Part shown: piece by piece, positions 1 through 64,000 of the stretch | How positions within the stretch are numbered: the stretch's first letter is position 1 | Layout of the letters: the number at the start of each line of letters is the position of its first letter | Origin: an uncultured Bacteroidaceae bacterium | GTDB lineage: Bacteria > Bacteroidota > Bacteroidia > Bacteroidales > JAADGE01 | Direction of reading: 5' to 3' | Length of the DNA: 64,000 bases | NCBI GenBank assembly: GCA_964472505.1 | Contig: CAYYQW010000001.1 | Coordinates: 30,701 to 94,700 of the forward strand | The notes under the pieces: model-generated | The model's database searches: none | Seen by the model: only the letters and a program-made list of their open reading frames with translations | Told to the model about the DNA's origin: nothing | Position numbers and translations under genes: made by a program

Positions 1-942
1 GCTAACGGGTACAAAAAGGTATTGGTTGTCGGCTACATTCAATAAAAAATTTAAGTTCCAATCTCGATTTATTCTGTAATCCACAAAGGATTGAAAATCA
101 ATAAAAGTCGGTTTATAATCGCCTTCGGTATCCAAGGTATTAAGAACAAATTTATTGGTTTTGTAACGCAAGCTGCTGATATGCGACAATTTTTTATCAA
201 AAGCCGTACCCTGCACAAAACCGGAAGCACCCAGAAAACTTGTGGAAAGCGCAGCTTTAAATTCCGAAGGCTTTTTATAGCGCACATCCAAAACCGATGA
301 CATTTTATCGCCGTATTTACTCTCAAATCCGCCGGCCGAAAATTTAACGGAAGAAACCATTAGGGGGTTTACAAAACTCAAGCCTTCCTGCTGTCCCGAG
401 CGTATGAGCTTAGGCCTGTAAATTTCAATTCCGTTTACATAAACTAAGTTTTCATCATAATTACCGCCTCTTACCGAATACTGAGAGCTTAATTCATTAC
501 GCGCTCCCACCACACCCGGTTGCGTTCTTAAAATATTCTCAACACTTTCGTTCATGGAAGGTATAACGGTGGAAATTTTCGGGTCGATCTTGATACTTCC
601 GGCAGCATTCAGTTTTTCTCCGTGCACGGTTACGGTTTGGATTTCGGAATCGGCAGTGAGTATGATCTCAGCGGCGGTATATCCGGAAAGTGAATCCAAA
701 GCAACCAAGCGTCCGATGTATCCCAAACGATTTACAGCCAAGGCATCATAGGTATATGGAAATGAAATTCTGAAAAATCCGGAAGCATCCGTTACAACAG
801 AAATTTTGCCGTCGGGTGTACTTACGTCGGCATCTTCGAGAGGCGTGCGATTTTCGGACAATATACGGCCTTGAATGTTGTGATTTTGTCCGTAAGCGAA
901 TCCGGACAGAAAAAGGAAAATAAAAAACAGTTTGAAATTCAT
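1..942 (-). CDS. TonB-dependent receptor, N-terminal part (signal peptide, CarboxypepD_reg-like domain, plug); runs off the window start
   Basis: Not in the ORF track. Manual translation from ATG at 942 is open to base 1: MNFKLFFIFLFLSGFAYGQ...NELSSQYSVRGGNYDENLVYVNGIEIYRP...FSAGGFESKYGDKMSSVLD, a typical Bacteroidota TBDR plug. Confidence 0.85.
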   Translation of the reverse strand, partial: MNFKLFFIFLFLSGFAYGQNHNIQGRILSENRTPLEDADVSTPDGKISVVTDASGFFRISFPYTYDALAVNRLGYIGRLVALDSLSGYTAAEIILTADSEIQTVTVHGEKLNAAGSIKIDPKISTVIPSMNESVENILRTQPGVVGARNELSSQYSVRGGNYDENLVYVNGIEIYRPKLIRSGQQEGLSFVNPLMVSSVKFSAGGFESKYGDKMSSVLDVRYKKPSEFKAALSTSFLGASGFVQGTAFDKKLSHISSLRYKTNKFVLNTLDTEGDYKPTFIDFQSFVDYRINRDWNLNFLLNVADNQYLFVPVS

Positions 943-1101
943 TATTAATACAGTTTGAAAAAGTCCGTTAAATACAATTGTAATCCGAAGAAAATTCTGC
1001 ACGGCAAAACCACTTCGGTAAATTTTACGCAAAACTATTGAAACTACAATAAAAACTTATTATTTTGCGGTCTATTGTATTAAACTGATAAAAAAAATAA
1101 A

Positions 1102-1512
1102 ATGATTCGTCAAAAAGAAATTGTTTTACGAGCAAAAAGCCGGGGTTTTCACCTTATAGATTCTGAAATCATAGCACAAATACCGGAATTACCCGAAAGC
1201 GGGATACTGCATCTGTTCATCAAGCATACATCGGCAGGCCTGATGCTTAATGAAAATGCAGATCCTTCGGTACGTTCGGATTTTGAACAGATTATGAACC
1301 GGCTGATTCCCGAAAATGAGCCCTACTATACCCACACAGCCGAAGGCAGCGATGATATGCCTTCGCACGTAAAATCGGCCTTAACCGGGAGTAGCCTGAG
1401 CATACCCATAAGTCGGGGACAATTAAATTTAGGTACTTGGCAAGGGATATATTTATGTGAATTCAGAAACAATGGCGGCAGACGAAAAATTACAGTTACA
1501 ATTTACTCATAA
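1102..1512 (+). CDS. yjbQ: YjbQ/UPF0047 family protein (secondary thiamine-phosphate synthase-like)
   Basis: HTSAGL..NENADPSVR, EGSDDMPSHVKS and LGTWQGIYLCE motifs. Confidence 0.9.
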   Translation: MIRQKEIVLRAKSRGFHLIDSEIIAQIPELPESGILHLFIKHTSAGLMLNENADPSVRSDFEQIMNRLIPENEPYYTHTAEGSDDMPSHVKSALTGSSLSIPISRGQLNLGTWQGIYLCEFRNNGGRRKITVTIYS

Positions 1513-1622
1513 AAAACTGTCAAAAAAATAAAAATATCAAAAAAAAAATCCGTATATTAGAGCTATAAAAATTTATGCACGGTTTTTGCTTATAAATTTA
1601 AAAAAAATTAAAACCTAAAGGT

Positions 1623-2465
1623 ATGACTAAAAAAAATGACATCATTTTGATACCGACAGACTTTTCAGAAGTGTGTGATAATGCTATTGAGCACGGTGCG
1701 CAATTGGCAGAAAGCCTTAATTTTCGGGTTTTTTTATTGCACGTTATCAATAAAGATACCAACAAATACCTGAAAAACGAGGAACTCAATCGTGAATCTA
1801 TTTCCGAGAAGTTAGAAGCCATAAGTAAGGAGTACGAGAAAAAATATAATGCTCAGGTAGAATACCTGATTAAAAGCGGAAATCTGTTTGAGAAAATCGA
1901 AGATGTTTCCGACAAACTTTCTCCGCGGCTTATTATTTTAGGAACACACGGAAAAGTGGGTTTTCAAAAAATTACCGGAAGTTATGTGCTCAAAATTGTA
2001 ACAGTTACAAGCGTGCCGACCATTATTGTTCAAAAGCGCTCATTCAAAGGCGGATACAAGGATATTGTCTTCCCTATTACATCGCAAACACAAGACCGCC
2101 AAAAACTTAACTGGGCCATACAAATTGCACAAATATTCGGTTCAACCGTTCATCTGATACCCAAATTTGAGTCGGAAAAATTCTATAAGAATCGAATAAT
2201 GGCCGTTACCAAGCAAATTAAAATGCTTTTGGATGAATACGGTATTGAGTTCGTAGATAAAGTATCGGAGCCCGGGGCGGGTAATTTTGCCAAACAAGTG
2301 ATTGATTATGCGGTAGAGAATGAAGCCGAACTGATTATGACACTTGTAAATAAAGACAAAAGCTTTTTCTTCAGCTCTTGGGATGAACAGATAATCTATA
2401 ACTCATCACAAATACCGGTAATTTGTATTAATCCCATATCGACCAAGAAAACTTCGTGGCGATAA
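1623..2465 (+). CDS. Universal stress protein with tandem USP domains
   Basis: ILIPTDFS start, LIILGTHGK..KITGS..LKIV..VPTIIV, and a second degenerate USP domain ending IPVICINP. Confidence 0.85.
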   Translation: MTKKNDIILIPTDFSEVCDNAIEHGAQLAESLNFRVFLLHVINKDTNKYLKNEELNRESISEKLEAISKEYEKKYNAQVEYLIKSGNLFEKIEDVSDKLSPRLIILGTHGKVGFQKITGSYVLKIVTVTSVPTIIVQKRSFKGGYKDIVFPITSQTQDRQKLNWAIQIAQIFGSTVHLIPKFESEKFYKNRIMAVTKQIKMLLDEYGIEFVDKVSEPGAGNFAKQVIDYAVENEAELIMTLVNKDKSFFFSSWDEQIIYNSSQIPVICINPISTKKTSWR

Positions 2466-2487
2466 AATAAAAAAAAAGAATCGGTGG

Positions 2488-2520
2488 AAATCCTTCCCGC
2501 TAAGCCGGAAGGATTTTTTT
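2488..2520. terminator. Intrinsic terminator between the convergent USP and M16 genes
   Basis: Stem AAATCCTTCC/GGAAGGATTT followed by a T-run. Confidence 0.7.
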
Positions 2521-3820
2521 ATATAGCTTTTGTATCGGCACAAATCACTTCATACATACTGTCTTCGTGTAAATACTTTTGAGCAGTTTGGCGGATTTCT
2601 TCCGGTGTAATTGTTTTCAATCGTTCGATATATTTCATAAACCAAGATTCATCCAAACCGTAAAAGTAAACCGATTTAAATGAACGAGCCGTAGCATCGG
2701 TACCGTCGAAATTCTCAAGTAATGAACCTAAAAGATAATGTTTAACAATGGTCAGTTCTTCGTCCGAAACAAGCTCTTTTCGGAGTTTCCGGAGTTCTTT
2801 CCGAATTTCTTCCACTGCTGCATTAACTGACTTATGCTGTGTTTCGGCCGAAATCAGAAAATAACCCGAAGCAAACAAAGACCCGAGCGAAGAGTATATT
2901 CCGTAGGTATAACCTTTATCTTCACGGATATTAGCCATTAGGCGTGAACCAAAATACCCACCCAAAAGCACATTTACAATACTTAAGTTGATATAATCGG
3001 GATGCGTTTTATTAATGGTTGCTTTTCCTATTCTGAGCGAGGCCTGAACGGCATCTTTTTTATGAACCCGGTGTTGCTTTTGATTAGCCGGTGCTAAATC
3101 CGCATTTGTAAATGAAAAGCCGTCAAGATCCTCAAGCTCAAAAGGCTGCAAATGCTTATCCAATATTTTTTTAATGGAAACATCGGGCCGGCCGGAGAAT
3201 AAGAAAAGTGCTTCTTGCGGCCGATAATATTCTTTATGAAATCGGTGCAAGTCTTCCGGCTGCATTTTATGATAATCTTCCGCTTTTACGGAAATACCGT
3301 AAGGATGTTTTTCTCCGAAAATCACTTCCCAAAAACGGTCGGAAGCTAATTTATCGGTATTTTCTCGTCGTATCAAATAATTTTGATACTGATGCTGACG
3401 CACTATGTTTAATTCATTCTCCGAAAATTTTGGTCGGGTCATCATCTCAACCAAAAGTTCCATGACTTCTCCAAAATGTTTCTTTAGGCTATGTACCGTA
3501 ATCGAGGCCGTATGTTTTCCTACATTCAGATTTAAGTTAGCAGCTAAAAAATCCAATTTTTCGGCCAACTCTTTAGACGTATGCCTTTCGGTTCCTTCGT
3601 CTAACATGGCATTTGTGATATCGGGCAAAATAGGATTTTGGTCTTTAACAGTTCCGGCATTAAAAATTGCTTCAAATCTTACCAAATCAGGTAAACCCTG
3701 ATTAATAATATGAACCGCCTTTTCGTTTGATAAAATGTACTTTTTTGCTTTTGCAATATTTACCGTTTCCGGTATTATAATTTTTGGAGCCTGTGTTCGG
3801 TCTGTTATCGTTTGGGACAT
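2519..3820 (-). CDS. M16 (pitrilysin/insulinase) family peptidase, non-catalytic-type subunit
   Basis: ITNAMLDEGT replaces HxxEH; NVLLGGYFGSRLMANIREDKGYTYGIYS motif. Confidence 0.85.
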   Translation of the reverse strand: MSQTITDRTQAPKIIIPETVNIAKAKKYILSNEKAVHIINQGLPDLVRFEAIFNAGTVKDQNPILPDITNAMLDEGTERHTSKELAEKLDFLAANLNLNVGKHTASITVHSLKKHFGEVMELLVEMMTRPKFSENELNIVRQHQYQNYLIRRENTDKLASDRFWEVIFGEKHPYGISVKAEDYHKMQPEDLHRFHKEYYRPQEALFLFSGRPDVSIKKILDKHLQPFELEDLDGFSFTNADLAPANQKQHRVHKKDAVQASLRIGKATINKTHPDYINLSIVNVLLGGYFGSRLMANIREDKGYTYGIYSSLGSLFASGYFLISAETQHKSVNAAVEEIRKELRKLRKELVSDEELTIVKHYLLGSLLENFDGTDATARSFKSVYFYGLDESWFMKYIERLKTITPEEIRQTAQKYLHEDSMYEVICADTKAI

Positions 3821-3852
3821 ATAATTATTTCAATCATTAAATGGTGAGCTTG

Positions 3853-3860
3853 CAAATGTA
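3853..3860 (-). promoter_or_regulatory. Bacteroidota sigma-A -7 element for the M16 gene
   Basis: TACATTTG on the minus strand matches TAnnTTTG, 33 nt above the ATG. Confidence 0.55.
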
Positions 3861-3921
3861 TAATTTTTTTAAACAAGAAAGCCAAATGCTTTTGTAAGAA
3901 ATAGCAAATAAAAGAAAAAAG

Positions 3922-6090
3922 CTAAATTCGTTCGGCTCGATTAACACCTTTTATATTGGTAATTTTCTTTACCATGGATTCAAGCATCTTTTTATTGCTG
4001 ATATAAAGTTCAATAATGCCGGTGAATACAGCACCTGCCGATTCAATTTCAAGCTTACGCATATTGGTATCCAATTCTCCGTAGATAATATCAATAATAT
4101 CGGAAAGGACACCTTGTCGGTCGTGTCCGGTTATTCTAATATTCACCGGCACAAAGGCTTCTTCGGATAATTCCCATATAACTGCCCGGGTTTGTTTTCC
4201 GTCAGCGGCATTTAGTTTTTTTGCATTCTCGCACTCCCGCTGATGAATGACCAATCCGTTACCGTTTTTTATAAAAAGCATGGCCGAATCACCGGGTATG
4301 GGCCGGCAGCAAGTTGCCATGGATATTTCTTCAATGCTGCGTACAATAAAAGGTTCTTTTGCACCGGGAACTTTTATACCCGGAACTTTATATTTTGAAT
4401 ATATATTGGTGAAAGAAGAAAAATATTTACGAATCCCGCTTTTCCCTTTGATATAATTTTCAATGTCTTTCGTGAATATATATTCTTTCCCTATTTTATA
4501 ATAAAAATCTTCAAGGTCTTCAGCACCGTAATGTCTGATGACATCTTCCATAAGCTCATCGTTGATGATATACGAATTAAAAGCTTTTTCGAAAATTTTC
4601 TTACCTTCGCTTACCTTATCGGAATGGGTTTTGGAAAAATAGCTTTTTAGCTGAGCTCGATTGCCTGCGCTTCTAAGGTAATCGGCCCACTCCAATTTTG
4701 GTTTCACACTCTCGGAATCAATAATTTTAACCATATCGCCGTTTTGAAGACGATAATCAATATTAACAGGATTTCGGTTTACTTCGGCCGATAAAAAATG
4801 TAATCCCAATTCCGAGTGAATTTTAAAAGCAAAATCAAGAACCGTGGAGCCTTTGGCCAGTGTAACCACATCGCCTTTGGGTGTGAGCATGTGAATTTCG
4901 GTATTTTGGGCTTGCGCCAAATCGAGTATCTCTTGATTGGTTAAGTCGTTATCCTGCATCATTTTTTCGGTGGCATTTACCCAGCTTTCAATATTTTTTA
5001 CATGCAGGTTGGCATGATTTTTAGCGTAACCGCGTTGAGCAATTTCGTGCATGGCACGCGTCATTATTTGCATTTCTTTCCAGTTTCCGTCATACACAAT
5101 ATCAAAAACCAATGCCTGAAAACCGTTAAGCCTCGGATTACTTATCCAGTCCCGCAAACTGTCGGGACGCACACGAAACTTAGATGAAACTTTACAATAG
5201 ACCGAAAAGCATTGCTCCATAATATCTTTGTCTGAATCTGCCTTAAAAACGATACGTTCCGACTGGAAATTCTTAACTTGGTCAAAAGATAATTTTTTCT
5301 TTTTCATATCAGACCGTAAGCGATACAAAGATTTACGAACCGGCTCTACTTCAAAATCGATATTTGCCGGCTCCATTACTTCCTTGAGTTTTTGCGAAAT
5401 ATGGGAACTTACTTTTTCTAATCTTTTTGAATTTTGCTTGACAATTTTCTCAATTGCTGCGTATTCTTCAGGTTCTCTCAAGCGAAAACTAATGTCCTCA
5501 ATTTCATTTCTGATATTAAACAAACCCAACTGAAATGCCAAAGGCGCATAGACGGAAAGTGCCTCGCCGGTTTTTATGACTTTGCTGTTAATGCGCATCT
5601 TATCCATTGTGCGCAAATTATGTAAACGATCGGCTATTTTAACAAAAGCCACGCGTTTATCTTCCGACATTTTCAAAATCAGTTTTTGAAAAGTAGCCGC
5701 CTGTTCGGTTCTGTTTGGGTTATATACATTTGTAATTTTTGTCATTCCGTCCACGATAAGCGCTATTTCGTCGCCAAACATTGAGCGGATAGTTTCTACC
5801 GTAAAAGAAGTGTCTTCCACAACATCATGCAATAAGGCTGCCGCAACGGTTGTAGAGCCAAAGCCCATTTCGCAGGCTACAATTTTGGCCACCGCAATGG
5901 GATGCGAAATATAAGGCAATTTCAAACCGGTTTTTCGTAACTGTCCTTTATGTGCCTGCTCGGCAAAATGAAAGGCTTTCTCCACTTTTTCGGCAGACAG
6001 GGGCTTCTGCAGTCGCGGTGCTGATTTTATTAAATCATGAAACCTCGACTGAATGATTTTATCCTTTTCTTCCTTTGTCAGCTCTTTCAT
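3922..6090 (-). CDS. Long RelA/SpoT homolog (HD-SYNTH-TGS-ZFD-RRM) with intact hydrolase and degenerate synthetase
   Basis: PYISHPIAVA, LLHDVVED, KIADRLHN; TGS (TPKG...STVLDFAFKIHS); TCCRPIPGD; RRM (DRQGVLSDI). ATG at 6090 preferred over TTG at 6099. Confidence 0.9.
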   Translation of the reverse strand: MKELTKEEKDKIIQSRFHDLIKSAPRLQKPLSAEKVEKAFHFAEQAHKGQLRKTGLKLPYISHPIAVAKIVACEMGFGSTTVAAALLHDVVEDTSFTVETIRSMFGDEIALIVDGMTKITNVYNPNRTEQAATFQKLILKMSEDKRVAFVKIADRLHNLRTMDKMRINSKVIKTGEALSVYAPLAFQLGLFNIRNEIEDISFRLREPEEYAAIEKIVKQNSKRLEKVSSHISQKLKEVMEPANIDFEVEPVRKSLYRLRSDMKKKKLSFDQVKNFQSERIVFKADSDKDIMEQCFSVYCKVSSKFRVRPDSLRDWISNPRLNGFQALVFDIVYDGNWKEMQIMTRAMHEIAQRGYAKNHANLHVKNIESWVNATEKMMQDNDLTNQEILDLAQAQNTEIHMLTPKGDVVTLAKGSTVLDFAFKIHSELGLHFLSAEVNRNPVNIDYRLQNGDMVKIIDSESVKPKLEWADYLRSAGNRAQLKSYFSKTHSDKVSEGKKIFEKAFNSYIINDELMEDVIRHYGAEDLEDFYYKIGKEYIFTKDIENYIKGKSGIRKYFSSFTNIYSKYKVPGIKVPGAKEPFIVRSIEEISMATCCRPIPGDSAMLFIKNGNGLVIHQRECENAKKLNAADGKQTRAVIWELSEEAFVPVNIRITGHDRQGVLSDIIDIIYGELDTNMRKLEIESAGAVFTGIIELYISNKKMLESMVKKITNIKGVNRAERI

Positions 6091-6108
6091 TATTGTCAAT
6101 TATTATTC

Positions 6109-6134
6109 AAAAAAAAATCCGCCTTTGGGCGAAT
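6109..6134 (-). terminator. Terminator-like hairpin 19 nt upstream of the RSH start
   Basis: Minus strand reads ATTCGCC-CAAA-GGCGGAT followed by T9. Confidence 0.5.
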
Positions 6135-6417
6135 GCTTATAGTTTAAAAGAATTTTTAAATATACGAAAAAAATCCTTAATAAACACACATTCTATAACA
6201 TACCGTCCGTTTGTAAACTGTCATTATCTTATATTTGTTTCGCTTAAAATACTGCAAAAAACTTACCGTAAATAGTTCTATAATCTATTTTTACGAAAAA
6301 AAGTTTAATACTGTTTCACAAAAACCTACTTTTTTCTTTTGTTAATAGAAAATATTGCACAAAACGCTTAAGCTGTTATTCAATATAGCGATTATTTTAA
6401 ATCCGTATTAAAACCGG

Positions 6418-6491
6418 CTCACATTTCTATGCAAAACCCTGCGGCCAATTCCGTGCGGTAAAAACACCACGCGGGCGCAGAACTCACATTT
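6418..6491. repeat. GC-rich stem-loop flanked by CTCACATTT direct repeats
   Basis: CTCACATTT at 6418-6426 and 6483-6491; inner CTGCG.../...CGCAG and GGT/ACC pairing. Confidence 0.45.
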
Positions 6492-6581
6492 TAAGACAAA
6501 GCATATTAGACCGTTACGCATGCTTAGTTATTACCGACTTGGGCAAGCTCAGTCTTAGAAAAGACCGTGTTTCAACAGCCC

Positions 6582-8075
6582 TCAATAAACCACCGTTACA
6601 TAATCCTTTTCGGTGCGCTGTTTACCGGATGCATCGGTATATCGAATGTAATAAATGTAAGTACCGCGCGGAACGATTGTTCCGTCTGAGAAAGTCGCTT
6701 TCCATCCGGTTTGCGGATCGGAACTTTCAAAAATAATATATCCGTCCGGGTGGTATATTGTCATTTTATAATCGGAAAGATAAGCCGCAAAAGGTTTAAA
6801 TACATTATCTTGCTCATAATTGCTTTTTGGATTCAAAGCATTGTATTTCATCAATTTAGCTTCATGAAATATGCTGCTTACGTTTGAAATATACCGTGTA
6901 TTTTGCCGCCAAGCTTCAAAGCGGTAATAAAAAAAACCCTGAGGCAATTCACCGTACAATTGCCCGCGAAGATTTTGGCTTCTGTCATCTTCATATACAG
7001 TTCCTATCCCTTCGTCAATCATTTCAAAAGGCGCATCATTGAAACGTCTGTAAATTATGAACTCATTCAAATACGTCCGGCCTATAACGCGTATTGTATT
7101 GTGATGTCTTTGTTTGCTTTCTCGAGCTTCTATCAGCAATTCGGTATATTCACGGGAACGTCCGACTTCAACCGGGCAAGTATCCAATGCAATCAGCCGA
7201 AAATCCCTCGGATTACTGTCGGAATAACGCGGAGTCCTTATTTCATATTCAAAAGCTCCGTCAGCTGAGATATACTCCAAGCTGTCCGGCTTTGAATCGT
7301 CGGATTTCTCTGCCAACAGCACAAAGCTTTCAACGGCATCGATTTTAGCAATGGAAAATTTTATTATCGTACTGCCGGCTTGTTCATTGGATATTTCGGT
7401 GATTTGAATACTGTCCGGAAATTCGGGTGCATCGCTGTTCAAGTCAATTATATTAGAACGCGATACAAAACCTGCAGCATTTTCAGCCTGTATATAATAT
7501 TGATAATTGATATTAAACTGAGAAATCTGCTCATAAGCCAAGGTGTCGCCGAAAGCATGTTCACTCACAATCCGGAAATCATCATTATCGGCACTTTCAA
7601 AAACCGCATAGCTTATTAAATCCTCTTTCCACGCAGTGTAGTTCGTCCACTCCAAACGGTTGGATCGTTGGCAGTAATCAAAAGCTCCGGAAAGAAAAAC
7701 GGTAGCATGTGGTTCGCTCATCGGGCTTAAGAAGCGTTCATCGCCGACGCTGTCGTAGGCTGCTATGCGATAAATCTCCGATCTTTGGCCGGGAAGGGCT
7801 TCTCCGTAAACCGTTGTAGAGTCAATAAATTCAACAGCATAAGGGTCTTCAATAATTTCCACGGTATTATAGCCGTATGTATTCTGAAAATCATAAATAA
7901 ATCGTTTGATGAGATAGCCGTCAATATTCTGTGGATTATCATGCGACCAGCGAATCTGCGGCTTTTGAAATTCAGGATGTACACTCACAAAATCAATGCG
8001 CGGGCTTTCCGGATTTTGAGCATAAACCGATAACGGAATGAATAACAAAACAATTAAAAAGCGAAACAAAGGCAT
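6582..8075 (-). CDS. Secreted beta-sandwich protein with a divergent gliding-motility/T9SS type B C-terminal domain
   Basis: Signal peptide; C-terminus NALNP..DNVFKP..YKMTIY..G..IFES.D...GW..G..VPRGTYIY resembles CHU_C/type B CTD. Confidence 0.7.
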   Translation of the reverse strand: MPLFRFLIVLLFIPLSVYAQNPESPRIDFVSVHPEFQKPQIRWSHDNPQNIDGYLIKRFIYDFQNTYGYNTVEIIEDPYAVEFIDSTTVYGEALPGQRSEIYRIAAYDSVGDERFLSPMSEPHATVFLSGAFDYCQRSNRLEWTNYTAWKEDLISYAVFESADNDDFRIVSEHAFGDTLAYEQISQFNINYQYYIQAENAAGFVSRSNIIDLNSDAPEFPDSIQITEISNEQAGSTIIKFSIAKIDAVESFVLLAEKSDDSKPDSLEYISADGAFEYEIRTPRYSDSNPRDFRLIALDTCPVEVGRSREYTELLIEARESKQRHHNTIRVIGRTYLNEFIIYRRFNDAPFEMIDEGIGTVYEDDRSQNLRGQLYGELPQGFFYYRFEAWRQNTRYISNVSSIFHEAKLMKYNALNPKSNYEQDNVFKPFAAYLSDYKMTIYHPDGYIIFESSDPQTGWKATFSDGTIVPRGTYIYYIRYTDASGKQRTEKDYVTVVY

Positions 8076-8155
8076 AAATTAAGTTTTAAAAAGACATCAT
8101 ACTGTTCCTAAAAAACGGCAGTTCCTCAAAGAAATTACTTTTTTTAAAATAAAAA

Positions 8156-8177
8156 AAAGCGCAGTAAACTGCGCTTT
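8156..8177 (-). terminator. Terminator downstream of siaC-1
   Basis: AAAGCGCAGT-AA-ACTGCGCTTT with an A-run on the left (T-run on the minus strand). Confidence 0.7.
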
Positions 8178-8219
8178 AAATATGATTCTCTCAAATTCTG
8201 TGGGGTATGTAAAAATCGT

Positions 8220-8603
8220 TTAATCGTCGGTGTAGGGTAAAAATTCAAATTTAACATCTACCATTTCGGAATAGTCTTCTCCGGATTCCTGCATATCTTC
8301 ATCATCTTCAAGATAATGCCAGCGAACCAATACATCATTCCCGTCATTGGCCAATTCTTCCAATCGCTGCATAAGCATCATCAAAATTTTTGATGTTGCC
8401 GTATTATAATAAGACAATTTAAAATCAAAAACCGTTTTATCCAATGGGCTTTCGGCATATTCATCAAACCAGTCAAAAACAGGTTGATAAAACTCCAAAG
8501 GATCTTCCGGACAAGCTCTTCCGGTCATTTCAAGCTTGCCGCTTTCTTTATCTAAAACTATACCGGGTATGTAGCCGGATGGTTGCATGTTTACTACTTC
8601 CAT
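8220..8603 (-). CDS. siaC: SiaC family regulatory phosphoprotein (DUF1987), copy 1
   Basis: G...PEDPLEFYQPVFDW, KLSYYNTATSK, WHYLEDDEDMQESGEDY. Confidence 0.88.
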   Translation of the reverse strand: MEVVNMQPSGYIPGIVLDKESGKLEMTGRACPEDPLEFYQPVFDWFDEYAESPLDKTVFDFKLSYYNTATSKILMMLMQRLEELANDGNDVLVRWHYLEDDEDMQESGEDYSEMVDVKFEFLPYTDD

Positions 8604-9012
8604 AATCTGTGGCTTTAAAAAATTAAGCTGAGCACAAAAATAGAAATTTTTGTCGAATTATAAAGCGAAAAGTCCGATTAATTAGAAAAAAAATGCAACC
8701 GGCGCATTATGAAATGTTTAACAAAGTAAAAAAAGCATGTCTTTGACAGTATAAGTATTAAGATGTAAGACAATTTTGTAATCGGGTTGCAAAGCTTTAT
8801 AAATGATGCCTTTTGGCGAAAACGTAAAAACAAAAGAGCATAATAATTTTAATGATTACCCGTAGTACTGATGCGCCTAATTCAATATTTATAAAAAGTA
8901 TTTACACAATCGTTGATACCGCGCATAGCTGTTTTGCTTCTACTTTAGATGCAGTATGTGAGCTGTTTACAAAAATATTGAATCTCAAAAGCAATTAGCA
9001 ATTTAAAAAAAT

Positions 9013-9020
9013 TAGCTTTG
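9013..9020 (+). promoter_or_regulatory. -7 promoter element for the MFS gene
   Basis: TAGCTTTG, 31 nt above the ATG at 9052. Confidence 0.55.
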
Positions 9021-9051
9021 CAAAAATTTTGTCCGGAAGAGCACAGTAAAA

Positions 9052-10434
9052 ATGAAACAATTCTACAAAAAATATGCATTTATGCCGGTGCGTTTAGCAA
9101 GCCTTCTAAAAGCCAAAATGTACTCCGGTCGGCAGCGACGAACATTCAGCCTGCATCTGATATATTCGGTTCTGGACGGTGTAATACTGGGCGTGTTGGC
9201 ACTGAACGAATTTGTTTTAATCAAAGGATTGAAAGGGAGCGACTACCAGACTGCCGTCTTGTTTCAATTTGCTACCATTATACTTTTATTTTCAATACTG
9301 TTTAACGAACTGTTTAAACGCACGGTTCGTAAAAAAAAGATGCTGCGAATAATAGGCATTGCGACACGCCTTCCCTTAATATTGTTATTCTTTTTCCCGA
9401 ACAATATTGAAACAGTCAGCAACGAACTGTTTTACCAAGTGGCTTTTCTCGGTATTTTTCTAATTTATTACTCGGCCAATCCGATAATTTTCCCGGTGAT
9501 TAATCAATTATTGAAAAGCAATTATAAAAGTCAAAACTTTTCAAAATTCTATAGCTACGCCATAGCCGCCAATAAAGTTATTATGCTGGTAGTTACATTC
9601 GGAACGGGCATTTTACTGGACGCCGATTCAAGTGCTTACACACTGATATATCCGGGCTTGGCCATACTTGGAATCATTTCAATATTTGTGTTAATGCAAA
9701 TTGAATATCGTGTACCGGAATTTCCCAATCCGAGAAAAGGTTTACTCGATTCGGTAAAGCAATCGGTTCAATCTATGTGGGATATTTTACGACGCAACCG
9801 TCCTTTTCGAGATTTTGAAATCGGGTTTATTCTTTATGGTTTTGCTTGGCTTTCGACCATGGCTGTGGTTGCCATTTTTCTGGAAAATGTACTGGAACTG
9901 AACTATACGAGCATTGCTTTTTACAAAAACATATATGCGGTAATCAGCATTATATTCACGCCCATTTTCGGGCAATTACTCGGCCACATTGACCCGCGAA
10001 AATTTGCCGTTTTAAATTTCGGGGCTCTCCTACTCTACTTGTTTTTTATGGGTATGAGCGAGTACGTGCGCGCCGGCACCGAACTGTTCGGAATAACGAT
10101 ATATTGGTCGCTTTTAGCCTCATTTACATTTTACGGCTTATTTGCCGCCATGATGGCATTGCTTTGGTATATCGGTTCGGCATATTTTTGCAGAGATGAA
10201 GAAGCCGGCGATTACCAATCCATTCACCTCACTTTAACCGGCTTCCGCGGTTTATTTGCTCCTTTGGTCGGAATATTTTTCTATAAATTAATCGGATACA
10301 GCGGCGTATATCTCATGGCCATAGGCTCACTTTCGGCAGCCATATTGTTGATGTTTTGGTCCGTGAAACATCGGAAAAAAATTGAAATCGAAGCCGCCAA
10401 AACAGAAACCAAAACAGTCGAACAGAAAACATAA
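9052..10434 (+). CDS. MFS transporter
   Basis: About 12 hydrophobic segments in two halves; YQSIHLTLTGFRGLFAPLVG. Confidence 0.8.
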   Translation: MKQFYKKYAFMPVRLASLLKAKMYSGRQRRTFSLHLIYSVLDGVILGVLALNEFVLIKGLKGSDYQTAVLFQFATIILLFSILFNELFKRTVRKKKMLRIIGIATRLPLILLFFFPNNIETVSNELFYQVAFLGIFLIYYSANPIIFPVINQLLKSNYKSQNFSKFYSYAIAANKVIMLVVTFGTGILLDADSSAYTLIYPGLAILGIISIFVLMQIEYRVPEFPNPRKGLLDSVKQSVQSMWDILRRNRPFRDFEIGFILYGFAWLSTMAVVAIFLENVLELNYTSIAFYKNIYAVISIIFTPIFGQLLGHIDPRKFAVLNFGALLLYLFFMGMSEYVRAGTELFGITIYWSLLASFTFYGLFAAMMALLWYIGSAYFCRDEEAGDYQSIHLTLTGFRGLFAPLVGIFFYKLIGYSGVYLMAIGSLSAAILLMFWSVKHRKKIEIEAAKTETKTVEQKT

Positions 10435-10476
10435 TTAACTTGCATATTTATTTTCCCGCCCTCTGCCTTTCGAGAA

Positions 10477-10509
10477 TTTGACGTTTATGGTAAATATTTC
10501 ATACATTTG
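10477..10509 (+). promoter_or_regulatory. Sigma-A promoter (-33 TTTG, -7 TACATTTG) for the GT2-MMPL-oxidoreductase operon
   Basis: TTTG at 10477-10480, 21-nt spacer, TACATTTG at 10502-10509; supports the ATG at 10534. Confidence 0.65.
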
Positions 10510-10533
10510 TCTTCTCAAATTCAGGAATATCAA

Positions 10534-11727
10534 ATGAATACAATAAATAATAAAACCCTCGGGAAAACGGATACCTGTGTATTGTTGCCCGTTTACAATA
10601 ATGAAGAAAGCATTGCCGAAGTAATTAAAAATGTGCTTCAGTACACCCGCGATATTATTGTTATAAACGACGGCTCGGATGATAAAACACCGGAAATTCT
10701 TAAACAGTTTTCCGATATACACAGCGTTTCATATCCCAAAAACAGAGGAAAAGGTTTTGCCTTGCGCCAAGGCTTCAAACGTGCCAAAGAGCTGGGCTAC
10801 CGCTATGCAATAAGCATGGATACCGACGGCCAACATTTTGCCGAAGATTTGCATAAATTTGTCGAAGCCTCAAAAGAATTTCCGGAAGCCATCATTATAG
10901 GAGCTCGCAAATTTGACTCCGAAAATATACCCGGTGGCAGCAGTTTTGGGCGAAAATTTTCAAATTTCTGGTTTAGAATTGAAACCGGCATCAAACACCC
11001 GGATACTCAATCGGGTTTCCGCCTGTATCCGCTTGAAAAATTAAAAAATTACCGGTGGTTTACCAATCGTTACGAATTTGAGATTGAAGTAATTGTTCGC
11101 TATGCCTGGCGCGGCGGCTATGTAAAATCGATTCCCGTGAAAGTCCATTATCCTGAGGCAGAAAAACGTGTATCGCATTTTCGCCCTTTCAAAGATTTTT
11201 TTCGTATCAGCCTGCTTAATACGTTGTTGGTAATTGCGGCTTTTTTATACGGCCTGCCTCGCCGACTGTATCACCTTATTCGGCGATACAGCCTTAAAGA
11301 GTTTTGGAAAAAATATATTTCGGGAGCAGAAGACAGCAATTTGAAACTCAGCCAATCCATCGGCTTGGGAATTTTCATGGGCATCATTCCACTTTGGGGT
11401 TGGCAAACTGTTTTGGCCATTGGCAGTGCCCACTTTCTCAAACTCAATAAAGTATTCACGATTTTGGCTGCAAATATCAGTCTTCCGCCTTTTATGCCTT
11501 TTATAATTTTCGGAAGTTTTTACACCGGCTCTTTAATATTAAATAACCCCTTAAGTTTGGCTTTCAGCGAAGGCATAAGTTTAAAAACCATTCAAAAGGA
11601 TATAGTTCAGTATATTGTAGGCAGTATGGCTCTGGCAATTATTGGCGGCCTTTTTGCTTTTGGCCTAAGCTATTTATTATTAAAAATATTCCGAACGGAT
11701 AAAAAACAGGCGCAAAAATATGTTTAA
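10534..11727 (+). CDS. GT2 glycosyltransferase fused to DUF2062
   Basis: LPVYNN, INDGSDD, NRGKGFAL, MDTDGQH, DTQSGFRLYPL; C-terminal GIIPLWGWQ...ANISLPP membrane domain. Confidence 0.88.
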   Translation: MNTINNKTLGKTDTCVLLPVYNNEESIAEVIKNVLQYTRDIIVINDGSDDKTPEILKQFSDIHSVSYPKNRGKGFALRQGFKRAKELGYRYAISMDTDGQHFAEDLHKFVEASKEFPEAIIIGARKFDSENIPGGSSFGRKFSNFWFRIETGIKHPDTQSGFRLYPLEKLKNYRWFTNRYEFEIEVIVRYAWRGGYVKSIPVKVHYPEAEKRVSHFRPFKDFFRISLLNTLLVIAAFLYGLPRRLYHLIRRYSLKEFWKKYISGAEDSNLKLSQSIGLGIFMGIIPLWGWQTVLAIGSAHFLKLNKVFTILAANISLPPFMPFIIFGSFYTGSLILNNPLSLAFSEGISLKTIQKDIVQYIVGSMALAIIGGLFAFGLSYLLLKIFRTDKKQAQKYV

Positions 11728-14700
11728 ATCTCTGTATAAATATTTCAGCAAACACATATTTCATCTGATTATACCGCTATTGGCTATTTTTGCTACAGCC
11801 GTATATCTAAGCTTAACCATACAGCCCGTGGAAGAAATTTCGGAGATGCTTCCTATGGATGAAAGCACAGAGCGCTTTGACGAAGTCAGAAAAAATATCC
11901 GGTTTAACGACCGCATTATATTGATAATAAGCCATAAAGACAGCAGTACAATTCCCGATTCAAAACCACTGATTGCTTTTGCCGATTCGCTGCATGAAAA
12001 CATACTAAAAAATTACGGACAATTTATTGATAATGAAAAAAATACAAAGCTAACCAATATTGAAAGTCAAGTGTATGATATTTTTTATCGGCATTTACCC
12101 ATATTTATAGAAAAGGAAGACTACAAAGCCATTGACAGCCTAATGAACCGAGAAGCCCTCGAAAAAACATTGGAGCAGAATTTTAAAAACCTAATTTCAG
12201 CGGCCGGTACTTTTACAAAAAAATACATTACACAAGACCCTTTGAGCATTACGCCAAAAGCCCTAAAGCGCTTGGAAAAACTTAAACCCGATGAAAGTTT
12301 TAGCTTAGATGAAGGCTATGTTTTCACCGAAAATAAAAGGCATCTGTTGATGTTTATAGATATTAAACATTCCGAAAACACCGCTTCAAAATCTGCCGAA
12401 TTAATTAAAGGCATTCGTAAAGAAATTAGCAAAACCGGAAAAAAACAAAGCGCAATAAAAACCGAACTGTTTGGCGCTCCGGTTGTGGCAGCAGGAAATT
12501 CGGAGCAAATAAAAACCGATATTTTGTTTACCGTTTCACTGGCTGTTATTGTATTGATAGTCTTTCTGACTCTATTTTTTCGGCGGCCGGAAATATTTCT
12601 AATCATATTTTTACCGGCAATATTTGGCGCTGCAGTTTCCGTTGCAATCATTCACTTGGTACAAGGCAATGTCTCTTTAATATCATTAGGCATAGGCTCC
12701 ATTCTCACCGGAATTTCTATAGATTATTCGCTGCACATACTCAACCATGCACGCCGACAAAAACAGATTGCTAATATTTTCAAAGACGTAGCTGCGCCCA
12801 TTCTTATCAGCAGTTTATCCACGGGCACGGCTTTTTTTGCACTGCTTTTTGTAAGTTCCAAAGCCTTGCAGGACTTAGGGCTTTTTGCCGGTATCAGTGT
12901 ATTATCCGCCGCAGTTTTTGCCCTTGTGGCTTTGCCCCATTTGATAAGAAAAAGCTCGCATCAGCCAAAAAGCAAAAAAATTACTGAACGCATTGCCGGT
13001 TTTGCGTTTCATAAAAGTAAAGCAGCGCTGATATTATTGGCTGCCCTCACAGTTATCAGCAGTTTCTTTGCCGGCAAAACACAGTTTGAAGGCGACATGG
13101 ACCGCATGAACTACATGACTGAGGAAACTAAAACAGCCCAAAATACCTTAAACGAAATCAGCGGATTGGGATATAAAACCTTGTATATTGCCGCAGAAGG
13201 AGAAACCCTCGGCGATGCCTTAAACAATAACAAACAAATAGGCAGCCTTTTAGATTCGCTCCGCTCTGAACACATTATTGAATCCTACAGTTCAGTACAC
13301 CCGGTGCTGATTGCTCCCGAATTGCAAAAAGAACGTATTGCCCGTTGGAATAACTATTTTTCGGATGAAAAAAAGCAGTTCATTAAAAAAAATCTAAAAG
13401 AGCAAGGCAAGAAGTTTGGTTTTAAAGCAGAGGCTTTTGAAGATTTTTATGAGCATCTGAATAAAAATTTTGAAGTGCTGCAAACAGAAGATGAAGATTT
13501 TAAAAAACTGCAACAGCTCTTTGCAAAAGATTTGATTAGTCAAAATGATAATAAAACCATTTTACTCAGTGTTCTAAATATAAAAGAAACAAACAAATCG
13601 GCCGTTAGAGAAAGCCTGCCAAATGATGACTCAATAATACTTTTTGACCATAAAGCATTTACAGACAAAATAATAGACATTCTGAAAAATGATTTTAACC
13701 GCTTGGTGGCTTTGTCACTCTCATTGGTGTTTTTAATATTGTTACTTTATTACGGGCGCATTGAATTAGCCCTGATTACATTTTTGCCGCTCATACTAAG
13801 TTGGCTGTGGACACTTGGCTTAATGGGGCTTTTTGATTTGAAATTCACCATTTTCAATATCATTATTTCCACATTTATATTTGGTTTGGGAATAGATTAC
13901 TGCATTTTTATTATGCAAGGCCTTCTGCAAAACTACCGCTACGGCAAAAGCAATTTACCTGTATTCAAAACATCGGTGTTGCTGTCGGCAATTACTACCA
14001 TTTCTGCCATCGGCGTATTAATTTTTGCCAAACACCCGGCCATACAGTCCATTGCGCTTTTATCGATAATCGGAATAATCTCGGTGGTATTTGCCGCCTA
14101 CACACTATTGCCGATTTTATTTCATTTCTTGATAAAACAACAAGGAAAAACACGCAGCCGTCCGGTAACAGCAAAAGATTTATTCTTTTCTCTTGCGGTG
14201 ATATTTACACTTTTTATCGGTTCTTTAATCAGCTTTTTTGCTGAGCTCGTTTTGCGTATTATTCCCGTTAACAAACGAATAAAAAAAGGATTTTTTCACC
14301 GTTGGATTCAAATCACTTTAAGTGCCATACGTTACGTACCGCTTAACATCCGTTGCCGTGTAAATAATCCTTTCGGAGAAAATTTCAAAAAACCGGCCGT
14401 AATAATCGCCAACCATCAAGCGCATTTGGATATTTCACTTATTTTGATGTTGCACCCTAAAATACTGATTTTAACCAACGATTGGGTTCAAAAAAACTTC
14501 TTTTACGGAAGAATTGTACGCTATGCTGATTATTTGCCCACCTCCAACGGGGCGGGAAAAAACACCCGACTGCTAAAAGAGAAAATAGAAAACGGTTATT
14601 CGCTCTTAATTTTTCCGGAAGGCACTCGCTCAAAAGACGGAAAAATACAGCGATTTCATAAAGGGGCTTTTTATTATGCTCAAGAATTCAATTTAGAAAT

Positions 14701-15562
14701 ACTGCCGATCATATTACACGGAACAGGCGATTGTATACCGAAAGGCGAACCTTTTTTAAAGTCGGGGCGAATAAGTGTAAATATTCAAAAACGCATCCGT
14801 GCGGATGATTACGGAACAGAGCTCCGCCGGCAGGCAAAAAATGTCCGACAATTGATGCAGAAGCAATATCAAGAAATAAAACAGATAGATGAAACCGGTC
14901 ATTATTTCAAACATAAGCTCATCGGAAATTATATTTATAAAGGCCCGATTTTGGAGCATTACATGCGAATAAAAATTCAAACGGAAAATTATTATGATTT
15001 TTTTCATAAAGCTTGTCCCGAAAAAGGTGTTATTACTGACATCGGTTGCGGATACGGTTTTATGAGCTACATGCTAAACTTTTTATCGCCCAAGCATGAA
15101 ATAAACGGCATTGATTATGACTGTAACAAAATAGATACGGCTGAAAACAATATTTCAAAAAATGAGCACTTGAATTTTTTATGTGCGGATATTAATGCAA
15201 TTGAATTGCCCGAGTCGGATGTATTTATACTGGCGGATATTTTGCATTATATGCCCAAAAACAAACAGCAAATGCTGATAAGCCGCTGTATAAAAAAATT
15301 AAAACCCAAAGGAAAAATTATCATTCGTGACGGAAATTCAGAAATGAGCCAAAAACACAAAGGCACAAAACTCTCAGAGTTTTTCTCAATACGCTTGTTA
15401 AAATTCAATAAGGCACAATACGGAAAACTGTTTTTCAGCTCGGAAAGCGAAATTGCCGAAACAGCCAAAGCCCATAACATGCAAATGAATGTTATTGACG
15501 AAACCAAACACACGTCTAATTTAATATATGTGCTTAGCAGGCCTAAAGCATCGCAATCATGA
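11720..15562 (+). CDS. Trifunctional MMPL/RND transporter - lysophospholipid acyltransferase - class I SAM methyltransferase
   Basis: Two MMPL repeats (GISIDYSLH, GLGIDYCIF), NHQAHLD (HX4D) and FPEGTRS, DIGCGYG; overlaps both neighbours. Confidence 0.88.
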   Translation: MFKSLYKYFSKHIFHLIIPLLAIFATAVYLSLTIQPVEEISEMLPMDESTERFDEVRKNIRFNDRIILIISHKDSSTIPDSKPLIAFADSLHENILKNYGQFIDNEKNTKLTNIESQVYDIFYRHLPIFIEKEDYKAIDSLMNREALEKTLEQNFKNLISAAGTFTKKYITQDPLSITPKALKRLEKLKPDESFSLDEGYVFTENKRHLLMFIDIKHSENTASKSAELIKGIRKEISKTGKKQSAIKTELFGAPVVAAGNSEQIKTDILFTVSLAVIVLIVFLTLFFRRPEIFLIIFLPAIFGAAVSVAIIHLVQGNVSLISLGIGSILTGISIDYSLHILNHARRQKQIANIFKDVAAPILISSLSTGTAFFALLFVSSKALQDLGLFAGISVLSAAVFALVALPHLIRKSSHQPKSKKITERIAGFAFHKSKAALILLAALTVISSFFAGKTQFEGDMDRMNYMTEETKTAQNTLNEISGLGYKTLYIAAEGETLGDALNNNKQIGSLLDSLRSEHIIESYSSVHPVLIAPELQKERIARWNNYFSDEKKQFIKKNLKEQGKKFGFKAEAFEDFYEHLNKNFEVLQTEDEDFKKLQQLFAKDLISQNDNKTILLSVLNIKETNKSAVRESLPNDDSIILFDHKAFTDKIIDILKNDFNRLVALSLSLVFLILLLYYGRIELALITFLPLILSWLWTLGLMGLFDLKFTIFNIIISTFIFGLGIDYCIFIMQGLLQNYRYGKSNLPVFKTSVLLSAITTISAIGVLIFAKHPAIQSIALLSIIGIISVVFAAYTLLPILFHFLIKQQGKTRSRPVTAKDLFFSLAVIFTLFIGSLISFFAELVLRIIPVNKRIKKGFFHRWIQITLSAIRYVPLNIRCRVNNPFGENFKKPAVIIANHQAHLDISLILMLHPKILILTNDWVQKNFFYGRIVRYADYLPTSNGAGKNTRLLKEKIENGYSLLIFPEGTRSKDGKIQRFHKGAFYYAQEFNLEILPIILHGTGDCIPKGEPFLKSGRISVNIQKRIRADDYGTELRRQAKNVRQLMQKQYQEIKQIDETGHYFKHKLIGNYIYKGPILEHYMRIKIQTENYYDFFHKACPEKGVITDIGCGYGFMSYMLNFLSPKHEINGIDYDCNKIDTAENNISKNEHLNFLCADINAIELPESDVFILADILHYMPKNKQQMLISRCIKKLKPKGKIIIRDGNSEMSQKHKGTKLSEFFSIRLLKFNKAQYGKLFFSSESEIAETAKAHNMQMNVIDETKHTSNLIYVLSRPKASQS

Positions 15563-17049
15563 AATATGATACTGTAATAGCAGGTGCCGGGATCTCCGGC
15601 TTAATGTGCGGATACATTCTGGCAAAAGAAGGACAAAAAGTATGTATTCTTGAAAAAAACCCCATTCCCGGCGGTTGTACGCAGAATTTCACTTTTCGCC
15701 GTAAGGTGTTTGACCCCGGTGCCCATTATATTGGCGGTATTGAAGCAGGCCAAAGTTTGCATGCATTTTTTAAGTACTTCGGCTTGCTTAACAAACTTCC
15801 GTTTTATAAATTAGATGAGAAAGCTTTTGATAAACTACACTTCACCGATAAAACGTATGCTTTTGCGCAAAGCAAAGAAGGATTTATTAATGGCTTGAGT
15901 AATGATTTTCCTAAAGAAAAAAATAATATCAGAAAATTCACGGATTATTTGGAGAAAAGTGCGCATTCATTTCCGGGTTTCAGCCTTACGCATAAAAATA
16001 AAGTATTTAAAGATGATATTTTTAAGAAAAATGCATTTGAAGAAATTCAAAAGTATATTTCCGATACTAAGCTGCAAAATATCCTATTCGGAAACTCACC
16101 GGCATACGACGGACACCCTGAAACAACCCCTTTTTATATTTATGCGCTGCTCACTTACGGATATATTGAAAGTGCCTATCGAATAATAGGCGGAAGCGGT
16201 AAAATTGCAGAACAATTGGCAGAAAATTTTGAAAACACGGGCGGCTGTATTCGTTACAATTTTAATGTTCAAAAAATACTTACGGATGCACACGGAAAAC
16301 CTACAGGTATTCAAAGTAAAACGAATGAAAGCATATACGGAAACACAATTATTTCTACCCTGCATCCGTCAAAATTCATAGCTATAAGCCCGGACGGTTT
16401 GTTCCGAAATGCTTTTAAATACCGCATAAACAAATTAGCAGATACAACCGGGGTTTTTAGTGTATATGCCACTTTAAAAGAAAACAGCTTTCCGTTTATT
16501 AATTCCGTTAATTACTGCACAGACCGGCTTACCGGGAAGGCAATTGAAGCCTATAATAATAATGAGTTCGGAGAACAAATTCTTTTGCTGACACAACCTT
16601 CACAAGAAAAACAAAGGTATGCAGACAGCCTGCAACTAATGACAGCGGCAGCTTACTCGCTTTTCAAAAAATGGGAAAAGACTACGGTAGGAAAACGCGG
16701 AAAGGACTACAGAAGCTATAAAAGAGAAATTGCAAATACATTAATTAAAAAAACAGAAAAGTTTTTCCCGGGGATAACAGAAAGCATTGTCCATATCAAT
16801 ACCTCAAGTCCTCTCACATATCGAGATTATACCGGCAGCCGCAAAGGAAGCATTTACGGTACCGAAAAAGACAGCAATAATTACATACTCACAAATATTT
16901 CTCATAAGACAAAAATCCCCAACTTATATCTCGGCGGACAAAGTGCCAACATACACGGTGTGCACGGCGCAGCCGCCGGAGCCTACATGCTTTGTTCCGA
17001 TATTCTGGGCGCAGATTATTTAAGAAAAAAGATAACTGAAGAATGCTAA
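15559..17049 (+). CDS. FAD-dependent oxidoreductase, phytoene dehydrogenase/retinol saturase-like
   Basis: GAGISGL Rossmann motif, EKNPIPGG, FDPGAHYIGG, SSPLTYRDY.G...GSIYG, NLYLGGQS. Confidence 0.85.
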   Translation: MKYDTVIAGAGISGLMCGYILAKEGQKVCILEKNPIPGGCTQNFTFRRKVFDPGAHYIGGIEAGQSLHAFFKYFGLLNKLPFYKLDEKAFDKLHFTDKTYAFAQSKEGFINGLSNDFPKEKNNIRKFTDYLEKSAHSFPGFSLTHKNKVFKDDIFKKNAFEEIQKYISDTKLQNILFGNSPAYDGHPETTPFYIYALLTYGYIESAYRIIGGSGKIAEQLAENFENTGGCIRYNFNVQKILTDAHGKPTGIQSKTNESIYGNTIISTLHPSKFIAISPDGLFRNAFKYRINKLADTTGVFSVYATLKENSFPFINSVNYCTDRLTGKAIEAYNNNEFGEQILLLTQPSQEKQRYADSLQLMTAAAYSLFKKWEKTTVGKRGKDYRSYKREIANTLIKKTEKFFPGITESIVHINTSSPLTYRDYTGSRKGSIYGTEKDSNNYILTNISHKTKIPNLYLGGQSANIHGVHGAAAGAYMLCSDILGADYLRKKITEEC

Positions 17050-17207
17050 GGAACGGTTATGAAATAAGATATAATAGTTGGCGAAGTTATTTTGTTCTTT
17101 AACAACTTGAAAAATTTGCGAATAGCACAGCTATTTAAGAACTTTTTCAAGGAAGTTAAAGGGCAAAAGAACAAGCAAACCGTTATAGATTATTTCGTAT
17201 CCGTTCC
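17050..17207. mobile_element. 158-bp fold-back MITE-like element with 25-bp imperfect TIRs and TAA target-site duplication
   Basis: Left GGAACGGTTATGAAATAAGATATAA versus reverse-complemented right end GGAACGGATACGAAATAATCTATAA (21/25); TAA at 17047-49 and 17208-10; nested internal stems. Confidence 0.7.
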
Positions 17208-17959
17208 TAAAGCTGTATGTCTAAATTTAAAGCATATTCATAGCCTAAATTAAAAATCTCATCGGCTTTTCGCACCCTAAGATATTCATAATTAGCTAAA
17301 TCCGGTGGTTCAATAATTAAATCGGCATCTTGCTTTTGGTTGATTAAATTGCCGTTGGTAGCCATTTCTGCTACGCGCGAAATAATGCTTTTCAGGCTGC
17401 TGATTTCCCGGCCTTTGTTTACGGGAATTAAACTACTGATTATCAGCTTCTCACACTTATTACGCAAAGGCTCTGCAGGCAGGTTATCCACCAAGCCGCC
17501 GTCCGCATAATAATTTCCGTTGATTTCCACCGGAGTAAACATTACCGGAATTGCCGATGAAGCCATAACTGCACGCGCTATAGGGCCGGTATTAAGGTAT
17601 TCGGCACGGCCCGTATTGAGGTTTGAGACTGCAACATAGAAAGGAATTTGCAGATCTTCCAGATTCTTTACTGAAAGAATATCATCCAAGCGCTTGGCCA
17701 AACCTTCCAAACTAAAAAAACCTCTGCGCGGAAACTTAACGGATGTGTATGACATGAAAGCTTTATCCTTAAAAAGCTGAAAAGCCTCATCGGGTGTTTT
17801 GCCGTCGGCTATTAAAGCACCGGCGATACTGCCTGCACTGGCTCCGGAAATAATATCGGGTTTTATTCCTTTTTCTTCCAAAGCTTTTAATACGCCAAGA
17901 TGAGCAAAGCCACGTGCTCCGCCTCCGCCCAATACAATACCGTATGTGTGTTTTTGCAT
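17207..17959 (-). CDS. Patatin-like phospholipase
   Basis: LGGGGARG, GASAG nucleophile elbow, DGG. Confidence 0.92.
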   Translation of the reverse strand: MQKHTYGIVLGGGGARGFAHLGVLKALEEKGIKPDIISGASAGSIAGALIADGKTPDEAFQLFKDKAFMSYTSVKFPRRGFFSLEGLAKRLDDILSVKNLEDLQIPFYVAVSNLNTGRAEYLNTGPIARAVMASSAIPVMFTPVEINGNYYADGGLVDNLPAEPLRNKCEKLIISSLIPVNKGREISSLKSIISRVAEMATNGNLINQKQDADLIIEPPDLANYEYLRVRKADEIFNLGYEYALNLDIQL

Positions 17960-18080
17960 AATAATCGTTTTTTACAAAAATAATGATTATTTTTCTGAAA
18001 ATATCAGGAAACAAATTAGGATATGTAAATCTTTTATTATTCCTTTGCATTATTAATAATCATTCTAAATAATAAAAACC

Positions 18081-18593
18081 ATGGAACAAAACAAGGTAAA
18101 AATCACATTCGCAGGAAACCCAATGCCCGTATCGGGAAAAGAAATAAAAGTTGGTGATAAAGCACCGGACTTCACAGTGGTAGGTAATGACCTGAAACCG
18201 GTCAAACTTTCGGATTACAAAGGAAGAGTACGCGTACTGTCGATATTTCCGTCATTGGATACCGGCGTATGTGCTGCACAAACACGCAAATTTAATGAAG
18301 AAGCTGCCAAGACAGATGCCATTGACATTCTCTCCATTTCGGTAGATTTACCCTTTGCACAAAAACGCTTTTGCGGTGCCGAAGGCATTGATGCCGCCGT
18401 TACCCTCTCCGACCACAAAGATTTGGATTTCGGGAAAAAATATGGATTTGTAATGGAGCCCTTGCGACTATTGGCTCGCGGAACCGTAGTTATAGACAAA
18501 GACGATACCGTAAAATACGTAGAATACGTGCCCGAAGTAACCAACGAGCCGAATTACGATGCGGCATTGAAAGTAGCTAAAGAATTGGTATAA
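18081..18593 (+). CDS. tpx: Thiol peroxidase (atypical 2-Cys peroxiredoxin)
   Basis: PSLDTGVCAAQTRKFN, SVDLPFAQKRFC, EPNYDAAL. Confidence 0.95.
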   Translation: MEQNKVKITFAGNPMPVSGKEIKVGDKAPDFTVVGNDLKPVKLSDYKGRVRVLSIFPSLDTGVCAAQTRKFNEEAAKTDAIDILSISVDLPFAQKRFCGAEGIDAAVTLSDHKDLDFGKKYGFVMEPLRLLARGTVVIDKDDTVKYVEYVPEVTNEPNYDAALKVAKELV

Positions 18594-18612
18594 CAAAACC
18601 AAAGAAACCTAG

Positions 18613-18644
18613 AAGCCCGACAGGCATTGCTTGTCGGGCTTTTT
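18613..18644 (+). terminator. tpx terminator
   Basis: AAGCCCGACA/TGTCGGGCTT stem plus T-run. Confidence 0.75.
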
Positions 18645-18746
18645 GTAAAATCGTGGCACGATTATAACTATAAAAAACTCACCTGTATAAGTGAATGCAA
18701 CTACTTATAAATGGCCAATTCAAACCCTGACTTACGGATTTCAGGC

Positions 18747-18781
18747 ATCAACAATCAACATCTTACATCTTACATCTAATA
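18747..18781. repeat. Degenerate heptamer tandem repeat
   Basis: ATCAACA x2, TCTTACA x2, TCTAATA. Confidence 0.5.
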
Positions 18782-18824
18782 AAAGCACGTTTTGAAGTCC
18801 TATCGGACGTTCAAAAGTGCTTTT
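18781..18824. terminator. Long hairpin downstream of msrAB, probable terminator
   Basis: AAAAGCAC-GTTTTGAA-GTCC / GGAC-G-TTCAAAA-GTGCTTTT. Confidence 0.65.
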
Positions 18825-18848
18825 AATTTACTGCCGGCTGTTTTTTCT

Positions 18849-19811
18849 TTAATCAAACACTTTTTTATACGAGTGGCAATAAGGCATGCCGCCTTTTTGT
18901 GCGTAATAATCCTGATGGCTTTCTTCGGCCTTATAGAAATTATCGGCTTTGGTAAGTTTGGTTGCTACATTGTAGCCTTTTCCCTGTAGTATGTTGATTA
19001 ATTTTTCCGCCGTTTCTTTTTCTTGCTCATTAGAATAAAAAATTTCGCTTCGATATTGTTCGCCTATATCAGGGCCCTGTCGATTTACTTGGGTGAAATC
19101 GTGAATTTCAAAAAACAATTTGGCTAAAGCTTCATAATCCGTTACAGAAGGGTCATAGGTAACTTCCACAGTCTCAGCGTGGCCGGTGCGTCCGGTAACG
19201 ACTTCTCGATAAGCGGGATTTTTGACATGCCCGCCCATAAATCCGGAAACAGCTGATTTAACGCCGGGTGCATTTTCGAAAAAATGTTCTGTGCCCCAAA
19301 AACAGCCGCCCGCAAAATAGGCTTTTCTTTCATTTGATTTTTCTTTATTCATCTCTAATGGTTTAAAATTCAAGGAAATAGAGTTAACGCAATGCCGTGT
19401 ATTTTTATCGGTAAACCCTTCGCCCAAAAATACATGGCCCAAATGAGCTCCGCATTTGGTACAAAGAATTTCGGTTCGTCGGCCGTCGGCATCGGGAACA
19501 CGTTTTACGGCGCCCTCAATTTCATCATCGAAACTAGGCCAGCCGCAGCGTGCATCAAATTTATCGGATGATTCATAAAGGGGAGCATCACAGCGTTTAC
19601 ACGAATAGATTCCTTTTTGGTAATGGTCTTCGTATTTTCCGGAAAAAGGCGCTTCGGTTCCTTTATGGATTATTACGCGCTCTTCTTCGGGAGTCAATTG
19701 ATTATATTTCATTTTATCTGTTTTTGAATTATCGGTTTGTGCACAGCTTGTTGTCATGCTAAAAAGCAAAACAAGCCAAATACCGACTTTTATGTCAATT
19801 AGAATTTTCAT
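18849..19811 (-). CDS. msrAB: Bifunctional methionine sulfoxide reductase, MsrB-MsrA order, with predicted lipoprotein signal
   Basis: MsrB: CKRC, CGWPSF, CTKCGAHLGHVF, RHCVNS; MsrA: GGCFWG, GRTGHAE, AEESHQDY; N-terminal hydrophobic stretch ending TTSC. TAGCTTTG -7 box at 19828-19835. Confidence 0.92.
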   Translation of the reverse strand: MKILIDIKVGIWLVLLFSMTTSCAQTDNSKTDKMKYNQLTPEEERVIIHKGTEAPFSGKYEDHYQKGIYSCKRCDAPLYESSDKFDARCGWPSFDDEIEGAVKRVPDADGRRTEILCTKCGAHLGHVFLGEGFTDKNTRHCVNSISLNFKPLEMNKEKSNERKAYFAGGCFWGTEHFFENAPGVKSAVSGFMGGHVKNPAYREVVTGRTGHAETVEVTYDPSVTDYEALAKLFFEIHDFTQVNRQGPDIGEQYRSEIFYSNEQEKETAEKLINILQGKGYNVATKLTKADNFYKAEESHQDYYAQKGGMPYCHSYKKVFD

Positions 19812-19921
19812 TGCTTTAATATTTTTACAAAGCTACAAATAAAAGAGATAAAAATATCCGATTATTTGTTAAGAAAATTTAAAGCGTGAAAAATTTATGT
19901 CTTAAGCTTATAAATGCTTTG

Positions 19922-20287
19922 CTATATGGTAATAATCTCCATGTTTACTCCCAAAACCTCTCGTATTTCCTTACCTTTTTCTATAATCAGCTCAAAATCT
20001 TTTTTGCAAATCCACCGTACTTCAAACTCCGGGCTTGCATCTTTTAAACCCATAATTATTTTTATTATAGTTTTGGAAGTAGATGTATTATAATACAACC
20101 ATCTGAATTCAAGAGTTGTTTTTTGCTGCGGGTTTTGTTTATAGCTTTCAATGTAATCATAAACAGGTTTATAAAAATCCGTTACATTCTCGGGATAGGA
20201 TTTGCCCGCGAAAGAAAAAAAACCTTTGTCGGCATCAAGTACTATTTCGGGTGTTTCGTCAGTAGCTTCTTCTATAAATTTCTCCAT
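19922..20287 (-). CDS. siaC: SiaC family regulatory phosphoprotein (DUF1987), copy 2
   Basis: ATDETPEI, GKSYPENV..FYKPV, WLYYNTSTSK; starts 2 nt after the siaB stop. Confidence 0.85.
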   Translation of the reverse strand: MEKFIEEATDETPEIVLDADKGFFSFAGKSYPENVTDFYKPVYDYIESYKQNPQQKTTLEFRWLYYNTSTSKTIIKIIMGLKDASPEFEVRWICKKDFELIIEKGKEIREVLGVNMEIITI

Positions 20288-20289
20288 GC

Positions 20290-21384
20290 TTATACCGTTT
20301 TAAATTTTATGGAAAATATCGTCTCATTCTCCGAAGTATTCGTAAAATTGTAGGTGAATTCATTATCTGAAAAACGGGCAATTTCAAGAATTCCCAAGCC
20401 GCCTTCATTGTCATCAGACAAATGTGAATTAGCTAATTTCTTCTTATACATTTCCTCAATTTTAGGTATATCGGCTGATTTTACTTCTTCTAACAAAGTT
20501 TTTAACTTTCGATAGTTTTCGGAGCTCACATAATTGCAACATTCAATATAATACGCTTCATTATCAATACTGAGTGCAAACATACCTTTCTTGAAACCGT
20601 TTATCGCTTTGCCGTGTTTTGATACATTCTGCAAAATTTCTATAACGGCAATAATGTTTTTCAAGCTGTCGGGATCAATTTCATTTCCTTTCAAAAAGTT
20701 AGTATTCAACATTTCGATAATGCTTGAATTTGTGCTGCTCGAAAAATCACCTTTATACAATAAAATAATATTTTTCTCGGCTAATTTTTTGTACACTTCT
20801 TCAATCTGCCGAATGCTAACTTTGTGTTCCTTTACATTTGTATCTGTTATAGCTTCCAAACTAAGAACCACTAAAGAAAATTTCTCGGATAAAGGAATGA
20901 AGTGTTGCTTTAGGGGTAAACCCGACTTTCTTACCATTTCAATAATTCCCAAGCCGGCTCCGCCTTTTTCCGACATTTCGGATGATTTGAGCAACTTGCG
21001 TTTGAGTATTTTCAGTTCATCAGCGCTAAGCGAATTTACATTTTCAATAAACTGCGCCAATTCATCTGCATCTGAATTTTTTATAACATTCGCCGATGAA
21101 ATTACAATACGATCAGTCAAAACAGATACCTGAAAGAAATCTTTGCTTAACTCCAAGCCCGGTTCCTTACATTTTTCCAAAAGGCCATGCCTAACCACAT
21201 TTTGAAAGCTTTCTGCAATTAAAAACGAAGTGCGTTTGGAAAGCTTCTTTAAGCCGTCTTGCTTTGCAACAAATTCTTCGGCCAAATCGATGAGCATTGC
21301 CGTAATTTTATCACTAAATACGCCAAAATATGTCAATGATGTTTTTTCATCGCTAAAACATTCAACTAAGTTGTGCATAAGCAT
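20290..21384 (-). CDS. siaB: SiaB family GHKL-type protein kinase with two tandem SiaB domains
   Basis: Domain 1 ESFQNVVRHG...KGGAGLGIIEM; domain 2 EILQNVSKHG...NEGGLGILEI. Start at 21384 or 21378. Confidence 0.82.
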   Translation of the reverse strand: MLMHNLVECFSDEKTSLTYFGVFSDKITAMLIDLAEEFVAKQDGLKKLSKRTSFLIAESFQNVVRHGLLEKCKEPGLELSKDFFQVSVLTDRIVISSANVIKNSDADELAQFIENVNSLSADELKILKRKLLKSSEMSEKGGAGLGIIEMVRKSGLPLKQHFIPLSEKFSLVVLSLEAITDTNVKEHKVSIRQIEEVYKKLAEKNIILLYKGDFSSSTNSSIIEMLNTNFLKGNEIDPDSLKNIIAVIEILQNVSKHGKAINGFKKGMFALSIDNEAYYIECCNYVSSENYRKLKTLLEEVKSADIPKIEEMYKKKLANSHLSDDNEGGLGILEIARFSDNEFTYNFTNTSENETIFSIKFKTV

Positions 21385-21498
21385 TAATTTAAAAAGAGCC
21401 GGAAAGAGCCAAAAACAGCATATTATCAAGTTGTTGTGTGTTTTGCTAATGACTTTTTATAATGCCGGTGCTATATTTTTTTCGGTAATTATCTTAAA

Positions 21499-21528
21499 CA
21501 AATCTACAAAAACCAATCCGAAACAAAC
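21499..21528 (-). promoter_or_regulatory. Sigma-A promoter for siaB-siaC2
   Basis: Minus strand TTTG (21528-21525), 18-nt spacer, TAGATTTG (21506-21499). Confidence 0.65.
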
Positions 21529-21581
21529 CATAAAAATGCTTTGAAATTTCGTTTTTGATGATTTAATAAATAATGAAAAAA

Positions 21582-21606
21582 TCGTGCCGCATTTATCGCG
21601 GCACGA
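21582..21606 (-). terminator. DPP-IV terminator
   Basis: TCGTGCCGC/GCGGCACGA stem with an A-run on the left. Confidence 0.7.
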
Positions 21607-21618
21607 AAGTGTAAAACC

Positions 21619-23817
21619 TTATTTTTCCAACAAATTTTCTTTCCAAAAATCAAGCATCATAGTATAGAGGTGGTGGCGCGTGTTACCCCCGTATATGCCG
21701 TGATTTCTGTTGGTGTATTCATGCATTTGGAATTGCTTACCGGCTTGCACCAGCGCTTCAACAAATTCTTTCGTGTTTTGAAGATGCACATTATCATCTG
21801 CCGTTCCGTGAACAATGAGCAGTGGGTCTTCCAATTTACTTACAAAATTTATTGGGGAATTATCATCGTAACCTCCGTCGTTTTCTTGAGGTGTGCGCAT
21901 AAAGCGTTCGGTATATACGGTATCATAATACCTCCAATTGGTAACCGGCGCCACGGCAATTCCGGCAGCATAAGTATCGGCACCTTTGGTAAGGCAAAGC
22001 AAGGTTTCGAAACCGCCGTAGCTCCAACCCCAAAGGCCTATTTTATCAGACTTAACATAATCTAATGATTGCAAATATTTGGCAGTTTCAATCAAATCTA
22101 TGGTTTCATATTTACCAAGTTCCAAATAAGTCTGTTTTCTGAAATCTTCGCCTCGTGCACCGGTACCGCGCGGATCAACACCCACTACGATAAACCCTTC
22201 CTGAGTCAATAAATTATCCCAACCAAAGCTCCAACTGTCGGTTACGGTTTGGGATGCCGGGCCGCTGTATTGTGTTACAATCACCGGGTATGTTTTATTT
22301 TCATCAAAATTAGGCGGTTTTACCATAAATGCGTTTAATTCCACACCTTCGGAGGTTTTAAAGGTGAAGAATTCTTTATTTATTCCGCCGTATGCTTCGG
22401 TTTTTTCCAAAAGCGCTCCGTTTTCTTTAAGTACACGCACCAATTTTCCGTCGCCCGAATGTAAACTTACTTGAGTCGGGGTTTTACTGTTTGAAAAATA
22501 ATTGATGAAATAACTAAAATTATTGCTGAATGCGGCTCGGTTAGTTCCGGTTTGTTCGGTTAGTTTAGTCAATTTTCTGCCGTTTAATTTCACGCTGTAT
22601 ATCTCGCGACGCAGCGGCGAATCTTTAGCTGCGGCAAAATATAAGCGTTCATTTTCGGCATTGTAGCCGTAAAAATTTGTCAAATCCCATTTGCCTTTTG
22701 TAATTTGTTCTTCGTAATTCGGATAGGATATTTTATGCATATACAAATGCCGGTATCCGTCTCTTTCGGATGTTACGGTAAATCGGTCGCCGTCATCAAA
22801 GAAATATACATTATCCAAAAAAGCTTCTTCTATATAGCGTTTGTTTTCTTCCTTAAAAAACAGTTCCGTTTGGCCGTTTGATATGTTGGTTTCCAACAAT
22901 TCCAATTCATTCTGCAGCCGGTTTAAACGGAATATGGCCAAATTTCCGGAAGATTTTATCGGGCGTATGCGCGGGATATAAATGTCAGTCTCTTCACCAA
23001 TATCGCAAGTTATGGTGTTTTCATTATCCAAATGATAAACGTGTACGCTGACAAGCGAATTGGCATCACCGGCTTTGGGGTATTTAAAGATATAATACTC
23101 CGGATACAAAGCATTTTCATTTTTTTGGGGAGAAAGCCCGGCGTATATGGGCATTCCGAACATGGGAACTTCGGATTCGTTAAATTTTACAAAAGCCAAA
23201 CTTTTACTGTCGGGCATCCAAGTATAAGCCTGATTGTAACCAAATTCTTCTTCATACACCCAGTCTGGAATACCGTTTATTATTTTATTGTATTCACCGT
23301 CGGTTGTAATTTGACGTTCTTCGCCGGAAGACAAAAATTTAATAAAAATATTGTTGTCTCGCACAAAAGCTACTTTTTCGCCGTCGGGGGAAAATGAAGC
23401 CACTTGCTGCGAGCCGTTTTCGGAAAGCGGCTCAACGGTTTTCTCGGAGGTATCGTAAATATAATAATCCGCAAAAAATGAATGTCTGTAAATACCTTCA
23501 CGATTGGTAAGCAAAAGTATTTTTGATTCATCGGCATTGAAATGATAATCGGAAACACGGCCTATTTCCAAGTCAGAAGTATTCACAATAAGGCTGACAC
23601 GCTCGCCGGTTTCGTAGGCAAATTTTTCTAACTCACCGGATCGGTTCAAGGTGGTGTAATGTTCTCCGTCATTCATGGAGCGCAAACCGTAAACCGATTC
23701 GCCGTAAAACGCATAATTGCGCCACAAATCATCAATGGTTATTTTTTTATAATCCTCCTGAGCAAAGCCACTCGACAGGAAGAAAAAAGCGGAAAGTAAA
23801 AGCAATGTTTTTTTCAT
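21619..23817 (-). CDS. Dipeptidyl peptidase IV (S9B)
   Basis: Signal peptide, NGIPDWVYEEEF, YPKAG, GWSYGG, HGTADDNVH, NHGI. Confidence 0.93.
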   Translation of the reverse strand: MKKTLLLLSAFFFLSSGFAQEDYKKITIDDLWRNYAFYGESVYGLRSMNDGEHYTTLNRSGELEKFAYETGERVSLIVNTSDLEIGRVSDYHFNADESKILLLTNREGIYRHSFFADYYIYDTSEKTVEPLSENGSQQVASFSPDGEKVAFVRDNNIFIKFLSSGEERQITTDGEYNKIINGIPDWVYEEEFGYNQAYTWMPDSKSLAFVKFNESEVPMFGMPIYAGLSPQKNENALYPEYYIFKYPKAGDANSLVSVHVYHLDNENTITCDIGEETDIYIPRIRPIKSSGNLAIFRLNRLQNELELLETNISNGQTELFFKEENKRYIEEAFLDNVYFFDDGDRFTVTSERDGYRHLYMHKISYPNYEEQITKGKWDLTNFYGYNAENERLYFAAAKDSPLRREIYSVKLNGRKLTKLTEQTGTNRAAFSNNFSYFINYFSNSKTPTQVSLHSGDGKLVRVLKENGALLEKTEAYGGINKEFFTFKTSEGVELNAFMVKPPNFDENKTYPVIVTQYSGPASQTVTDSWSFGWDNLLTQEGFIVVGVDPRGTGARGEDFRKQTYLELGKYETIDLIETAKYLQSLDYVKSDKIGLWGWSYGGFETLLCLTKGADTYAAGIAVAPVTNWRYYDTVYTERFMRTPQENDGGYDDNSPINFVSKLEDPLLIVHGTADDNVHLQNTKEFVEALVQAGKQFQMHEYTNRNHGIYGGNTRHHLYTMMLDFWKENLLEK

Positions 23818-23829
23818 GATATACATTTT

Positions 23830-25194
23830 TTAAGCGTTATGATTTTTATTAACAAAATTCAAAAAATAATCAAGATAAGGTTTTAATTTTAAAGTAAGAA
23901 AATAGGGTAAATTCATTAAATAAAAGGATTTTCCGGCTATGGTTTTTGCCTGCTGAATACTAAAGTCTCCGCCAAAAATTCTTACGCCCAAATTATGTTC
24001 GGCTCTGTCCATAAACTGATGCAAAGAGCGCAATCGGCCGGTGGTTCCCGATTTCACTTCTACGGGAATAAGTTTTCCTTTGTGGGATATGATAAAATCC
24101 ACTTCGGCGCTTGATTGTTTTTTCTCGCGCACCCAAAAATGCAAATTAGCAAGCGGACTGTCATAAACAGTTTTAAGCTGCTGAGCGGTAATATGTTCGG
24201 CAATCCTTCCTTTGTACACATCTTGTATCTCGGATGCCGAAAATAAGTCGTGCTGAATGCCTGCAAAATAGTTAATAAAACCCGTATCAAGCACTTGAAG
24301 TTTGGGCGATTTCTTTTTATCGGCCACTATCGGAAGCTCAACAGCGGTGGTCGGATATATGAGACTCAGCAGGTGGGTTTTCTCCAAAATTGCAATGGCC
24401 TCTGCCACTTCCCGCGATTGATAATTTGATTTTGCAAAATTATTGAATTTTATTCTGTTTCCGGCTTCCAAAAAAGCATTGCGAATAATATGCCTGAGAA
24501 TTTTTGCTTCTTTTTCCGAATCGGCATATTTCTCCACATCATCAAGATATGATACAATTAATGCTTCGTACAGGCGACTAAGTTGCAAAATATCTCGCGT
24601 TTGGGCATATTTTTTTACTATCTCGGGCATTCCGCCTGTGAGCACATACAAATGAAATAAATCTCGCAGTTTGTTGAATGCATAATCCGGAAAAGGAATC
24701 TGACTGAGAATATCTGCTGCCGATGTTTCATCCACAGCCCGCAGAAATTCATCAAAAGAGAAAGGCTGCAAATACAAATACTCCACCCTGCCGACGGGAA
24801 AATGAATGTCTGCATCGAATACCGTTTCAAGCAGTGAACCGGCCGCAATGACATACAAATCGGGGCTTTTTTCGTAAAAATACCTCAGCTGTTTAACGGA
24901 TTTTGCCGAATATTGAATTTCATCGATGAATATCAATGTTCGTCTGCCCTCTCGCCGGCTGTTTTTATAAAAGAATATGGCTGTTAAGAGTTTGTCGAAT
25001 ACCTCGTTGCTTTCAAAAATATCGGCATCTTGCGGTTCTTCCAAATTCAGATAGATGTATTGATCAAAATCTTTGGCAAAACCGTTTACCAGTGTTGTTT
25101 TACCTACCTGTCTTGCACCTCTTATAATCAGGGGTTTTCGGTCGTTTCGTTTCGCCCATTCTTTTAAGTTTTCAGTGGCTTTTCTGTAGAACAT
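23830..25194 (-). CDS. AAA+ ATPase with C-terminal DUF4143
   Basis: GARQVGKTT, FIDEIQ, FPVGRV, GGMPE, SAEVDF..PVEVKSG. Confidence 0.9.
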   Translation of the reverse strand: MFYRKATENLKEWAKRNDRKPLIIRGARQVGKTTLVNGFAKDFDQYIYLNLEEPQDADIFESNEVFDKLLTAIFFYKNSRREGRRTLIFIDEIQYSAKSVKQLRYFYEKSPDLYVIAAGSLLETVFDADIHFPVGRVEYLYLQPFSFDEFLRAVDETSAADILSQIPFPDYAFNKLRDLFHLYVLTGGMPEIVKKYAQTRDILQLSRLYEALIVSYLDDVEKYADSEKEAKILRHIIRNAFLEAGNRIKFNNFAKSNYQSREVAEAIAILEKTHLLSLIYPTTAVELPIVADKKKSPKLQVLDTGFINYFAGIQHDLFSASEIQDVYKGRIAEHITAQQLKTVYDSPLANLHFWVREKKQSSAEVDFIISHKGKLIPVEVKSGTTGRLRSLHQFMDRAEHNLGVRIFGGDFSIQQAKTIAGKSFYLMNLPYFLTLKLKPYLDYFLNFVNKNHNA

Positions 25195-25197
25195 TGC

Positions 25198-25282
25198 ACA
25201 AAGTAAGGGTTATTTTATTGAAATTCATACACAAAGTAAGGGATAATTTCTCAGAAATCCAATACAAAGTAAGGGTTATTTT
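25198..25282. repeat. Three direct repeats ACAAAGTAAGGG(T/A)TA(T/A)TTT with exact 33-bp period
   Basis: Copies start at 25198, 25231 and 25264, directly above the AAA start codon. Confidence 0.85.
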
Positions 25283-25466
25283 TTGCTTACGATATAAACC
25301 GGTAAAAGCTTTGCATAAAACAAAAGCATTTTTCAGGTGAACACCTACACAGTTATAACTTTCGAATCGCTTATAGGCTATGTAAACAACTAATAAAAAA
25401 GATTGGTCGAAGGTCTTTTTGATTTTTTTTTTTTACTTTTATCTTTCAGAAAAACACAAGCAAAGC

Positions 25467-27926
25467 ATGAAAAATCTCGAATTGGAACTGGCCTATAAGT
25501 ATGTACAACTCACCAATGAGAACATCTTTCTGACCGGAAAAGCCGGCACGGGAAAAACGACTTTTCTGAAGTCCTTGACGCATAAACTCAATAAGCGCTC
25601 GGTGGTTGTGGCTCCTACGGGTGTAGCCGCCATTAATGCGGGCGGTGTAACCATTCATTCGTTTTTTCAATTGCCTTTCGGCCCCATTATTACCGAAAAA
25701 GTGGCCGGGCATAAAATTGATAATCCCAACTTCAAACAAAAATTCAACCGACAAAAAATTAAGATTATCAAAACTCTGGATTTATTGATTATTGATGAGA
25801 TATCCATGGTGCGTGCCGATATGCTGGATGCCGTAGATGAAGTATTGCGACGCTATAAAAATCCGTATCGGGCTTTCGGCGGAACACAATTGCTGATGAT
25901 TGGCGATATGCAACAATTGGCTCCGGTGGTAAAGCGTGAAGAATACAGTTATTTGGAACCTTACTATAAATCCATGTTTTTCTTCAACAGCCATGCGCTC
26001 AGAGAAAGCAAACCCGTAACCATAGAGTTGAAACATATTTATCGTCAGGAAGATAACAGCTTTATAGAAGTGCTCAACGAAGTGCGCGATAACAAGCTGA
26101 GCCGCGAGTCCTACGATATCCTGCACAGCCGCTTCCTACCCGATTTTAAACCCGATGAAAAAGACGGCTACATCACCCTTTGCACCCATAACCGAACGGC
26201 CCATGCCATAAACAGCGAAAAACTGAGCCGGCTGAAAGCTAAAACCAAAACTTTTGAAGCCGAAGTAAAAGGAAAATTCCCGGAACATGCCTACCCCACC
26301 GATTATAATTTGAAGCTGAAAAGCGGCGCACAAGTCATGTTCGTTAAAAACGACAGCGCTCGCGAAAAACGTTATTTTAACGGAAAAATCGGCATTATAA
26401 CCGGCTTTGAAGATGAGCGCATAAAAGTGAAATGCGAAGGCAATTACGATGTCATAGAATGCTTGCCCGAAACTTGGGAGAATATCCGATACACCATTAA
26501 TCCGGAAACGAAGGAAATTGAAGAAGAATTTATCGGCTCGTTTACCCAGTATCCGCTGCGTTTGGCTTGGGCGGTAACCATTCATAAAAGCCAAGGACTT
26601 ACTTTTGATAAAGCCGTAATTGATGCCGCCGATGCCTTTGCACACGGGCAAACTTATGTGGCGCTGAGCCGCTGCAAAACACTTGAGGGCATGGTTTTAA
26701 GCTCAAAAATATCAGAATCGGCTATTATTTGTGATGAAGAAGTAGTTAATTTTAATCAGAAAAACCGCGAAAATGAGCCAAGCCCCGATGACCTGAAAAA
26801 ATCCATATATCAATATCAAAAAGCACTGCTTACCGAACTGTTTAACTACCGGCAACTGCAGTACCGACTCAATGCTTTGGAAAAACAGCTTAAAGAATCT
26901 GCGACAAGCATTTCGGGAACGCTCGGGCAGAAAATTTATGATATCAATAAAAACGCACTGCCTGAAATTACCAAAACAGCCGGAAGTTTCTTAAAGCAGG
27001 TCAATAAAATTCTGCAAGATAATCCCGATGTCGAAAACAATCCACAATTGAAGGAGCGCCTTGAAAAAGCCGGGAACTATTTCATGCAATTTCATAAGGA
27101 AAAAATAATTGAAGCCATTGAGGCAGGCACTTTCGACACCGACAATAAGGCCGTGAGAAAAGCCATTGAAGACAGGCTCAACGCCGTTAATGAAAGCTTG
27201 CATGTAAAGCAAAAGTGCCTGAAAGTCTGCACCGAAGGTTTCAGTACCGATGAATACGTCAGCACGCGAGCCAAAGCTTTATTGGAAAAACCGGAAAAAC
27301 AGAAAGCCGCCGCTCAACCGAAAGAAATTGAAACCAAATACCCGGCACTGTATGCCAAACTCAAAGCCTGGCGCCTTGAGCAAGCCGAAACCGAAAATGT
27401 ACCGCTTTTCCAAATCCTGCCCAACCACAGTTTGGCGGAAATTACAGAAAACTTGCCGGTTTCTTCGGCACAGCTGAAAAAAATAAAAGGCATCGGTAAG
27501 AAAAAACTGGCATTATACGGTGAAACACTTTTAAACATGGTGGAAACCTTTTGCAGCGAAAACCATATTGAACCCGACAGAACCGAACCCAAAATAAAAC
27601 AAACAACCAAAAAAAGCAATGCCGAAAAAAGTTTTGAAATGTACAAGGCCGGCAAAAGCATTGAAGAAATTGCCAAAGCGCAAGACTTTGTAATTTCAAC
27701 CATTGAAAATCATTTGGCCAAATATGTGGAAAGCGGCGAATTGGCTGTAAATGAATTTGTGAAAGCCGAGATTTTAGAGCAAATCTCCGATTATTTCCAA
27801 CAACAGCCGGACAGCGGCCTGCGCGATGCTAAAGATGCTCTGGATGAATCGATTACATGGTCGGATTTACGTTTCGTGCAAAAACATTTGTCGTATTTGG
27901 AGAAGAAAACAGAGGAGAATGAATAG
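25467..27926 (+). CDS. Pif1/RecD-like SF1 helicase with HRDC and C-terminal HTH
   Basis: LTGKAGTGKTT, APTGVAA, IDEISM, GDMQQL, TIHKSQGLTF, YVALSR; HRDC (LYAKLKAWR...LKKIKGIG); STIENHLA. Confidence 0.9.
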   Translation: MKNLELELAYKYVQLTNENIFLTGKAGTGKTTFLKSLTHKLNKRSVVVAPTGVAAINAGGVTIHSFFQLPFGPIITEKVAGHKIDNPNFKQKFNRQKIKIIKTLDLLIIDEISMVRADMLDAVDEVLRRYKNPYRAFGGTQLLMIGDMQQLAPVVKREEYSYLEPYYKSMFFFNSHALRESKPVTIELKHIYRQEDNSFIEVLNEVRDNKLSRESYDILHSRFLPDFKPDEKDGYITLCTHNRTAHAINSEKLSRLKAKTKTFEAEVKGKFPEHAYPTDYNLKLKSGAQVMFVKNDSAREKRYFNGKIGIITGFEDERIKVKCEGNYDVIECLPETWENIRYTINPETKEIEEEFIGSFTQYPLRLAWAVTIHKSQGLTFDKAVIDAADAFAHGQTYVALSRCKTLEGMVLSSKISESAIICDEEVVNFNQKNRENEPSPDDLKKSIYQYQKALLTELFNYRQLQYRLNALEKQLKESATSISGTLGQKIYDINKNALPEITKTAGSFLKQVNKILQDNPDVENNPQLKERLEKAGNYFMQFHKEKIIEAIEAGTFDTDNKAVRKAIEDRLNAVNESLHVKQKCLKVCTEGFSTDEYVSTRAKALLEKPEKQKAAAQPKEIETKYPALYAKLKAWRLEQAETENVPLFQILPNHSLAEITENLPVSSAQLKKIKGIGKKKLALYGETLLNMVETFCSENHIEPDRTEPKIKQTTKKSNAEKSFEMYKAGKSIEEIAKAQDFVISTIENHLAKYVESGELAVNEFVKAEILEQISDYFQQQPDSGLRDAKDALDESITWSDLRFVQKHLSYLEKKTEENE

Positions 27927-28172
27927 GAAGAATTTTTCGGAAATATTTATCCGTATATTTACCATAAATTTAAACACCGGCTTGATATTTAACAATTTAA
28001 AATACAAACAACACTCGGGCGCAAAAAGTATTTTCATACATGGGGTTTCAGAACTCACTAAATGAACAAATTTCCAAAAAAACAATCCCAATAAAAGAAT
28101 TAATTTTTACAAAGCGAACAAGAATTAATTTTCATAAAATCGCAGATATTCGTAATTTAATTTTGCTTGATT

Positions 28173-28225
28173 GGCTAAAGCCCTAATTTAACGGATTTTA
28201 TGATTCCGTAGCATAAATGCTACGG
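28173..28225. repeat. Bipartite REP-like palindrome
   Basis: GGCTAAAGCC at 28173-82 and perfect CCGTAGCAT-AA-ATGCTACGG at 28206-25. Confidence 0.55.
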
Positions 28226-28410
28226 CTAATTAAAACTTGCAGGAAAATATTTAATAAATGTTATATCAAAATAAACACACCAGACTAAAACTCTATGACT
28301 TGCACCATAAAAACTACGCATTAATCGGATGAGACTTAAAACTGAACGCAATTTGGCAGTTTTTATATTTTTTAGCAATTTTGAGTCTGTTTAACCTGAA
28401 AAATATCAGC

Positions 28411-28545
28411 ATGGAGGCATTTTTGATGCGATACGTATTTATTGATTTTATTGCTTATATCTTATATTTTGCAATGATTATTTATATTGTGAAACAGCAT
28501 GATTCAAAAATTGTGGTTGACAAAGGGCAAAACGGAGAACAGTAA
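28411..28545 (+). CDS. Possible 44-aa single-TM protein or gene relic
   Basis: MEAFLMRYVFIDFIAYILYFAMIIYIVKQHDSKIVVDKGQNGEQ; hydrophobic frame extends upstream to 28333. Confidence 0.25.
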   Translation: MEAFLMRYVFIDFIAYILYFAMIIYIVKQHDSKIVVDKGQNGEQ

Positions 28546-28946
28546 TTTAAGTTTTAGCATTTTATGCTAATTTCTTGATATATACTCTTTAATGCAGTAA
28601 ATATTATTTGCACAAAAGGTGAAACTCAAACATTCAGAATAACTTAAGCTCTCAAGAAACGGATCTTACATGTCTAAAAAACCGGTATTCAGAGGAGTTA
28701 AATCAAAAAAGTTGATTATAGTAACTCCAAAAATTATTTTTTGTAATTGCTTGTGTATTATAAATAAAATACTTACCTTTCGACATGTATCAACCTTAAA
28801 AATTCGCACTAATGTTACATAACTCAAAATCAGAAATTTACGAAAAATTAATTTTAATAATTTCGGGATGCATCAAAATTAAACACGAAATTATGATAGG
28901 TCAACCACTTGATGTACAGACAAATAACCTACTAAAGTAAAATCAG

Positions 28947-29900
28947 ATGAAAGCATATTACGATTTTGCAAAAAAAATAACTTACGATATTGGTGCTGCT
29001 TTTTTCGGATCCAAAGAATTTCCTTACGATCCCCGAAGTGTAAAAGCCGATGCATATCCAATAAATTATGAATTTGCATTAGTCAATTCGGCTAAGTTTT
29101 ATCCGGATTTTGATAACGATGGAATTCCGGTTGCAAATTATCTTAACGCCGGTTTTCAATATAACCCAACCCGTATAGCTTCTTATGCATTAGCGCATTA
29201 TAGCAGGTATCAGTTTGATGATAAACCTGAAAGCAAGTCGGTTTTTTTGAATACAGCCAATTGGTTTTTAAATGAAAAAAATGCACGGTTTGAGTATAAA
29301 TATAATTATGACCAACTAAAAGCACCCTGGATTTCTTGTATGGCTCAGGGACAGGGTATAAGTGTTTTGGTGCGCGCATACAAACTCACGAACGATGAAA
29401 AATATTTAAAACAGGCAATTTTAGCTGCCCAGCCTTTTGGTATATCTGTAAAAAAAGGGGGGTTACGAAGCTTTCGCGAAGGATTAGGTTACTTTTTGGA
29501 GGAATTTCCGTTTCCCAACAGGCCTTGGACAGTCCTCAACGGGTTTTTGTATGCAATAATCGGCATCATTGAACTGCAAAACCATTATCCTGAAATTGAT
29601 AATGAAGTAGGTTTGCAGAAATTAATAACTTCGGCCGCTAAAGGGCATTTATGGACACATAAGGATTGGACATGCTACGATTTGCAGAATATTGGCACAA
29701 CCAAGCGCAACGCGGCAACAGTAAATTATCATCGCGTGCACATAGCACAGTATCAATATTTGGCAAATTTGTTTCCCAAACTGGGGTTTGACGTGTACGC
29801 TAATCTGTGGACAAAGCAATACAATTCGCTCATTAAACGGACAAATGCTTTAAAAAACAAAATAATTTTCAGAACAAAAAATCCGGCCAACAGATTTTAA
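28947..29900 (+). CDS. D-glucuronyl C5-epimerase family protein
   Basis: YNPTRIASYAL, APWISCMAQGQGISVLVRAY, FLEEFP, VLNGFLYAIIG, YDL...ATVNYHRVHI; no signal peptide seen. Confidence 0.85.
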   Translation: MKAYYDFAKKITYDIGAAFFGSKEFPYDPRSVKADAYPINYEFALVNSAKFYPDFDNDGIPVANYLNAGFQYNPTRIASYALAHYSRYQFDDKPESKSVFLNTANWFLNEKNARFEYKYNYDQLKAPWISCMAQGQGISVLVRAYKLTNDEKYLKQAILAAQPFGISVKKGGLRSFREGLGYFLEEFPFPNRPWTVLNGFLYAIIGIIELQNHYPEIDNEVGLQKLITSAAKGHLWTHKDWTCYDLQNIGTTKRNAATVNYHRVHIAQYQYLANLFPKLGFDVYANLWTKQYNSLIKRTNALKNKIIFRTKNPANRF

Positions 29901-30069
29901 TGATACGTTTTTTAGACCTGATATTTTCCTTGTTTGGTAGTATTCTATTATTGCCTCTGTTGCTAATTGTAGGCATAGCCATTCGCACAGAATCAACAGG
30001 TTCTGCCATTTTTCGTCAAAAAAGAATTGGCAAGGCAGGGGCGGAATTTAGTTTGTACAAATTCCGAAC
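29900..30069 (+). pseudogene. 5' fragment of a phosphoglycosyl (sugar) transferase
   Basis: MIRFLDLIFS...IFRQKRIGKAG..F.LYKFRT, then homology stops; catalytic DELPQL/GPRP region is absent. Confidence 0.8.
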
Positions 30070-30149
30070 TAAGCAGGTTAAAAAAGATGACAATAGACTC
30101 AGAACTCCAAAGTTAATTTTGTATATTCGGAATGTATTAAAACATAAAA

Positions 30150-30377
30150 ATGGAATTGACAATCAACATAAAAGAAGATGAAACCTCATTTTCGGACGAA
30201 CATAAAACTTTAAAAAGAATAGAAACCGGAGAAACAGCTTCCGAAATTGGAATAAGATTAAACAGAATTATGAAAAAACCCCAATATAAAATAAAGCTCT
30301 CGAACAAAACCAAGACCTGTTTTGATAACGCGTATGAATACTATCCCGAAAAAACAATAAACTTGCAGATAAGATGA
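30150..30377 (+). pseudogene. Small ORF, possibly a collapsed antitoxin plus RelE/ParE N-terminus
   Basis: MELTINIK... start; from the internal ATG at 30270, YKIKLSNKTKTCFDNAYEYY resembles a ParE beta1-alpha1. Confidence 0.35.
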
Positions 30378-31060
30378 AAAAATTAGTACTGATTGCGTTC
30401 ATTCTACTATTCCTGCTAAATGTGATAAAAGCACAAAGTAAACATGAACTCGGAATAAATTATGCCCCAAACTATTTTATAAGAACATCCGGCAGGCTTT
30501 TGCCTCAGAAACAAGATAAAATTGCAATAAGTCAAAAAATTGGATTTATTTATAAATATCGGCTTAACGATAAAACCAAAATTTTAACAGCTGTCAATTA
30601 TTCTGTCTTAAAGGAACATAATAATTACGATAATGCATACAGTTTACCTCCAAATGAATATGAATTTTTGTATTCCGGCAACTCTTCATTGTATATTAAC
30701 AGAGAAACTTTAAGTTCAAAATTCTACTTTTTCGAAATACCCGTCAATATCAATTACTATTTTTACAAGAACATATTTTTATCAACCGGATTTAGTAATT
30801 CTTTTTTTATTAAACATGAACTGTGGACTGATATTTCTAATAAATCAAAATCAATTTATAATTATAGACAATACCTTGTTGAATATTATTTAGGTTGTGG
30901 TTTTTCAAAAAAGCTAACAAATAATGTTAATCTTTCTATTAATCCGTATTTTCAAACTTCTATAAATGACTTTATGTCAACGAATCACATAAATACAGAA
31001 TATCAAAATTTCGTAAATCAATTTGGTTTAAACATAAATATGAGCTATAAATTTAACTGA
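30374..31060 (+). CDS. Outer-membrane beta-barrel protein (porin-like), AT-rich
   Basis: Signal peptide, alternating aromatic strands, FFEIPVNINYYF, terminal MSYKFN. Confidence 0.7.
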   Translation: MKKLVLIAFILLFLLNVIKAQSKHELGINYAPNYFIRTSGRLLPQKQDKIAISQKIGFIYKYRLNDKTKILTAVNYSVLKEHNNYDNAYSLPPNEYEFLYSGNSSLYINRETLSSKFYFFEIPVNINYYFYKNIFLSTGFSNSFFIKHELWTDISNKSKSIYNYRQYLVEYYLGCGFSKKLTNNVNLSINPYFQTSINDFMSTNHINTEYQNFVNQFGLNINMSYKFN

Positions 31061-31170
31061 AACCAGCCAAAATATATCGGCTCCCGCTACTCAAAAGCCT
31101 TCCGCCTGTCGGCAAATTTTGTAAACAGATATGAAATACCGGTGCTGAGTAAGAAATTGATATAGCAAAT

Positions 31171-31773
31171 CTATCTAAATGCAATTATCCGCCTCAAAGT
31201 CATAAAAATAATTTTCATGTCGTAAAGAACTGAAGGTTTACGTTTTGCATAGACTAAATTTTCCGTCAATTTATCAGGCATAATTTTTTCGATATAGGCC
31301 TTCTCCGGATCATCAAATTCCTCTAACAAACTACTTTCTTCAGCATACTTAATTGATGCTATATCAGTAATCCCCGGTTTTACTTTTAAAACATTGAGCT
31401 GCTCATTTGTATATAAATTCACGTATTTTCTCACTTCCGGGCGAGGCCCTACAATACTCATATCGCCCCGCAGAACATTAATAAGTTGCGGAAGTTCATC
31501 CAGCTTATATTTTCGCAGAATATATCCGGATTTCGTAATTCGGTTATCGCGCTCACCAACAGTCAATAAACCTTTTTTATCAGAATCCGGATACATTGTT
31601 CTGAATTTAAGCAATTTAAAATCTTTATTATTTTTTCCTACTCGGTTTTGACGATAAAAAACACCTCCTTTAGACTCAATTACAATCCAAAATGCAAGTA
31701 TTAAAAAAACCGGCAAAACAAGCAGTATTCCCAAAAAAGAAAACAATATATCAAAAGCGCGTTTAAATATCAT
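31171..31773 (-). CDS. Initiating phosphoglycosyl transferase, WcfS-like
   Basis: KRAFDI, KFRTM, KKGLLTVGERDNRIT, KLDELPQLINVLRGDMSIVGPRPEV. Confidence 0.9.
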   Translation of the reverse strand: MIFKRAFDILFSFLGILLVLPVFLILAFWIVIESKGGVFYRQNRVGKNNKDFKLLKFRTMYPDSDKKGLLTVGERDNRITKSGYILRKYKLDELPQLINVLRGDMSIVGPRPEVRKYVNLYTNEQLNVLKVKPGITDIASIKYAEESSLLEEFDDPEKAYIEKIMPDKLTENLVYAKRKPSVLYDMKIIFMTLRRIIAFR

Positions 31774-31785
31774 ATAAGAAAATCT

Positions 31786-33000
31786 TTACAGGTAAATATT
31801 GCAAGCTTTTAAAAGGACATCACAAACCTTGTTTAATTGATTATCTGACAAATCGAAAAATACGGGAAGTGAAATTTCAGAATTTGAATTGCTCAAGGCA
31901 ACAGGATAATCTTCTGCATTGTAGCCCATTGATTTGTAAAATGTAAAACCGGGCACCGGCAAAAAATGAACATTTACCGAAACTTTACGTTCAAAAACAG
32001 CTTGAATAATTTTATTTCTGGTTTCTTGATTGATGTTCTTTATACGAAGCGGGTAAAGGTGGAATGAACTTATTTTTGTCTCAGTTTTATAAACCGGGAT
32101 TTGAAAAATATCCGGAAATCGGGAAAAAAAGTTGGTGTATTTTTCAAAGATATAGTTACGCTTACTCAGTATTTCAGATTCATAGCGTTTAAGTTCCGCC
32201 AATCCGATTGAAGCTAATATATCTGTCATATTCGCTTTATACCCGGCTTCAAGTATATCGTATTGCCAATTTCCCACTTTCGTTTTAGCAAGTGCATCCT
32301 TACTTTGTCCATGCAATGAAAAGACATTCAAAAATTGATAAACTTCTTGATTATCAAATGGTTTAGGCAGATTAAGAGCCACTGCTCCTCCTTCGGCAGT
32401 GGTAAGGTTTTTTACGGCATGAAAAGAAAAGACGGCAATATCTGTTATATTCCCGGTCATTCTGCCCTTATATTTTGCTCCGATTGAATGGGCAGAGTCA
32501 GCCAAAATTAAAATACGTCCAAGCTTTTTTTGATTGTTTGTTTTGGGAACAAAAATGTCTTTTATTTTGGGCATTGTAACAAGCGTATTAATCTCATCGT
32601 AATCTACCGGCAATCCGGCAAAATCCACCGGCATAATAACCTTAGTTCGGGGCGAGATTTTTTTCCGAATTTCTGCAACATCTATATTAAAATCATGCTC
32701 GTTTACATCGGCAAATACCGGCTTAGCTCCACAATGTACTATAACATTGGCTGTTGCAGCGTAAGTATATGCCGGAATAATTACCTCATCACCCTCTCCT
32801 ACACCATACCATCTAAGAATGAGTTCAAGACCTGCCGTTGCTGAGTTTAAAGCAAGAATTTTGGGGCTTCCGCAAAACTCCTCCAATTTTTTTTCAAACA
32901 ATTTAGTTTTTGGACCGGTTGTAATCCAACCGGATTTTAGTGTATCGATTACTTCATCAATAGCTTCTTGACTTATTGCCGGGGGTGAAAAAGGTATCAT
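31786..33000 (-). CDS. DegT/DnrJ/EryC1/StrS aminotransferase, WcfR-like
   Basis: IPFSPP, SGWITTGP, DSAHS, SFHAVKNLTTAEGG, LNLPKPFDN, KLGRIL, KSMGY..DYP.A...SEISLP. Confidence 0.88.
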   Translation of the reverse strand: MIPFSPPAISQEAIDEVIDTLKSGWITTGPKTKLFEKKLEEFCGSPKILALNSATAGLELILRWYGVGEGDEVIIPAYTYAATANVIVHCGAKPVFADVNEHDFNIDVAEIRKKISPRTKVIMPVDFAGLPVDYDEINTLVTMPKIKDIFVPKTNNQKKLGRILILADSAHSIGAKYKGRMTGNITDIAVFSFHAVKNLTTAEGGAVALNLPKPFDNQEVYQFLNVFSLHGQSKDALAKTKVGNWQYDILEAGYKANMTDILASIGLAELKRYESEILSKRNYIFEKYTNFFSRFPDIFQIPVYKTETKISSFHLYPLRIKNINQETRNKIIQAVFERKVSVNVHFLPVPGFTFYKSMGYNAEDYPVALSNSNSEISLPVFFDLSDNQLNKVCDVLLKACNIYL

Positions 33001-33141
33001 TATCTGCTTGTGTTTAATTGTATATATCGTTCATTAAAAAGAGTCAATATTATAACTCCGGCTGCATATCCTATGCCATATAAGCAAAAATATAATAATC
33101 TGCAATTGATATTACTTCATTTTTAAAAGGAATAATTATGC

Positions 33142-33754
33142 TTAATATTCTCCTATACTTATTTCCATAATATAAAACACCGAATCCATCGATTGATAAT
33201 CAAACTCATACCCTGAATTATCATAAAATCTTATTGCAGCCTGATTAGATTTTTTTACCGATAGACCATAAATGTTTTCATCGTTTTTCGAAAGATATTT
33301 TTCAAATTCTCTAATCATTTCACTCCCAACACCTTTAGACTGGGTGTCACGATCAATAGCTATCGACAGCAGCCTCAAGGATGCCCGGGAAATCTGTCTT
33401 GATTTGAAAACCGCAATTAACTTTTGAACTGCCTTTTAAAAAAAATTGTGGATTCATAAACATTAATCTGAGCAAATAACCTGAGTTTTCCGAAATAAAT
33501 TCCCTCACAGCTTTATTTGTATTGTAACCCGCAATAATAAAGCCTGAGATTTTTCTTTGTGCATCAAGTGCAACAAAACAATACTCATTAGATAAAATTA
33601 ATATTTCATAAAAGCGTGCTAATTTTTCTTCCGAAAAACGTGATGTAAAATGATCAGGATGATAAGCCGATTTATATATTTTGCAAATATCTCCCAAATA
33701 CTTCACGTAGTTATTTTCAATCAATTATAACAGTTCTATACTTGACATATTCAT
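33142..33754 (-). pseudogene. GNAT N-acyltransferase, interrupted by an in-frame TAA and a 1-nt frameshift
   Basis: ATG at 33754/33748 in frame with TAA at 33727-25; frameshift at the T8A4 run (33434-33445); C-terminal RLLSIAID...KGVGSEM...N.AAIRFY...GY. Confidence 0.8.
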
Positions 33755-33887
33755 ATTTATTTATTTAAAATCCACTAACAGTTTTGACTATTTATAGACC
33801 TAAGTCGATGATTGAAATATTTTTTTCATGAGCTGCAAATATTTCAAAACAATTGATTGTATGCTCACAAGATATCAACAAGAGCTT

Positions 33888-35153
33888 TTAACTCAACTGC
33901 CGGTTGCTCTTACCGGCTGTCCTTTCTATCAAATCAGCATATTCAGCATAAACAATTGCACTATCCAGACGTGCGCTAAAAACTTCTCGTACATTTTCAG
34001 AATACGCGTCTATAGCTTCCGGATGCTCATAAAAGAACCGGATTTCTTCAGCCAACTTTTCGATATCATCATAAATAAAGCTCTTCCCTAATTTATGCTT
34101 GTATATAAACTCATGAAATTCGCCTACTGTAGAAGACAAAACCGGTAATCCGCCGCTAAAATAACCGAAAGCCTTGTTAGGAAAAAACTCAAATTCTGAT
34201 TTTATGGGAATAACTCCGATATTTGAAAGTTGCAGAACGCGGGCAATATCCTTCTGTTCCAGCCAACCGGTAAAATGTATATTTGGTGCATTTCCTGCAA
34301 GTTGTCTTGAATAATCTTCATAGTTGCCTGTACCGGCCAACACAAAATGTATTTTAGTTCTTAAATCCGTATTCTCATTTATAAAGTGGGCTGCTTTAAT
34401 GAGCGGAGCCGGATTATGTATTTTTGTAAATGTACCCAGATACAAAACCACAAACTTATCTTTGGTTTGCTCTTCAATATTTGACAAAACGGGATTAGCT
34501 TCCTGTTTATCCGTCATTTTCAAGCTATTGCTGCCAATATAAAACACCGTATCGTCCGAAACAGCAGGACGTTTGACTTTATCCTGCGCCCATTTAAGCA
34601 TGGTTTGCATCATGCTTACAAGAACATCAGCATTTTTAAAAACAAAATTTGCTCGTCTGAAATCACGTATCAATACCATACGAGTTAATCTTTTCAAAAA
34701 TGTATTTTTGAAAGCATGAACAATAAAATCCGGCCAATAATCTCTGACATCCACAATTACCGGAATATTGTTTTTTTTACCAAAAAGCAAAGCATGATAA
34801 GCCAAATTATGCTCAGGCAAAGAATTCACTATAATATCCGGTTTTTCAGGCTCCTGTTCAGCTTTCTTTTTAAAATCAGCAGCTACAGTCAAATGGCAAA
34901 TAATACGACGTACAGAAATATTTCGTTTATAACTAATACTTTTCAAGTAACGAAGATTCAAGCCTGTATTAAGCTTTTCTTTTGCTTTGCCTTTATTGAT
35001 ATATGATTTTGACTGATGCTCGTATGCCGCAGTCCACCACGTTACATTGTGTCCGCGACTAAGAAGTTCTTTTGCTAAATAGCCCGTACGCATCATACGG
35101 TCGCCTTCATGGCGGGGAATAATTTCTCCTGTCTGTACAAGCCAAATATTCAT
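33888..35153 (-). CDS. GT4 glycosyltransferase
   Basis: VDVRDYWP, VLYLGT, FTGWL, PNKAFGYFSGGLPV. Confidence 0.88.
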   Translation of the reverse strand: MNIWLVQTGEIIPRHEGDRMMRTGYLAKELLSRGHNVTWWTAAYEHQSKSYINKGKAKEKLNTGLNLRYLKSISYKRNISVRRIICHLTVAADFKKKAEQEPEKPDIIVNSLPEHNLAYHALLFGKKNNIPVIVDVRDYWPDFIVHAFKNTFLKRLTRMVLIRDFRRANFVFKNADVLVSMMQTMLKWAQDKVKRPAVSDDTVFYIGSNSLKMTDKQEANPVLSNIEEQTKDKFVVLYLGTFTKIHNPAPLIKAAHFINENTDLRTKIHFVLAGTGNYEDYSRQLAGNAPNIHFTGWLEQKDIARVLQLSNIGVIPIKSEFEFFPNKAFGYFSGGLPVLSSTVGEFHEFIYKHKLGKSFIYDDIEKLAEEIRFFYEHPEAIDAYSENVREVFSARLDSAIVYAEYADLIERTAGKSNRQLS

Positions 35154-35179
35154 AGCTTTTCTCTCTTGGTATTAAGTTC

Positions 35180-36280
35180 TCAATTAAAAAAATCGCAAAT
35201 TGCCTGTGCCGTATATTCAATCATTTCTTCAGTAAGTTCCGGGTACATGGGTAATGAAAGTATCTCATTTTGGAATTGAGCAGCATTAGGAACATCAGCT
35301 TTCGTATAGCCTAAATGCTCGTAGGCTTCCATAAGCGGCAAAGCCACCGGATAATGAACGGCCGTTGCAATGCCTTTTTCTTTCAGATACTTTTGCAATT
35401 CATCTCTGCGCTTTGTGCGTATGGCATAGATATGATAAATGTGCTTAACATCCGAGCGCACCGGCGGACAAATAATTTCATCGCAGGCTTTCAATTTTTC
35501 GTTATACAGCTCCGCATTTTTTGCTCGGCTGTTATTCCAGTCCAAGATATGCGGCAGTTTCTGTAATAAAACCGCAGCCTGTATGGTATCCATGCGGCTG
35601 TTGATGCCTTCTATTTTGTGAGCATGTTTTTTTAAAGCTCCGTGATTTACAAACATGCGAATTTTTTCGGCCAAAGTATCATCATTGGTTATTACGGCTC
35701 CGGCATCGCCGTAAGCTCCGAGATTTTTCCCCGGATAAAAACTAAAAGTAGCCGCATGCCCGAAAGTTCCGACATACTGTCCTTTATATTCTGCAAAATG
35801 CGCCTGGGCACAATCTTCGATCATATACAAATTATGCTTTTCACAAACGGCTTTAATTATTTCAATTTCAGCCGGTTGCCCGTACAGGTGAACCGGAATT
35901 ACGGCTTTGGTTCTGTCGGTAATTTTTTCTTCAATTTTTGAAGCATCCATATTGGAATACTCATCTATATCAACAAAAACGGGAACAGCACCGGTTTGGC
36001 CAATGGTTTCGGATGTGGAAATCCAAGAATTAGCCACGGTAATTACTTCATCGCCCGGTCCGATATTCATCATGCGTAATGCGGCATAAATGGCATCGGT
36101 GCCGTTGGCCAGTGCAATGCAATATTTTACGCCGTATTTTTCGGCATAGGCTTTTTCGAACTCTGCTACTTCCGGGCCTTTAATAAAAGCCGTACGATCA
36201 ATAACCGATTGAATAGCACTGTCTATTTCTTTTTTTAAAGAAAGGTATTGTGTGTGTAAATCTACAAAAGGGACTTTCAT
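35180..36280 (-). CDS. DegT-family aminotransferase, WbpE/WlbC-like
   Basis: VPFVDL, PVHLYGQ, EDCAQAH, SFYPGKNLGAYGDAG, NSRMD.IQAA; position in the wlbABC-like triad. Confidence 0.85.
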   Translation of the reverse strand: MKVPFVDLHTQYLSLKKEIDSAIQSVIDRTAFIKGPEVAEFEKAYAEKYGVKYCIALANGTDAIYAALRMMNIGPGDEVITVANSWISTSETIGQTGAVPVFVDIDEYSNMDASKIEEKITDRTKAVIPVHLYGQPAEIEIIKAVCEKHNLYMIEDCAQAHFAEYKGQYVGTFGHAATFSFYPGKNLGAYGDAGAVITNDDTLAEKIRMFVNHGALKKHAHKIEGINSRMDTIQAAVLLQKLPHILDWNNSRAKNAELYNEKLKACDEIICPPVRSDVKHIYHIYAIRTKRRDELQKYLKEKGIATAVHYPVALPLMEAYEHLGYTKADVPNAAQFQNEILSLPMYPELTEEMIEYTAQAICDFFN

Positions 36281-36292
36281 GGATGTATATTT

Positions 36293-36751
36293 TTATTTAA
36301 TCTTTTTAGCGGGATTACCTACATAAACACCGGCTTCCGTAATATCTTTAGTTACCACCGAACCTGCACCTACCACCACATTATCGCAAATATTAACCGG
36401 CAGTATGGTTGCATTGGTACCGAGAGAAACATTATTCCCGATTTTTGTGGATTTCCACAAAGATTGGTCGCCGCCGGCCGGTCCGCCTTTTTCAAACAAA
36501 TCGTTGATAAACATAACTCCGTGCGAGATGAAGCAGTTATCACCAATTTCAACCAATTCACATATAAAGGCGTGAGACTGAACTTTAGTGTTATCTCCAA
36601 TTTTTACACCTTTTTGAATTTCAGTAAACGGCCCGATAAAACAATTGTCACCGGTGGTAATTTCATAAACATTTACCGGCTCAACAATTTTCACATTCTT
36701 CCCGAATGAGTTATCGCGTATTTGGCTTTGGTATATTTGGGCTTTGTTCAT
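36293..36751 (-). CDS. Hexapeptide-repeat N-acetyltransferase, WbpD/WlbB-like
   Basis: IGDN hexapeptides, GTNATIL, VGAGSVVTKD...GNPAK. Confidence 0.85.
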   Translation of the reverse strand: MNKAQIYQSQIRDNSFGKNVKIVEPVNVYEITTGDNCFIGPFTEIQKGVKIGDNTKVQSHAFICELVEIGDNCFISHGVMFINDLFEKGGPAGGDQSLWKSTKIGNNVSLGTNATILPVNICDNVVVGAGSVVTKDITEAGVYVGNPAKKIK

Positions 36752-36757
36752 GCTGTA

Positions 36758-37822
36758 TTATTTTATTCCCAACTTACATTTTTGGGGATGAAAACGTAAT
36801 TCTACTTCTTTTCCGGTTTCCACCGATTCGTAAATGGCAGAAATAAGCTCCAGGCTTTTCCGTCCTTCAAAACCGCCGATTAAGCTTTTGGTATTAGTTC
36901 TGACGGCATGAACGATATCTTCGTAATAAGCCTTATGCCCAAAACCATAGACATTTGGGGGGTTTTCATAATATTCGTTTTTCACGGTTCCATCTTCGGC
37001 AATCGGCTCGGTAAAATTCCAATGCCGAATTTCATTCACGGCAAAACCGCCAATTTCCACACTTCCCTTCTCGCCCAAGACGGATACCGAACCTTCCAAA
37101 TCTTTGGGACGCGTGGCCGTAGTGGCCTCAATGATTCCCAAAGCGCCGTTTTCAAATTTCAAAACTACGGCTGCCGTATCTTCGGCTTCAATATCTACCA
37201 ATGCGGTGGTGCTTTTGGCAAAGACGCTTTCAACCGGCCCCATGAGCCACTGCAACAAATCTACGTGGTGGCTTGCCTGATTGGCCAATACACCGCCGTC
37301 GGTCGCCCATTTTCCGCGCCACGAAGCTTGGTCATAATAATTTTGATCGCGCGACCAACGTACGCGCACGGTTCCCATAACCAATTTCCCGAAGCGCCCA
37401 TCATCCAAAGCTTCTCTCAATTTAACCACGGGCAAATTAAAGCGATTTTGTTTTACCACAAAAAGTTTACAATTATTTTCGGCACAAGCCTGAATCATAT
37501 TGTCGGCATCGCGCAAAGTCAAAGCCATGGGCTTTTCTACAATAATATGTTTTTTGTACTGTGACAAATGTATCACATGCTCGGCATGGTTTCCGCTTTC
37601 GGTGAGAACGCTTACAATATCGATGTCTTCGTTTTGCATCATTTCGTCCATATCAGTATAATACGGCAAATTGAAACGTTCTCCGAGGGCTTTGGCTTTT
37701 TCTTCAATAATATCGCAAACGGCAACGAGTTCCGAATCGGTAATTTGTCCTCCGCCCAAAAGTTCAGAGTGTTTTTTTGAAATTCTTCCGCAGCCTACTA
37801 AGGCAAATTTTAACTTATTCAT
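36758..37822 (-). CDS. Gfo/Idh/MocA oxidoreductase, WbpB/WlbA-like sugar 3-dehydrogenase
   Basis: GCGRI, VEKPMA, VVKQNRFN, DGGVLANQASHHVDLL. Confidence 0.88.
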   Translation of the reverse strand: MNKLKFALVGCGRISKKHSELLGGGQITDSELVAVCDIIEEKAKALGERFNLPYYTDMDEMMQNEDIDIVSVLTESGNHAEHVIHLSQYKKHIIVEKPMALTLRDADNMIQACAENNCKLFVVKQNRFNLPVVKLREALDDGRFGKLVMGTVRVRWSRDQNYYDQASWRGKWATDGGVLANQASHHVDLLQWLMGPVESVFAKSTTALVDIEAEDTAAVVLKFENGALGIIEATTATRPKDLEGSVSVLGEKGSVEIGGFAVNEIRHWNFTEPIAEDGTVKNEYYENPPNVYGFGHKAYYEDIVHAVRTNTKSLIGGFEGRKSLELISAIYESVETGKEVELRFHPQKCKLGIK

Positions 37823-37894
37823 AATGTGTTTGTTAGAATCGAGATAAAAGTATTCCGGTTAGTATTTGAATAGTTACAAAAGTTCGCATTGTCA

Positions 37895-38971
37895 TTATAT
37901 ATCTCTTCCATAATCTTTTATAATTTCTCGGATAATCAGCTCTGATGAATTGCCCTGTCCATATAATTTTTTATCAAATATGATTTTATTCTTTTTAATA
38001 TCTTCATAGGCAAGCATAATTTTCTCTCTGTCGGCGCCAACTAAAATATTGTACTTACTGTCAACAAGCTCAGTCCATTCGGTTTCATCGCGCATTGTAA
38101 CACATGGCTTTTCAAAAAAGAAAGCTTCTTTTTGCATTCCTCCGCTGTCCGTAAATACAGCATCAGAATTTTTTAGTAAAAATAGTATTTGCAAATAACC
38201 AACCGGTTCGATAACTGTAATATTTCCGATTGGTATTTTCTTGTTTTCAATGATTTTTTTTGTGCGAGGATGTAGCGGAAGAATGACGCTTTTATCCTTT
38301 GCTATTCGATTAAGGGCGTCAAATATTTGTTCTAACCTGTCCTCACTATCTGTATTCTCTGCACGATGAACTGTGGCAAGAATATAGTTCTGCGGCATAT
38401 CAATATTCGGCTTTTTAGCCATCTGTCCGTAATACAAAGCAGAATCGAACATTACATCACCCACATTCAAATATTTAGTTTTAAAAGTTGCAAAACCCTC
38501 CTTACGCAAGTTCTCGACTGCGGTATCCGTCGGACAAAATAAAATATCACTTATCCTGTCAGTTAATATTCGGTTTATTTCTTCCGGCATATTCATATTG
38601 TACGACCTTAAACCGGCTTCTATATGCAGCAATTTTATATTCATTTTTTTTGCAGCTAAAGCTCCGGCTAAAGTAGAATTTGTATCACCATAAACAATAA
38701 CATAATCCGGTTTTTCATCCATCAATATTTTTTCAGTTTTCTCAAGTATCTTGCCTGTCATAGCCCCGTGAGAAAGATTATTGACATTCAAATTGTATTT
38801 GGGCTTAGGAATTTTCATTTCATCAAAGAAAACTTCACTCATATTCTGATCAAAGTGCTGCCCTGTATGAATGATGGTCTCAGAAATATTTTCATACTTA
38901 ATAAGTTCTCTGCTTATTGCTGCAGCTTTAACAAACTGCGGTCTGGCTCCTATTATTGTGATTATTTTCAT
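37895..38971 (-). CDS. wecB: UDP-GlcNAc 2-epimerase, non-hydrolysing (WecB/WbpI-like)
   Basis: GARPQFVK, HTGQHFD, YGDTNST, HIEAGLRS, MPEEINR, TDSGGMQKEA, RDETEW. Confidence 0.92.
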   Translation of the reverse strand: MKIITIIGARPQFVKAAAISRELIKYENISETIIHTGQHFDQNMSEVFFDEMKIPKPKYNLNVNNLSHGAMTGKILEKTEKILMDEKPDYVIVYGDTNSTLAGALAAKKMNIKLLHIEAGLRSYNMNMPEEINRILTDRISDILFCPTDTAVENLRKEGFATFKTKYLNVGDVMFDSALYYGQMAKKPNIDMPQNYILATVHRAENTDSEDRLEQIFDALNRIAKDKSVILPLHPRTKKIIENKKIPIGNITVIEPVGYLQILFLLKNSDAVFTDSGGMQKEAFFFEKPCVTMRDETEWTELVDSKYNILVGADREKIMLAYEDIKKNKIIFDKKLYGQGNSSELIIREIIKDYGRDI

Positions 38972-40119
38972 TCTAAAACTTTTTTATAAACATTTAAAAA
39001 CCGAGTTTCTTCATTTTCCCAATTATACTTTTGCTGTACTGCCTCCTTTCCGTTTCGCCCCATTTCATAGCATAATTCAGGATCTCCTGCTAAATTGTTT
39101 ATTACTTTTCCAATTTCCGAGGCAGAAGACGGATCAACACAAATACCGCATTTGTTGTTCTCAATGATTTGTTTCCACAAAGGAAAATTGGAAGCAATTA
39201 CAGGTATTCCGGCAGCCATATACTCGAATAGCTTGTTAGGCTGCGCATTAATGTGGTTTGGTTCAGGCATAAAAGTAACACAACCGGCAATTGATTTATT
39301 TAACTCAATATTCATTTGCTCTCGATTCATATAGCCAAGATACTTAACCTTTTCCCACCCTGCAAGTTTTTTACATTTTTCATACAAAGCATCATCTTCA
39401 AAATTGCCGCCTAAAACCAGCTGAACATTAGTATTATCTAGCGATTCGATCAAGGACAGTATCCCGCGTATGCGTGATATAGCACCAACATAAATAATTT
39501 GCTTCTCTTTTTCGGCCGATGATGATTTATCCGAAACAAATTCACTTCGAAACGGATAATTATTTATGCTCTCAGCTGCCGAATTTATTTTTAAAAAACG
39601 TTGTTTGATAAAATCCGTTGCAGTTACAATAAAATCCAATTTTTTAACTTTATTATCCTCGTAATATTCAGTAAGAAAAGCCAGTAATGATCTTAAATAT
39701 TTTGGGATATAATGCTTACTCTTTAGCTGTCTGGGAAGATCTTCGTGGGCATCATAAATTACTTTTTTCCCTTTCTTTTTAAGTTTAACAGCAATGCGCA
39801 ATAATTCCGGATCGTGAATATGGTACACCTCGGCATCCAGAGATAAAGCCTTTTTATATACTTTATTTACGGAATATATCATGCGCTTTATTCTGTTTTT
39901 TTCACGTCCGACATCCAAAATAGTAATATTATCAGCTACTTCATCTCCAAGCGAATCCGCTACGATAAGGTAAACATCAAACCCGGCTGCAAGTAAGCTT
40001 TTACACTCCTTTTGAAAAATTCGGGTGTCATAGCGATTATGAACGGATGTAAGATGTACTGCTTTCATGGTTTCTAAATTATTTGACAGAATGATATTAA
40101 GAATACGATTGGTTCGCAT
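38968..40119 (-). CDS. GT4 glycosyltransferase
   Basis: HLTSVH...DTRIF.KE, HIHDPEL, YDAHED, PNKLFEYMAAGIPVIASNF. Confidence 0.9.
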   Translation of the reverse strand: MRTNRILNIILSNNLETMKAVHLTSVHNRYDTRIFQKECKSLLAAGFDVYLIVADSLGDEVADNITILDVGREKNRIKRMIYSVNKVYKKALSLDAEVYHIHDPELLRIAVKLKKKGKKVIYDAHEDLPRQLKSKHYIPKYLRSLLAFLTEYYEDNKVKKLDFIVTATDFIKQRFLKINSAAESINNYPFRSEFVSDKSSSAEKEKQIIYVGAISRIRGILSLIESLDNTNVQLVLGGNFEDDALYEKCKKLAGWEKVKYLGYMNREQMNIELNKSIAGCVTFMPEPNHINAQPNKLFEYMAAGIPVIASNFPLWKQIIENNKCGICVDPSSASEIGKVINNLAGDPELCYEMGRNGKEAVQQKYNWENEETRFLNVYKKVLE

Positions 40120-41401
40120 TGTATGTATTTTGTAAAAATATATATGAAAATATTATTAACAAAAATACCCCGTGTGTTAAAAGACTGGTAAATAAGGCGC
40201 TACTGAGAAAAGTAAACATCGTTATTATAAATACCCCGTTGTACTCAGGACTGATTTTAAAAGAATCAATAAGCTTTATTATTCCTGCCACAATAACTGA
40301 AAAGAACACCGGCCCTATATGCCCCAGGTGCATAAAGCCGTCGGAGATAAAGCCGTTGTTGGCACTCACCTGGGGTTTCCCCCAATATATCGAAGCAATA
40401 AGGTTCGAAGGTTGTAAAGAATAGGAATAGTCCACATAATCACTTAAAAAACTATTACCGAAAAACACCGGCTTGCCGGCAAAAAAGTCAAAATATGACT
40501 CATTTAAAATTGCAGGAATGAAGAATACACGCCGCACAAAAGTACCTTCAATATTCAGGTATTCGTAATACTCAGTTGTAAAACGGCTTGCAATAATTAC
40601 AAAAATAATACCGCTGAAAATTGTCGCAACCTGTGCTCCCGGTTTTTTAATTATATAGAGCATTACAGCCACTATGGGGGCAAATAAAATAACTTTATGC
40701 GACATGGTCACAAATAAATACAACAAAAAAAACAGGGCGCCCCAATAAGCAATTTTTCTGTTTTTTTTAAACCCAAACAACAGCAGGGCGGGTAATATTA
40801 TCTTCACTAACCAGCTCATGGTATAACGGATATAGCTTCCGGCTAAATCTTTAGCTTCAGCTCGCTGTATATAAACATTCCGGTCAAGAGAAAAAACAGA
40901 AAAATTTACATCCCAACGATATGTCATGAAATACGGAATAAGCATAAGCAAACTTATACCGAAAAGCAATAAAGCTTGGTTTTTGGCTGTTATTTTCAAG
41001 CTATAAGCCTGTCTTAATCGTATTTGACCGACAATAATCAAGAGTAAAATAAAAAAGCTGATATGCAGAATAATGCTAAAGTTAAAGTCCATAAACTGAT
41101 ACAAAATCAAATTCGGAATCAGCATCATCACGATAAAAAACATGGCCGTAAAATAGGTAAAGGGAGTTTTTATTCGGTTAGCCAAAAAGGAAAGAAATAG
41201 GAATATCAATTTCGCAAGAATATACTTCCTCAAATCAAAGTCATAAAAAAATATATGATAGACATCGCTGACAAATACTTTATAGGAGTATTCCAGCAGA
41301 AAGTAAATTGTCAGTATCAATACAAAATTGATGATACGGAAATTGAATCTTTCCAAGAATTTATTTAGCTTTTGAATCATATTTGTAAAAACAAGTGGCA
41401 A
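40097..41401 (-). CDS. Wzy-like O-antigen/capsule polymerase
   Basis: Polytopic membrane protein with about 11 TM and large loops, located between the flippase and a GT. Confidence 0.6.
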   Translation of the reverse strand: MPLVFTNMIQKLNKFLERFNFRIINFVLILTIYFLLEYSYKVFVSDVYHIFFYDFDLRKYILAKLIFLFLSFLANRIKTPFTYFTAMFFIVMMLIPNLILYQFMDFNFSIILHISFFILLLIIVGQIRLRQAYSLKITAKNQALLLFGISLLMLIPYFMTYRWDVNFSVFSLDRNVYIQRAEAKDLAGSYIRYTMSWLVKIILPALLLFGFKKNRKIAYWGALFFLLYLFVTMSHKVILFAPIVAVMLYIIKKPGAQVATIFSGIIFVIIASRFTTEYYEYLNIEGTFVRRVFFIPAILNESYFDFFAGKPVFFGNSFLSDYVDYSYSLQPSNLIASIYWGKPQVSANNGFISDGFMHLGHIGPVFFSVIVAGIIKLIDSFKISPEYNGVFIITMFTFLSSALFTSLLTHGVFLLIIFSYIFLQNTYNANQSYS

Positions 41402-41499
41402 AAATAAAAAAATTAGCTCTCTAAAAAAATGATTTTATTATACAGTTCCCCGGCAAAATTATCAAGAATGGCTTATTATCCGAACCGGCCCATAAATAA

Positions 41500-42870
41500 T
41501 TACAGCTCAAGAAAACGAAGAAATCCAAATCGGATTAAAAAAAGAATAATTGTAGCAAACGCTAAACGTAAAAGCGTGTATCTAAGCACATACCACACAT
41601 CTACTTTCACTATATTGAGCAAATACACAGCTACCCCGCCCCACATCAAAGCACCCGCCACTCCGAAAAGCAAAACAGCAGTTTGTTCGTCTTCGAACCA
41701 AAGGCCGCCAACAAGAAGAGCCGATAGGCGTAATCCAAAAAGCAGTCCGTAAAAAACCATTGACTCGGCTTGCCGCTCAAGAACACTGAAAAGCATGGCC
41801 AAAGGCGATGCTATGAAAACAAATAATATTGCCGGGCTCAGAAATTGCGTAAAACGTCCGGCAGTCTGCCATTCAGCTCCGAAAACAAAGGGGAAAATAT
41901 AATCGGCAAAAGCCATTAGTATCATCATGGGAACAAAACCTATGAGAAACATCTTTTTATACAGTTCAAGCGTAATATGCCTGAGTTTTTCGGGATTATC
42001 TTTTTGCGCGGCGGCATTACGAAAAAAGACCTGTCCCACGGCGTGTCCCAAAACCATAGCCGGTACGCTGAGAACGCGCATCGACAAGGAATAATAGCCC
42101 ACAATGGCTTCGGCAAAGAAAACGGAAAGCATAAATACGGGAATCTGCAACGAAAGAATATTAAGAAAAGCCGAACCGGTTGAAAACATGGGAAAACGCT
42201 TGTAACGAACTGCGTTCAAGCACATTCTCGAAAAAGAAAAACGTTTTATAAAATGAAAATCCTGCCGGAAAACTTTTGTAATGAAAATTGACACCATAAG
42301 TAACCACCCGAGCAAATACCCGAACACCAGACCTCCGGCTCCTTTAGCAAAAGCTATCCAAGACAAATTAATGCCTCCGACTGTAATGCCGCGCGCCACA
42401 TTAGCACGAGCAATTCCGCCGTACTGTTTTTTTCGGTTAAACCAATAATTTAATGCTTTGTAAGAGCCAACAATAGTAATTCCGGGCGGTACGGCATAAA
42501 TCCAGTATTTGAGCCGTTCGCTGCCTAAAATTTTCACAACCCAATCTCCAAAAAAGTAAGCCGCAACAAAAAATAAAGTGCCCACCGAAACTGCTGTCAG
42601 CAAAGATAAAACCAAAACATGAAAGGCATCTTTCCTATGTTTCGGGAGCATTACTGCCAAATCATATTGGCCGGTTGCCAAAACGGCAAAAACATTTACA
42701 AGCGATGTATAAAGGGCATACAAGCCAAAATCTTCCGGACTGTAGAAACGCGACAAAATGGGCGATATAAGCACCGGTATGGCTTGCGCAATAACGGTTC
42801 CGGTCATTAGCTTTGACACGTTTTTTACAAATTCGGATTTGACGTACTTTTGAATCAGCTTCTGTATCAT
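41500..42870 (-). CDS. Wzx oligosaccharide flippase
   Basis: GTVIAQAI...PILSRFYSPEDFG, VG.YSL..RVL..P...LG.AVGQVF, AEWQTAG. Confidence 0.88.
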   Translation of the reverse strand: MIQKLIQKYVKSEFVKNVSKLMTGTVIAQAIPVLISPILSRFYSPEDFGLYALYTSLVNVFAVLATGQYDLAVMLPKHRKDAFHVLVLSLLTAVSVGTLFFVAAYFFGDWVVKILGSERLKYWIYAVPPGITIVGSYKALNYWFNRKKQYGGIARANVARGITVGGINLSWIAFAKGAGGLVFGYLLGWLLMVSIFITKVFRQDFHFIKRFSFSRMCLNAVRYKRFPMFSTGSAFLNILSLQIPVFMLSVFFAEAIVGYYSLSMRVLSVPAMVLGHAVGQVFFRNAAAQKDNPEKLRHITLELYKKMFLIGFVPMMILMAFADYIFPFVFGAEWQTAGRFTQFLSPAILFVFIASPLAMLFSVLERQAESMVFYGLLFGLRLSALLVGGLWFEDEQTAVLLFGVAGALMWGGVAVYLLNIVKVDVWYVLRYTLLRLAFATIILFLIRFGFLRFLEL

Positions 42871-42970
42871 ACAATAGTTAGGACAGGATAAATTTCATCA
42901 AAATTATAATAAAATTGATAAAAATATGAAACTTTTTAAAAATTCTACTGCAATATTGTGTTCTGTTTGC

Positions 42971-44326
42971 CTAATCCCGGCAAGAACAAACAATATCAAT
43001 TATTTTTTCATAGTATAATGCATATTCATCCCACAAGGGAGAATTGATATTATTGTTATGCCACAACAATACAAAATTTCCGCCGTACTTTTGAATTTTT
43101 TTGTAAAGTCGCTTTATTTCCGGGAGTGCGCTTTTGGGATTTGGGTATTGTTCTCGCAGCGCTACATCCATAACTATTAAAGGGCGTTCACGCAAAGCTA
43201 ATTGGCGGCGCTCTATAATGTCAAAAAGCGGAAACTCTCGAGCTGTTCCCGCTCTGAAACCAAGTCTGTGCCTAAACCCCAAAGTACTGTCTGTCTGTAA
43301 AGCTTTTTTATCCCAAATACGCCATGTAACCGGATTGTGAAAACGCAAGAAATGTTGTCTTCCCTCACTGACCGGCTTTCGAGTGTAAGCATTAATACGT
43401 GCCAACTCCAAAGCAAATTGTTTTTCATTTTTATGAGAACTGTAAGAGCCGTGTATCCCTATAATGTGATCTTGCGCTTCAAGTTCCTTAATAAGCGTTT
43501 TAGTTTTCGAGCTGCTTATTGAATATTTTACATCTTTTTCGCCCGGCTCGCCGGCTATAAAGTAAAAATGTGATTTCATACCGTACTTTTCCGAAACATC
43601 GGCCAGATAATCGTAGGTATCATAAGGGTCTGCGGCTTTTCCGCCAAGCAAAGCCGTGTATTCCCCCACAGTTTTAAAAAGCTGATTAAAACTACGGCGT
43701 TTCAAAAGATCGCCCCCGGCCTTCTTTATAAAACTAAAAAAACCGGAATATTTATATAAAAAATCAACATCATGCGTAATAACAGCTTGGTAAGTGTTTT
43801 CATTAATATTTTCAATTCCGGCGGATTGTAATAGTTTTTTTAAAAACATAAAATATTCATCGGCCACCGGGCGATTACTAATGCTGTTTTTTACTGCAAA
43901 CAGCATGTTTTCCGGAGTTCGTCCGTGAATATCTTTCTCCTCGATCACATACTCTTCCCAGCGGCTCAGCATAAAAAAAGCAGAAGCAAAAATATCGAGG
44001 CCACATTCAATTATATTGTTACGCTCTGAAAAATAATTATTTCCGAAGATTATGGGCAATCGGTTCTCGAAAGTATAAGGATTGGGATCCAAAAACTTTA
44101 GTGTTTGAGGCAAAGCATTTTTCTGCAAATACGATTGTTCGCTTTTAATATTACCAAAGAAGGCATCGTGAAAAATTATTTTTCTCCCGCTTTCAAAATG
44201 TATCTCATAATTATCAACGGCTGCTTGCTGAAAAGTATAGTCAAGCCCTGCAAATTCGGAAAAAAGAATATCAGCGGCATATTTCTTTTCTTCATAAAAT
44301 CCGACGGGCACAAGCAGTTTAATCAT
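42971..44326 (-). CDS. Polysaccharide deacetylase family protein with N-terminal extension
   Basis: FFMLSRWEE, ITHDVD, IGIHGSY, GRQHFLRF, DSTLGF, PLIVMD, LLWHN. Confidence 0.8.
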   Translation of the reverse strand: MIKLLVPVGFYEEKKYAADILFSEFAGLDYTFQQAAVDNYEIHFESGRKIIFHDAFFGNIKSEQSYLQKNALPQTLKFLDPNPYTFENRLPIIFGNNYFSERNNIIECGLDIFASAFFMLSRWEEYVIEEKDIHGRTPENMLFAVKNSISNRPVADEYFMFLKKLLQSAGIENINENTYQAVITHDVDFLYKYSGFFSFIKKAGGDLLKRRSFNQLFKTVGEYTALLGGKAADPYDTYDYLADVSEKYGMKSHFYFIAGEPGEKDVKYSISSSKTKTLIKELEAQDHIIGIHGSYSSHKNEKQFALELARINAYTRKPVSEGRQHFLRFHNPVTWRIWDKKALQTDSTLGFRHRLGFRAGTAREFPLFDIIERRQLALRERPLIVMDVALREQYPNPKSALPEIKRLYKKIQKYGGNFVLLWHNNNINSPLWDEYALYYEKIIDIVCSCRD

Positions 44327-45258
44327 TAAATCTGTTTATTAGACTTAGAGGCTTCCACAAAACGTTTGTATTCCATAATATTATCAAAACGTTCTATGGT
44401 TTTATGAGCCGCTTTAAGCGAAGGCGGCGATACAAATATACCATTATAAATAACGATGCCTTTGTTTTCTTCGGCTGCCTCTTTGGACAGTCGAACAATT
44501 TCTCTTGCTTTTTCCACTTTATCTTCGTCGGGCGTATAGCCGGCATTGGCAATGGGTAACTCGCGCGGAGACATGATCAACATGCCTTCAAAACCCATAA
44601 CATTGGCTTGTCGAATATGCTTTTTCAATCCTTCAAAATCGCCTACCTTAACATACGGCGTATCAATGGCCAACAAATCGTGCGCTTTGGCTGTCATGGA
44701 AACAATGTGACGCGGCACGGCAATTCCCTGCGCATCTTCACCGTGTTGGCCTTCTTGCTCTGCCAGAAAGTCTTCGCTTCCGAAAAGCAATCCGATGATA
44801 CGATCCGAAGCCGTGGCTATTTCATTTAAGCGCACAATACTTTCGGGTGTTTCAATTAAAGCTATTATGTCAAAATAACCTTGGGGCAGGCCCAAAAGTT
44901 TTTCTTTAAGCGAAAGCTGCGCATCAAAAGCAATCATATCACGTGCAGTGCGAGCCATAGGATATACAAATCCGTTGAGATTGGGGCTTACTACTGCATC
45001 CGTATCTAATAAAGTCATACCGCTTTCCAAAGGGTTGATTCTTACATAGACCGGACGGTCATCGGGAAGTTCATGAGAAAGAAAATCTCTGAGTGTTTCG
45101 CGGGCTTCCTCTTTTTTATCATCCGGAACGGCATCTTCCAAATCAAAGACAATCGCATCAGCCTCGGTTTGAAATGATTTATTAATATATTTTTTATTAT
45201 GTCCTGCCGTAAAGAGGAGTGAACGGTGAACAAGTTTTCCGGTAAATTTTGTTTTCAT
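44326..45258 (-). CDS. CitE-like acyl-CoA lyase (HpcH/HpaI aldolase/citrate lyase family)
   Basis: RSLLF, DLEDAV, VRIN, LIETP, GSEDF, AIDTPY; TAATG overlap with the deacetylase. Confidence 0.88.
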   Translation of the reverse strand: MKTKFTGKLVHRSLLFTAGHNKKYINKSFQTEADAIVFDLEDAVPDDKKEEARETLRDFLSHELPDDRPVYVRINPLESGMTLLDTDAVVSPNLNGFVYPMARTARDMIAFDAQLSLKEKLLGLPQGYFDIIALIETPESIVRLNEIATASDRIIGLLFGSEDFLAEQEGQHGEDAQGIAVPRHIVSMTAKAHDLLAIDTPYVKVGDFEGLKKHIRQANVMGFEGMLIMSPRELPIANAGYTPDEDKVEKAREIVRLSKEAAEENKGIVIYNGIFVSPPSLKAAHKTIERFDNIMEYKRFVEASKSNKQI

Positions 45259-45415
45259 CTGCTTATTTTTAATTTTTTGAATTAGCCATTTTATTAATAT
45301 TCACATTATCTTGATTCACAGGCTTTACAAAAGCTATAATTTGCAAAAAATGTTTCTTCGATTAAGAATGCCGGCTACAAAATATGATTTTTTCTCGCAT
45401 TTATATTCTATCAAT

Positions 45416-45462
45416 CCCCCTGCCCTTCCGAAATAATCGGAACAGGCACTTCTCCAAGGGGG
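45416..45462. repeat. Nested GC-rich palindrome (REP-like)
   Basis: CCCCCT/AGGGGG outer stem, GCC/GGC, inner TTCCGA-AATAA-TCGGAA. Confidence 0.6.
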
Positions 45463-45572
45463 AATGCGTAAAATGCCGGTGTGCTGTAATTTTAAAATTT
45501 GTCGTACTCATACGCCTAATTCAATTAATTTTTTTCAAATATAAAAACTTATTCCAAAATCATGGCCTAACG

Positions 45573-45592
45573 AATCAGGCCAAAATAATATT
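45573..45592 (-). terminator. Possible maoC terminator
   Basis: TGGCCT/AGGCCA stem 17 nt past the stop. Confidence 0.4.
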
Positions 45593-45609
45593 TCTATGAA
45601 CTTGATGAA

Positions 45610-46068
45610 TCATTTTAAAGGCACAAGCACTTTCCGAGAAAAGGACAATATCTTTTCATTGTTTTGGTTAAAAGCTGTGGTTTTCACCTGCACAATGCCT
45701 CGGTCAGGTTTGGATTTGGACTGCCTTTTGTCCAGTACTTCAGTTTCGGCTGTTAGAGTATCTCCGATGAATACGGGCCCAAGATGTTTAACATCATCAT
45801 AACCCAAATTTGCCACGGCTTTTCCGCTGACATCAGCCACTGAAATTCCTACTGTCACTGAAAAAACCAAAGTACCCACTACCAATATTTTTCCGTGCTG
45901 TGCATCTTGTGCGTACTTATGATTCAAATGCACCGGATGATGATTCATGGTCAGTAAGGAAAATAAATTGTTGTCTGATTCCGTTATAGTTTTGCTTAAG
46001 CTGTGACGGTAAATATCACCGATTTCAAATTCCTGAAAATATCGGCCGAATGGAAATGCTAAGTTCAT
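45610..46068 (-). CDS. MaoC-family dehydratase/hydratase
   Basis: GRYFQEFEIG, TITESDN, TMNHHPVHLN, NLGYDDV..LGPVFIGDTL; ATG at 46068 preferred. Confidence 0.9.
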   Translation of the reverse strand: MNLAFPFGRYFQEFEIGDIYRHSLSKTITESDNNLFSLLTMNHHPVHLNHKYAQDAQHGKILVVGTLVFSVTVGISVADVSGKAVANLGYDDVKHLGPVFIGDTLTAETEVLDKRQSKSKPDRGIVQVKTTAFNQNNEKILSFSRKVLVPLK

Positions 46069-46335
46069 AAAAAGTAAATTTTTAGAAAAGCCAAAGTAAG
46101 ATAAAAAACAAATATCTGCAAAATCCAGCATTATGAAAATTAAAAACCGTATATTGACCTTTGGATGTTATGTGGATTTTACCTGTCGGATTATTTGGAG
46201 TACTTTAAAAACAGACAGTTATTAAATATTAACTTATTCATATATAAATAAGGTGTAAAATAGGACAAAATGCATTTTTTTAAAAATCTTTATAAAAAAA
46301 ACAGCTAACTCTTTTATTAATAAAAAGAAAAGATA

Positions 46336-46343
46336 TATATTTG
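46336..46343 (+). promoter_or_regulatory. -7 promoter element for hup
   Basis: TATATTTG matches TAnnTTTG. Confidence 0.6.
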
Positions 46344-46392
46344 CCACCCGCAAACAGAAAAACTATTTATTTAAAATATAAACATTTTAAAA

Positions 46393-46677
46393 ATGACTAA
46401 AGCAGATCTTGTAAACGAAATTTCAAAAAAGACAGGTATTGAAAAAGTATCGGTTCAAAAAACTATTGAATCTTTTATGGACAGCGTAAAAGAATCATTG
46501 GTAAGCAATGAGAATGTATATTTAAGAGGTTTTGGCAGTTTTGTTACAAAAAAACGAGCAGAAAAAACAGCCAGAAACATTTCAAAAAATACAACCATTA
46601 TTATACCGGAGCATTACATTCCTTCTTTCAAACCCTCAAAAAGCTTTGTAAACAAAGTGAAAGAAAACGTAAAGTAA
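46393..46677 (+). CDS. hup: DNA-binding protein HU
   Basis: MTKADLV, VYLRGFGSF, RNISKN...PSFKP. Confidence 0.93.
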   Translation: MTKADLVNEISKKTGIEKVSVQKTIESFMDSVKESLVSNENVYLRGFGSFVTKKRAEKTARNISKNTTIIIPEHYIPSFKPSKSFVNKVKENVK

Positions 46678-46725
46678 TCAGATTAGAATAAAAAAAATAA
46701 CAAATACAAAAAACATATATAAGAT

Positions 46726-46818
46726 ATGGCAAGCGGAAAAAAGAAAAAAAGAAAAAAAATGTCAACTCATAAACGTAAAAAGCGTTTGAGAAAAAACAGA
46801 CATAAAAGTAAGAAATAA
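46726..46818 (+). CDS. 30-aa basic protein, bS22/mS38-like small ribosomal protein
   Basis: Manual translation MASGKKKKRKKMSTHKRKKRLRKNRHKSKK; followed by a hairpin terminator. Confidence 0.8.
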   Translation: MASGKKKKRKKMSTHKRKKRLRKNRHKSKK

Positions 46819-46832
46819 ACGGAAAAATTAAT

Positions 46833-46860
46833 AAAAAAGAGCCAAACCGGCTCTTTTTTT
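46833..46860 (+). terminator. Terminator after hup and the bS22-like gene
   Basis: AAAAAAGAGCC/GGCTCTTTTTT. Confidence 0.75.
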
Positions 46861-46875
46861 GAAGCATACGACATT

Positions 46876-48426
46876 TTGGAAAAAGAATTAATCATAAATA
46901 AAGATAAGTCTGAACTTTCCATTGCGCTGCTTGAAAACAAAAAACTTATAGAGCTTCATAAAGCGAAGCACAACAGACAGTTCAACGTAGGTGACATATA
47001 TTTGGCACGTGCAAAAAAAATTATGAACGGCCTGAATGCTGCTTTTGTGGATGTGGGTTATAAGCGTGATGCATTTTTGCATTATTTTGACTTAGGCCCC
47101 CAGTTTAATTCGCAACAAAAGTTTATAAGATTGGCGATGAATAAAAACTCGCCTACCATCAAGCTTCCGGATTTCATACCGGAGAAAGATTTAGACAAAA
47201 AAGGAAAAATATCAGACGTTCTTCAAGCCAATTACTTGGTAATGGTTCAAATTGCAAAAGAACCCATATCAACTAAAGGCCCGCGGCTTACATCGGAAAT
47301 ATCCATAGCCGGCCGAAACTTGGTACTCATACCCTTCTCAAATAAGGTTTCGGTATCACAAAAAATTGTGAACAAAGAAGAACGTAACCGACTGATAAAG
47401 CTCATTAAAAGCATTAAACCCAAAAATTTTGGGGTAATTATAAGAACCGTTGCAAAGAATCGCCGAGTAGCTGTTCTGGACGAAGAATTAAGAGCATTGA
47501 TAGCCAAGTGGGAGACCATAACCGATAAAGTAAAAACGGCAGAAGTCCCGGAAATGCTTGTTGGCGAGTTAGATCGACCGGCCGCATTGATGCGCGATAT
47601 TCTGAACGATTCGTTCAGCTCAATACACGTAAACGATTCAAAAATATTTTCACAGGTAAAAGATTACGTAACTTCCATTTCGCCTGAACAGGCTAAAATT
47701 GTGAAGCTCTATTCCGGCGGAAAAAATATTTTTGAGCAATTTGGAGTTTACAAACAAATAAAAGCTTCCTTCGGAAAAACCATTAACATTCAAAGCGGTG
47801 CTTATCTTATAATAGAACATACCGAAGCCCTGCACGTAATAGACGTGAACAGCGGCAACCGTTCTAAAAAAGCCAACGACCAGGAAAGCAATGCTCTTGA
47901 AGTAAATATGCTCGCTGCCGAAGAAGTAGCCAGGCAATTGCGGTTGCGTGATATGGGCGGTATTGTTGTGGTGGATTTTATTGATATGTACTCGCGAGAA
48001 AACCGCAGAAAAATTTACGACAAAATGAAATCGGAAATGGCTAAGGATAAAACCAAGCACGCCATTCTGCCTTTAAGTAAATTTGGTTTGATGCAGATTA
48101 CGCGCCAACGCGTTCGGCCGGCCACCAATATTGAAACTAAGGAAACTTGTCCTACATGCGACGGCACCGGAGAAGTTACTCCAAGTATTTTATTTATTGA
48201 TGAAATTGAAAGCCATCTGCGTTATATTGCAGAAAAACACAAAGGCACCATTCACATCAGAACACATCCTTATATAGAAGGATTTCTTAACCGCGGTTTG
48301 TTATCACCACGCATCAAATGGATGCTGAAATACAAACGAAGAATTATGGTTCATCCTGTCATTACATACTCTTTTCTGGAATATAATTTTTATGACAGTA
48401 ATATGGAACTAATCAAAGTAAACTAA
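46876..48426 (+). CDS. rng: Ribonuclease G/E family
   Basis: S1 domain GDIY, KEPISTKGPRLT, TEALHVIDVNSG, LRDMGGIVVVDFIDM, ITRQR; TTG start. Confidence 0.92.
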   Translation: MEKELIINKDKSELSIALLENKKLIELHKAKHNRQFNVGDIYLARAKKIMNGLNAAFVDVGYKRDAFLHYFDLGPQFNSQQKFIRLAMNKNSPTIKLPDFIPEKDLDKKGKISDVLQANYLVMVQIAKEPISTKGPRLTSEISIAGRNLVLIPFSNKVSVSQKIVNKEERNRLIKLIKSIKPKNFGVIIRTVAKNRRVAVLDEELRALIAKWETITDKVKTAEVPEMLVGELDRPAALMRDILNDSFSSIHVNDSKIFSQVKDYVTSISPEQAKIVKLYSGGKNIFEQFGVYKQIKASFGKTINIQSGAYLIIEHTEALHVIDVNSGNRSKKANDQESNALEVNMLAAEEVARQLRLRDMGGIVVVDFIDMYSRENRRKIYDKMKSEMAKDKTKHAILPLSKFGLMQITRQRVRPATNIETKETCPTCDGTGEVTPSILFIDEIESHLRYIAEKHKGTIHIRTHPYIEGFLNRGLLSPRIKWMLKYKRRIMVHPVITYSFLEYNFYDSNMELIKVN

Positions 48427-49553
48427 CTACTTTGAGATTTTAAAAAATTAAGAATAAATCCGGCAGCACGTGATGAAGCACCCGTTCCGCCGGATTTTTC
48501 TTTTATTGCGGCATAAGCAGTTTTCATTTCTTTTATATAAACTTCATCGTTCAACAAACGATGCAGTTCTTCCGACAGATTTTTCAAATTCATATCATTC
48601 TGTATGTATTCCTTTATAATAGGAGCATCGGCTATAAGATTCACAAGCGATATATATTTTATGTTAACCAAGCGTTTGGCTATTTGGTATGAAAAATAAT
48701 CACCGCGATAACACACCAACTGCGGCACACCAAAAAAAGCAGTTTCCAATGTGGCCGTTCCGGAAGTAACTACGGCTGCACGAGCATGTTTAAGCAATTC
48801 ATAGGTTTTATCGTAAACCAAAGCCGTGGAATGATTTTTCATATACTGTGCAAAAACCTTAGGTTCCAAGGCCGGAGCAGCTGCAACCACAAATTGATAA
48901 TCGGGAAACATTTCACTGAGCTTTAACATCATAGGAAAATGATGTTTAATTTCCTGCATGCGGCTGCCGGGCAGTAAAGCAACAATCGGGCGTTGATCCA
49001 AACCGTTTTCATTAATAAACACCTCTCGGGAAGAACGCCTGTTAAGCACTTGTTCGGTTACATCTAATAAGGGATTGCCGGGAAAATCCACATCCAAGTC
49101 ATTTTGGGCAAAGAATTCTTTTTCGAAAGGAAAAATCACCAATAATTGATCCACATAAGCCTTTAGCTTTTTAATGCGTGATTTTTTCCATGCCCAAACT
49201 TTGGGTGCAATGTACCAAATTACTTTTATGCCTTCCTTCTTTGCAAACTCGGCAATGCGTAAGTTAAAGCCGGCATAATCAATCAATATTAGTGCATCGG
49301 GTCGGTAAGCAAGAATGTCTTTCTTACAAAATCGCATATTGGACCAAATGGAAGGCAGATGCATAAAAACATCCAGAAAACCCATATAAGCCGTTTCCTT
49401 ATAATGCTTTACAAGTGTATTGCTTTCGCGCTTCATTAAATCGCCGCCCCATACACGAAATTCAGAATTAAAATCACGCTCTTTTATGGCTTTTATCAAA
49501 TTGGAGCCGTGTAAATCTCCGGATGCCTCGCCTGCTATGACATAATATTTCAT
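48423..49553 (-). CDS. lpxB: Lipid-A-disaccharide synthase
   Basis: AGEASGD, IDYAGFN, YIAPKVWAW, LLPGSR, SGTATLE. Confidence 0.95.
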   Translation of the reverse strand: MKYYVIAGEASGDLHGSNLIKAIKERDFNSEFRVWGGDLMKRESNTLVKHYKETAYMGFLDVFMHLPSIWSNMRFCKKDILAYRPDALILIDYAGFNLRIAEFAKKEGIKVIWYIAPKVWAWKKSRIKKLKAYVDQLLVIFPFEKEFFAQNDLDVDFPGNPLLDVTEQVLNRRSSREVFINENGLDQRPIVALLPGSRMQEIKHHFPMMLKLSEMFPDYQFVVAAAPALEPKVFAQYMKNHSTALVYDKTYELLKHARAAVVTSGTATLETAFFGVPQLVCYRGDYFSYQIAKRLVNIKYISLVNLIADAPIIKEYIQNDMNLKNLSEELHRLLNDEVYIKEMKTAYAAIKEKSGGTGASSRAAGFILNFLKSQSS

Positions 49554-49636
49554 TGATTAGGGTTATTATTACTCAAAACTGAAATATACTTATTAATAGA
49601 GTTTCTGCTGTAAAGTAAACACGAAAGTCATCTTTA

Positions 49637-49954
49637 TTATAAAATCGATAATTTAGTAAAAATCACCCACATGGCAATCAAAAATACAGCCAATATAATC
49701 CCTCGTACGGTTTGATATCTCTTTTTTCTCAAAAATATATAAAAAAGCAATAAATCGGCTATTGTACAAAGGCTTAGAATATTGGTGAGAATTTGCCCTT
49801 TTTTCAAACCGAGAAAAAAAGTTTTAAGCGATGCTCCGCCTGTTTCACTAAATGCCCACACAAGCACGAAAACTAATGCAGGAAACAGCAAGCCCAAAAT
49901 GAGTCCGAGCGGCATGTTATCATATTTTGAACGACCTTTGGGTGTTATAGTCAT
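49637..49954 (-). CDS. Small 3-TM membrane protein between surE and lpxB
   Basis: Hydrophobic ORF; ATG at 49954 avoids overlap with surE. Confidence 0.65.
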   Translation of the reverse strand: MTITPKGRSKYDNMPLGLILGLLFPALVFVLVWAFSETGGASLKTFFLGLKKGQILTNILSLCTIADLLLFYIFLRKKRYQTVRGIILAVFLIAMWVIFTKLSIL

Positions 49955-49964
49955 GGTATTAAAA

Positions 49965-50744
49965 TTACAGGTTCCACTTTTTAAATTTATCAATATATTC
50001 ATGAGCGGTAAATTCCGGCTTGATAGGCACAATGGATGCATAACCGTTCAATATGGCATATTCATCGGTATCTTCGGCGCCGGCTTCTAAGTTATTAAAA
50101 GTGCCGGTAATCCAGAATGCTTTACGCCCGTGCGGGTTGGCGGCACTTACAAATTTTTCTTTCCAAGCGCCTTTTGTAGCTCTGCAAAATTTAATGCCTT
50201 TTATGTCGGTTGTTTTCGGGTCGGGAAAATTAACATTAAGGCTTACTCCGGCCGGCAGACCATCGGAGAATGTTTTATCCAATATTTTTTCGATAAAAGG
50301 GCGTACCGCTTCAAAATTCGAATCGGCTTCATAATTATTCACCGAAAAACCCACCGCCGGTATTCCGTTAATAGTGGCTTCAATAGCGGCTCCCATTGTT
50401 CCGGAATACAATACACTTACCGATGTATTGGCTCCGTGGTTTATTCCGGAAAGCACAAAATCGGGTTGAATGTCGGAAATTTCATGTATGGCAATTTTCA
50501 CACAATCCACCGGCGTTCCCGAGCAGGAATACTCAGTATAATTTTCCGATTCCTGAATTTTTCGGTACAAAACGGGAAGCGATTGGGTAATGGAATGCGA
50601 TTTGGCCGATTGCGGACCGTCAGGCGCAGTTACCATTACACGTCCGTATTTTTTTGCAATATCTATCAATAATCTCAGGCCTTTTGCTTCTATACCGTCA
50701 TCATTGGTTACCAGTATTAAGGGTTTCTTTTTTGTATCATTCAT
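49965..50744 (-). CDS. surE: 5'/3'-nucleotidase SurE
   Basis: LVTNDDG, SGTPVDCV, SGINHG, YSGTMGAA; TATCTTTG -7 box at 50804-50811. Confidence 0.95.
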   Translation of the reverse strand: MNDTKKKPLILVTNDDGIEAKGLRLLIDIAKKYGRVMVTAPDGPQSAKSHSITQSLPVLYRKIQESENYTEYSCSGTPVDCVKIAIHEISDIQPDFVLSGINHGANTSVSVLYSGTMGAAIEATINGIPAVGFSVNNYEADSNFEAVRPFIEKILDKTFSDGLPAGVSLNVNFPDPKTTDIKGIKFCRATKGAWKEKFVSAANPHGRKAFWITGTFNNLEAGAEDTDEYAILNGYASIVPIKPEFTAHEYIDKFKKWNL

Positions 50745-50930
50745 TGTTTCAATATTTTCAGTTTTTGCACGCAAGTTTTATTTCACTTATAAAAAATCGA
50801 GTTCAAAGATACAGAATCAGATTTTGCAATCCATATTTTTTCAGTAATTTTAGGCGTTTAAAAATAAATAATTAAACCGAATTATAAAACACAAAGCATA
50901 ACAAAATCAAATACAGACAGATAACAAACT

Positions 50931-51659
50931 ATGTTTACATTATTAAAAAAAGAATTAAGCGAATTTTTCAGCACACTTACCGGTTATATAGTCGTTATTG
51001 TATTTACGGTACTTAACGGCTTGTTTATTTTTGTTTTCCCCGGTGAGTATAATTTGCTCAATAATCGCTTTGCGCATTTGGATACCTTATTTTTTATTGC
51101 ACCTTGGATATTTTTATTTCTTGTACCGGCCATAACTATGCGCCTTATTGCCGATGAAAGAAAAAGCGGCACTCTGGAACTATTATACACCAAACCGGTT
51201 ACACGCCTGCAAATAATATTTTCCAAATATTTGGCCGGTGTTGTATTGGTACTGTTTTCGCTTATTCCGACTTTAATCTATTTCTTAAGTTTGCTTTGGC
51301 TTACCGCTGAAGGCTCTTCACCGGACACCGGAGCAATTTGGGGCTCATACATCGGTTTATTTTTACTGGCGGCCGTTTACACCGCAATCGGCATATTCGC
51401 CTCATCGCTCACCGAAAATCAAATCATTGCTTTTTTGATTGCGGGTTTTATATCATTTTTTGTTTACATAGGTCCCGATACATTAAGCGGTTTTGAGATT
51501 TGGGGCAACTACGGAAATATCATCAAAAATCTGGGTATAGATGCGCATTATCGCTCAATAAGCCGTGGTGTAGCCGATTCAAGAGATATTATATACTTCT
51601 TGGCCGCTTCAGGTATATTTCTGATATTAACCGAATATGTTACACTTAAGAAAAAATAG
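50931..51659 (+). CDS. gldF: Gliding motility ABC transporter permease GldF
   Basis: KKEL..FFS..TGY, PAITMR..ADE.KSGTLELL, SS.TENQI.AF, HY.SISRGV.DSRD. Confidence 0.92.
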   Translation: MFTLLKKELSEFFSTLTGYIVVIVFTVLNGLFIFVFPGEYNLLNNRFAHLDTLFFIAPWIFLFLVPAITMRLIADERKSGTLELLYTKPVTRLQIIFSKYLAGVVLVLFSLIPTLIYFLSLLWLTAEGSSPDTGAIWGSYIGLFLLAAVYTAIGIFASSLTENQIIAFLIAGFISFFVYIGPDTLSGFEIWGNYGNIIKNLGIDAHYRSISRGVADSRDIIYFLAASGIFLILTEYVTLKKK

Positions 51660-51711
51660 TCAAAATTGTTAATTATCACATAATTTTCATTAAAAGAATA
51701 AGCATTAAGTT

Positions 51712-53415
51712 ATGAAACTATTTTCATTCTCGCAGCCCGGCATCCGAACAGCAGCACTCATTGCAGGCATAATAATTGCTGCCTGGCTGCTTTCAATCCC
51801 GAGATTGCGTATTGATTTAACATCAGAAAAACGCTATACGCTTTCGGATTTCACAAAAACTACTTTGGAAGAATTGAATGACATTGTATATCTAAAAGTA
51901 TATTTAGAAGGCCCGGAAATGCCGGTAAATCTGAAAACTCTGAGAAATGCCGTAAAAGAACAGTTGGAAGAATATAGAGTTTACGGCGGAGATAATTTTG
52001 AATTTGAATTTATTAATCCGTCTGAAAGCTCAAAACAAGAACAACGATTTGCCATGTATGAGAAATTAGCCAAAGCCGGACTGTTCCCCATAGAAGCGCA
52101 GGAAGTCAGCGAACAAGGTAGAAGTTCTCAGAAAATGGTATTTCCCGGCGCCATTATCAGTTACAAAGGGCGCGAATTGGGTGTGAATCTGCTGAGCGCC
52201 ACGCCCGGAGTTGCTCCCGAAAGCGAAGTGAATGTAAACCACTCCATGGAAGAGCTGGAATATCGGCTGACCAATGCCGTACAAAAAATAACCCGAAAAG
52301 AAAAGCCACAAATTGCTTTTACCGAAGGACACGGAGAACTTTCGGAATACGGGCTTATGGATATTTCGCGCGTACTCTCGGAGTACTACGAGGTGAAGCG
52401 CGGAAGCATAGGCGGACAAATAGGCATATTGGATGATTTTAAAGCCATTATTATAGCCAAACCCCAAAAAGAATTTACCGAACAAGACAAATATGTGATT
52501 GACCAATACATTATGAACGGTGGTAATGTGCTGTGGCTTACCGAAGGGGCAGTAACCAATTTAGACAGCCTGTTTGAATCGTCCTATACCATGGCACTGG
52601 GCAATGAAACCGGATTGGAGGACATGCTTTTTAATTACGGCGTACGCGTAAATAATAACCTGATAATGGACAAACAATCGGCGCCTATCGGAATACGTGT
52701 AAGAGGCGCCGACGGAGAACCGCGGATAGAAATGTTTCCTTGGTACTATTTCCCGGTAATAAGAAGCGAGAATAATCATCCGATTTCAAAAAATTTAGAT
52801 TATATCCGAACGGAATTCGTCTCCAGCATCGATACACTCACAACACAGGAAGGTATTAAAAAAACTGTGCTTCTGAAGACAAGTTCCTACTCGCAAACCG
52901 AACAAGTACCCGTGCGCATAGAGCTCGCGCAAGCCAACCGCATGCCGCCGGATGCCTATTTAACAAGCGGAAAACAAACCATTGCGGTACTTCTTGAGGG
53001 TCGGTTTGAATCAGTTTTCAAGCTGCGTTCTCCGCAAAGTTTTTTTCCCGAAAAAGGCATTCCCGAACCCAAATATAAAGGCGCGCACTCTAAAATGATT
53101 GTTGTAAGCGACGGAGATATGGCCAAGAATCACATTTCAGCCGATAATCGTCCCTACCCCGTAGGTTTTGACATTTTCACAAAAGAACGTTTTGAAGGCA
53201 ATGAACAATTTATTCTGAATGCCGTAAACTATCTCTGTGAAGACGGCGGACTCATGAGTATCCGTTCTCGTGAGCTAAAAATACGGCTTTTGGATACGGA
53301 AAAGATTCAGAACCACCGCTTGCTTATTCAAATATTGAATATTGGTATTCCGGTCATAATAATTCTAATTTTTGGTTTTGTTGTAACTTTTGTAAGAAGA
53401 AGAAAATACAAATAA
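51712..53415 (+). CDS. gldG: Gliding motility ABC transporter substrate-binding protein GldG
   Basis: RIDLTSEKRYTLS, LEYRLTNA, GHGEL, DQYIMNGG, DGD..KN, NAVNYL..DGGL..IRSR, LNIGIP. Confidence 0.92.
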   Translation: MKLFSFSQPGIRTAALIAGIIIAAWLLSIPRLRIDLTSEKRYTLSDFTKTTLEELNDIVYLKVYLEGPEMPVNLKTLRNAVKEQLEEYRVYGGDNFEFEFINPSESSKQEQRFAMYEKLAKAGLFPIEAQEVSEQGRSSQKMVFPGAIISYKGRELGVNLLSATPGVAPESEVNVNHSMEELEYRLTNAVQKITRKEKPQIAFTEGHGELSEYGLMDISRVLSEYYEVKRGSIGGQIGILDDFKAIIIAKPQKEFTEQDKYVIDQYIMNGGNVLWLTEGAVTNLDSLFESSYTMALGNETGLEDMLFNYGVRVNNNLIMDKQSAPIGIRVRGADGEPRIEMFPWYYFPVIRSENNHPISKNLDYIRTEFVSSIDTLTTQEGIKKTVLLKTSSYSQTEQVPVRIELAQANRMPPDAYLTSGKQTIAVLLEGRFESVFKLRSPQSFFPEKGIPEPKYKGAHSKMIVVSDGDMAKNHISADNRPYPVGFDIFTKERFEGNEQFILNAVNYLCEDGGLMSIRSRELKIRLLDTEKIQNHRLLIQILNIGIPVIIILIFGFVVTFVRRRKYK

Positions 53416-53417
53416 AC

Positions 53418-53451
53418 AAAAAAAACCCGACAATAACTGCCGGGCTTTTTT
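53418..53451. terminator. Bidirectional terminator between gldG and the C25 protease gene
   Basis: A-run, CCCG/CGGG stem, T-run between convergent genes. Confidence 0.6.
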
Positions 53452-53468
53452 GTTTATTGGTTTAACAA

Positions 53469-56400
53469 TTATTGCCTGATAAATTTTATATTATAAATGC
53501 CTGTATCGGTTTGTAAGTTCATAAAATAAATACCGGCTGCAAAATGCTCCGTGAATGCACTGTAGCGGTTTATGTTTCGAGCCTTATCTTTGTGTACAAT
53601 ACTGCCTTTTATATCCTTAATTTCAATAAGAACGGATTTTTGATACTCATCAAATGAAATATTCAGAGATTGATTCACGGGATTTGGATAAAACGTGATT
53701 CCGGCTTGCGACAATTCATTTATCGCAGTAGTAACCGTTAGTTCGCCAACATTACTCGTCAGGCTGCCGCAATCACCGGCAACAATAACGTCATAGCTAC
53801 CTGCATCGCTTATTTCAACCGGAGAAATAAGCAAAGTATGCGATTGCGAGCCCGATATATTACCGCCATCGGTTAAATCGGATCCGTCTTTGCGCCACTG
53901 ATAAACAAGGTTTATACCGGAAGCCGAAACGGTAAGTTCGGCATCATAGCCGTTCTCTGCCGAGGCGTTTTGCGGATGTACACTAATGGTTGTTTCCAAT
54001 TTTTCAAGAAGAAGAGAATCCGTTGGCAAAGACTCAATATATTCATCGCTGTATAAAGCGGTTACTGTATATTGATAGCTCTCGCCACATGAGATTTCCA
54101 CCTCAAAGGTAGTTTCATCGGCGGGTAAAATACCGCTGATATCCGCGCCGTCTTCATAAACACGATAGCCGCTCAAAATATATTTAGCCGATTTTTGAAT
54201 ATCTTTTTTTATCGATTTCTCATTTTCAGAAATCAACGGGGCTGTTTCAAAAGTCCTTGATAACTCATTTCGGCCGGAAGCAATGTATGTTTTAGTTCCG
54301 CCTTCACCTTCCGTATAAAACCCTTGACAATATTCTCTTGCTTGAGAACCGTCGGAATAATAATACCAACTGTCGCCGTCATAAACATACGAATGACCGG
54401 AATTATCCGACAAAACTTTAAATAGTGAATAAGGTGATCCGTCCTCCGCGATAATTTTTACCCCCATAAAAAAATCATCCGTAAGTACAATGCCTTCCGC
54501 CAACTGAAAAGTTACTTCAGTGTTGCTTACAGCTTCTACTTCCGGAGACTCATAGAGTAATTTCGTAAAATCTGCCGAATAAATTACAAATTTAAAGGTA
54601 GCATCGGTCCAATCACTGCCCGGATCATAAAAAGCATGCTTCATTTCGGTGATTTTGACCGGATAACTATAATCAAAATCAGCATTATCATACAAACTGC
54701 CGCGAATTTCGTAACTGCTCGAATAATTCATATCACCACCGATATTGCAATACTCTATCCAAGCATCGGTATTGTCACTGTTGGGCGGCAACCAACTCAA
54801 AACAGCAGAAGACTCAGCCCATTCGGCAGTTAAATTCTCGGGCGGATAGGTCGGACTTTTCGTTGTAAACTCAACCTGATTACCGTAACCCGTTCCGTTG
54901 GCATTTACGGCATAAGCTTTAACATAATATTTGGTTTCAGCCGTAAGCCCGGATATATTTGAAGAAAAACTGCCCATATTCACATTGGGTGAATTTTCTA
55001 CTTGTATAACCCCTGTTCCGCCAATTACCGGATCCGAATCTTCGGAGTAAACAAAACCGCTTTCGCTTACCGGCTCTCCGTTGTCCGTAGTTATTTCGCC
55101 TTTTAAACTTGCCTTTGAATCTGTAATATTCTCGGCATTTTGAGTATTAACACTCGGCGGAAAACCCTCGCAAGTCATAGTCAATAAAGTTGTATATGGC
55201 TTACAATTATGCTTGGAAATGGCAAGGCTTACATCGCCCGACTCAATTATGGTATAATTAATTGAAGCATTTCCGCTGCCGTCGGCCTCGGCAGAAGCTA
55301 TCAAACGATTATTTTGTACCAAAGTCAATAAAGCGCCCGGCTCTGTTGCAGTTACCGAGAAAGCATTGTCAGAGCAGTCGATATTGCCGGAATGACTTGC
55401 CGTAATGACATTATCATTGGGATTAGCCGTCCAAATCTTCATGCTCGGATCACCGAAATAATGAAACAATTCATACGTATATTGCGAAGATCCGGACCAG
55501 CTCAAATTTTGTTCCATGGCATACAGCCCTTGTTGCATTACATCGCCCATGCTAAAAATACCTTCGGCATTGCCGGACGTGTAATTATTACCCGAACCTG
55601 CCGAACCCATTACCGGATAAATACCCGGATCCGGCCAAAGCGCATCAATCATTCCTACGGCCAATGCATCGTTATAACCGCTCAAACTGTAATATGCAGC
55701 GGCCAATATGCCGATGGCTCCCTTATTATTCATACGTAAAAACTTTTCGGCAAAAGCATTTTCCAACTGAAATTCACCGGTATGGCAGTTCATGCTGAAA
55801 ACTACCGGCAATAAGTCAGTATTGGTAAGATTATCCATTGAACTTGTTGTATATTCAGGATGTGCCCAACCGCTTCCGCCTTCATAGCCGTGATCGCGAT
55901 GAAAAACTAAGAATTTTCCCGCATTTATTGATGCAGTAATATCCGCTTCGCCGCCGTCCCAAGCAAATCCGCTAGCTGGCAGCAATTCGGCCGGCAGCGG
56001 CTCTCCGTTGGAATAGGTACCGTTATTATAATTGGTTGGCGTATGAGCCGGATCGGTATAATAAATGCGCTCTACGGCATAGCTTTTAGTCAAAAGATAA
56101 TCTCTAATTTCTTCGGAAGTATGGCAAAAACGCCGGGCGGCATATCCGTCAGCCGCCTCAGAACCTTCCACATCCTGAAACTGTGCACAATTTACGGCGT
56201 TTTGGTAAAAAGCAGCGGTATTGGGCGGATCAAACTCGTAATTAATAATTTTATTCACGACAACCCCTGCTTCCGCAGCTGATGAAACCGATATTCTGCC
56301 GTAAGCCATATCGGGGTGCCAATCGGTTTCGCTATCCATACAGGCAAAATACAAATCGGTGGCAAAGGAATCTTCTTCATCGGGTTCTAAATGCATTTCG

Positions 56401-57374
56401 CCGGGAACGGCATAAGTTCCGTCATGATCGCCGAAAATGAGAAAATAATCCGGTTTGGGAGACCAAGCATTATACCTATCGGCAATTGCGGTTTTCACTT
56501 GAGCAGCCGACCAGCTGTCTTCAGAAACTACTTCTACGGAATATCCAAGTTGTCGTTTGCTGTCTGCCAATAAATTGGCTTGTGAAAGGTATTCGGAATG
56601 CGTAAGTATGATATAATTCTTTGCTCCGGACTTACCGGATTTCACTCCTTTGGTATCTTTTCCGTCGGGAATACTTTCAGAATTAATAACTCGGCTTTTG
56701 AGCATATTGGTATAATGCAGGGAGTTATCACGAGCAATTTGGCCGAAACTGCCGGTTGCTCCTTCAAATTCAATTTTAAAATGAATTTTGGTATAAACAC
56801 GCAGCGTTTTTTTAACCGGATTATACTGAATCGGGCGAGTTTCAACAAAAAACAGAGGCGTAGCCCGACTGTATCCTATATTAACAATCTCAACCACCTG
56901 CTCAGGATAAAAACTGTCAGATTTATAGATTGAGTAATCCTTTTCAAATTTCGGCGACGGGGCGCCTTCGGTATCTCTTGCGGGCTTTAAAGCAGGGTGA
57001 ATCAAATACGGTTTATACTCATAATATTCAACATCCGTAATTTGTATCTTTGCTTTTGCACCGTATGGCCCCGCTACTATTTCGGTTTTTACGGGTAAAG
57101 CCGGTGCGCCGGCTTGGGCAGTTTTAGCAAGGCCTTTCATTGTCAATTGATTATATAAGGTGTCCTGTACTTTTTTATCAAAAAGAAAGGCACCCGTAAA
57201 GTTATAATCTACTTCAATACCGGCTTCAAAATGATTTTTAAAATTACGTTCAGATAGGGTCTTTTGTTTAGCAAAAGCTTGTTCGCCTTGCGTAAACGAT
57301 AAAAATCGGTTCTGTGCGAAAATAAATCCCGACAGCAATAAGAATGTAACACAAAAAAGAATTAATTTTTTCAT
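53469..57374 (-). CDS. Gingipain-like C25 cysteine peptidase with propeptide, FN3, Ig domains and T9SS type A CTD
   Basis: GAPALP propeptide, TDLYF, YGRIS, FHRDHG (His), SMNCHTG (Cys), YFGDPS, YPNPV...GIYF; ATG at 57374 gives a signal peptide. Confidence 0.9.
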   Translation of the reverse strand: MKKLILFCVTFLLLSGFIFAQNRFLSFTQGEQAFAKQKTLSERNFKNHFEAGIEVDYNFTGAFLFDKKVQDTLYNQLTMKGLAKTAQAGAPALPVKTEIVAGPYGAKAKIQITDVEYYEYKPYLIHPALKPARDTEGAPSPKFEKDYSIYKSDSFYPEQVVEIVNIGYSRATPLFFVETRPIQYNPVKKTLRVYTKIHFKIEFEGATGSFGQIARDNSLHYTNMLKSRVINSESIPDGKDTKGVKSGKSGAKNYIILTHSEYLSQANLLADSKRQLGYSVEVVSEDSWSAAQVKTAIADRYNAWSPKPDYFLIFGDHDGTYAVPGEMHLEPDEEDSFATDLYFACMDSETDWHPDMAYGRISVSSAAEAGVVVNKIINYEFDPPNTAAFYQNAVNCAQFQDVEGSEAADGYAARRFCHTSEEIRDYLLTKSYAVERIYYTDPAHTPTNYNNGTYSNGEPLPAELLPASGFAWDGGEADITASINAGKFLVFHRDHGYEGGSGWAHPEYTTSSMDNLTNTDLLPVVFSMNCHTGEFQLENAFAEKFLRMNNKGAIGILAAAYYSLSGYNDALAVGMIDALWPDPGIYPVMGSAGSGNNYTSGNAEGIFSMGDVMQQGLYAMEQNLSWSGSSQYTYELFHYFGDPSMKIWTANPNDNVITASHSGNIDCSDNAFSVTATEPGALLTLVQNNRLIASAEADGSGNASINYTIIESGDVSLAISKHNCKPYTTLLTMTCEGFPPSVNTQNAENITDSKASLKGEITTDNGEPVSESGFVYSEDSDPVIGGTGVIQVENSPNVNMGSFSSNISGLTAETKYYVKAYAVNANGTGYGNQVEFTTKSPTYPPENLTAEWAESSAVLSWLPPNSDNTDAWIEYCNIGGDMNYSSSYEIRGSLYDNADFDYSYPVKITEMKHAFYDPGSDWTDATFKFVIYSADFTKLLYESPEVEAVSNTEVTFQLAEGIVLTDDFFMGVKIIAEDGSPYSLFKVLSDNSGHSYVYDGDSWYYYSDGSQAREYCQGFYTEGEGGTKTYIASGRNELSRTFETAPLISENEKSIKKDIQKSAKYILSGYRVYEDGADISGILPADETTFEVEISCGESYQYTVTALYSDEYIESLPTDSLLLEKLETTISVHPQNASAENGYDAELTVSASGINLVYQWRKDGSDLTDGGNISGSQSHTLLISPVEISDAGSYDVIVAGDCGSLTSNVGELTVTTAINELSQAGITFYPNPVNQSLNISFDEYQKSVLIEIKDIKGSIVHKDKARNINRYSAFTEHFAAGIYFMNLQTDTGIYNIKFIRQ

Positions 57375-57541
57375 AACCCATGGTTTTTTTTGGAAAGAAC
57401 TATTAACTAATTCGTAGGGGAGCTTTTGCATAGTTATAAACACAAAATAAACTATGCATACAAAATTAGTTTACAATTTACGAAAAAAAACGGTCCCTGT
57501 ACCTATACATGCTGAAAAACAAGCATATAACCGATACATTA

Positions 57542-57566
57542 AAAGCCCGCTTATACAGCGGGCTTT
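57542..57566 (-). terminator. Terminator after the S1 protease gene
   Basis: AAAGCCCGCT/AGCGGGCTTT. Confidence 0.65.
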
Positions 57567-57595
57567 CCCTACAACAACGGTTTATAAAAATCGGT

Positions 57596-60013
57596 TTATT
57601 GTTTTACAAATTTCTTCGAAACAAGCAAATCATCGGCTTGAATATTCAAAAAATACATTCCTGAAGCCAAATTGCTGATATCTATAATGTGTAAAGAAGC
57701 GTTCGGTTTACGCTCCTCATACAATAAGCTGCCCGTAATATTTCTGATCTGTATTTTGGAAGAAGAAATATCGCCGGGTACACGAATTTTCAGCAAATCA
57801 TTAACAGGATTCGGATATATTTCAAATTCAGACCTTATCAAACTATTAGCTGAAACCGGGGAATCCGTAATATTAATATCATCTACAACTACACCATAAC
57901 CCCAGCTTGCAGTCGCCTCAAAAGCAATAAAATATTCACTGCTCAGATTGGGTAATGCAATTTGCCGCTTAGTCCAGTCCGGAGTATCTTCGGTATATTC
58001 TTCCAATAAGCTCCAACTATCGGATTGGGAAGTCTTATAATAAATTCTGAGCTCATCCTGATCGCCTTCCCAAACTTGCTGAGCGTGCCAAAACTCCAAA
58101 GTAGCTTGCGTTAAACCGGAGAGATTAAGTTTCAGACTGATTAATTTTGATTTTTTATCAGTAAATGAGTCATTAAAAAACAAAGCATTGTAATTGCCGG
58201 TATTCGCCGATGAAGGATAACCGTTCATACCTCCGTTTTGGAAACCCCAACCGGCTCCTTCATAAGTCCAACAGTCGGGTGTGTCGCCTATTTCAAATCC
58301 TTCCGCAAAAGGCAAACTATAAGCATTGCCGCAGTCATTTACTTTTATATCCAGATACATGGTATTATTCCCGACATTTTCTTCGTTGTCAATCTCTATG
58401 GTTACGGAAAACGTGTGAATACCGGGCGACAGAAACAGCTCGGAAAACTGAAGCGTTTCAGTTTCATTTTGCACTAAACTGCCTTCCCACTGAATAGTTT
58501 CCCTGAATTCATCATTCAGACTGTATTTCACAGAGGCGGAGCTCATGTCAGCCGTTCCGCGATTTTTAATCACCACTGTCGGCACTACCGTTTGCGGCTC
58601 ATAGTACTCTCTTTCAGGCACTTGAATATTGTAAATTTGCGCATCATAAGTATATACCACATCGTAAGGGCCGTAGCCGTCAATTGCTTCAAGGCCGGAA
58701 TCCTCGGGATCCAACCAATTTTGCAGGCTTGTTTGGGGCGTAGCGCCGCCGGTCCAAGATGTTCCGAGCCGTCCGTACCAATCGGGGTCGGTATTTCCGC
58801 ATGCAGCATCACCTCCGTGCAGTTGTCCTATAATTCGTCCGTAAGCATCGAACAAAGGCGAACCGGAAGAGCCGCCTTCGGTAGTTGTACCGTCATCCCA
58901 AGAACCTACGCGCCAATGGGTTTCTCCGCTACCCGGGCCGTTATAATAAGCAGATTCGGTAACACCGCCCGAAGCCCAACTGATTTTCTTAATATCGCCT
59001 GCCGGATGATGAATTCCCCAAACGGTTTCGTTTAACTCAGAGGCAAGTGTTCTGTTCCAACCGGCATAGAAAGGGCTGAATTCTTCGGTAGGCGCTGAGC
59101 TGAGTTCGGTTAGCCAAAAATCCGAATCGGAATTACGTGCCACATCCACCGCTCCGGATATGGAATTATAAGAGGGTGATTCATCGGGATCTTCACAAGT
59201 TTCGCTTTGCCAATTAAACCAATACACCAACGTTGACGGATCGGAATAGCAGTGATTGGCTGACAAAAAGTAAGGTTTACCGTCATAAGCTGTATTATTA
59301 ATCAAAGCGCCGGAGCAAAACCCACTGCCGCCGGTTACCAAAATACCCACGCTGCGTATCTCATCCTCGCGCGGTGCGGCTTCCGGGCATGCTACATTTA
59401 CATTGCAATCGCCGGAGCCTCCAAAAGCTTTGGAGAATTCATATACGCCTCGGTAACTGTGCGTAACTCTCGAAAGATTGATTTCTCCGGAGAATTCAAC
59501 ATGCGCCGGCTCATTGTATTCAACAATAATTTTATCGCCGGGAAGCAATGTGGCGGCAAACTTTCCGTCATCTCGATTATTGAAATCCGTAAATGCTCCG
59601 AGTATTTCTTTCTTATCGGGGGTATAAATAAAAAGTTCAGATCCTTCCGGCAAACGGTATTTTTCAAAAGTTAAGTTTATGGAAACAGCGCCCGGACTGT
59701 ATATTCCCAAACGCCAAATTTTAGTTCCGTCTTTTAATGTGCTCCAAGTACCGGAGTTTTTTGTATCGAAATCGACCTCAATATTTTTCCCGAAACGCCA
59801 AGGCTGTCCGCCTTCATAATCGGTTTTTGCATCTTCGGCTTTGAGCGCTTCGGTATCAACCGGCGGCATTTTCTCAAAGAAAATTTCAGTTGTGATTTTT
59901 TTACTGTCCGTCTTAAAAGTTATCGGTTGTCCGCCCTGACTTATCTGAGCTGCGGAAGGTACGCCCATAATTAAAAAGATACCGGACAAAACAAAAAAAT
60001 ATGCTTTTTTCAT
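57596..60013 (-). CDS. Lysyl-endopeptidase-like (trypsin-fold S1) serine protease with CARDB-like and adhesin-like domains and T9SS type A CTD
   Basis: LSANHC (His), SDFWLTEL (Asp), TEGGSSGSP (Ser), IHHPAGDIKKIS, YPNPV...KKFVK. Confidence 0.9.
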   Translation of the reverse strand: MKKAYFFVLSGIFLIMGVPSAAQISQGGQPITFKTDSKKITTEIFFEKMPPVDTEALKAEDAKTDYEGGQPWRFGKNIEVDFDTKNSGTWSTLKDGTKIWRLGIYSPGAVSINLTFEKYRLPEGSELFIYTPDKKEILGAFTDFNNRDDGKFAATLLPGDKIIVEYNEPAHVEFSGEINLSRVTHSYRGVYEFSKAFGGSGDCNVNVACPEAAPREDEIRSVGILVTGGSGFCSGALINNTAYDGKPYFLSANHCYSDPSTLVYWFNWQSETCEDPDESPSYNSISGAVDVARNSDSDFWLTELSSAPTEEFSPFYAGWNRTLASELNETVWGIHHPAGDIKKISWASGGVTESAYYNGPGSGETHWRVGSWDDGTTTEGGSSGSPLFDAYGRIIGQLHGGDAACGNTDPDWYGRLGTSWTGGATPQTSLQNWLDPEDSGLEAIDGYGPYDVVYTYDAQIYNIQVPEREYYEPQTVVPTVVIKNRGTADMSSASVKYSLNDEFRETIQWEGSLVQNETETLQFSELFLSPGIHTFSVTIEIDNEENVGNNTMYLDIKVNDCGNAYSLPFAEGFEIGDTPDCWTYEGAGWGFQNGGMNGYPSSANTGNYNALFFNDSFTDKKSKLISLKLNLSGLTQATLEFWHAQQVWEGDQDELRIYYKTSQSDSWSLLEEYTEDTPDWTKRQIALPNLSSEYFIAFEATASWGYGVVVDDINITDSPVSANSLIRSEFEIYPNPVNDLLKIRVPGDISSSKIQIRNITGSLLYEERKPNASLHIIDISNLASGMYFLNIQADDLLVSKKFVKQ

Positions 60014-60129
60014 ATCCAAAAGATTTATCATTTCTAATTAAAACGATAAAACTATAAAAAAACTACTCCGAAACCATTCCATTTATCAAAAAAAGTTAAA
60101 AATATCCTGTATTTTATTCGAATGAAGCA

Positions 60130-63100
60130 TTAATGCAGAAATACTTTGAATACTGCACTTTGGGAAACCGTATAGATTTTAATAAAATAAATGCCGGAAG
60201 GTAAATGCCCCATATTGGTTCTGAATGTTTTCGATGCTTCAATGGTTTCCGTCCACAGAAGTCGGCCGCTAAAATCTTCTGCCTGTATGGTGATATTTTT
60301 GTGAGCTTTAGGAAATTCTATATTTAAAACTCCCGAAGTGGGGTTTGGAAAAACATTAATGCGTTGAATCCAAACGTTTCCGGAAGCAAGTGCTACGAAA
60401 AGCTCGGCAGAATCGCTGTATATATCACCGCAGGCACCGGAAACGCACACATCATAAATACCTGCATGCGATTGGTCGGCTGAACAGATAACAAGTTGCG
60501 GGCTATTCACGCCGCTGTAATTTCTGCTGTTTTGTAAATCTATTCCGTCTTTGCGCCACTGAAAGCTGAGATTTGTTCCTGAAGCTTTAATGCTAAAAGA
60601 AACCTCCGCTCCCGAGACTGCAAATTTATTTTCGGGTTGTTTAATAATTTGGGCAGAGTCAGCAGCTTTAAGTAATAAAGTATCAGAGCTTATACATTCT
60701 CCGTTTATGATTTTCCACTCAAGCATCAACGGAAACTCCTTTGGAAATATGGCAGCTTTAGGATCAGTGATATCAGAGATTAGGGCATCGCCTTTCAAAA
60801 TTTCCCATCCGGCATTTCCGTCTTCTGAAAAATTCGCTGATAGAGTATATCTGTCAGAACAAACATAATCGTCTTTGCCGGCATTGGCAAGGATTAACTT
60901 ATCGACCATAATGGTTACGGATTTGCAGTCGGTTACTCCACAGTCATTTTCCCACCTTCCGAAATAAGTACTTGTTGAATCGGGAAATACGTTCAAATAG
61001 TTCCCTACTCCAATATTTTCGTCTCCGCATGAATACTGATACCAAACAAATTCATCGCCGCTTCCTCCGGAGTATTCCAAAAGTGTGTTTTCATTTTCGC
61101 AGAGCTTTGTTTGTTGAGCAGAAACGGTGTCCGGCAACTCGGGCAAAGGAATTACTGAAATACTGCCTGCTTCGGATTCTTTGACGGAGCAATTCTTATT
61201 CCGGACAACGGCTTTATACAGTGCGGAAAATTCAATATTAGAAACCATATAGACGGTATCCTTACAATCAATATCGGCCCAAGTTTGTCCGTTGTCATCA
61301 GAACGGCGCCATTTAAGCACCTCTCCTCGATTTTCGGTTAATGCTAATTCAGTTGAGTTATTTCCCGGGCAAAGTTCTGTGGATCCGATGATTTTTCCGG
61401 CTTTGGTTTCCGAATTAACAACAATTCTGATTGAGTCGTAAATAATATTCTCATGCGCATCGCTCACGGTAAGCGAATAAGTGCTTGTTTGGCCGGGGTT
61501 TACTGTCGGATTCGCCAAATCGGAAATAAAGTCACCGGAATTGGAAGTCCATAAATAGTTATAAGGCTCAGTCCCGCCATAAGCTTCGGCTTTCAATTGC
61601 GTTTCTTCACCTTTACAAATTTCCAAAAGTTCAGCAGAAACCGAAACCGATAGTGTTTTAGAAGCCTGAGGCGTATCTCCGTAGGCTCCCTGATTAATTG
61701 CAGAACCGCCGGCAGGTTCTTTCGAGTGTTCATCGTTGGGATTACCTGCATCAAGTGCGGGCGAATCAGATATTTGCGCTTCCCAACTGCCGGCTTGAGC
61801 TGATAAAGGCGGCCACTCTCCGCCGACAAACGAACCGCCGACTGATTGTAGATGATAATCCAAACCGGAGTTGACAAATAAAGGGTCGGAACTTATATCA
61901 TTTGCTCCCGTTGGTCCGGTATTAGACGGTATTCCGTTGCAGTTAAATAAATGACTGTTAGTTGTAAAATACGTATTGTAATTAGAGTTTATAACAAGGT
62001 TTTCCGGATATCGCAGCGCAAAATAATCGTCATTCCCTGCTTTAGCCGTAAGAATATTATTTTCAAGCGAAATACCATTTCCCGATTCAATGTACAAAGC
62101 TGAACCAATATCATAAGCAATGAAATCTTCATCGCCCGTTACTTCCACATCATCAATAATCCAGGATTCATCCCAATGCTCTTCGGCATCATTCACCAAA
62201 ACATAAAAGCGTAAATACAATTTGTCGCTTTCAGGAGAAATTCCGGGCGTTTCATATTTTTGAAATTCATCTATTCCGGAATCATCGGTGGTAAGATTAA
62301 TAACTTCCGTCCAATTTTCATTATCAAAACTATATTCAAAACGGATAATATTAGTCTCTTCAACGGTTCCGGACAAGTTAAAGCGCAGATAAGCCGAAAC
62401 GCTCAAATTGGTATAGTCGGATATATCAATTGGCTCAGCCAAATTGATGAATAAATCAGAAGCTCCGCATATGAATAGAGCCGTATTTTCACTGACGTAA
62501 TATTGCGGGTCTTCGAGAGCATATAAATAAATATCTCCGTTGGATTCCCAAGCTTGGAGTCCCAACTCAACATCATCATAAAACAAACGGGCATTTTCCT
62601 GAGGAATCACGCTTGCTCCGTTATCGGCAAGCGTATTATTTTTAGCCGTCAGATTATCGGCCTTTGAATACAGCCCGTGAATTGCATTATTGTATGACAG
62701 ATTATTAAAAAGCGATACATTATTGCTGTTTCCGAGATAAATTCCGGCTCCTACTTGTGCATCATACGTTTGGTTGTAAGCAATTATCAGATTATCTCCT
62801 TCTGTTTTTAGATTATCTTTATGTGCGCCAAAAATTGTAAATCCTTGTATGGCTGTATGTTTAAGTCCAAGCAGATACATTCCGTAATCATTTGTTTGCG
62901 CATTGATTTCCGGCGACTGTCCGTCGGCGTTTTTTATAATTAAAGGATGATCGGCCGTTGGGTTCATTCCGGAATTAAATAGGATGCCGCCCTCATAGCT
63001 GCCACCGGAAACTACTACCGTATAAGTTTGCGTATAAAGCGAAGAACCGAGCCATGCCTGCAGCCCTTCCAAAGCGGATTGTATGTTGTGATGTTCATCG

Positions 63101-63999
63101 CTGTTATCCGTTGCCGAAATATCAACCGGAAGAACTGTTCGCGTTTTTATTTCCGTTGTTATCTCATCGATGCCTGAGGCGTTGCTTACTGTCAATGTAT
63201 TGCTAAGATAATCCGCGGCAGGAAACCGAACCCGAGCTTCCGAATCAGAAGCGTAAAGCAGTTCTCCGGGTATCTCACCTAAAGAAAATTCGCAGCCTAA
63301 AAGGCCGGTGCCTATTATCGTAATTATTTTTCCGCGATCTTTATAAATTGTATTCGGACTTATTTCTGTAATTTCCGGAGCTTCATTCTGAATACCCGTT
63401 ATTATCAGAGAATATTCCTGATTTACTCCCTGCAAACTTCCTTTATGACTGACTGTTATGGTATAAGTACCCGAAGCGCCGCCTATGCGGATTTTTTCAA
63501 AAGGATCAACGGTATTATCTCCTTTTCCCACAGTTGAAACGGAAGTAAGTTTGTATGGTTCGAAAGTGTCATTATTTTTTGTAATTCTTAGGTCTAAATC
63601 ATTAATTAAAACCGGTGTGTTATCATTCAAATTTTGATTTGGTTCTGCGGGCGGATCGGTCCAAGATATTGACACTTCCATGTCATTCATTCCGTCGGAA
63701 TTTATCGTAAGATGGTGAGTTTCTCCTTCATTAATTATTCGTTCATCTATCAGAGAAAAACGGCCGTGATCAGATATTACTTGAGCGGCGGATTTTGCAT
63801 TCAGCAAGCCCCAGCCGGAAACAGCATCCGGTCCTTCAGAACTTATATCGTCCGCAGTATGCAACACTAAGCCTTTTAAACTTGATGCGCGCATAAAATG
63901 GCCGTGGGTATTATTGTAATGTTGTTGAAGTAAAATTAAGCTGCCCGCAACATTTGGAGAGGCCATGGAAGTTCCGGTTTTATATCCGTAATCACTATC
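60130..63999 (-). CDS. Subtilisin-like S8 protease with IPT, beta-helix, Ig domains and T9SS type A CTD; N-terminus lies beyond the window
   Basis: Frame open to the window edge, giving TGTSMASPNVAG; GPD..SGWGLLNA; FPNPT...GIYFIKI. Confidence 0.9.
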   Translation of the reverse strand, partial: DSDYGYKTGTSMASPNVAGSLILLQQHYNNTHGHFMRASSLKGLVLHTADDISSEGPDAVSGWGLLNAKSAAQVISDHGRFSLIDERIINEGETHHLTINSDGMNDMEVSISWTDPPAEPNQNLNDNTPVLINDLDLRITKNNDTFEPYKLTSVSTVGKGDNTVDPFEKIRIGGASGTYTITVSHKGSLQGVNQEYSLIITGIQNEAPEITEISPNTIYKDRGKIITIIGTGLLGCEFSLGEIPGELLYASDSEARVRFPAADYLSNTLTVSNASGIDEITTEIKTRTVLPVDISATDNSDEHHNIQSALEGLQAWLGSSLYTQTYTVVVSGGSYEGGILFNSGMNPTADHPLIIKNADGQSPEINAQTNDYGMYLLGLKHTAIQGFTIFGAHKDNLKTEGDNLIIAYNQTYDAQVGAGIYLGNSNNVSLFNNLSYNNAIHGLYSKADNLTAKNNTLADNGASVIPQENARLFYDDVELGLQAWESNGDIYLYALEDPQYYVSENTALFICGASDLFINLAEPIDISDYTNLSVSAYLRFNLSGTVEETNIIRFEYSFDNENWTEVINLTTDDSGIDEFQKYETPGISPESDKLYLRFYVLVNDAEEHWDESWIIDDVEVTGDEDFIAYDIGSALYIESGNGISLENNILTAKAGNDDYFALRYPENLVINSNYNTYFTTNSHLFNCNGIPSNTGPTGANDISSDPLFVNSGLDYHLQSVGGSFVGGEWPPLSAQAGSWEAQISDSPALDAGNPNDEHSKEPAGGSAINQGAYGDTPQASKTLSVSVSAELLEICKGEETQLKAEAYGGTEPYNYLWTSNSGDFISDLANPTVNPGQTSTYSLTVSDAHENIIYDSIRIVVNSETKAGKIIGSTELCPGNNSTELALTENRGEVLKWRRSDDNGQTWADIDCKDTVYMVSNIEFSALYKAVVRNKNCSVKESEAGSISVIPLPELPDTVSAQQTKLCENENTLLEYSGGSGDEFVWYQYSCGDENIGVGNYLNVFPDSTSTYFGRWENDCGVTDCKSVTIMVDKLILANAGKDDYVCSDRYTLSANFSEDGNAGWEILKGDALISDITDPKAAIFPKEFPLMLEWKIINGECISSDTLLLKAADSAQIIKQPENKFAVSGAEVSFSIKASGTNLSFQWRKDGIDLQNSRNYSGVNSPQLVICSADQSHAGIYDVCVSGACGDIYSDSAELFVALASGNVWIQRINVFPNPTSGVLNIEFPKAHKNITIQAEDFSGRLLWTETIEASKTFRTNMGHLPSGIYFIKIYTVSQSAVFKVFLH

Positions 64000-64000
64000 G

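Follow-up and report, generated by a model that had tools for sequence, protein, structure and literature searches.

A probable O-antigen gene cluster with AATGal-type and diamino-uronate genes in an uncultured Bacteroidia bacterium of microbial mats

The 64 kb stretch of DNA that we analysed (the window) belongs to an uncultured Bacteroidia bacterium of microbial mats, and carries a single Wzx/Wzy-type polysaccharide cluster on its minus strand, at 31171-46068 (Table 1). A gene and profile check of the window found every gene of the original prediction in its place; gene content and family assignments are direct observations. Wza/Wzc or UpxY-type genes are absent from the window, so the locus resembles an O-antigen locus more than a Bacteroides-style capsule locus, and an LpxB gene adjoins the cluster. 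The region is most likely one Wzx/Wzy-dependent heteropolysaccharide cluster, for an O-antigen.

Table 1. Features of the polysaccharide cluster and its flank, in window coordinates
Feature	Coordinates	Strand	Evidence or remark
D-glucuronyl C5-epimerase-like protein	28947..29900	+	C5-epim_C 135 bits
Second PGT remnant, 93 aa	29900..30181	+	N-terminal 67 residues only, Bac_transf positions 2-64 of 179
Small monotopic phosphoglycosyl transferase (PGT; initiating enzyme)	31171..31773	-	Bac_transf 194 bits, full length
Sugar 4-aminotransferase, AATGal type (WcfR/Spr1654-like)	31786..33000	-	DegT 309 bits
GNAT N-acetyltransferase pseudogene	33142..33724	-	1-nt frameshift in T8A4 run near 33440
GT4 glycosyltransferase, travels with Wbp genes	33888..35153	-	Pfam Glycos_transf_1, Glyco_transf_4
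Sugar 3-aminotransferase, WlbC/WbpE-like	35180..36280	-	DegT 393 bits
Left-handed beta-helix (LbH) N-acetyltransferase, WlbB/WbpD role	36293..36751	-	Hexapep
UDP-GlcNAc(A) 3-dehydrogenase, WlbA/WbpB-like	36758..37822	-	GFO_IDH_MocA
UDP-GlcNAc3NAcA 2-epimerase, WbpI/WlbD type	37895..38971	-	8SXV 365 bits, best match
Second GT4 glycosyltransferase	38968..40119	-	34% identity only, in sister locus
Wzy-like polymerase candidate	40097..41401	-	Membrane topology, position
Wzx flippase	41500..42870	-	Polysacc_synt_3 84 bits
DUF7033 / CE4-fold N-deacetylase, VimE-like	42971..44326	-	DUF7033
CitE-like CoA-ester lyase	44326..45258	-	HpcH_HpaI 119 bits
MITE-like 256-bp repeat between MaoC and CitE genes	45268..45525	.	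Depth, empty site
MaoC-type (R)-enoyl-CoA / mesaconyl-CoA-type hydratase	45610..46068	-	MaoC_dehydratas, MC_hydratase

The history of the locus is mosaic. The second PGT is a remnant 42% identical to the intact one, and the rest of it was not found in any frame; the C5-epimerase-like gene, a possible member of the polysaccharide system, runs convergently to the main operon and has no counterpart in any related locus. Both lie within the span of the original prediction, which left them undescribed, as it did the MaoC and CitE genes, which are in the same operon as the polysaccharide genes. The CitE-like lyase gene, which ends in a stop codon overlapping the start codon of the deacetylase gene, is syntenic with the latter in related loci, and in nearly all of them MaoC immediately precedes CitE; family scores fall below cut-off for both proteins (citE 155 and RipC 126 bits for the lyase, RipB/Ich 150 bits for the hydratase). 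A cassette of MaoC, CitE, AAC(3)-like and DUF7033 genes is widespread, and we found no paper on it; the version in the window is without the acyltransferase. The MITE-like repeat has a depth 10-30x that of its flanks, folds with z = -2.9 and is absent from related strains, in which 45268 is joined to 45525, while a related copy is present in the sister strain locus.

Two neighbouring genes form a putative initiation module. The 404-aa aminotransferase matches Spr1654 (6EWJ) with 377 bits and 47% identity, against 83 bits for PglE, 146 for PseC, 122 for WecE and about 200 for ArnB, and it keeps all modelled UDP-AATGal pocket residues (D168, H194, V196, K197, Q232, Y247, K255, H345 and F346; pocket as in PMC5936713). 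Score and pocket bear out its original assignment as AATGal-type rather than PglE-type, and the predicted reaction, judged from sequence, is conversion of UDP-4-keto-6-deoxy-GlcNAc to UDP-FucNAc4N. The small PGT has one N-terminal hydrophobic segment and its best PDB match is PglC (100 bits); its predicted role is to charge undecaprenyl phosphate with the 1-phosphate of the 4-amino sugar. It directly follows the aminotransferase in 5/5 related loci examined (PGT identity 56-66%), which supports the pairing originally proposed, and relatives carry a Wzy_C ligase-family gene beside the pair. The strings cited as signatures, LNLPKPFDN, KLGRIL and KKGLLTVGERDNRIT, are indeed present in the locus proteins; among the 120 closest homologues, xNLPxPFDN and KLGRIL are conserved, but Spr1654 has neither.

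A second set of genes points to a diacetamido-uronate. The 3-dehydrogenase matches 3Q2K and 3Q2I, which we take to be WlbA of B. pertussis and C. violaceum, at 310-312 bits, with the next PDB match at 105. The best PDB match of the 3-aminotransferase is not WbpE (271 bits) but 7B0D (374 bits), with QdtB at 325, and the LbH acetyltransferase, 94% identical in the sister locus, is weakly WlbB-like (7S43 57 bits, WlbB 3MQG 46 bits). Ala, Tyr and Trp at three positions set UDP-GlcNAc3NAcA epimerases apart from UDP-GlcNAc epimerases (PMC10622841); K15, A16, Y94 and W299 of the 2-epimerase correspond to the specificity residues Lys17, Ala18, Tyr96 and Trp307 described there. Together, the WlbA-like enzyme and these epimerase residues point to ManNAc3NAcA, in agreement with the diacetamido-uronate branch of the original prediction. 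Neither a WbpA-type UDP-GlcNAc 6-dehydrogenase nor a 4,6-dehydratase of the PglF/UngD2 type is encoded in the 64 kb window or the 8 kb upstream, so both sugar branches rely on unseen genes. The A-LPS genes of P. gingivalis are scattered over its chromosome. [quoted passage not shown]

The first GT4 holds the same position in the sister locus (77% identical) and in another related locus (57% identical). The Wzy-like protein, without a Pfam match, has about 10 hydrophobic (membrane) segments and one hydrophilic loop of roughly 80 residues (277-355), and is 83% identical in the sister locus, where its position is kept. Two GT4s and a PGT fit a trisaccharide, as in the original estimate of about three sugars per repeat. 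The deacetylase was also correctly recognised, since its predicted structure (pLDDT 94.7) has a CE4 fold, with Foldseek matches to the CE4 deacetylases 3RXZ, 3QBU and ArnD 8T0J (probability 1.0); H185, D186, D188, H287 and H292 are invariant.

We infer the substrates of all these enzymes, the sugar order and the charge state as follows. In one branch, proposed from homology, a UDP-GlcNAc 4,6-dehydratase encoded elsewhere would supply UDP-4-keto-6-deoxy-GlcNAc, which the WcfR/Spr1654-type aminotransferase would convert to UDP-FucNAc4N (AATGal), and the small PGT would transfer AATGal-1-P to undecaprenyl phosphate as the first sugar. In the other branch, an unlinked WbpA-type 6-dehydrogenase would supply UDP-GlcNAcA. 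The WlbA-like enzyme would oxidise its C3, the WlbC/WbpE-like one would introduce an amino group there, the LbH transferase would N-acetylate the product and the WbpI-type 2-epimerase would turn it into UDP-ManNAc3NAcA; some of this product probably loses its 2-N-acetyl group to the VimE-like CE4 deacetylase. The two GT4s would complete the trisaccharide, one version of which, modelled on P. aeruginosa O5, has two diamino-uronates attached to AATGal, and the unit would be flipped by Wzx and polymerised by the Wzy-like protein. A free 4-amine, and perhaps a 2-amine, beside the uronate carboxylates may make the polymer zwitterionic. A glycan with AATGal and a 2,3-diamino-uronate is well supported as a prediction, and a zwitterionic polymer is plausible; we consider the scheme as a whole, an O-antigen-type polymer of AATGal and diamino-uronate that is possibly zwitterionic, somewhat probable.

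The GNAT gene bears on the charge. Its halves lie in different frames, and reading through with a one-base shift yields 194 aa, whose Acetyltransf_1 match (42 bits) spans the break. The gene was originally described as broken and is: an identical frameshift occurs in 4/4 assemblies of the strain, from three sequencing runs, some of which share one sample, and a JGI sample, as read from contigs, where minority run lengths would not show. No specific relative of this GNAT was found, and it is absent from related loci. With the only nearby GNAT frameshifted and no other capping enzyme in the locus, the amines may stay free. Alternatively, the same backbone could be made with its amines acylated by an outside enzyme, by the LbH transferase or by a GNAT restored through slippage, which would leave a polymer with negative charges only, as in the acetylated 60% of the O-antigen of F. 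nucleatum ATCC 51191. Indeed, that known O-antigen of the same composition has partly N-acetylated FucNAc4N (PMC8048906), the frameshift lies in a homopolymer run whose length could vary, and the MaoC-CitE pair elsewhere accompanies an N-acyltransferase. Nonetheless, the broken frame is the same in every assembly, the 64 kb window is without an AAC(3)-like or FemAB-like transferase, and no acetyltransferase adjoins this aminotransferase-PGT pair in the relatives that share it; we regard acylated amines as possible, if doubtful.

It is unlikely that the aminotransferase makes a gluco 4-amine of the bacillosamine type, or another 4-amino sugar, such that there is no AATGal. Sequence cannot fix stereochemistry with certainty, the best NCBIfam model for the enzyme is PseC, below threshold, and Spr1654 is itself assigned to UDP-AATGal with a product not demonstrated in vitro (PMC5936713); moreover, FucNAc4N-type PGTs accept UDP-Bac to some extent (PMC11257628). 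However, the bit score against Spr1654, the AATGal-assigned enzyme, is over fourfold that against PglE, the aminotransferase has the family-specific insertions of Spr1654 as well as its pocket, and the locus is without a PglD-type acetyltransferase.

We think it quite unlikely that the cluster instead makes a T9SS cargo anchor glycan through an A-LPS-like Wbp/Vim-type pathway, with the de-N-acetylated diamino-uronate, or its aminoacylated form, as the sugar to which the PorU sortase links cargo. In the window, the Wbp/Vim-type genes are clustered with Wzx/Wzy. The A-LPS genes of P. gingivalis comprise WbpA/B/D/E, VimA/E, PorR and a WbaP, and the gene classes are mirrored here by WbpB/D/E-like proteins, a Wzx (cf. 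PorS), GT4s, a Bac_transf PGT and a VimE-like protein, the VimE-family CE4 deacetylase acting on a di-N-acetyl uronate (PMC7468200). Several T9SS cargo proteins are encoded in the window, and a more distant relative retains, at this chromosomal site, only the Wzx-deacetylase pair. Against this reading, no VimA/FemAB-like gene lies in the window, VimE, the only named family that the deacetylase matches, scores 148 bits against an NCBIfam cut-off of 440, DUF7033 proteins are found in many different polysaccharide loci, and linking sugars vary among T9SS species, such that homology predicts little (PMC11969387). Lastly, the GNAT pseudogene, the PGT remnant, the MITE insertion in the operon, the loss of the cassette acyltransferase and the absence of precursor genes from the window could be signs of a decaying locus whose polymer is absent or incomplete, but this is very improbable, since 13/13 core genes are intact, the 77-96% identity of nine of them to sister-strain counterparts points to purifying selection, and the strain is abundant (~50x word depth in the X1 assembly), with an identical locus assembled from the other sequencing runs.

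The polymer of AATGal and diamino-uronate that we favour has close counterparts. The O-antigen of F. nucleatum ATCC 51191, ->4)-b-D-GlcNAcA-(1->4)-b-D-GlcNAc3NAlaA-(1->3)-a-D-FucNAc4NR-(1->, where R is Ac (60%) or H (PMC8048906), is likewise a trisaccharide with FucNAc4N, its 4-amine partly free, a 2,3-diamino-uronate and a second uronate, and has a FucNAc4N-specific PGT (PMC11257628). It comes from another phylum, and its diamino-uronate is gluco and 3-N-alanylated, whereas in the window locus the WbpI-type epimerase predicts manno and the CE4 deacetylase a change at N-2. In the wlb locus of B. pertussis, source of the closest solved relative of the WlbA-like enzyme, WlbA-D-type ManNAc3NAcA genes also share a locus with genes for a 4-amino-fucosamine derivative; by contrast, the band-A trisaccharide, GlcNAc-Man2NAc3NAcA-Fuc2NAc4NMe (PMC10743493), is a single non-repeating unit on the core with a methylated 4-amine, and the Wzx and Wzy-like protein of the window imply a polymer. 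The P. aeruginosa O5 B-band locus (wbpA-M) shares WbpB/E/D/I functions, two GT4s (WbpH/J-like) and Wzx/Wzy (see also PMC10622841), but in the window an AATGal aminotransferase and small PGT replace FucNAc/WbpL initiation, WbpA/WbpM are absent from the locus and a VimE-like deacetylase is added; the sister locus ends in WbpK/WbpL-like genes, a WbpL-type initiation module where the window has the AATGal module. Finally, the B. fragilis PSA wcfR-wcfS and pneumococcal Spr1654 modules also pair a 4-aminotransferase with an initiating small PGT and have a free amine in the product (predicted for the window), with the dehydratase encoded off-operon, the PSA operon having none of its own (PMC13063421); unlike PSA, the window locus is without a pyruvyl transferase, Galf mutase or UpxY/UpxZ.

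Thus, the AATGal-type aminotransferase, PGT, diacetamido-uronate genes, broken GNAT and CE4 deacetylase of the original interpretation stand, but its claim of novelty does not: the chemistry is known in F. nucleatum and B. pertussis, Tenacibaculum maritimum and the Bacteroidota MAG GCA_020719245.1 have the same combination of genes, and WcfR-based genomic screens for AATGal loci already exist (PMC10167101). The surface-polysaccharide cluster is real but fairly ordinary, and the MaoC-CitE-AAC(3)-like-DUF7033 cassette is of more interest.

All of the genes named in the original prediction are present, as judged from the ORF listing and from Pfam and NCBIfam scans; the Pfam scans covered ORFs of at least 150 aa, minus four overlapping ORFs that we judged to be spurious. 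The organism is uncultured and comes from microbial-mat metagenomes, and the locus was assembled, at 99.97-100% identity, from a JGI sample (3300012009) and from runs ERR2407577, ERR2407578 and ERR1878617, at least some of these runs deriving from one sample. A second, incomplete PGT (small phosphoglycosyl transferase) lies convergent with the operon and is 42% identical to the intact PGT over 67 residues, with no further PGT sequence following it in any frame; a 75-aa ORF after the remnant was rejected as its missing C-terminus, having neither a Pfam hit nor a tblastn match. This remnant and the adjoining C5-epimerase-like gene are probably a relic of another polysaccharide locus, and the putative C5-epimerase-like enzyme could act on uronates in the polymer. 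An Rfam search of window positions 27900-47000 gave no match.

Features of the polysaccharide locus and of the genes convergent with it, the operon being listed in its 5' to 3' order
Feature	Position	Strand	Remarks
MaoC-type hydratase	45610-46068	-	first in operon
256-bp repeat	45268-45525		between MaoC and CitE-like genes
CitE-like CoA-ester lyase	44326-45258	-	
DUF7033 protein	42971-44326	-	start codon overlaps CitE-like stop
Wzx	41500-42870	-	
Wzy-like membrane protein	40097-41401	-	no Pfam match; about ten hydrophobic segments, one long loop
GT4 glycosyltransferase (first)	38968-40119	-	
UDP-sugar 2-epimerase	37895-38971	-	
GFO/IDH/MocA oxidoreductase	36758-37822	-	
Hexapeptide (LbH) acetyltransferase	36293-36751	-	
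DegT aminotransferase (second DegT)	35180-36280	-	
GT4 glycosyltransferase (second)	33888-35153	-	
GNAT	33142-33724	-	frameshifted
DegT aminotransferase, 404 aa	31786-33000	-	
Bac_transf PGT, 200 aa	31171-31773	-	last in operon
C5-epimerase-like gene (D-glucuronyl)	28947-29900	+	convergent with operon
Second-PGT remnant, N-terminal, 93 aa	29900-30181	+	convergent with operon
Outer-membrane beta-barrel gene	30374-31060	+	convergent with operon

The terminal aminotransferase had been predicted to be of the AATGal (FucNAc4N) type rather than of the PglE type, which would direct bacillosamine synthesis. It is a PLP-dependent DegT-fold protein (DegT, 309 bits) whose K197 and D168 align with the catalytic Lys199 and Asp170 of pneumococcal Spr1654, and it belongs to a family that is very large in Bacteroidota (8000 matches listed, the best 120 of these being 62-72% identical). 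Among solved structures, Spr1654 itself (6EWJ) is by far the best match at 377 bits, followed by ArnB-type enzymes at about 200 (185-204), PseC at 146, WecE at 122 and PglE at 83 bits. The two proteins are 47% identical over 393 residues; the modelled UDP-AATGal pocket of Spr1654 is fully kept (Asp170, His196, Val198, Lys199, Gln234, Tyr249, Lys257 and His344-Tyr/Phe345), as are the insertions that lengthen the Spr1654 subfamily beyond other sugar aminotransferases. The comparison with PglE therefore favours the AATGal reading, with Spr1654, not the WcfR/WcfS sequences, as the comparison enzyme on which the assignment rests; a scan of genome contigs gave four loci, none of them from Bacteroides or from the window organism. 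Spr1654 is essential, and the role assigned to it is to make UDP-AATGal for teichoic acid, an assignment made without in vitro demonstration of the product (PMC5936713).

The PGT resembles PglC-type monotopic enzymes in having a single hydrophobic segment at its N-terminus, and it directly follows the aminotransferase in all five related loci retrieved, the same arrangement as in wcfR-wcfS of Bacteroides fragilis. In a network of monotopic PGTs, small PGTs specific for FucNAc4N cluster by themselves (PMC11257628). A UDP-GlcNAc 4,6-dehydratase of the PglF/UngD2/WbgZ type was not detected in the 64 kb window, by Pfam or by tblastn with Tenacibaculum maritimum enzymes as queries for the missing precursor enzymes, nor in the 8 kb that precede the window; the B. 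fragilis PSA operon likewise lacks this enzyme, UngD2 being encoded elsewhere (PMC13063421).

On the uronate branch, the second DegT protein is identified as a sugar 3-aminotransferase: it matches WbpE along its whole length at 271 bits and QdtB at 325 bits, and the matches that are closer than WbpE are other sugar 3-aminotransferases. A literature search gave no identity for the best match, 7B0D. The oxidoreductase matches 3Q2K and 3Q2I, which we take to be the WlbA structures from Bordetella pertussis and C. violaceum, at 310-312 bits, with the next match at 105, and so has the character of a WlbA/WbpB 3-dehydrogenase. The LbH acetyltransferase is only weakly WlbB-like (46 bits; best match 57 bits), and a WbpD/WlbB role is supported mainly by its place in the operon, where the WlbA-like and WlbC-like genes flank it. 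The most informative enzyme of this branch is the 2-epimerase, whose best match is the UDP-GlcNAc3NAcA 2-epimerase of Thermus thermophilus (8SXV, 365 bits). Three positions set 8SXV apart from UDP-GlcNAc epimerases: Ala18 stands where those enzymes have Met/Leu, Tyr96 where they have His/Gln, and Trp307 where they have the 3-OH-binding Arg; Lys17 touches the C6 carboxylate (PMC10622841). In the alignment to 8SXV, the window enzyme has K15, A16, Y94 and W299 at exactly those columns, indirect but specific evidence that its predicted substrate has an acetamido group at position 3 and is carboxylated at C6. The weak point of the uronate branch is the absence of a WbpA-type UDP-GlcNAc 6-dehydrogenase from the 64 kb window and the 8 kb upstream; in the window we detected neither a UDPG_MGDP_dh protein nor a tblastn match to the enzyme from the T. 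maritimum locus.

The predicted amine was proposed to stay uncapped because the one GNAT in the locus is broken. Indeed, the GNAT is a genuine pseudogene, the Acetyltransf_1 match of the read-through spanning the frameshift, which lies in a T8A4 run near 33440, and it lacks a counterpart in related loci. We considered a WecD- or PseH-like 4-N-acetyltransferase and found no specific relative; that the GNAT formerly capped the 4-amine is only a guess. For the DUF7033 protein, the sole named family to match is NCBIfam VimE, a family of UDP-GlcNAc3NAcA deacetylases, at 148 bits against a cut-off of 440. An AlphaFold model built with 34 homologues (pLDDT 94.7) has a C-terminal domain that Foldseek matches to the CE4 deacetylases 3RXZ, HP0310 (3QBU) and ArnD with a probability of 1.0, and the invariant residues H185, D186, D188, H287 and H292 are likely to be metal-binding and catalytic. 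VimE of Porphyromonas gingivalis has been proposed to strip the 2-N-acetyl group of the Wbp product, to which VimA then adds serine (PMC7468200). The window has no Acetyltransf_6 match that would mark a VimA/FemAB-like gene, and tblastn with the VimA-like protein of Carboxylicivirga was negative.

The proposed pathway has largely held in tests that were able to fail, namely the comparison with PglE and the specificity residues of the epimerase. The zwitterionic charge state is a step further: we infer it from gene content and the broken GNAT, and it needs two precursor genes from beyond the region seen.

A sister strain (L005) has its locus at the same chromosomal site, adjoining SurE, LpxB, RNase G and HU. 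Of the ten genes that it shares with the window, running from MaoC to the second GT4, nine have 77-96% identity to their window counterparts, the exception being the first GT4 at 34%, and the 2-epimerase, GNAT, 4-aminotransferase and small PGT are all missing. In their stead, genes for an NAD-dependent epimerase and for a WecA/WbpL-type transferase close the sister locus (L005 19677-21347, against 31171-33724 and 37895-38971 in the window), which argues that the AATGal module is an exchangeable initiation cassette, swapped as a unit. The low G+C content of the module (31-34%, versus 39-41% for the Wbp genes) agrees with such an exchange. In a more distant relative (L007 7946-10761), the same site between the HU and ABC-2 genes holds a DUF7033 deacetylase and Wzx only, two genes from which the locus may originally have grown as its ancestral core.

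Several sequences around and within the locus deserve mention in their own right. The 256-bp repeat is an MITE-like insertion with short terminal inverted repeats (TTGAATTAG); its depth in the metagenome is 10-30 times that of its flanks, it is missing from related strains, and it has no Rfam match. A diverged copy, 64% identical, separates the WbpD-like gene from the WbpE-like gene in the sister strain (L005 16976-17214). Genes for an AAA_14/DUF4143 ATPase and for a PIF1-type helicase that has HRDC/HTH_40 domains (23830-27926) border the end of the locus that is low in G+C (28-32 kb, 31-33%). Positions 10507-17049 hold, in a row, genes for a GT2-DUF2062 protein, a 1280-aa MMPL-acyltransferase-methyltransferase fusion and an amine-oxidase/desaturase-like protein, which may form a module for export and modification of a lipid or pigment (aryl-polyene/flexirubin-like). 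At 53469-63966 and 6582-8075 lie large genes for cargo of type IX secretion, which encode a C25 (gingipain-family) peptidase with Por_Secre_tail as well as trypsin-like/MAM, beta-helix/Ig and CHU_C proteins, and the organism therefore has a type IX secretion system (T9SS).

The suggestion that an amine combined with a diamino-uronate is new does not survive comparison with known glycans. The O-antigen of Fusobacterium nucleatum ATCC 51191 is GlcNAcA-GlcNAc3NAlaA-FucNAc4NR, where R is acetyl in 60% of the repeats and H in the rest (PMC8048906), and the wlb locus of B. pertussis makes the band-A trisaccharide GlcNAc-Man2NAc3NAcA-Fuc2NAc4NMe (PMC10743493). The combination also recurs at the level of genes. 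One metagenome-assembled genome (GCA_020719245.1) has DUF7033, WlbA-like, Wzx and GT4 genes, the aminotransferase (70%) and the PGT (66%), followed by a Wzy_C-family gene, and T. maritimum has two UDP-sugar dehydrogenases, a Wbp triad, Wzx, DUF7033, GT4s, a small PGT and a DegT protein in one locus; judged by these predicted gene sets, the combination is not unusual for Bacteroidota. Hundreds of putative AATGal-ZPS operons were already known from WcfR-based genomic screens (PMC10167101). The description that fits the window locus best is that of a new member, from the environment, of the AATGal-glycan loci.

The polymer could be a PSA-like capsule or an O-antigen. Capsule loci of the Bacteroides type have an architecture of UpxY/UpxZ and export genes, whereas the window lacks these, with HU upstream instead and LpxB nearby; no protein of the UpxY/UpxZ-type (NusG-like), Wza or Wzc families was found among window ORFs of at least 150 aa, minus four overlapping ORFs judged to be spurious. 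We favour an O-antigen over a Bacteroides-type capsule, because of the absence of Wza/Wzc and UpxY/Z, the neighbouring LpxB, and the ligase-family genes beside the aminotransferase-PGT pair in relatives.

In Bacteroidota polysaccharide loci, MaoC and CitE-like genes form a conserved pair and accompany DUF7033 deacetylases (window 42971-46068; related loci L008, L009, L010 and L019-L061). Three loci fetched through CitE-like homologues have MaoC, CitE, an AAC(3)-like Antibiotic_NAT gene (PF02522), DUF7033 and a Wzx of varying position, with an additional FemAB/VimA-like gene in Carboxylicivirga caseinilyticus, whose AAC(3)-like gene is at L010 10902-11798. A metagenome scan yielded 53 further loci, with MaoC before CitE almost everywhere and the NAT after CitE in about 19; DUF7033 lies within a few kb in every NAT-bearing locus with enough downstream sequence. 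The window and the sister strain have no AAC(3)-like NAT. We found no published description of the cassette or of DUF7033 in the literature. One reading, to which we give a small chance of being correct, is that the left end of the window locus is a reduced form of this cassette. The full form would comprise MaoC, CitE-like, DUF7033/VimE-like and Wzx proteins with the AAC(3)-like N-acyltransferase, in some cases joined by a FemAB/VimA-like protein. It would replace the acetyl group on N-2 of a (di)amino sugar by an unusual acyl group, which the cassette would itself generate from a CoA ester of the malyl, citramalyl or mesaconyl type. The window strain would have lost the transferase, such that the deacetylated sugar would keep a free amine; this would add another positive charge, the second, and might accept T9SS cargo for attachment.

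As one more predicted AATGal-glycan locus, the window locus extends such loci to a free-living, mat-dwelling lineage of Bacteroidia; surveys that look for zwitterionic glycans in bacteria without a host can make use of this, but it is not surprising. The swap between AATGal/small PGT and epimerase/WbpL-type genes seen against the sister strain, with the Wzy-like and Wbp genes staying in place, offers a natural experiment on O-antigen modularity. The MaoC-CitE-AAC(3)-like-CE4 deacetylase cassette would matter more than the locus itself: it could explain where bacterial amino sugars obtain some of their unusual N-acyl groups, and it offers a function for DUF7033 that can be tested.

Follow-up and report, generated by a model that had tools for sequence, protein, structure and literature searches.

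A MaoC-type hydratase and a CitE-like protein without the lid aspartate: a candidate acyl-CoA module of surface-glycan loci

Results

Organization of the locus

The window, a stretch of 64,000 nucleotides from an uncultured Bacteroidaceae bacterium, contains a surface-glycan locus with genes for a MaoC hydratase and a CitE-like protein (Table 1). Profile searches gave the order wzx, wzy-like, GT4, wbpI, wbpB, wbpD, wbpE, GT4, GNAT, degT and pgt downstream of citE and the deacetylase gene, and the locus predicts 2,3-diaminoglucuronate as the sugar class. The Wzy-like protein had no Pfam or NCBIfam match. A second, separate wbpABDE set lies elsewhere in the same genome (C1:164-168 kb), and in a genome of the same genus the same HU-adjacent slot holds a different glycan locus without the maoC/citE pair.

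Table 1. Genes and other features of the glycan locus (positions in the window)
Feature	Position	Strand	Evidence
maoC, 152-aa hot-dog hydratase, locus head	45610..46068	-	PF01575, PF19315
MITE, terminal inverted repeats TTGAATTAG	45277..45524		8-bp target duplication, 45269-45276 and 45525-45532
citE, 310-aa HpcH/CitE-family ORF, Asp-less clade	44326..45258	-	PF03328, E 2e-34
TAATG stop/start overlap, site of AAC(3)-family acyltransferase gene in relatives	44324..44328	-	ORF map and relatives' loci
VimE-like CE4 de-N-acetylase, DUF7033, 451 aa	42971..44326	-	PF23019; alignment
Wzx flippase	41500..42870	-	PF13440, PF01943
Wzy-like membrane protein	40097..41401	-	Hydrophobic sequence and position only
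GT4 glycosyltransferase	38968..40119	-	PF00534
WbpI-like non-hydrolysing UDP-GlcNAc-type 2-epimerase	37895..38971	-	TIGR00236, above cut-off
WbpB-like Gfo/Idh/MocA 3-dehydrogenase	36758..37822	-	PF01408, PF02894
WbpD/FdtC-like hexapeptide N-acyltransferase, 152 aa	36293..36751	-	PF00132; PDB matches
WbpE-like DegT aminotransferase	35180..36280	-	PF01041
Second GT4 glycosyltransferase	33888..35153	-	PF00534
GNAT acetyltransferase, frameshifted	33142..33724	-	Two frames; PF00583 in C-terminal half
DegT aminotransferase	31786..33000	-	PF01041
Phosphoglycosyl transferase (pgt), locus end	31171..31773	-	PF02397

A preliminary description of this DNA had made citE the first gene of the polysaccharide operon; maoC heads the locus instead. 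Its placement of maoC about 350 bp upstream of citE on the same strand was accurate: the gap is 351 bp, composed of a 95-bp spacer and 256 bp that correspond to a 248-bp MITE and its 8-bp target duplication. The genome has 34 copies of the MITE flanked by perfect target duplications; its depth is about 669 vs 51, and no autonomous element sharing its ends was found. Because the MITE site is empty in a related strain (run X4, record 29), we take the ancestral maoC-citE gap to be 95 bp; the gap is 93 bp in a 94%-identical relative. Promoter and terminator scans stayed at chance level, the hairpin at 45563-45582 included, and an Rfam search of 45200-46420 gave no match. A longer maoC start at 46131 was rejected, as homologs start near 46068.

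The CitE-like protein lacks the lid aspartate

The view of CitE as an ordinary lyase of the central-metabolism type was not supported. CitE retains the Mg ligands E136 and D163, the water-binding E41/D42 and the catalytic R73, but the Asp of the lid hairpin, by which malyl-/citramalyl-CoA lyases (Mcl, Ccl/RipC, CLYBL) are recognized, is replaced by Ser277, which aligns with D320 of human CLYBL and D299 of R. sphaeroides Mcl. This Asp has been described as conserved superfamily-wide (PMC3832036). CitE scored 126 bits against the RipC/Ccl model (cut-off 375) and 155 bits against TIGR01588, the true citrate lyase beta subunit (cut-off 443), and its neighbours are glycan genes, not citCDEF. The AlphaFold2 model (pLDDT 95.7) has the fold of the CitE-like superfamily, a TIM barrel with a C-terminal lid, with a TM score of 0.88 to CLYBL 5VXC and of about 0.75-0.88 to CLYBL, Mcl and Rv2498c.

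The Asp-less enzymes group in a single clade (support 0.99) in which the lid position is Ser, Gly or Ala, never Asp. At 50% identity this clade falls into at least 66 clusters, and its members come from Bacteroidota, Desulfobacterota and Cloacimonadota; cultured carriers include Carboxylicivirga sp. A043, Desulfocicer niacini and a Roseivirga sp. A large CitE clade with a missing catalytic base is thereby marked. Within it, E41/D42, R73, E136 and D163 are 96-100% conserved, His20 and His172 are newly conserved and typical of the clade, and much of the sample has further changes at Lys226 and His230, residues common among Asp-type enzymes. The dN/dS of CitE vs P0003 was about 0.09, and in a comparison with P0002, near which aac(3) is also missing, none of 20 differences fell on the 73 conserved columns (p 0.005); CitE is, on these sequence comparisons, under constraint. 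Glu162 occupies the position of Ala in malyl-CoA lyases, which would make propionyl-CoA less likely as a donor.

The altered site could mean that CitE has become a pseudo-enzyme that protects a reactive acyl-CoA as a binding or channelling partner, leaving the chemistry to MaoC alone. The lost lid Asp and the changes at Lys226/His230 fit this reading, as does the CLYBL D320A variant, termed catalytically null in a preprint (10.1101/2024.09.25.614871). However, the near-complete conservation of the metal-site, water-binding and Arg residues and the new conservation of His20/His172 argue against it, most loci have no second CitE able to be the active one, and we consider it improbable.

Asp-less CitE is linked to MaoC, amino-sugar acyltransferases and glycan genes

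All of the 45 Asp-less loci that were examined contained MaoC (45/45). At least one glycan gene was present in 40, with FdtA-like pairs in three more, and an amino-sugar acyltransferase of the AAC(3) or NeuD/PglD hexapeptide type in 42; two loci, L037 (an orphan maoC-citE-aac(3) set) and L004, were not glycan loci. Among Asp-type control loci, both glycan genes and transferases were found in 0/28, a comparison in which the reference set was derived from the Asp-less loci themselves and is hence biased toward them. The linkage of homologs to glycan loci, which had been set as the test of the original idea, was tight. GNAT, a partner in the scheme of the preliminary description, was not conserved with the pair, being present in 2/45 loci and both times beside AAC(3). 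VimE was present in 13 of the loci and always accompanied by AAC(3) (13/13). The amino-sugar pathways that the gene pair joins differ, and include diamino-uronate, FdtA/DegT and pseudaminic acid types.

In an order-wide sample of 401 genomes, picked irrespective of gene context, the Asp-less clade was present in 25 (about 6%); maoC lay no more than one gene from citE in 23/23 readable loci, and a transferase was present in 21/23. At the family level, MaoC with Asp-less CitE occurred only in this genome (G000) and G008, and the AAC(3) of the cassette only in G008. The same AAC(3) subfamily and VimE also occur without maoC/citE within 10 kb (L157-L159). No clade member was among the best matches listed for plasmids and phages, and E. 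coli genomes gave no DNA-level match to the clade. Glycan linkage was confined to one clade, and we therefore attribute it to one evolutionary event.

We consider it likely that MaoC and Asp-less CitE constitute a portable module that supplies a C4/C5 dicarboxylic acyl-CoA for amino-sugar N-acylation in surface-glycan loci. The enzyme pair, in other words, probably makes an unusual malate-like acid for attachment to the sugar coat of the cell. We infer the product and its chemistry from the observed linkage, partner genes and altered active site. The core of the preliminary proposal, a dedicated supply of a non-acetyl acyl-CoA in a deacetylate-then-reacylate scheme, is thus retained on the evidence of glycan-locus linkage, without the part that it gave to GNAT.

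Alternatively, the pair might be a catabolic or repair unit that hydrates and then cleaves itaconyl-, mesaconyl- or malyl-CoA, and that hitch-hikes or cleans up at glycan loci. Malyl-CoA has been described as a metabolite in need of repair (10.1101/2024.09.25.614871); the nearest curated models are RipB/Ich and RipC/Ccl, and L004 is not a glycan locus. The transferase counts in Asp-less vs control loci speak against it, no linked CoA-transferase gene was recognized in the window or recurrently among the neighbours, and cleavage requires the proton donor that is missing here (PMC3832036), so that this alternative is very unlikely.

MaoC is of the Asn type and the GNAT gene is frameshifted

The MaoC protein matched the hot-dog hydratase family PF01575 (75 bits, cut-off 27) and scored 150 bits against the RipB_Ich model (cut-off 340); its closest PDB match was a beta-methylmalyl-CoA dehydratase. 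A motif survey placed its motif, TMNHHPVH, in the Asn type found in itaconyl-/mesaconyl-CoA hydratases, and Asn-x4-His was invariant across 27 MaoC homologs. PhaJ-type (R)-3-hydroxybutyryl-CoA hydratases have an Asp-x4-His dyad, in which MaoC here has Asn in place of Asp; crotonyl-CoA hydratases have Asp at this position.

These residues bear on 3-hydroxybutyryl, a common glycan acyl group that the preliminary description had named as a possible N-acyl substituent. MaoC would in that case form (R)-3-hydroxybutyryl-CoA, with which GNAT would re-acylate the deacetylated sugar. In addition to the Asn in MaoC, this scheme leaves CitE without a role, yet the pair is never split. The GNAT gene is also broken here, where a single additional base in an 8-nt homopolymer (33438-33445) shifts the frame, and its halves each weakly match the intact GNATs of L143 and L145. 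With the rarity of GNAT and its constant proximity to AAC(3), this leaves little chance for the scheme, in whose favour are the presence of GNAT in the locus and one example of a 3-hydroxybutyryl glycan (PMC3210612). A plain assembly slip behind the frameshift was rejected, since the contigs of three runs (possibly from the source sample) are gap-free.

The citE-deacetylase overlap and the missing AAC(3) gene

The overlap of the citE TAA with the deacetylase ATG was confirmed; its reading as an ancestral coupling of the two genes was not, because most close relatives have an AAC(3) gene at this site. The gene for P0003, a CitE that is 89% identical, is one such case, with AAC(3) directly after it. 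No AAC(3) gene was detected in this 98%-complete assembly by Pfam, a custom HMM or tblastn. Given the AAC(3)-family acyltransferase gene of relatives at this site and the lack of one in the assembly, we interpret TAATG as a deletion scar in what we define here as a maoC-citE-aac(3)-vimE cassette. The VimE-like deacetylase retains H185, D186, D188, H287, H292 and H423 in alignment; it scored 148 bits against NF053580 (cut-off 440), with DUF7033 and CE4-type residues present. No VimA/FemAB-type transferase was found beside the wbp genes of this genome; a FemAB-like gene on C25, the sole PF13480 match, was rejected as a partner, its neighbours not being glycan-like.

The module might be real in relatives and a relic here, the deacetylase leaving a free amine and the pair contributing nothing, a reading limited to this genome, which the module reading at the family level can accommodate. 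The missing AAC(3), the GNAT frameshift and the MITE between maoC and citE would all fit. Both maoC and citE are intact, however, and a second strain and the 94% relative share the aac(3)-less gene order, with conserved columns unchanged, which makes a relic unlikely. In this genome the likeliest user of the module's product may be the 152-aa hexapeptide enzyme acting on N-3, a plausible candidate that we advance tentatively. That the module was recently orphaned is unlikely, use by GNAT once back in frame or by an unassembled aac(3) is in each case rather more doubtful, and another user is improbable.

Discussion

Proposed pathway and acyl group

As a first step of the proposed module, CitE would bind a 2-oxo or 2-hydroxy acid at its Mg2+/Arg73 site and form (S)-malyl- or (S)-citramalyl-CoA from acetyl-CoA and glyoxylate or pyruvate; the substitute base, at a guess, would be His20 or, where a second paralog is present, a Glu of that paralog. 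We propose that loss of the lid Asp lets CitE keep the thioester intact; the same loss also argues against the ordinary condensation in this step. MaoC would then interconvert malyl-/citramalyl-CoA with fumaryl- or mesaconyl-CoA. In the last step, an AAC(3)-family enzyme would acylate a 2,3-diamino-uronate at the amine exposed by the VimE-like deacetylase; in other loci, a NeuD/PglD-type enzyme would acylate an amine made by DegT.

Should the module reading hold, malyl is a reasonable though tentative choice of acyl group; citramalyl, mesaconyl or itaconyl is together slightly less favoured, and another dicarboxylic group is less likely again. Malyl is the sole candidate with a counterpart in solved glycans. 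More speculatively, Asp-less CitE may perform chemistry new to its superfamily: having no enolate-protonating residue, it could break and remake the C-C bond, acting as an aldol-type epimerase that converts (S)- to (R)-malyl-CoA. Alternatively, itaconate degradation might be reversed by the pair to give electrophilic surface amides; we regard these two ideas as unlikely. If true, the former would turn MaoC-derived (S)-malyl-CoA into the unexplained source of D-malyl glycans, and the latter would put mesaconyl, itaconyl or fumaryl amides, which we know from no glycan, on the cell surface.

Malyl and other dicarboxylic N-acyl groups occur on bacterial polysaccharides, and we found no genes assigned to them; the module offers a widespread, sequence-recognizable gene candidate. 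A search of literature mostly outside subscription journals gave no paper on a MaoC-CitE pair in a glycan locus, and a paper on the Tenacibaculum maritimum O-antigen names neither MaoC nor a lyase. Database labels such as citrate lyase beta and aminoglycoside acetyltransferase are probably wrong for the module genes.

Comparison with known systems

In the anthrose locus of Bacillus anthracis, AntA/AntD provide a precedent for a CoA-ester hydratase that supplies a hexapeptide N-acyltransferase; the hydratase has a crotonase fold rather than that of MaoC, there is no CitE, and the product is 3-hydroxy-3-methylbutyryl. Similar to the Ich/Ccl itaconate pair (Yersinia RipB/RipC) and to M. tuberculosis Rv2498c, the module described here combines a MaoC-type hydratase with a CitE-like enzyme that has the Mg/Arg site. 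Unlike Ich/Ccl, it lacks the lid Asp, scores far under both model cut-offs and is surrounded by glycan genes and N-acyltransferases instead of CoA-transferases, and its direction is probably biosynthetic. Malyl-CoA lyases (R. sphaeroides, C. aurantiacus) and human CLYBL share the fold, the lid domain and the Arg and Mg ligands with CitE at 24-25% identity, but their D299/D318/D320 is Ser, Gly or Ala in the Asp-less enzymes, in which His20 and His172 are newly conserved.

The WbpB/D/E/I-like genes and the VimE-like CE4 deacetylase resemble the Wbp/Vim pathway of Porphyromonas and Tannerella, for which deacetylation by VimE and reacylation by VimA have been proposed (PMC7468200). In contrast to that pathway, the locus is of the Wzx/Wzy type, the partner in relatives is of the AAC(3) family and not VimA, and a dicarboxylic acyl-CoA would take the place of Ser or Gly as donor. 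Finally, 4-malyl amides are found in O-polysaccharides from Pseudoalteromonas rubra ATCC 29570, Vibrio vulnificus and S. algae BrY; in the first two they are carried by 2,3-diaminoglucuronate (PMC3210612). In these two species the sugar class is the one predicted for our locus, a resemblance between glycan structures there and genes here.

Organization of the locus

The ORFs for MaoC, CitE and the VimE-like deacetylase, and the TAATG at which the citE stop overlaps the deacetylase start, were located exactly as in the preliminary description. They head a Wzx/Wzy-type locus on the minus strand, which contains WbpI/B/D/E-like genes, two GT4s, the GNAT, a second DegT and a phosphoglycosyl transferase, with a divergent HU-like gene upstream. 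The closest named relatives of this genome (assembly completeness 98%) are Bacteroidales. In a same-genus genome the equivalent slot holds a different glycan locus, with a VimE-like gene present and maoC and citE absent. A PF06662 gene (D-glucuronyl C5-epimerase C-terminal domain) is followed by a short sugar-transferase fragment.

The maoC-citE gap contains a MITE bounded by terminal inverted repeats of 9 bp, and 8 bp of target are duplicated around it. Contigs from the probable source sample stack approximately tenfold over 45109-45575. The empty site is seen in another sample, where a contig runs directly from 45268 to 45525. The genome carries 34 copies with such ends and target duplication. 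Because the spacer without the MITE is only 95 bp, matching the 93 bp of a 94%-identical relative, maoC groups with citE and is first in the locus, a place previously assigned to citE. The MITE family is non-coding and mostly 208-248 bp, with TTGAATTAG ends, an AT-rich 8-bp target duplication and a GC-rich interior hairpin; a search for an autonomous partner found none.

Features of the source genome (G000) and of surveyed citE loci
Feature	Location	Strand
maoC	window 45610-46068	-
MITE with target duplications	window 45269-45532	
citE	window 44326-45258	-
VimE-like deacetylase	window 42971-44326	-
152-aa hexapeptide enzyme (WbpD/FdtC-like)	window 36293-36751	-
GNAT	window 33142-33724	-
GNAT homopolymer	window 33438-33445	
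PF06662 gene	window 28947-30100	opposite to locus
Second wbpA-wbpB-wbpD-wbpE set	C1:164183-168229 (= L216:14183-18229)	
Ordinary Asp-type CitE	C42:1963-2784	
maoC-citE-aac(3), Thermophagus xiamenensis	L037:9524-11886	
Module in PseH position	L199:5000-11700	
Module by glycosyltransferase-like genes	L129:14453-19390; L131:1-6700	
PanB-like and cleavage-enzyme-like ORFs	L215:8767-10412	
Opine-dehydrogenase-like and B12-binding-protein genes	L143:7081-8118	
Short CitE paralog	L127:10683-11540	
Short CitE paralog	L128:7783-8604	
Short CitE paralog	L130:10198-11010	
Short CitE paralog	L132:10852-11679	
Short CitE paralog	L134:8258-9091	

The module in other genomes

CitEs in which the catalytic lid Asp is replaced were present in 25 of 401 genomes of the order. 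There, maoC lay at most one gene away in all 23 loci with readable context; 21 had a transferase (18 hexapeptide, 3 AAC(3)) and 20 had reference-set glycan genes, the remaining 3 having an FdtA-like pair. All 45 Asp-less loci contained MaoC, 42 a transferase and 13 VimE, each time with AAC(3). The linkage of CitE homologs to glycan loci expected from the earlier proposal was borne out, with glycan genes in 40/45 Asp-less loci versus 0/28 ordinary-CitE controls (at least 7 kb each; transferase in 0, MaoC in 4), counts in which kin are not independent and the reference set derives from the test loci themselves. L037 and L004 are exceptions; in L037, maoC-citE-aac(3) stands alone downstream of fabH, with a VimE-like gene on a separate contig. 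AAC(3) and VimE were also seen together without the pair nearby, and therefore this transferase subfamily may tolerate other acyl donors.

The setting of the module varies. In L199, maoC-citE-hexapeptide transferase has a cytidylyltransferase on one side and a PseG-like/NeuB pair on the other, in the position expected for PseH; the product predicted from this gene order is a nonulosonic acid bearing an unusual N-acyl group. In L129 and L131 its neighbours are an ORF with a start that we take to be flagellin-like and large genes resembling glycosyltransferases; these are possibly protein glycosylation loci. Downstream of citE in L215 are ORFs that we assume to be PanB-like and similar to a beta-keto-acid cleavage enzyme, which may extend the acyl chemistry. 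In L143, wzx-maoC-citE-aac(3) is immediately preceded on its 5' side by genes for an opine-dehydrogenase-like enzyme and a B12-binding protein.

Probable loss of AAC(3) and the role of the GNAT

The gene order in most close relatives is maoC-citE-aac(3)-vimE, with wzx adjoining, and the gene for the 89%-identical CitE (P0003) overlaps the AAC(3) start by 8 bp. Three kinds of search found no AAC(3) in the source genome. Here citE runs directly into vimE, as it does in the 94% relative and in a second strain, so this junction is most likely what remained after the transferase gene was lost, and the TAATG, earlier read as a sign of citE at the operon head, is most likely derived.

The GNAT, earlier given a part in a deacetylate-then-reacylate scheme, is out of frame by one base here. 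Since intact homologs occur in just 2/45 loci, AAC(3) adjoining in both, it is accessory and not the re-acylating partner. The extra base lies in an 8-nt homopolymer, which could be a phase-variable switch.

CitE lacks the lid Asp

With TM scores of up to 0.88, the predicted CitE structure resembles CLYBL and malyl-CoA lyases; it retains R73, E136, D163 and E41/D42, with Ser277 aligned to CLYBL D320 and R. sphaeroides D299. The lid Asp is described as transferring a proton to or from the acetyl carbon and as conserved throughout the superfamily, one thioesterase group with Glu being the exception (PMC3832036); CLYBL D320A was termed catalytically null (10.1101/2024.09.25.614871, preprint). In the glycan-linked CitEs this position is Ser, Gly or Ala. 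They group in a single clade (support 0.99) that contains no Asp-bearing enzyme and is typified by His20 (96-98% vs 9%) and His172. At least 66 CitE clusters at 50% identity are without the lid Asp.

As judged from sequence comparison, CitE in this genome remains under constraint; dN was 0.076 and dS 0.83 relative to P0003, and 0/20 changes relative to P0002, likewise without a nearby aac(3), fell at 73 conserved columns (p 0.005). Next to maoC, some loci have a second, shorter paralog whose lid residue is mostly Glu. Because CitE lids close the neighbouring subunit's site, this paralog may form mixed oligomers with the Asp-less copy and complement it by supplying the base in trans. The source genome also encodes an ordinary Asp-type CitE (frame ~419 aa), similar to a copy in most genomes of the family.

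Proposed chemistry and comparison with known systems

We infer all steps of the following chemistry. Acetyl-CoA and glyoxylate or pyruvate would yield malyl- or citramalyl-CoA, which would remain a thioester; MaoC would equilibrate it with the enoyl-CoA, and the transferase would draw the product off. The Asn-x4-His motif of MaoC is invariant and the protein scored highest against itaconyl- and mesaconyl-CoA hydratases, which we take to indicate a dicarboxylic substrate. Since the pair is always kept and no recurrent activating enzyme was recognised among module neighbours, central metabolites probably serve as the substrates. One enzyme of the pair would suffice for plain L-malyl, so an epimerase route to D-malyl and an enoyl product are both kept as alternatives. 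Both configurations of 4-malyl on 2,3-diaminoglucuronate are known (PMC3210612).

The window's locus is without its own wbpA. The second wbpABDE set lies ~90 kb away, so the 152-aa enzyme would be free for another acyl group; we tentatively guess that it puts a different one on N-3, although a comparable triad alongside AAC(3) in L141 calls for caution.

The papers searched contained no description of the maoC-citE module, the Asp-less clade or the AAC(3) partner. Dedicated acyl supply and deacetylation followed by re-acylation are of already known kinds, and VimE-type deacetylation prior to re-acylation has been proposed (PMC7468200). The P. rubra glycan is malylated at N-3, the same position proposed here for the 152-aa enzyme.
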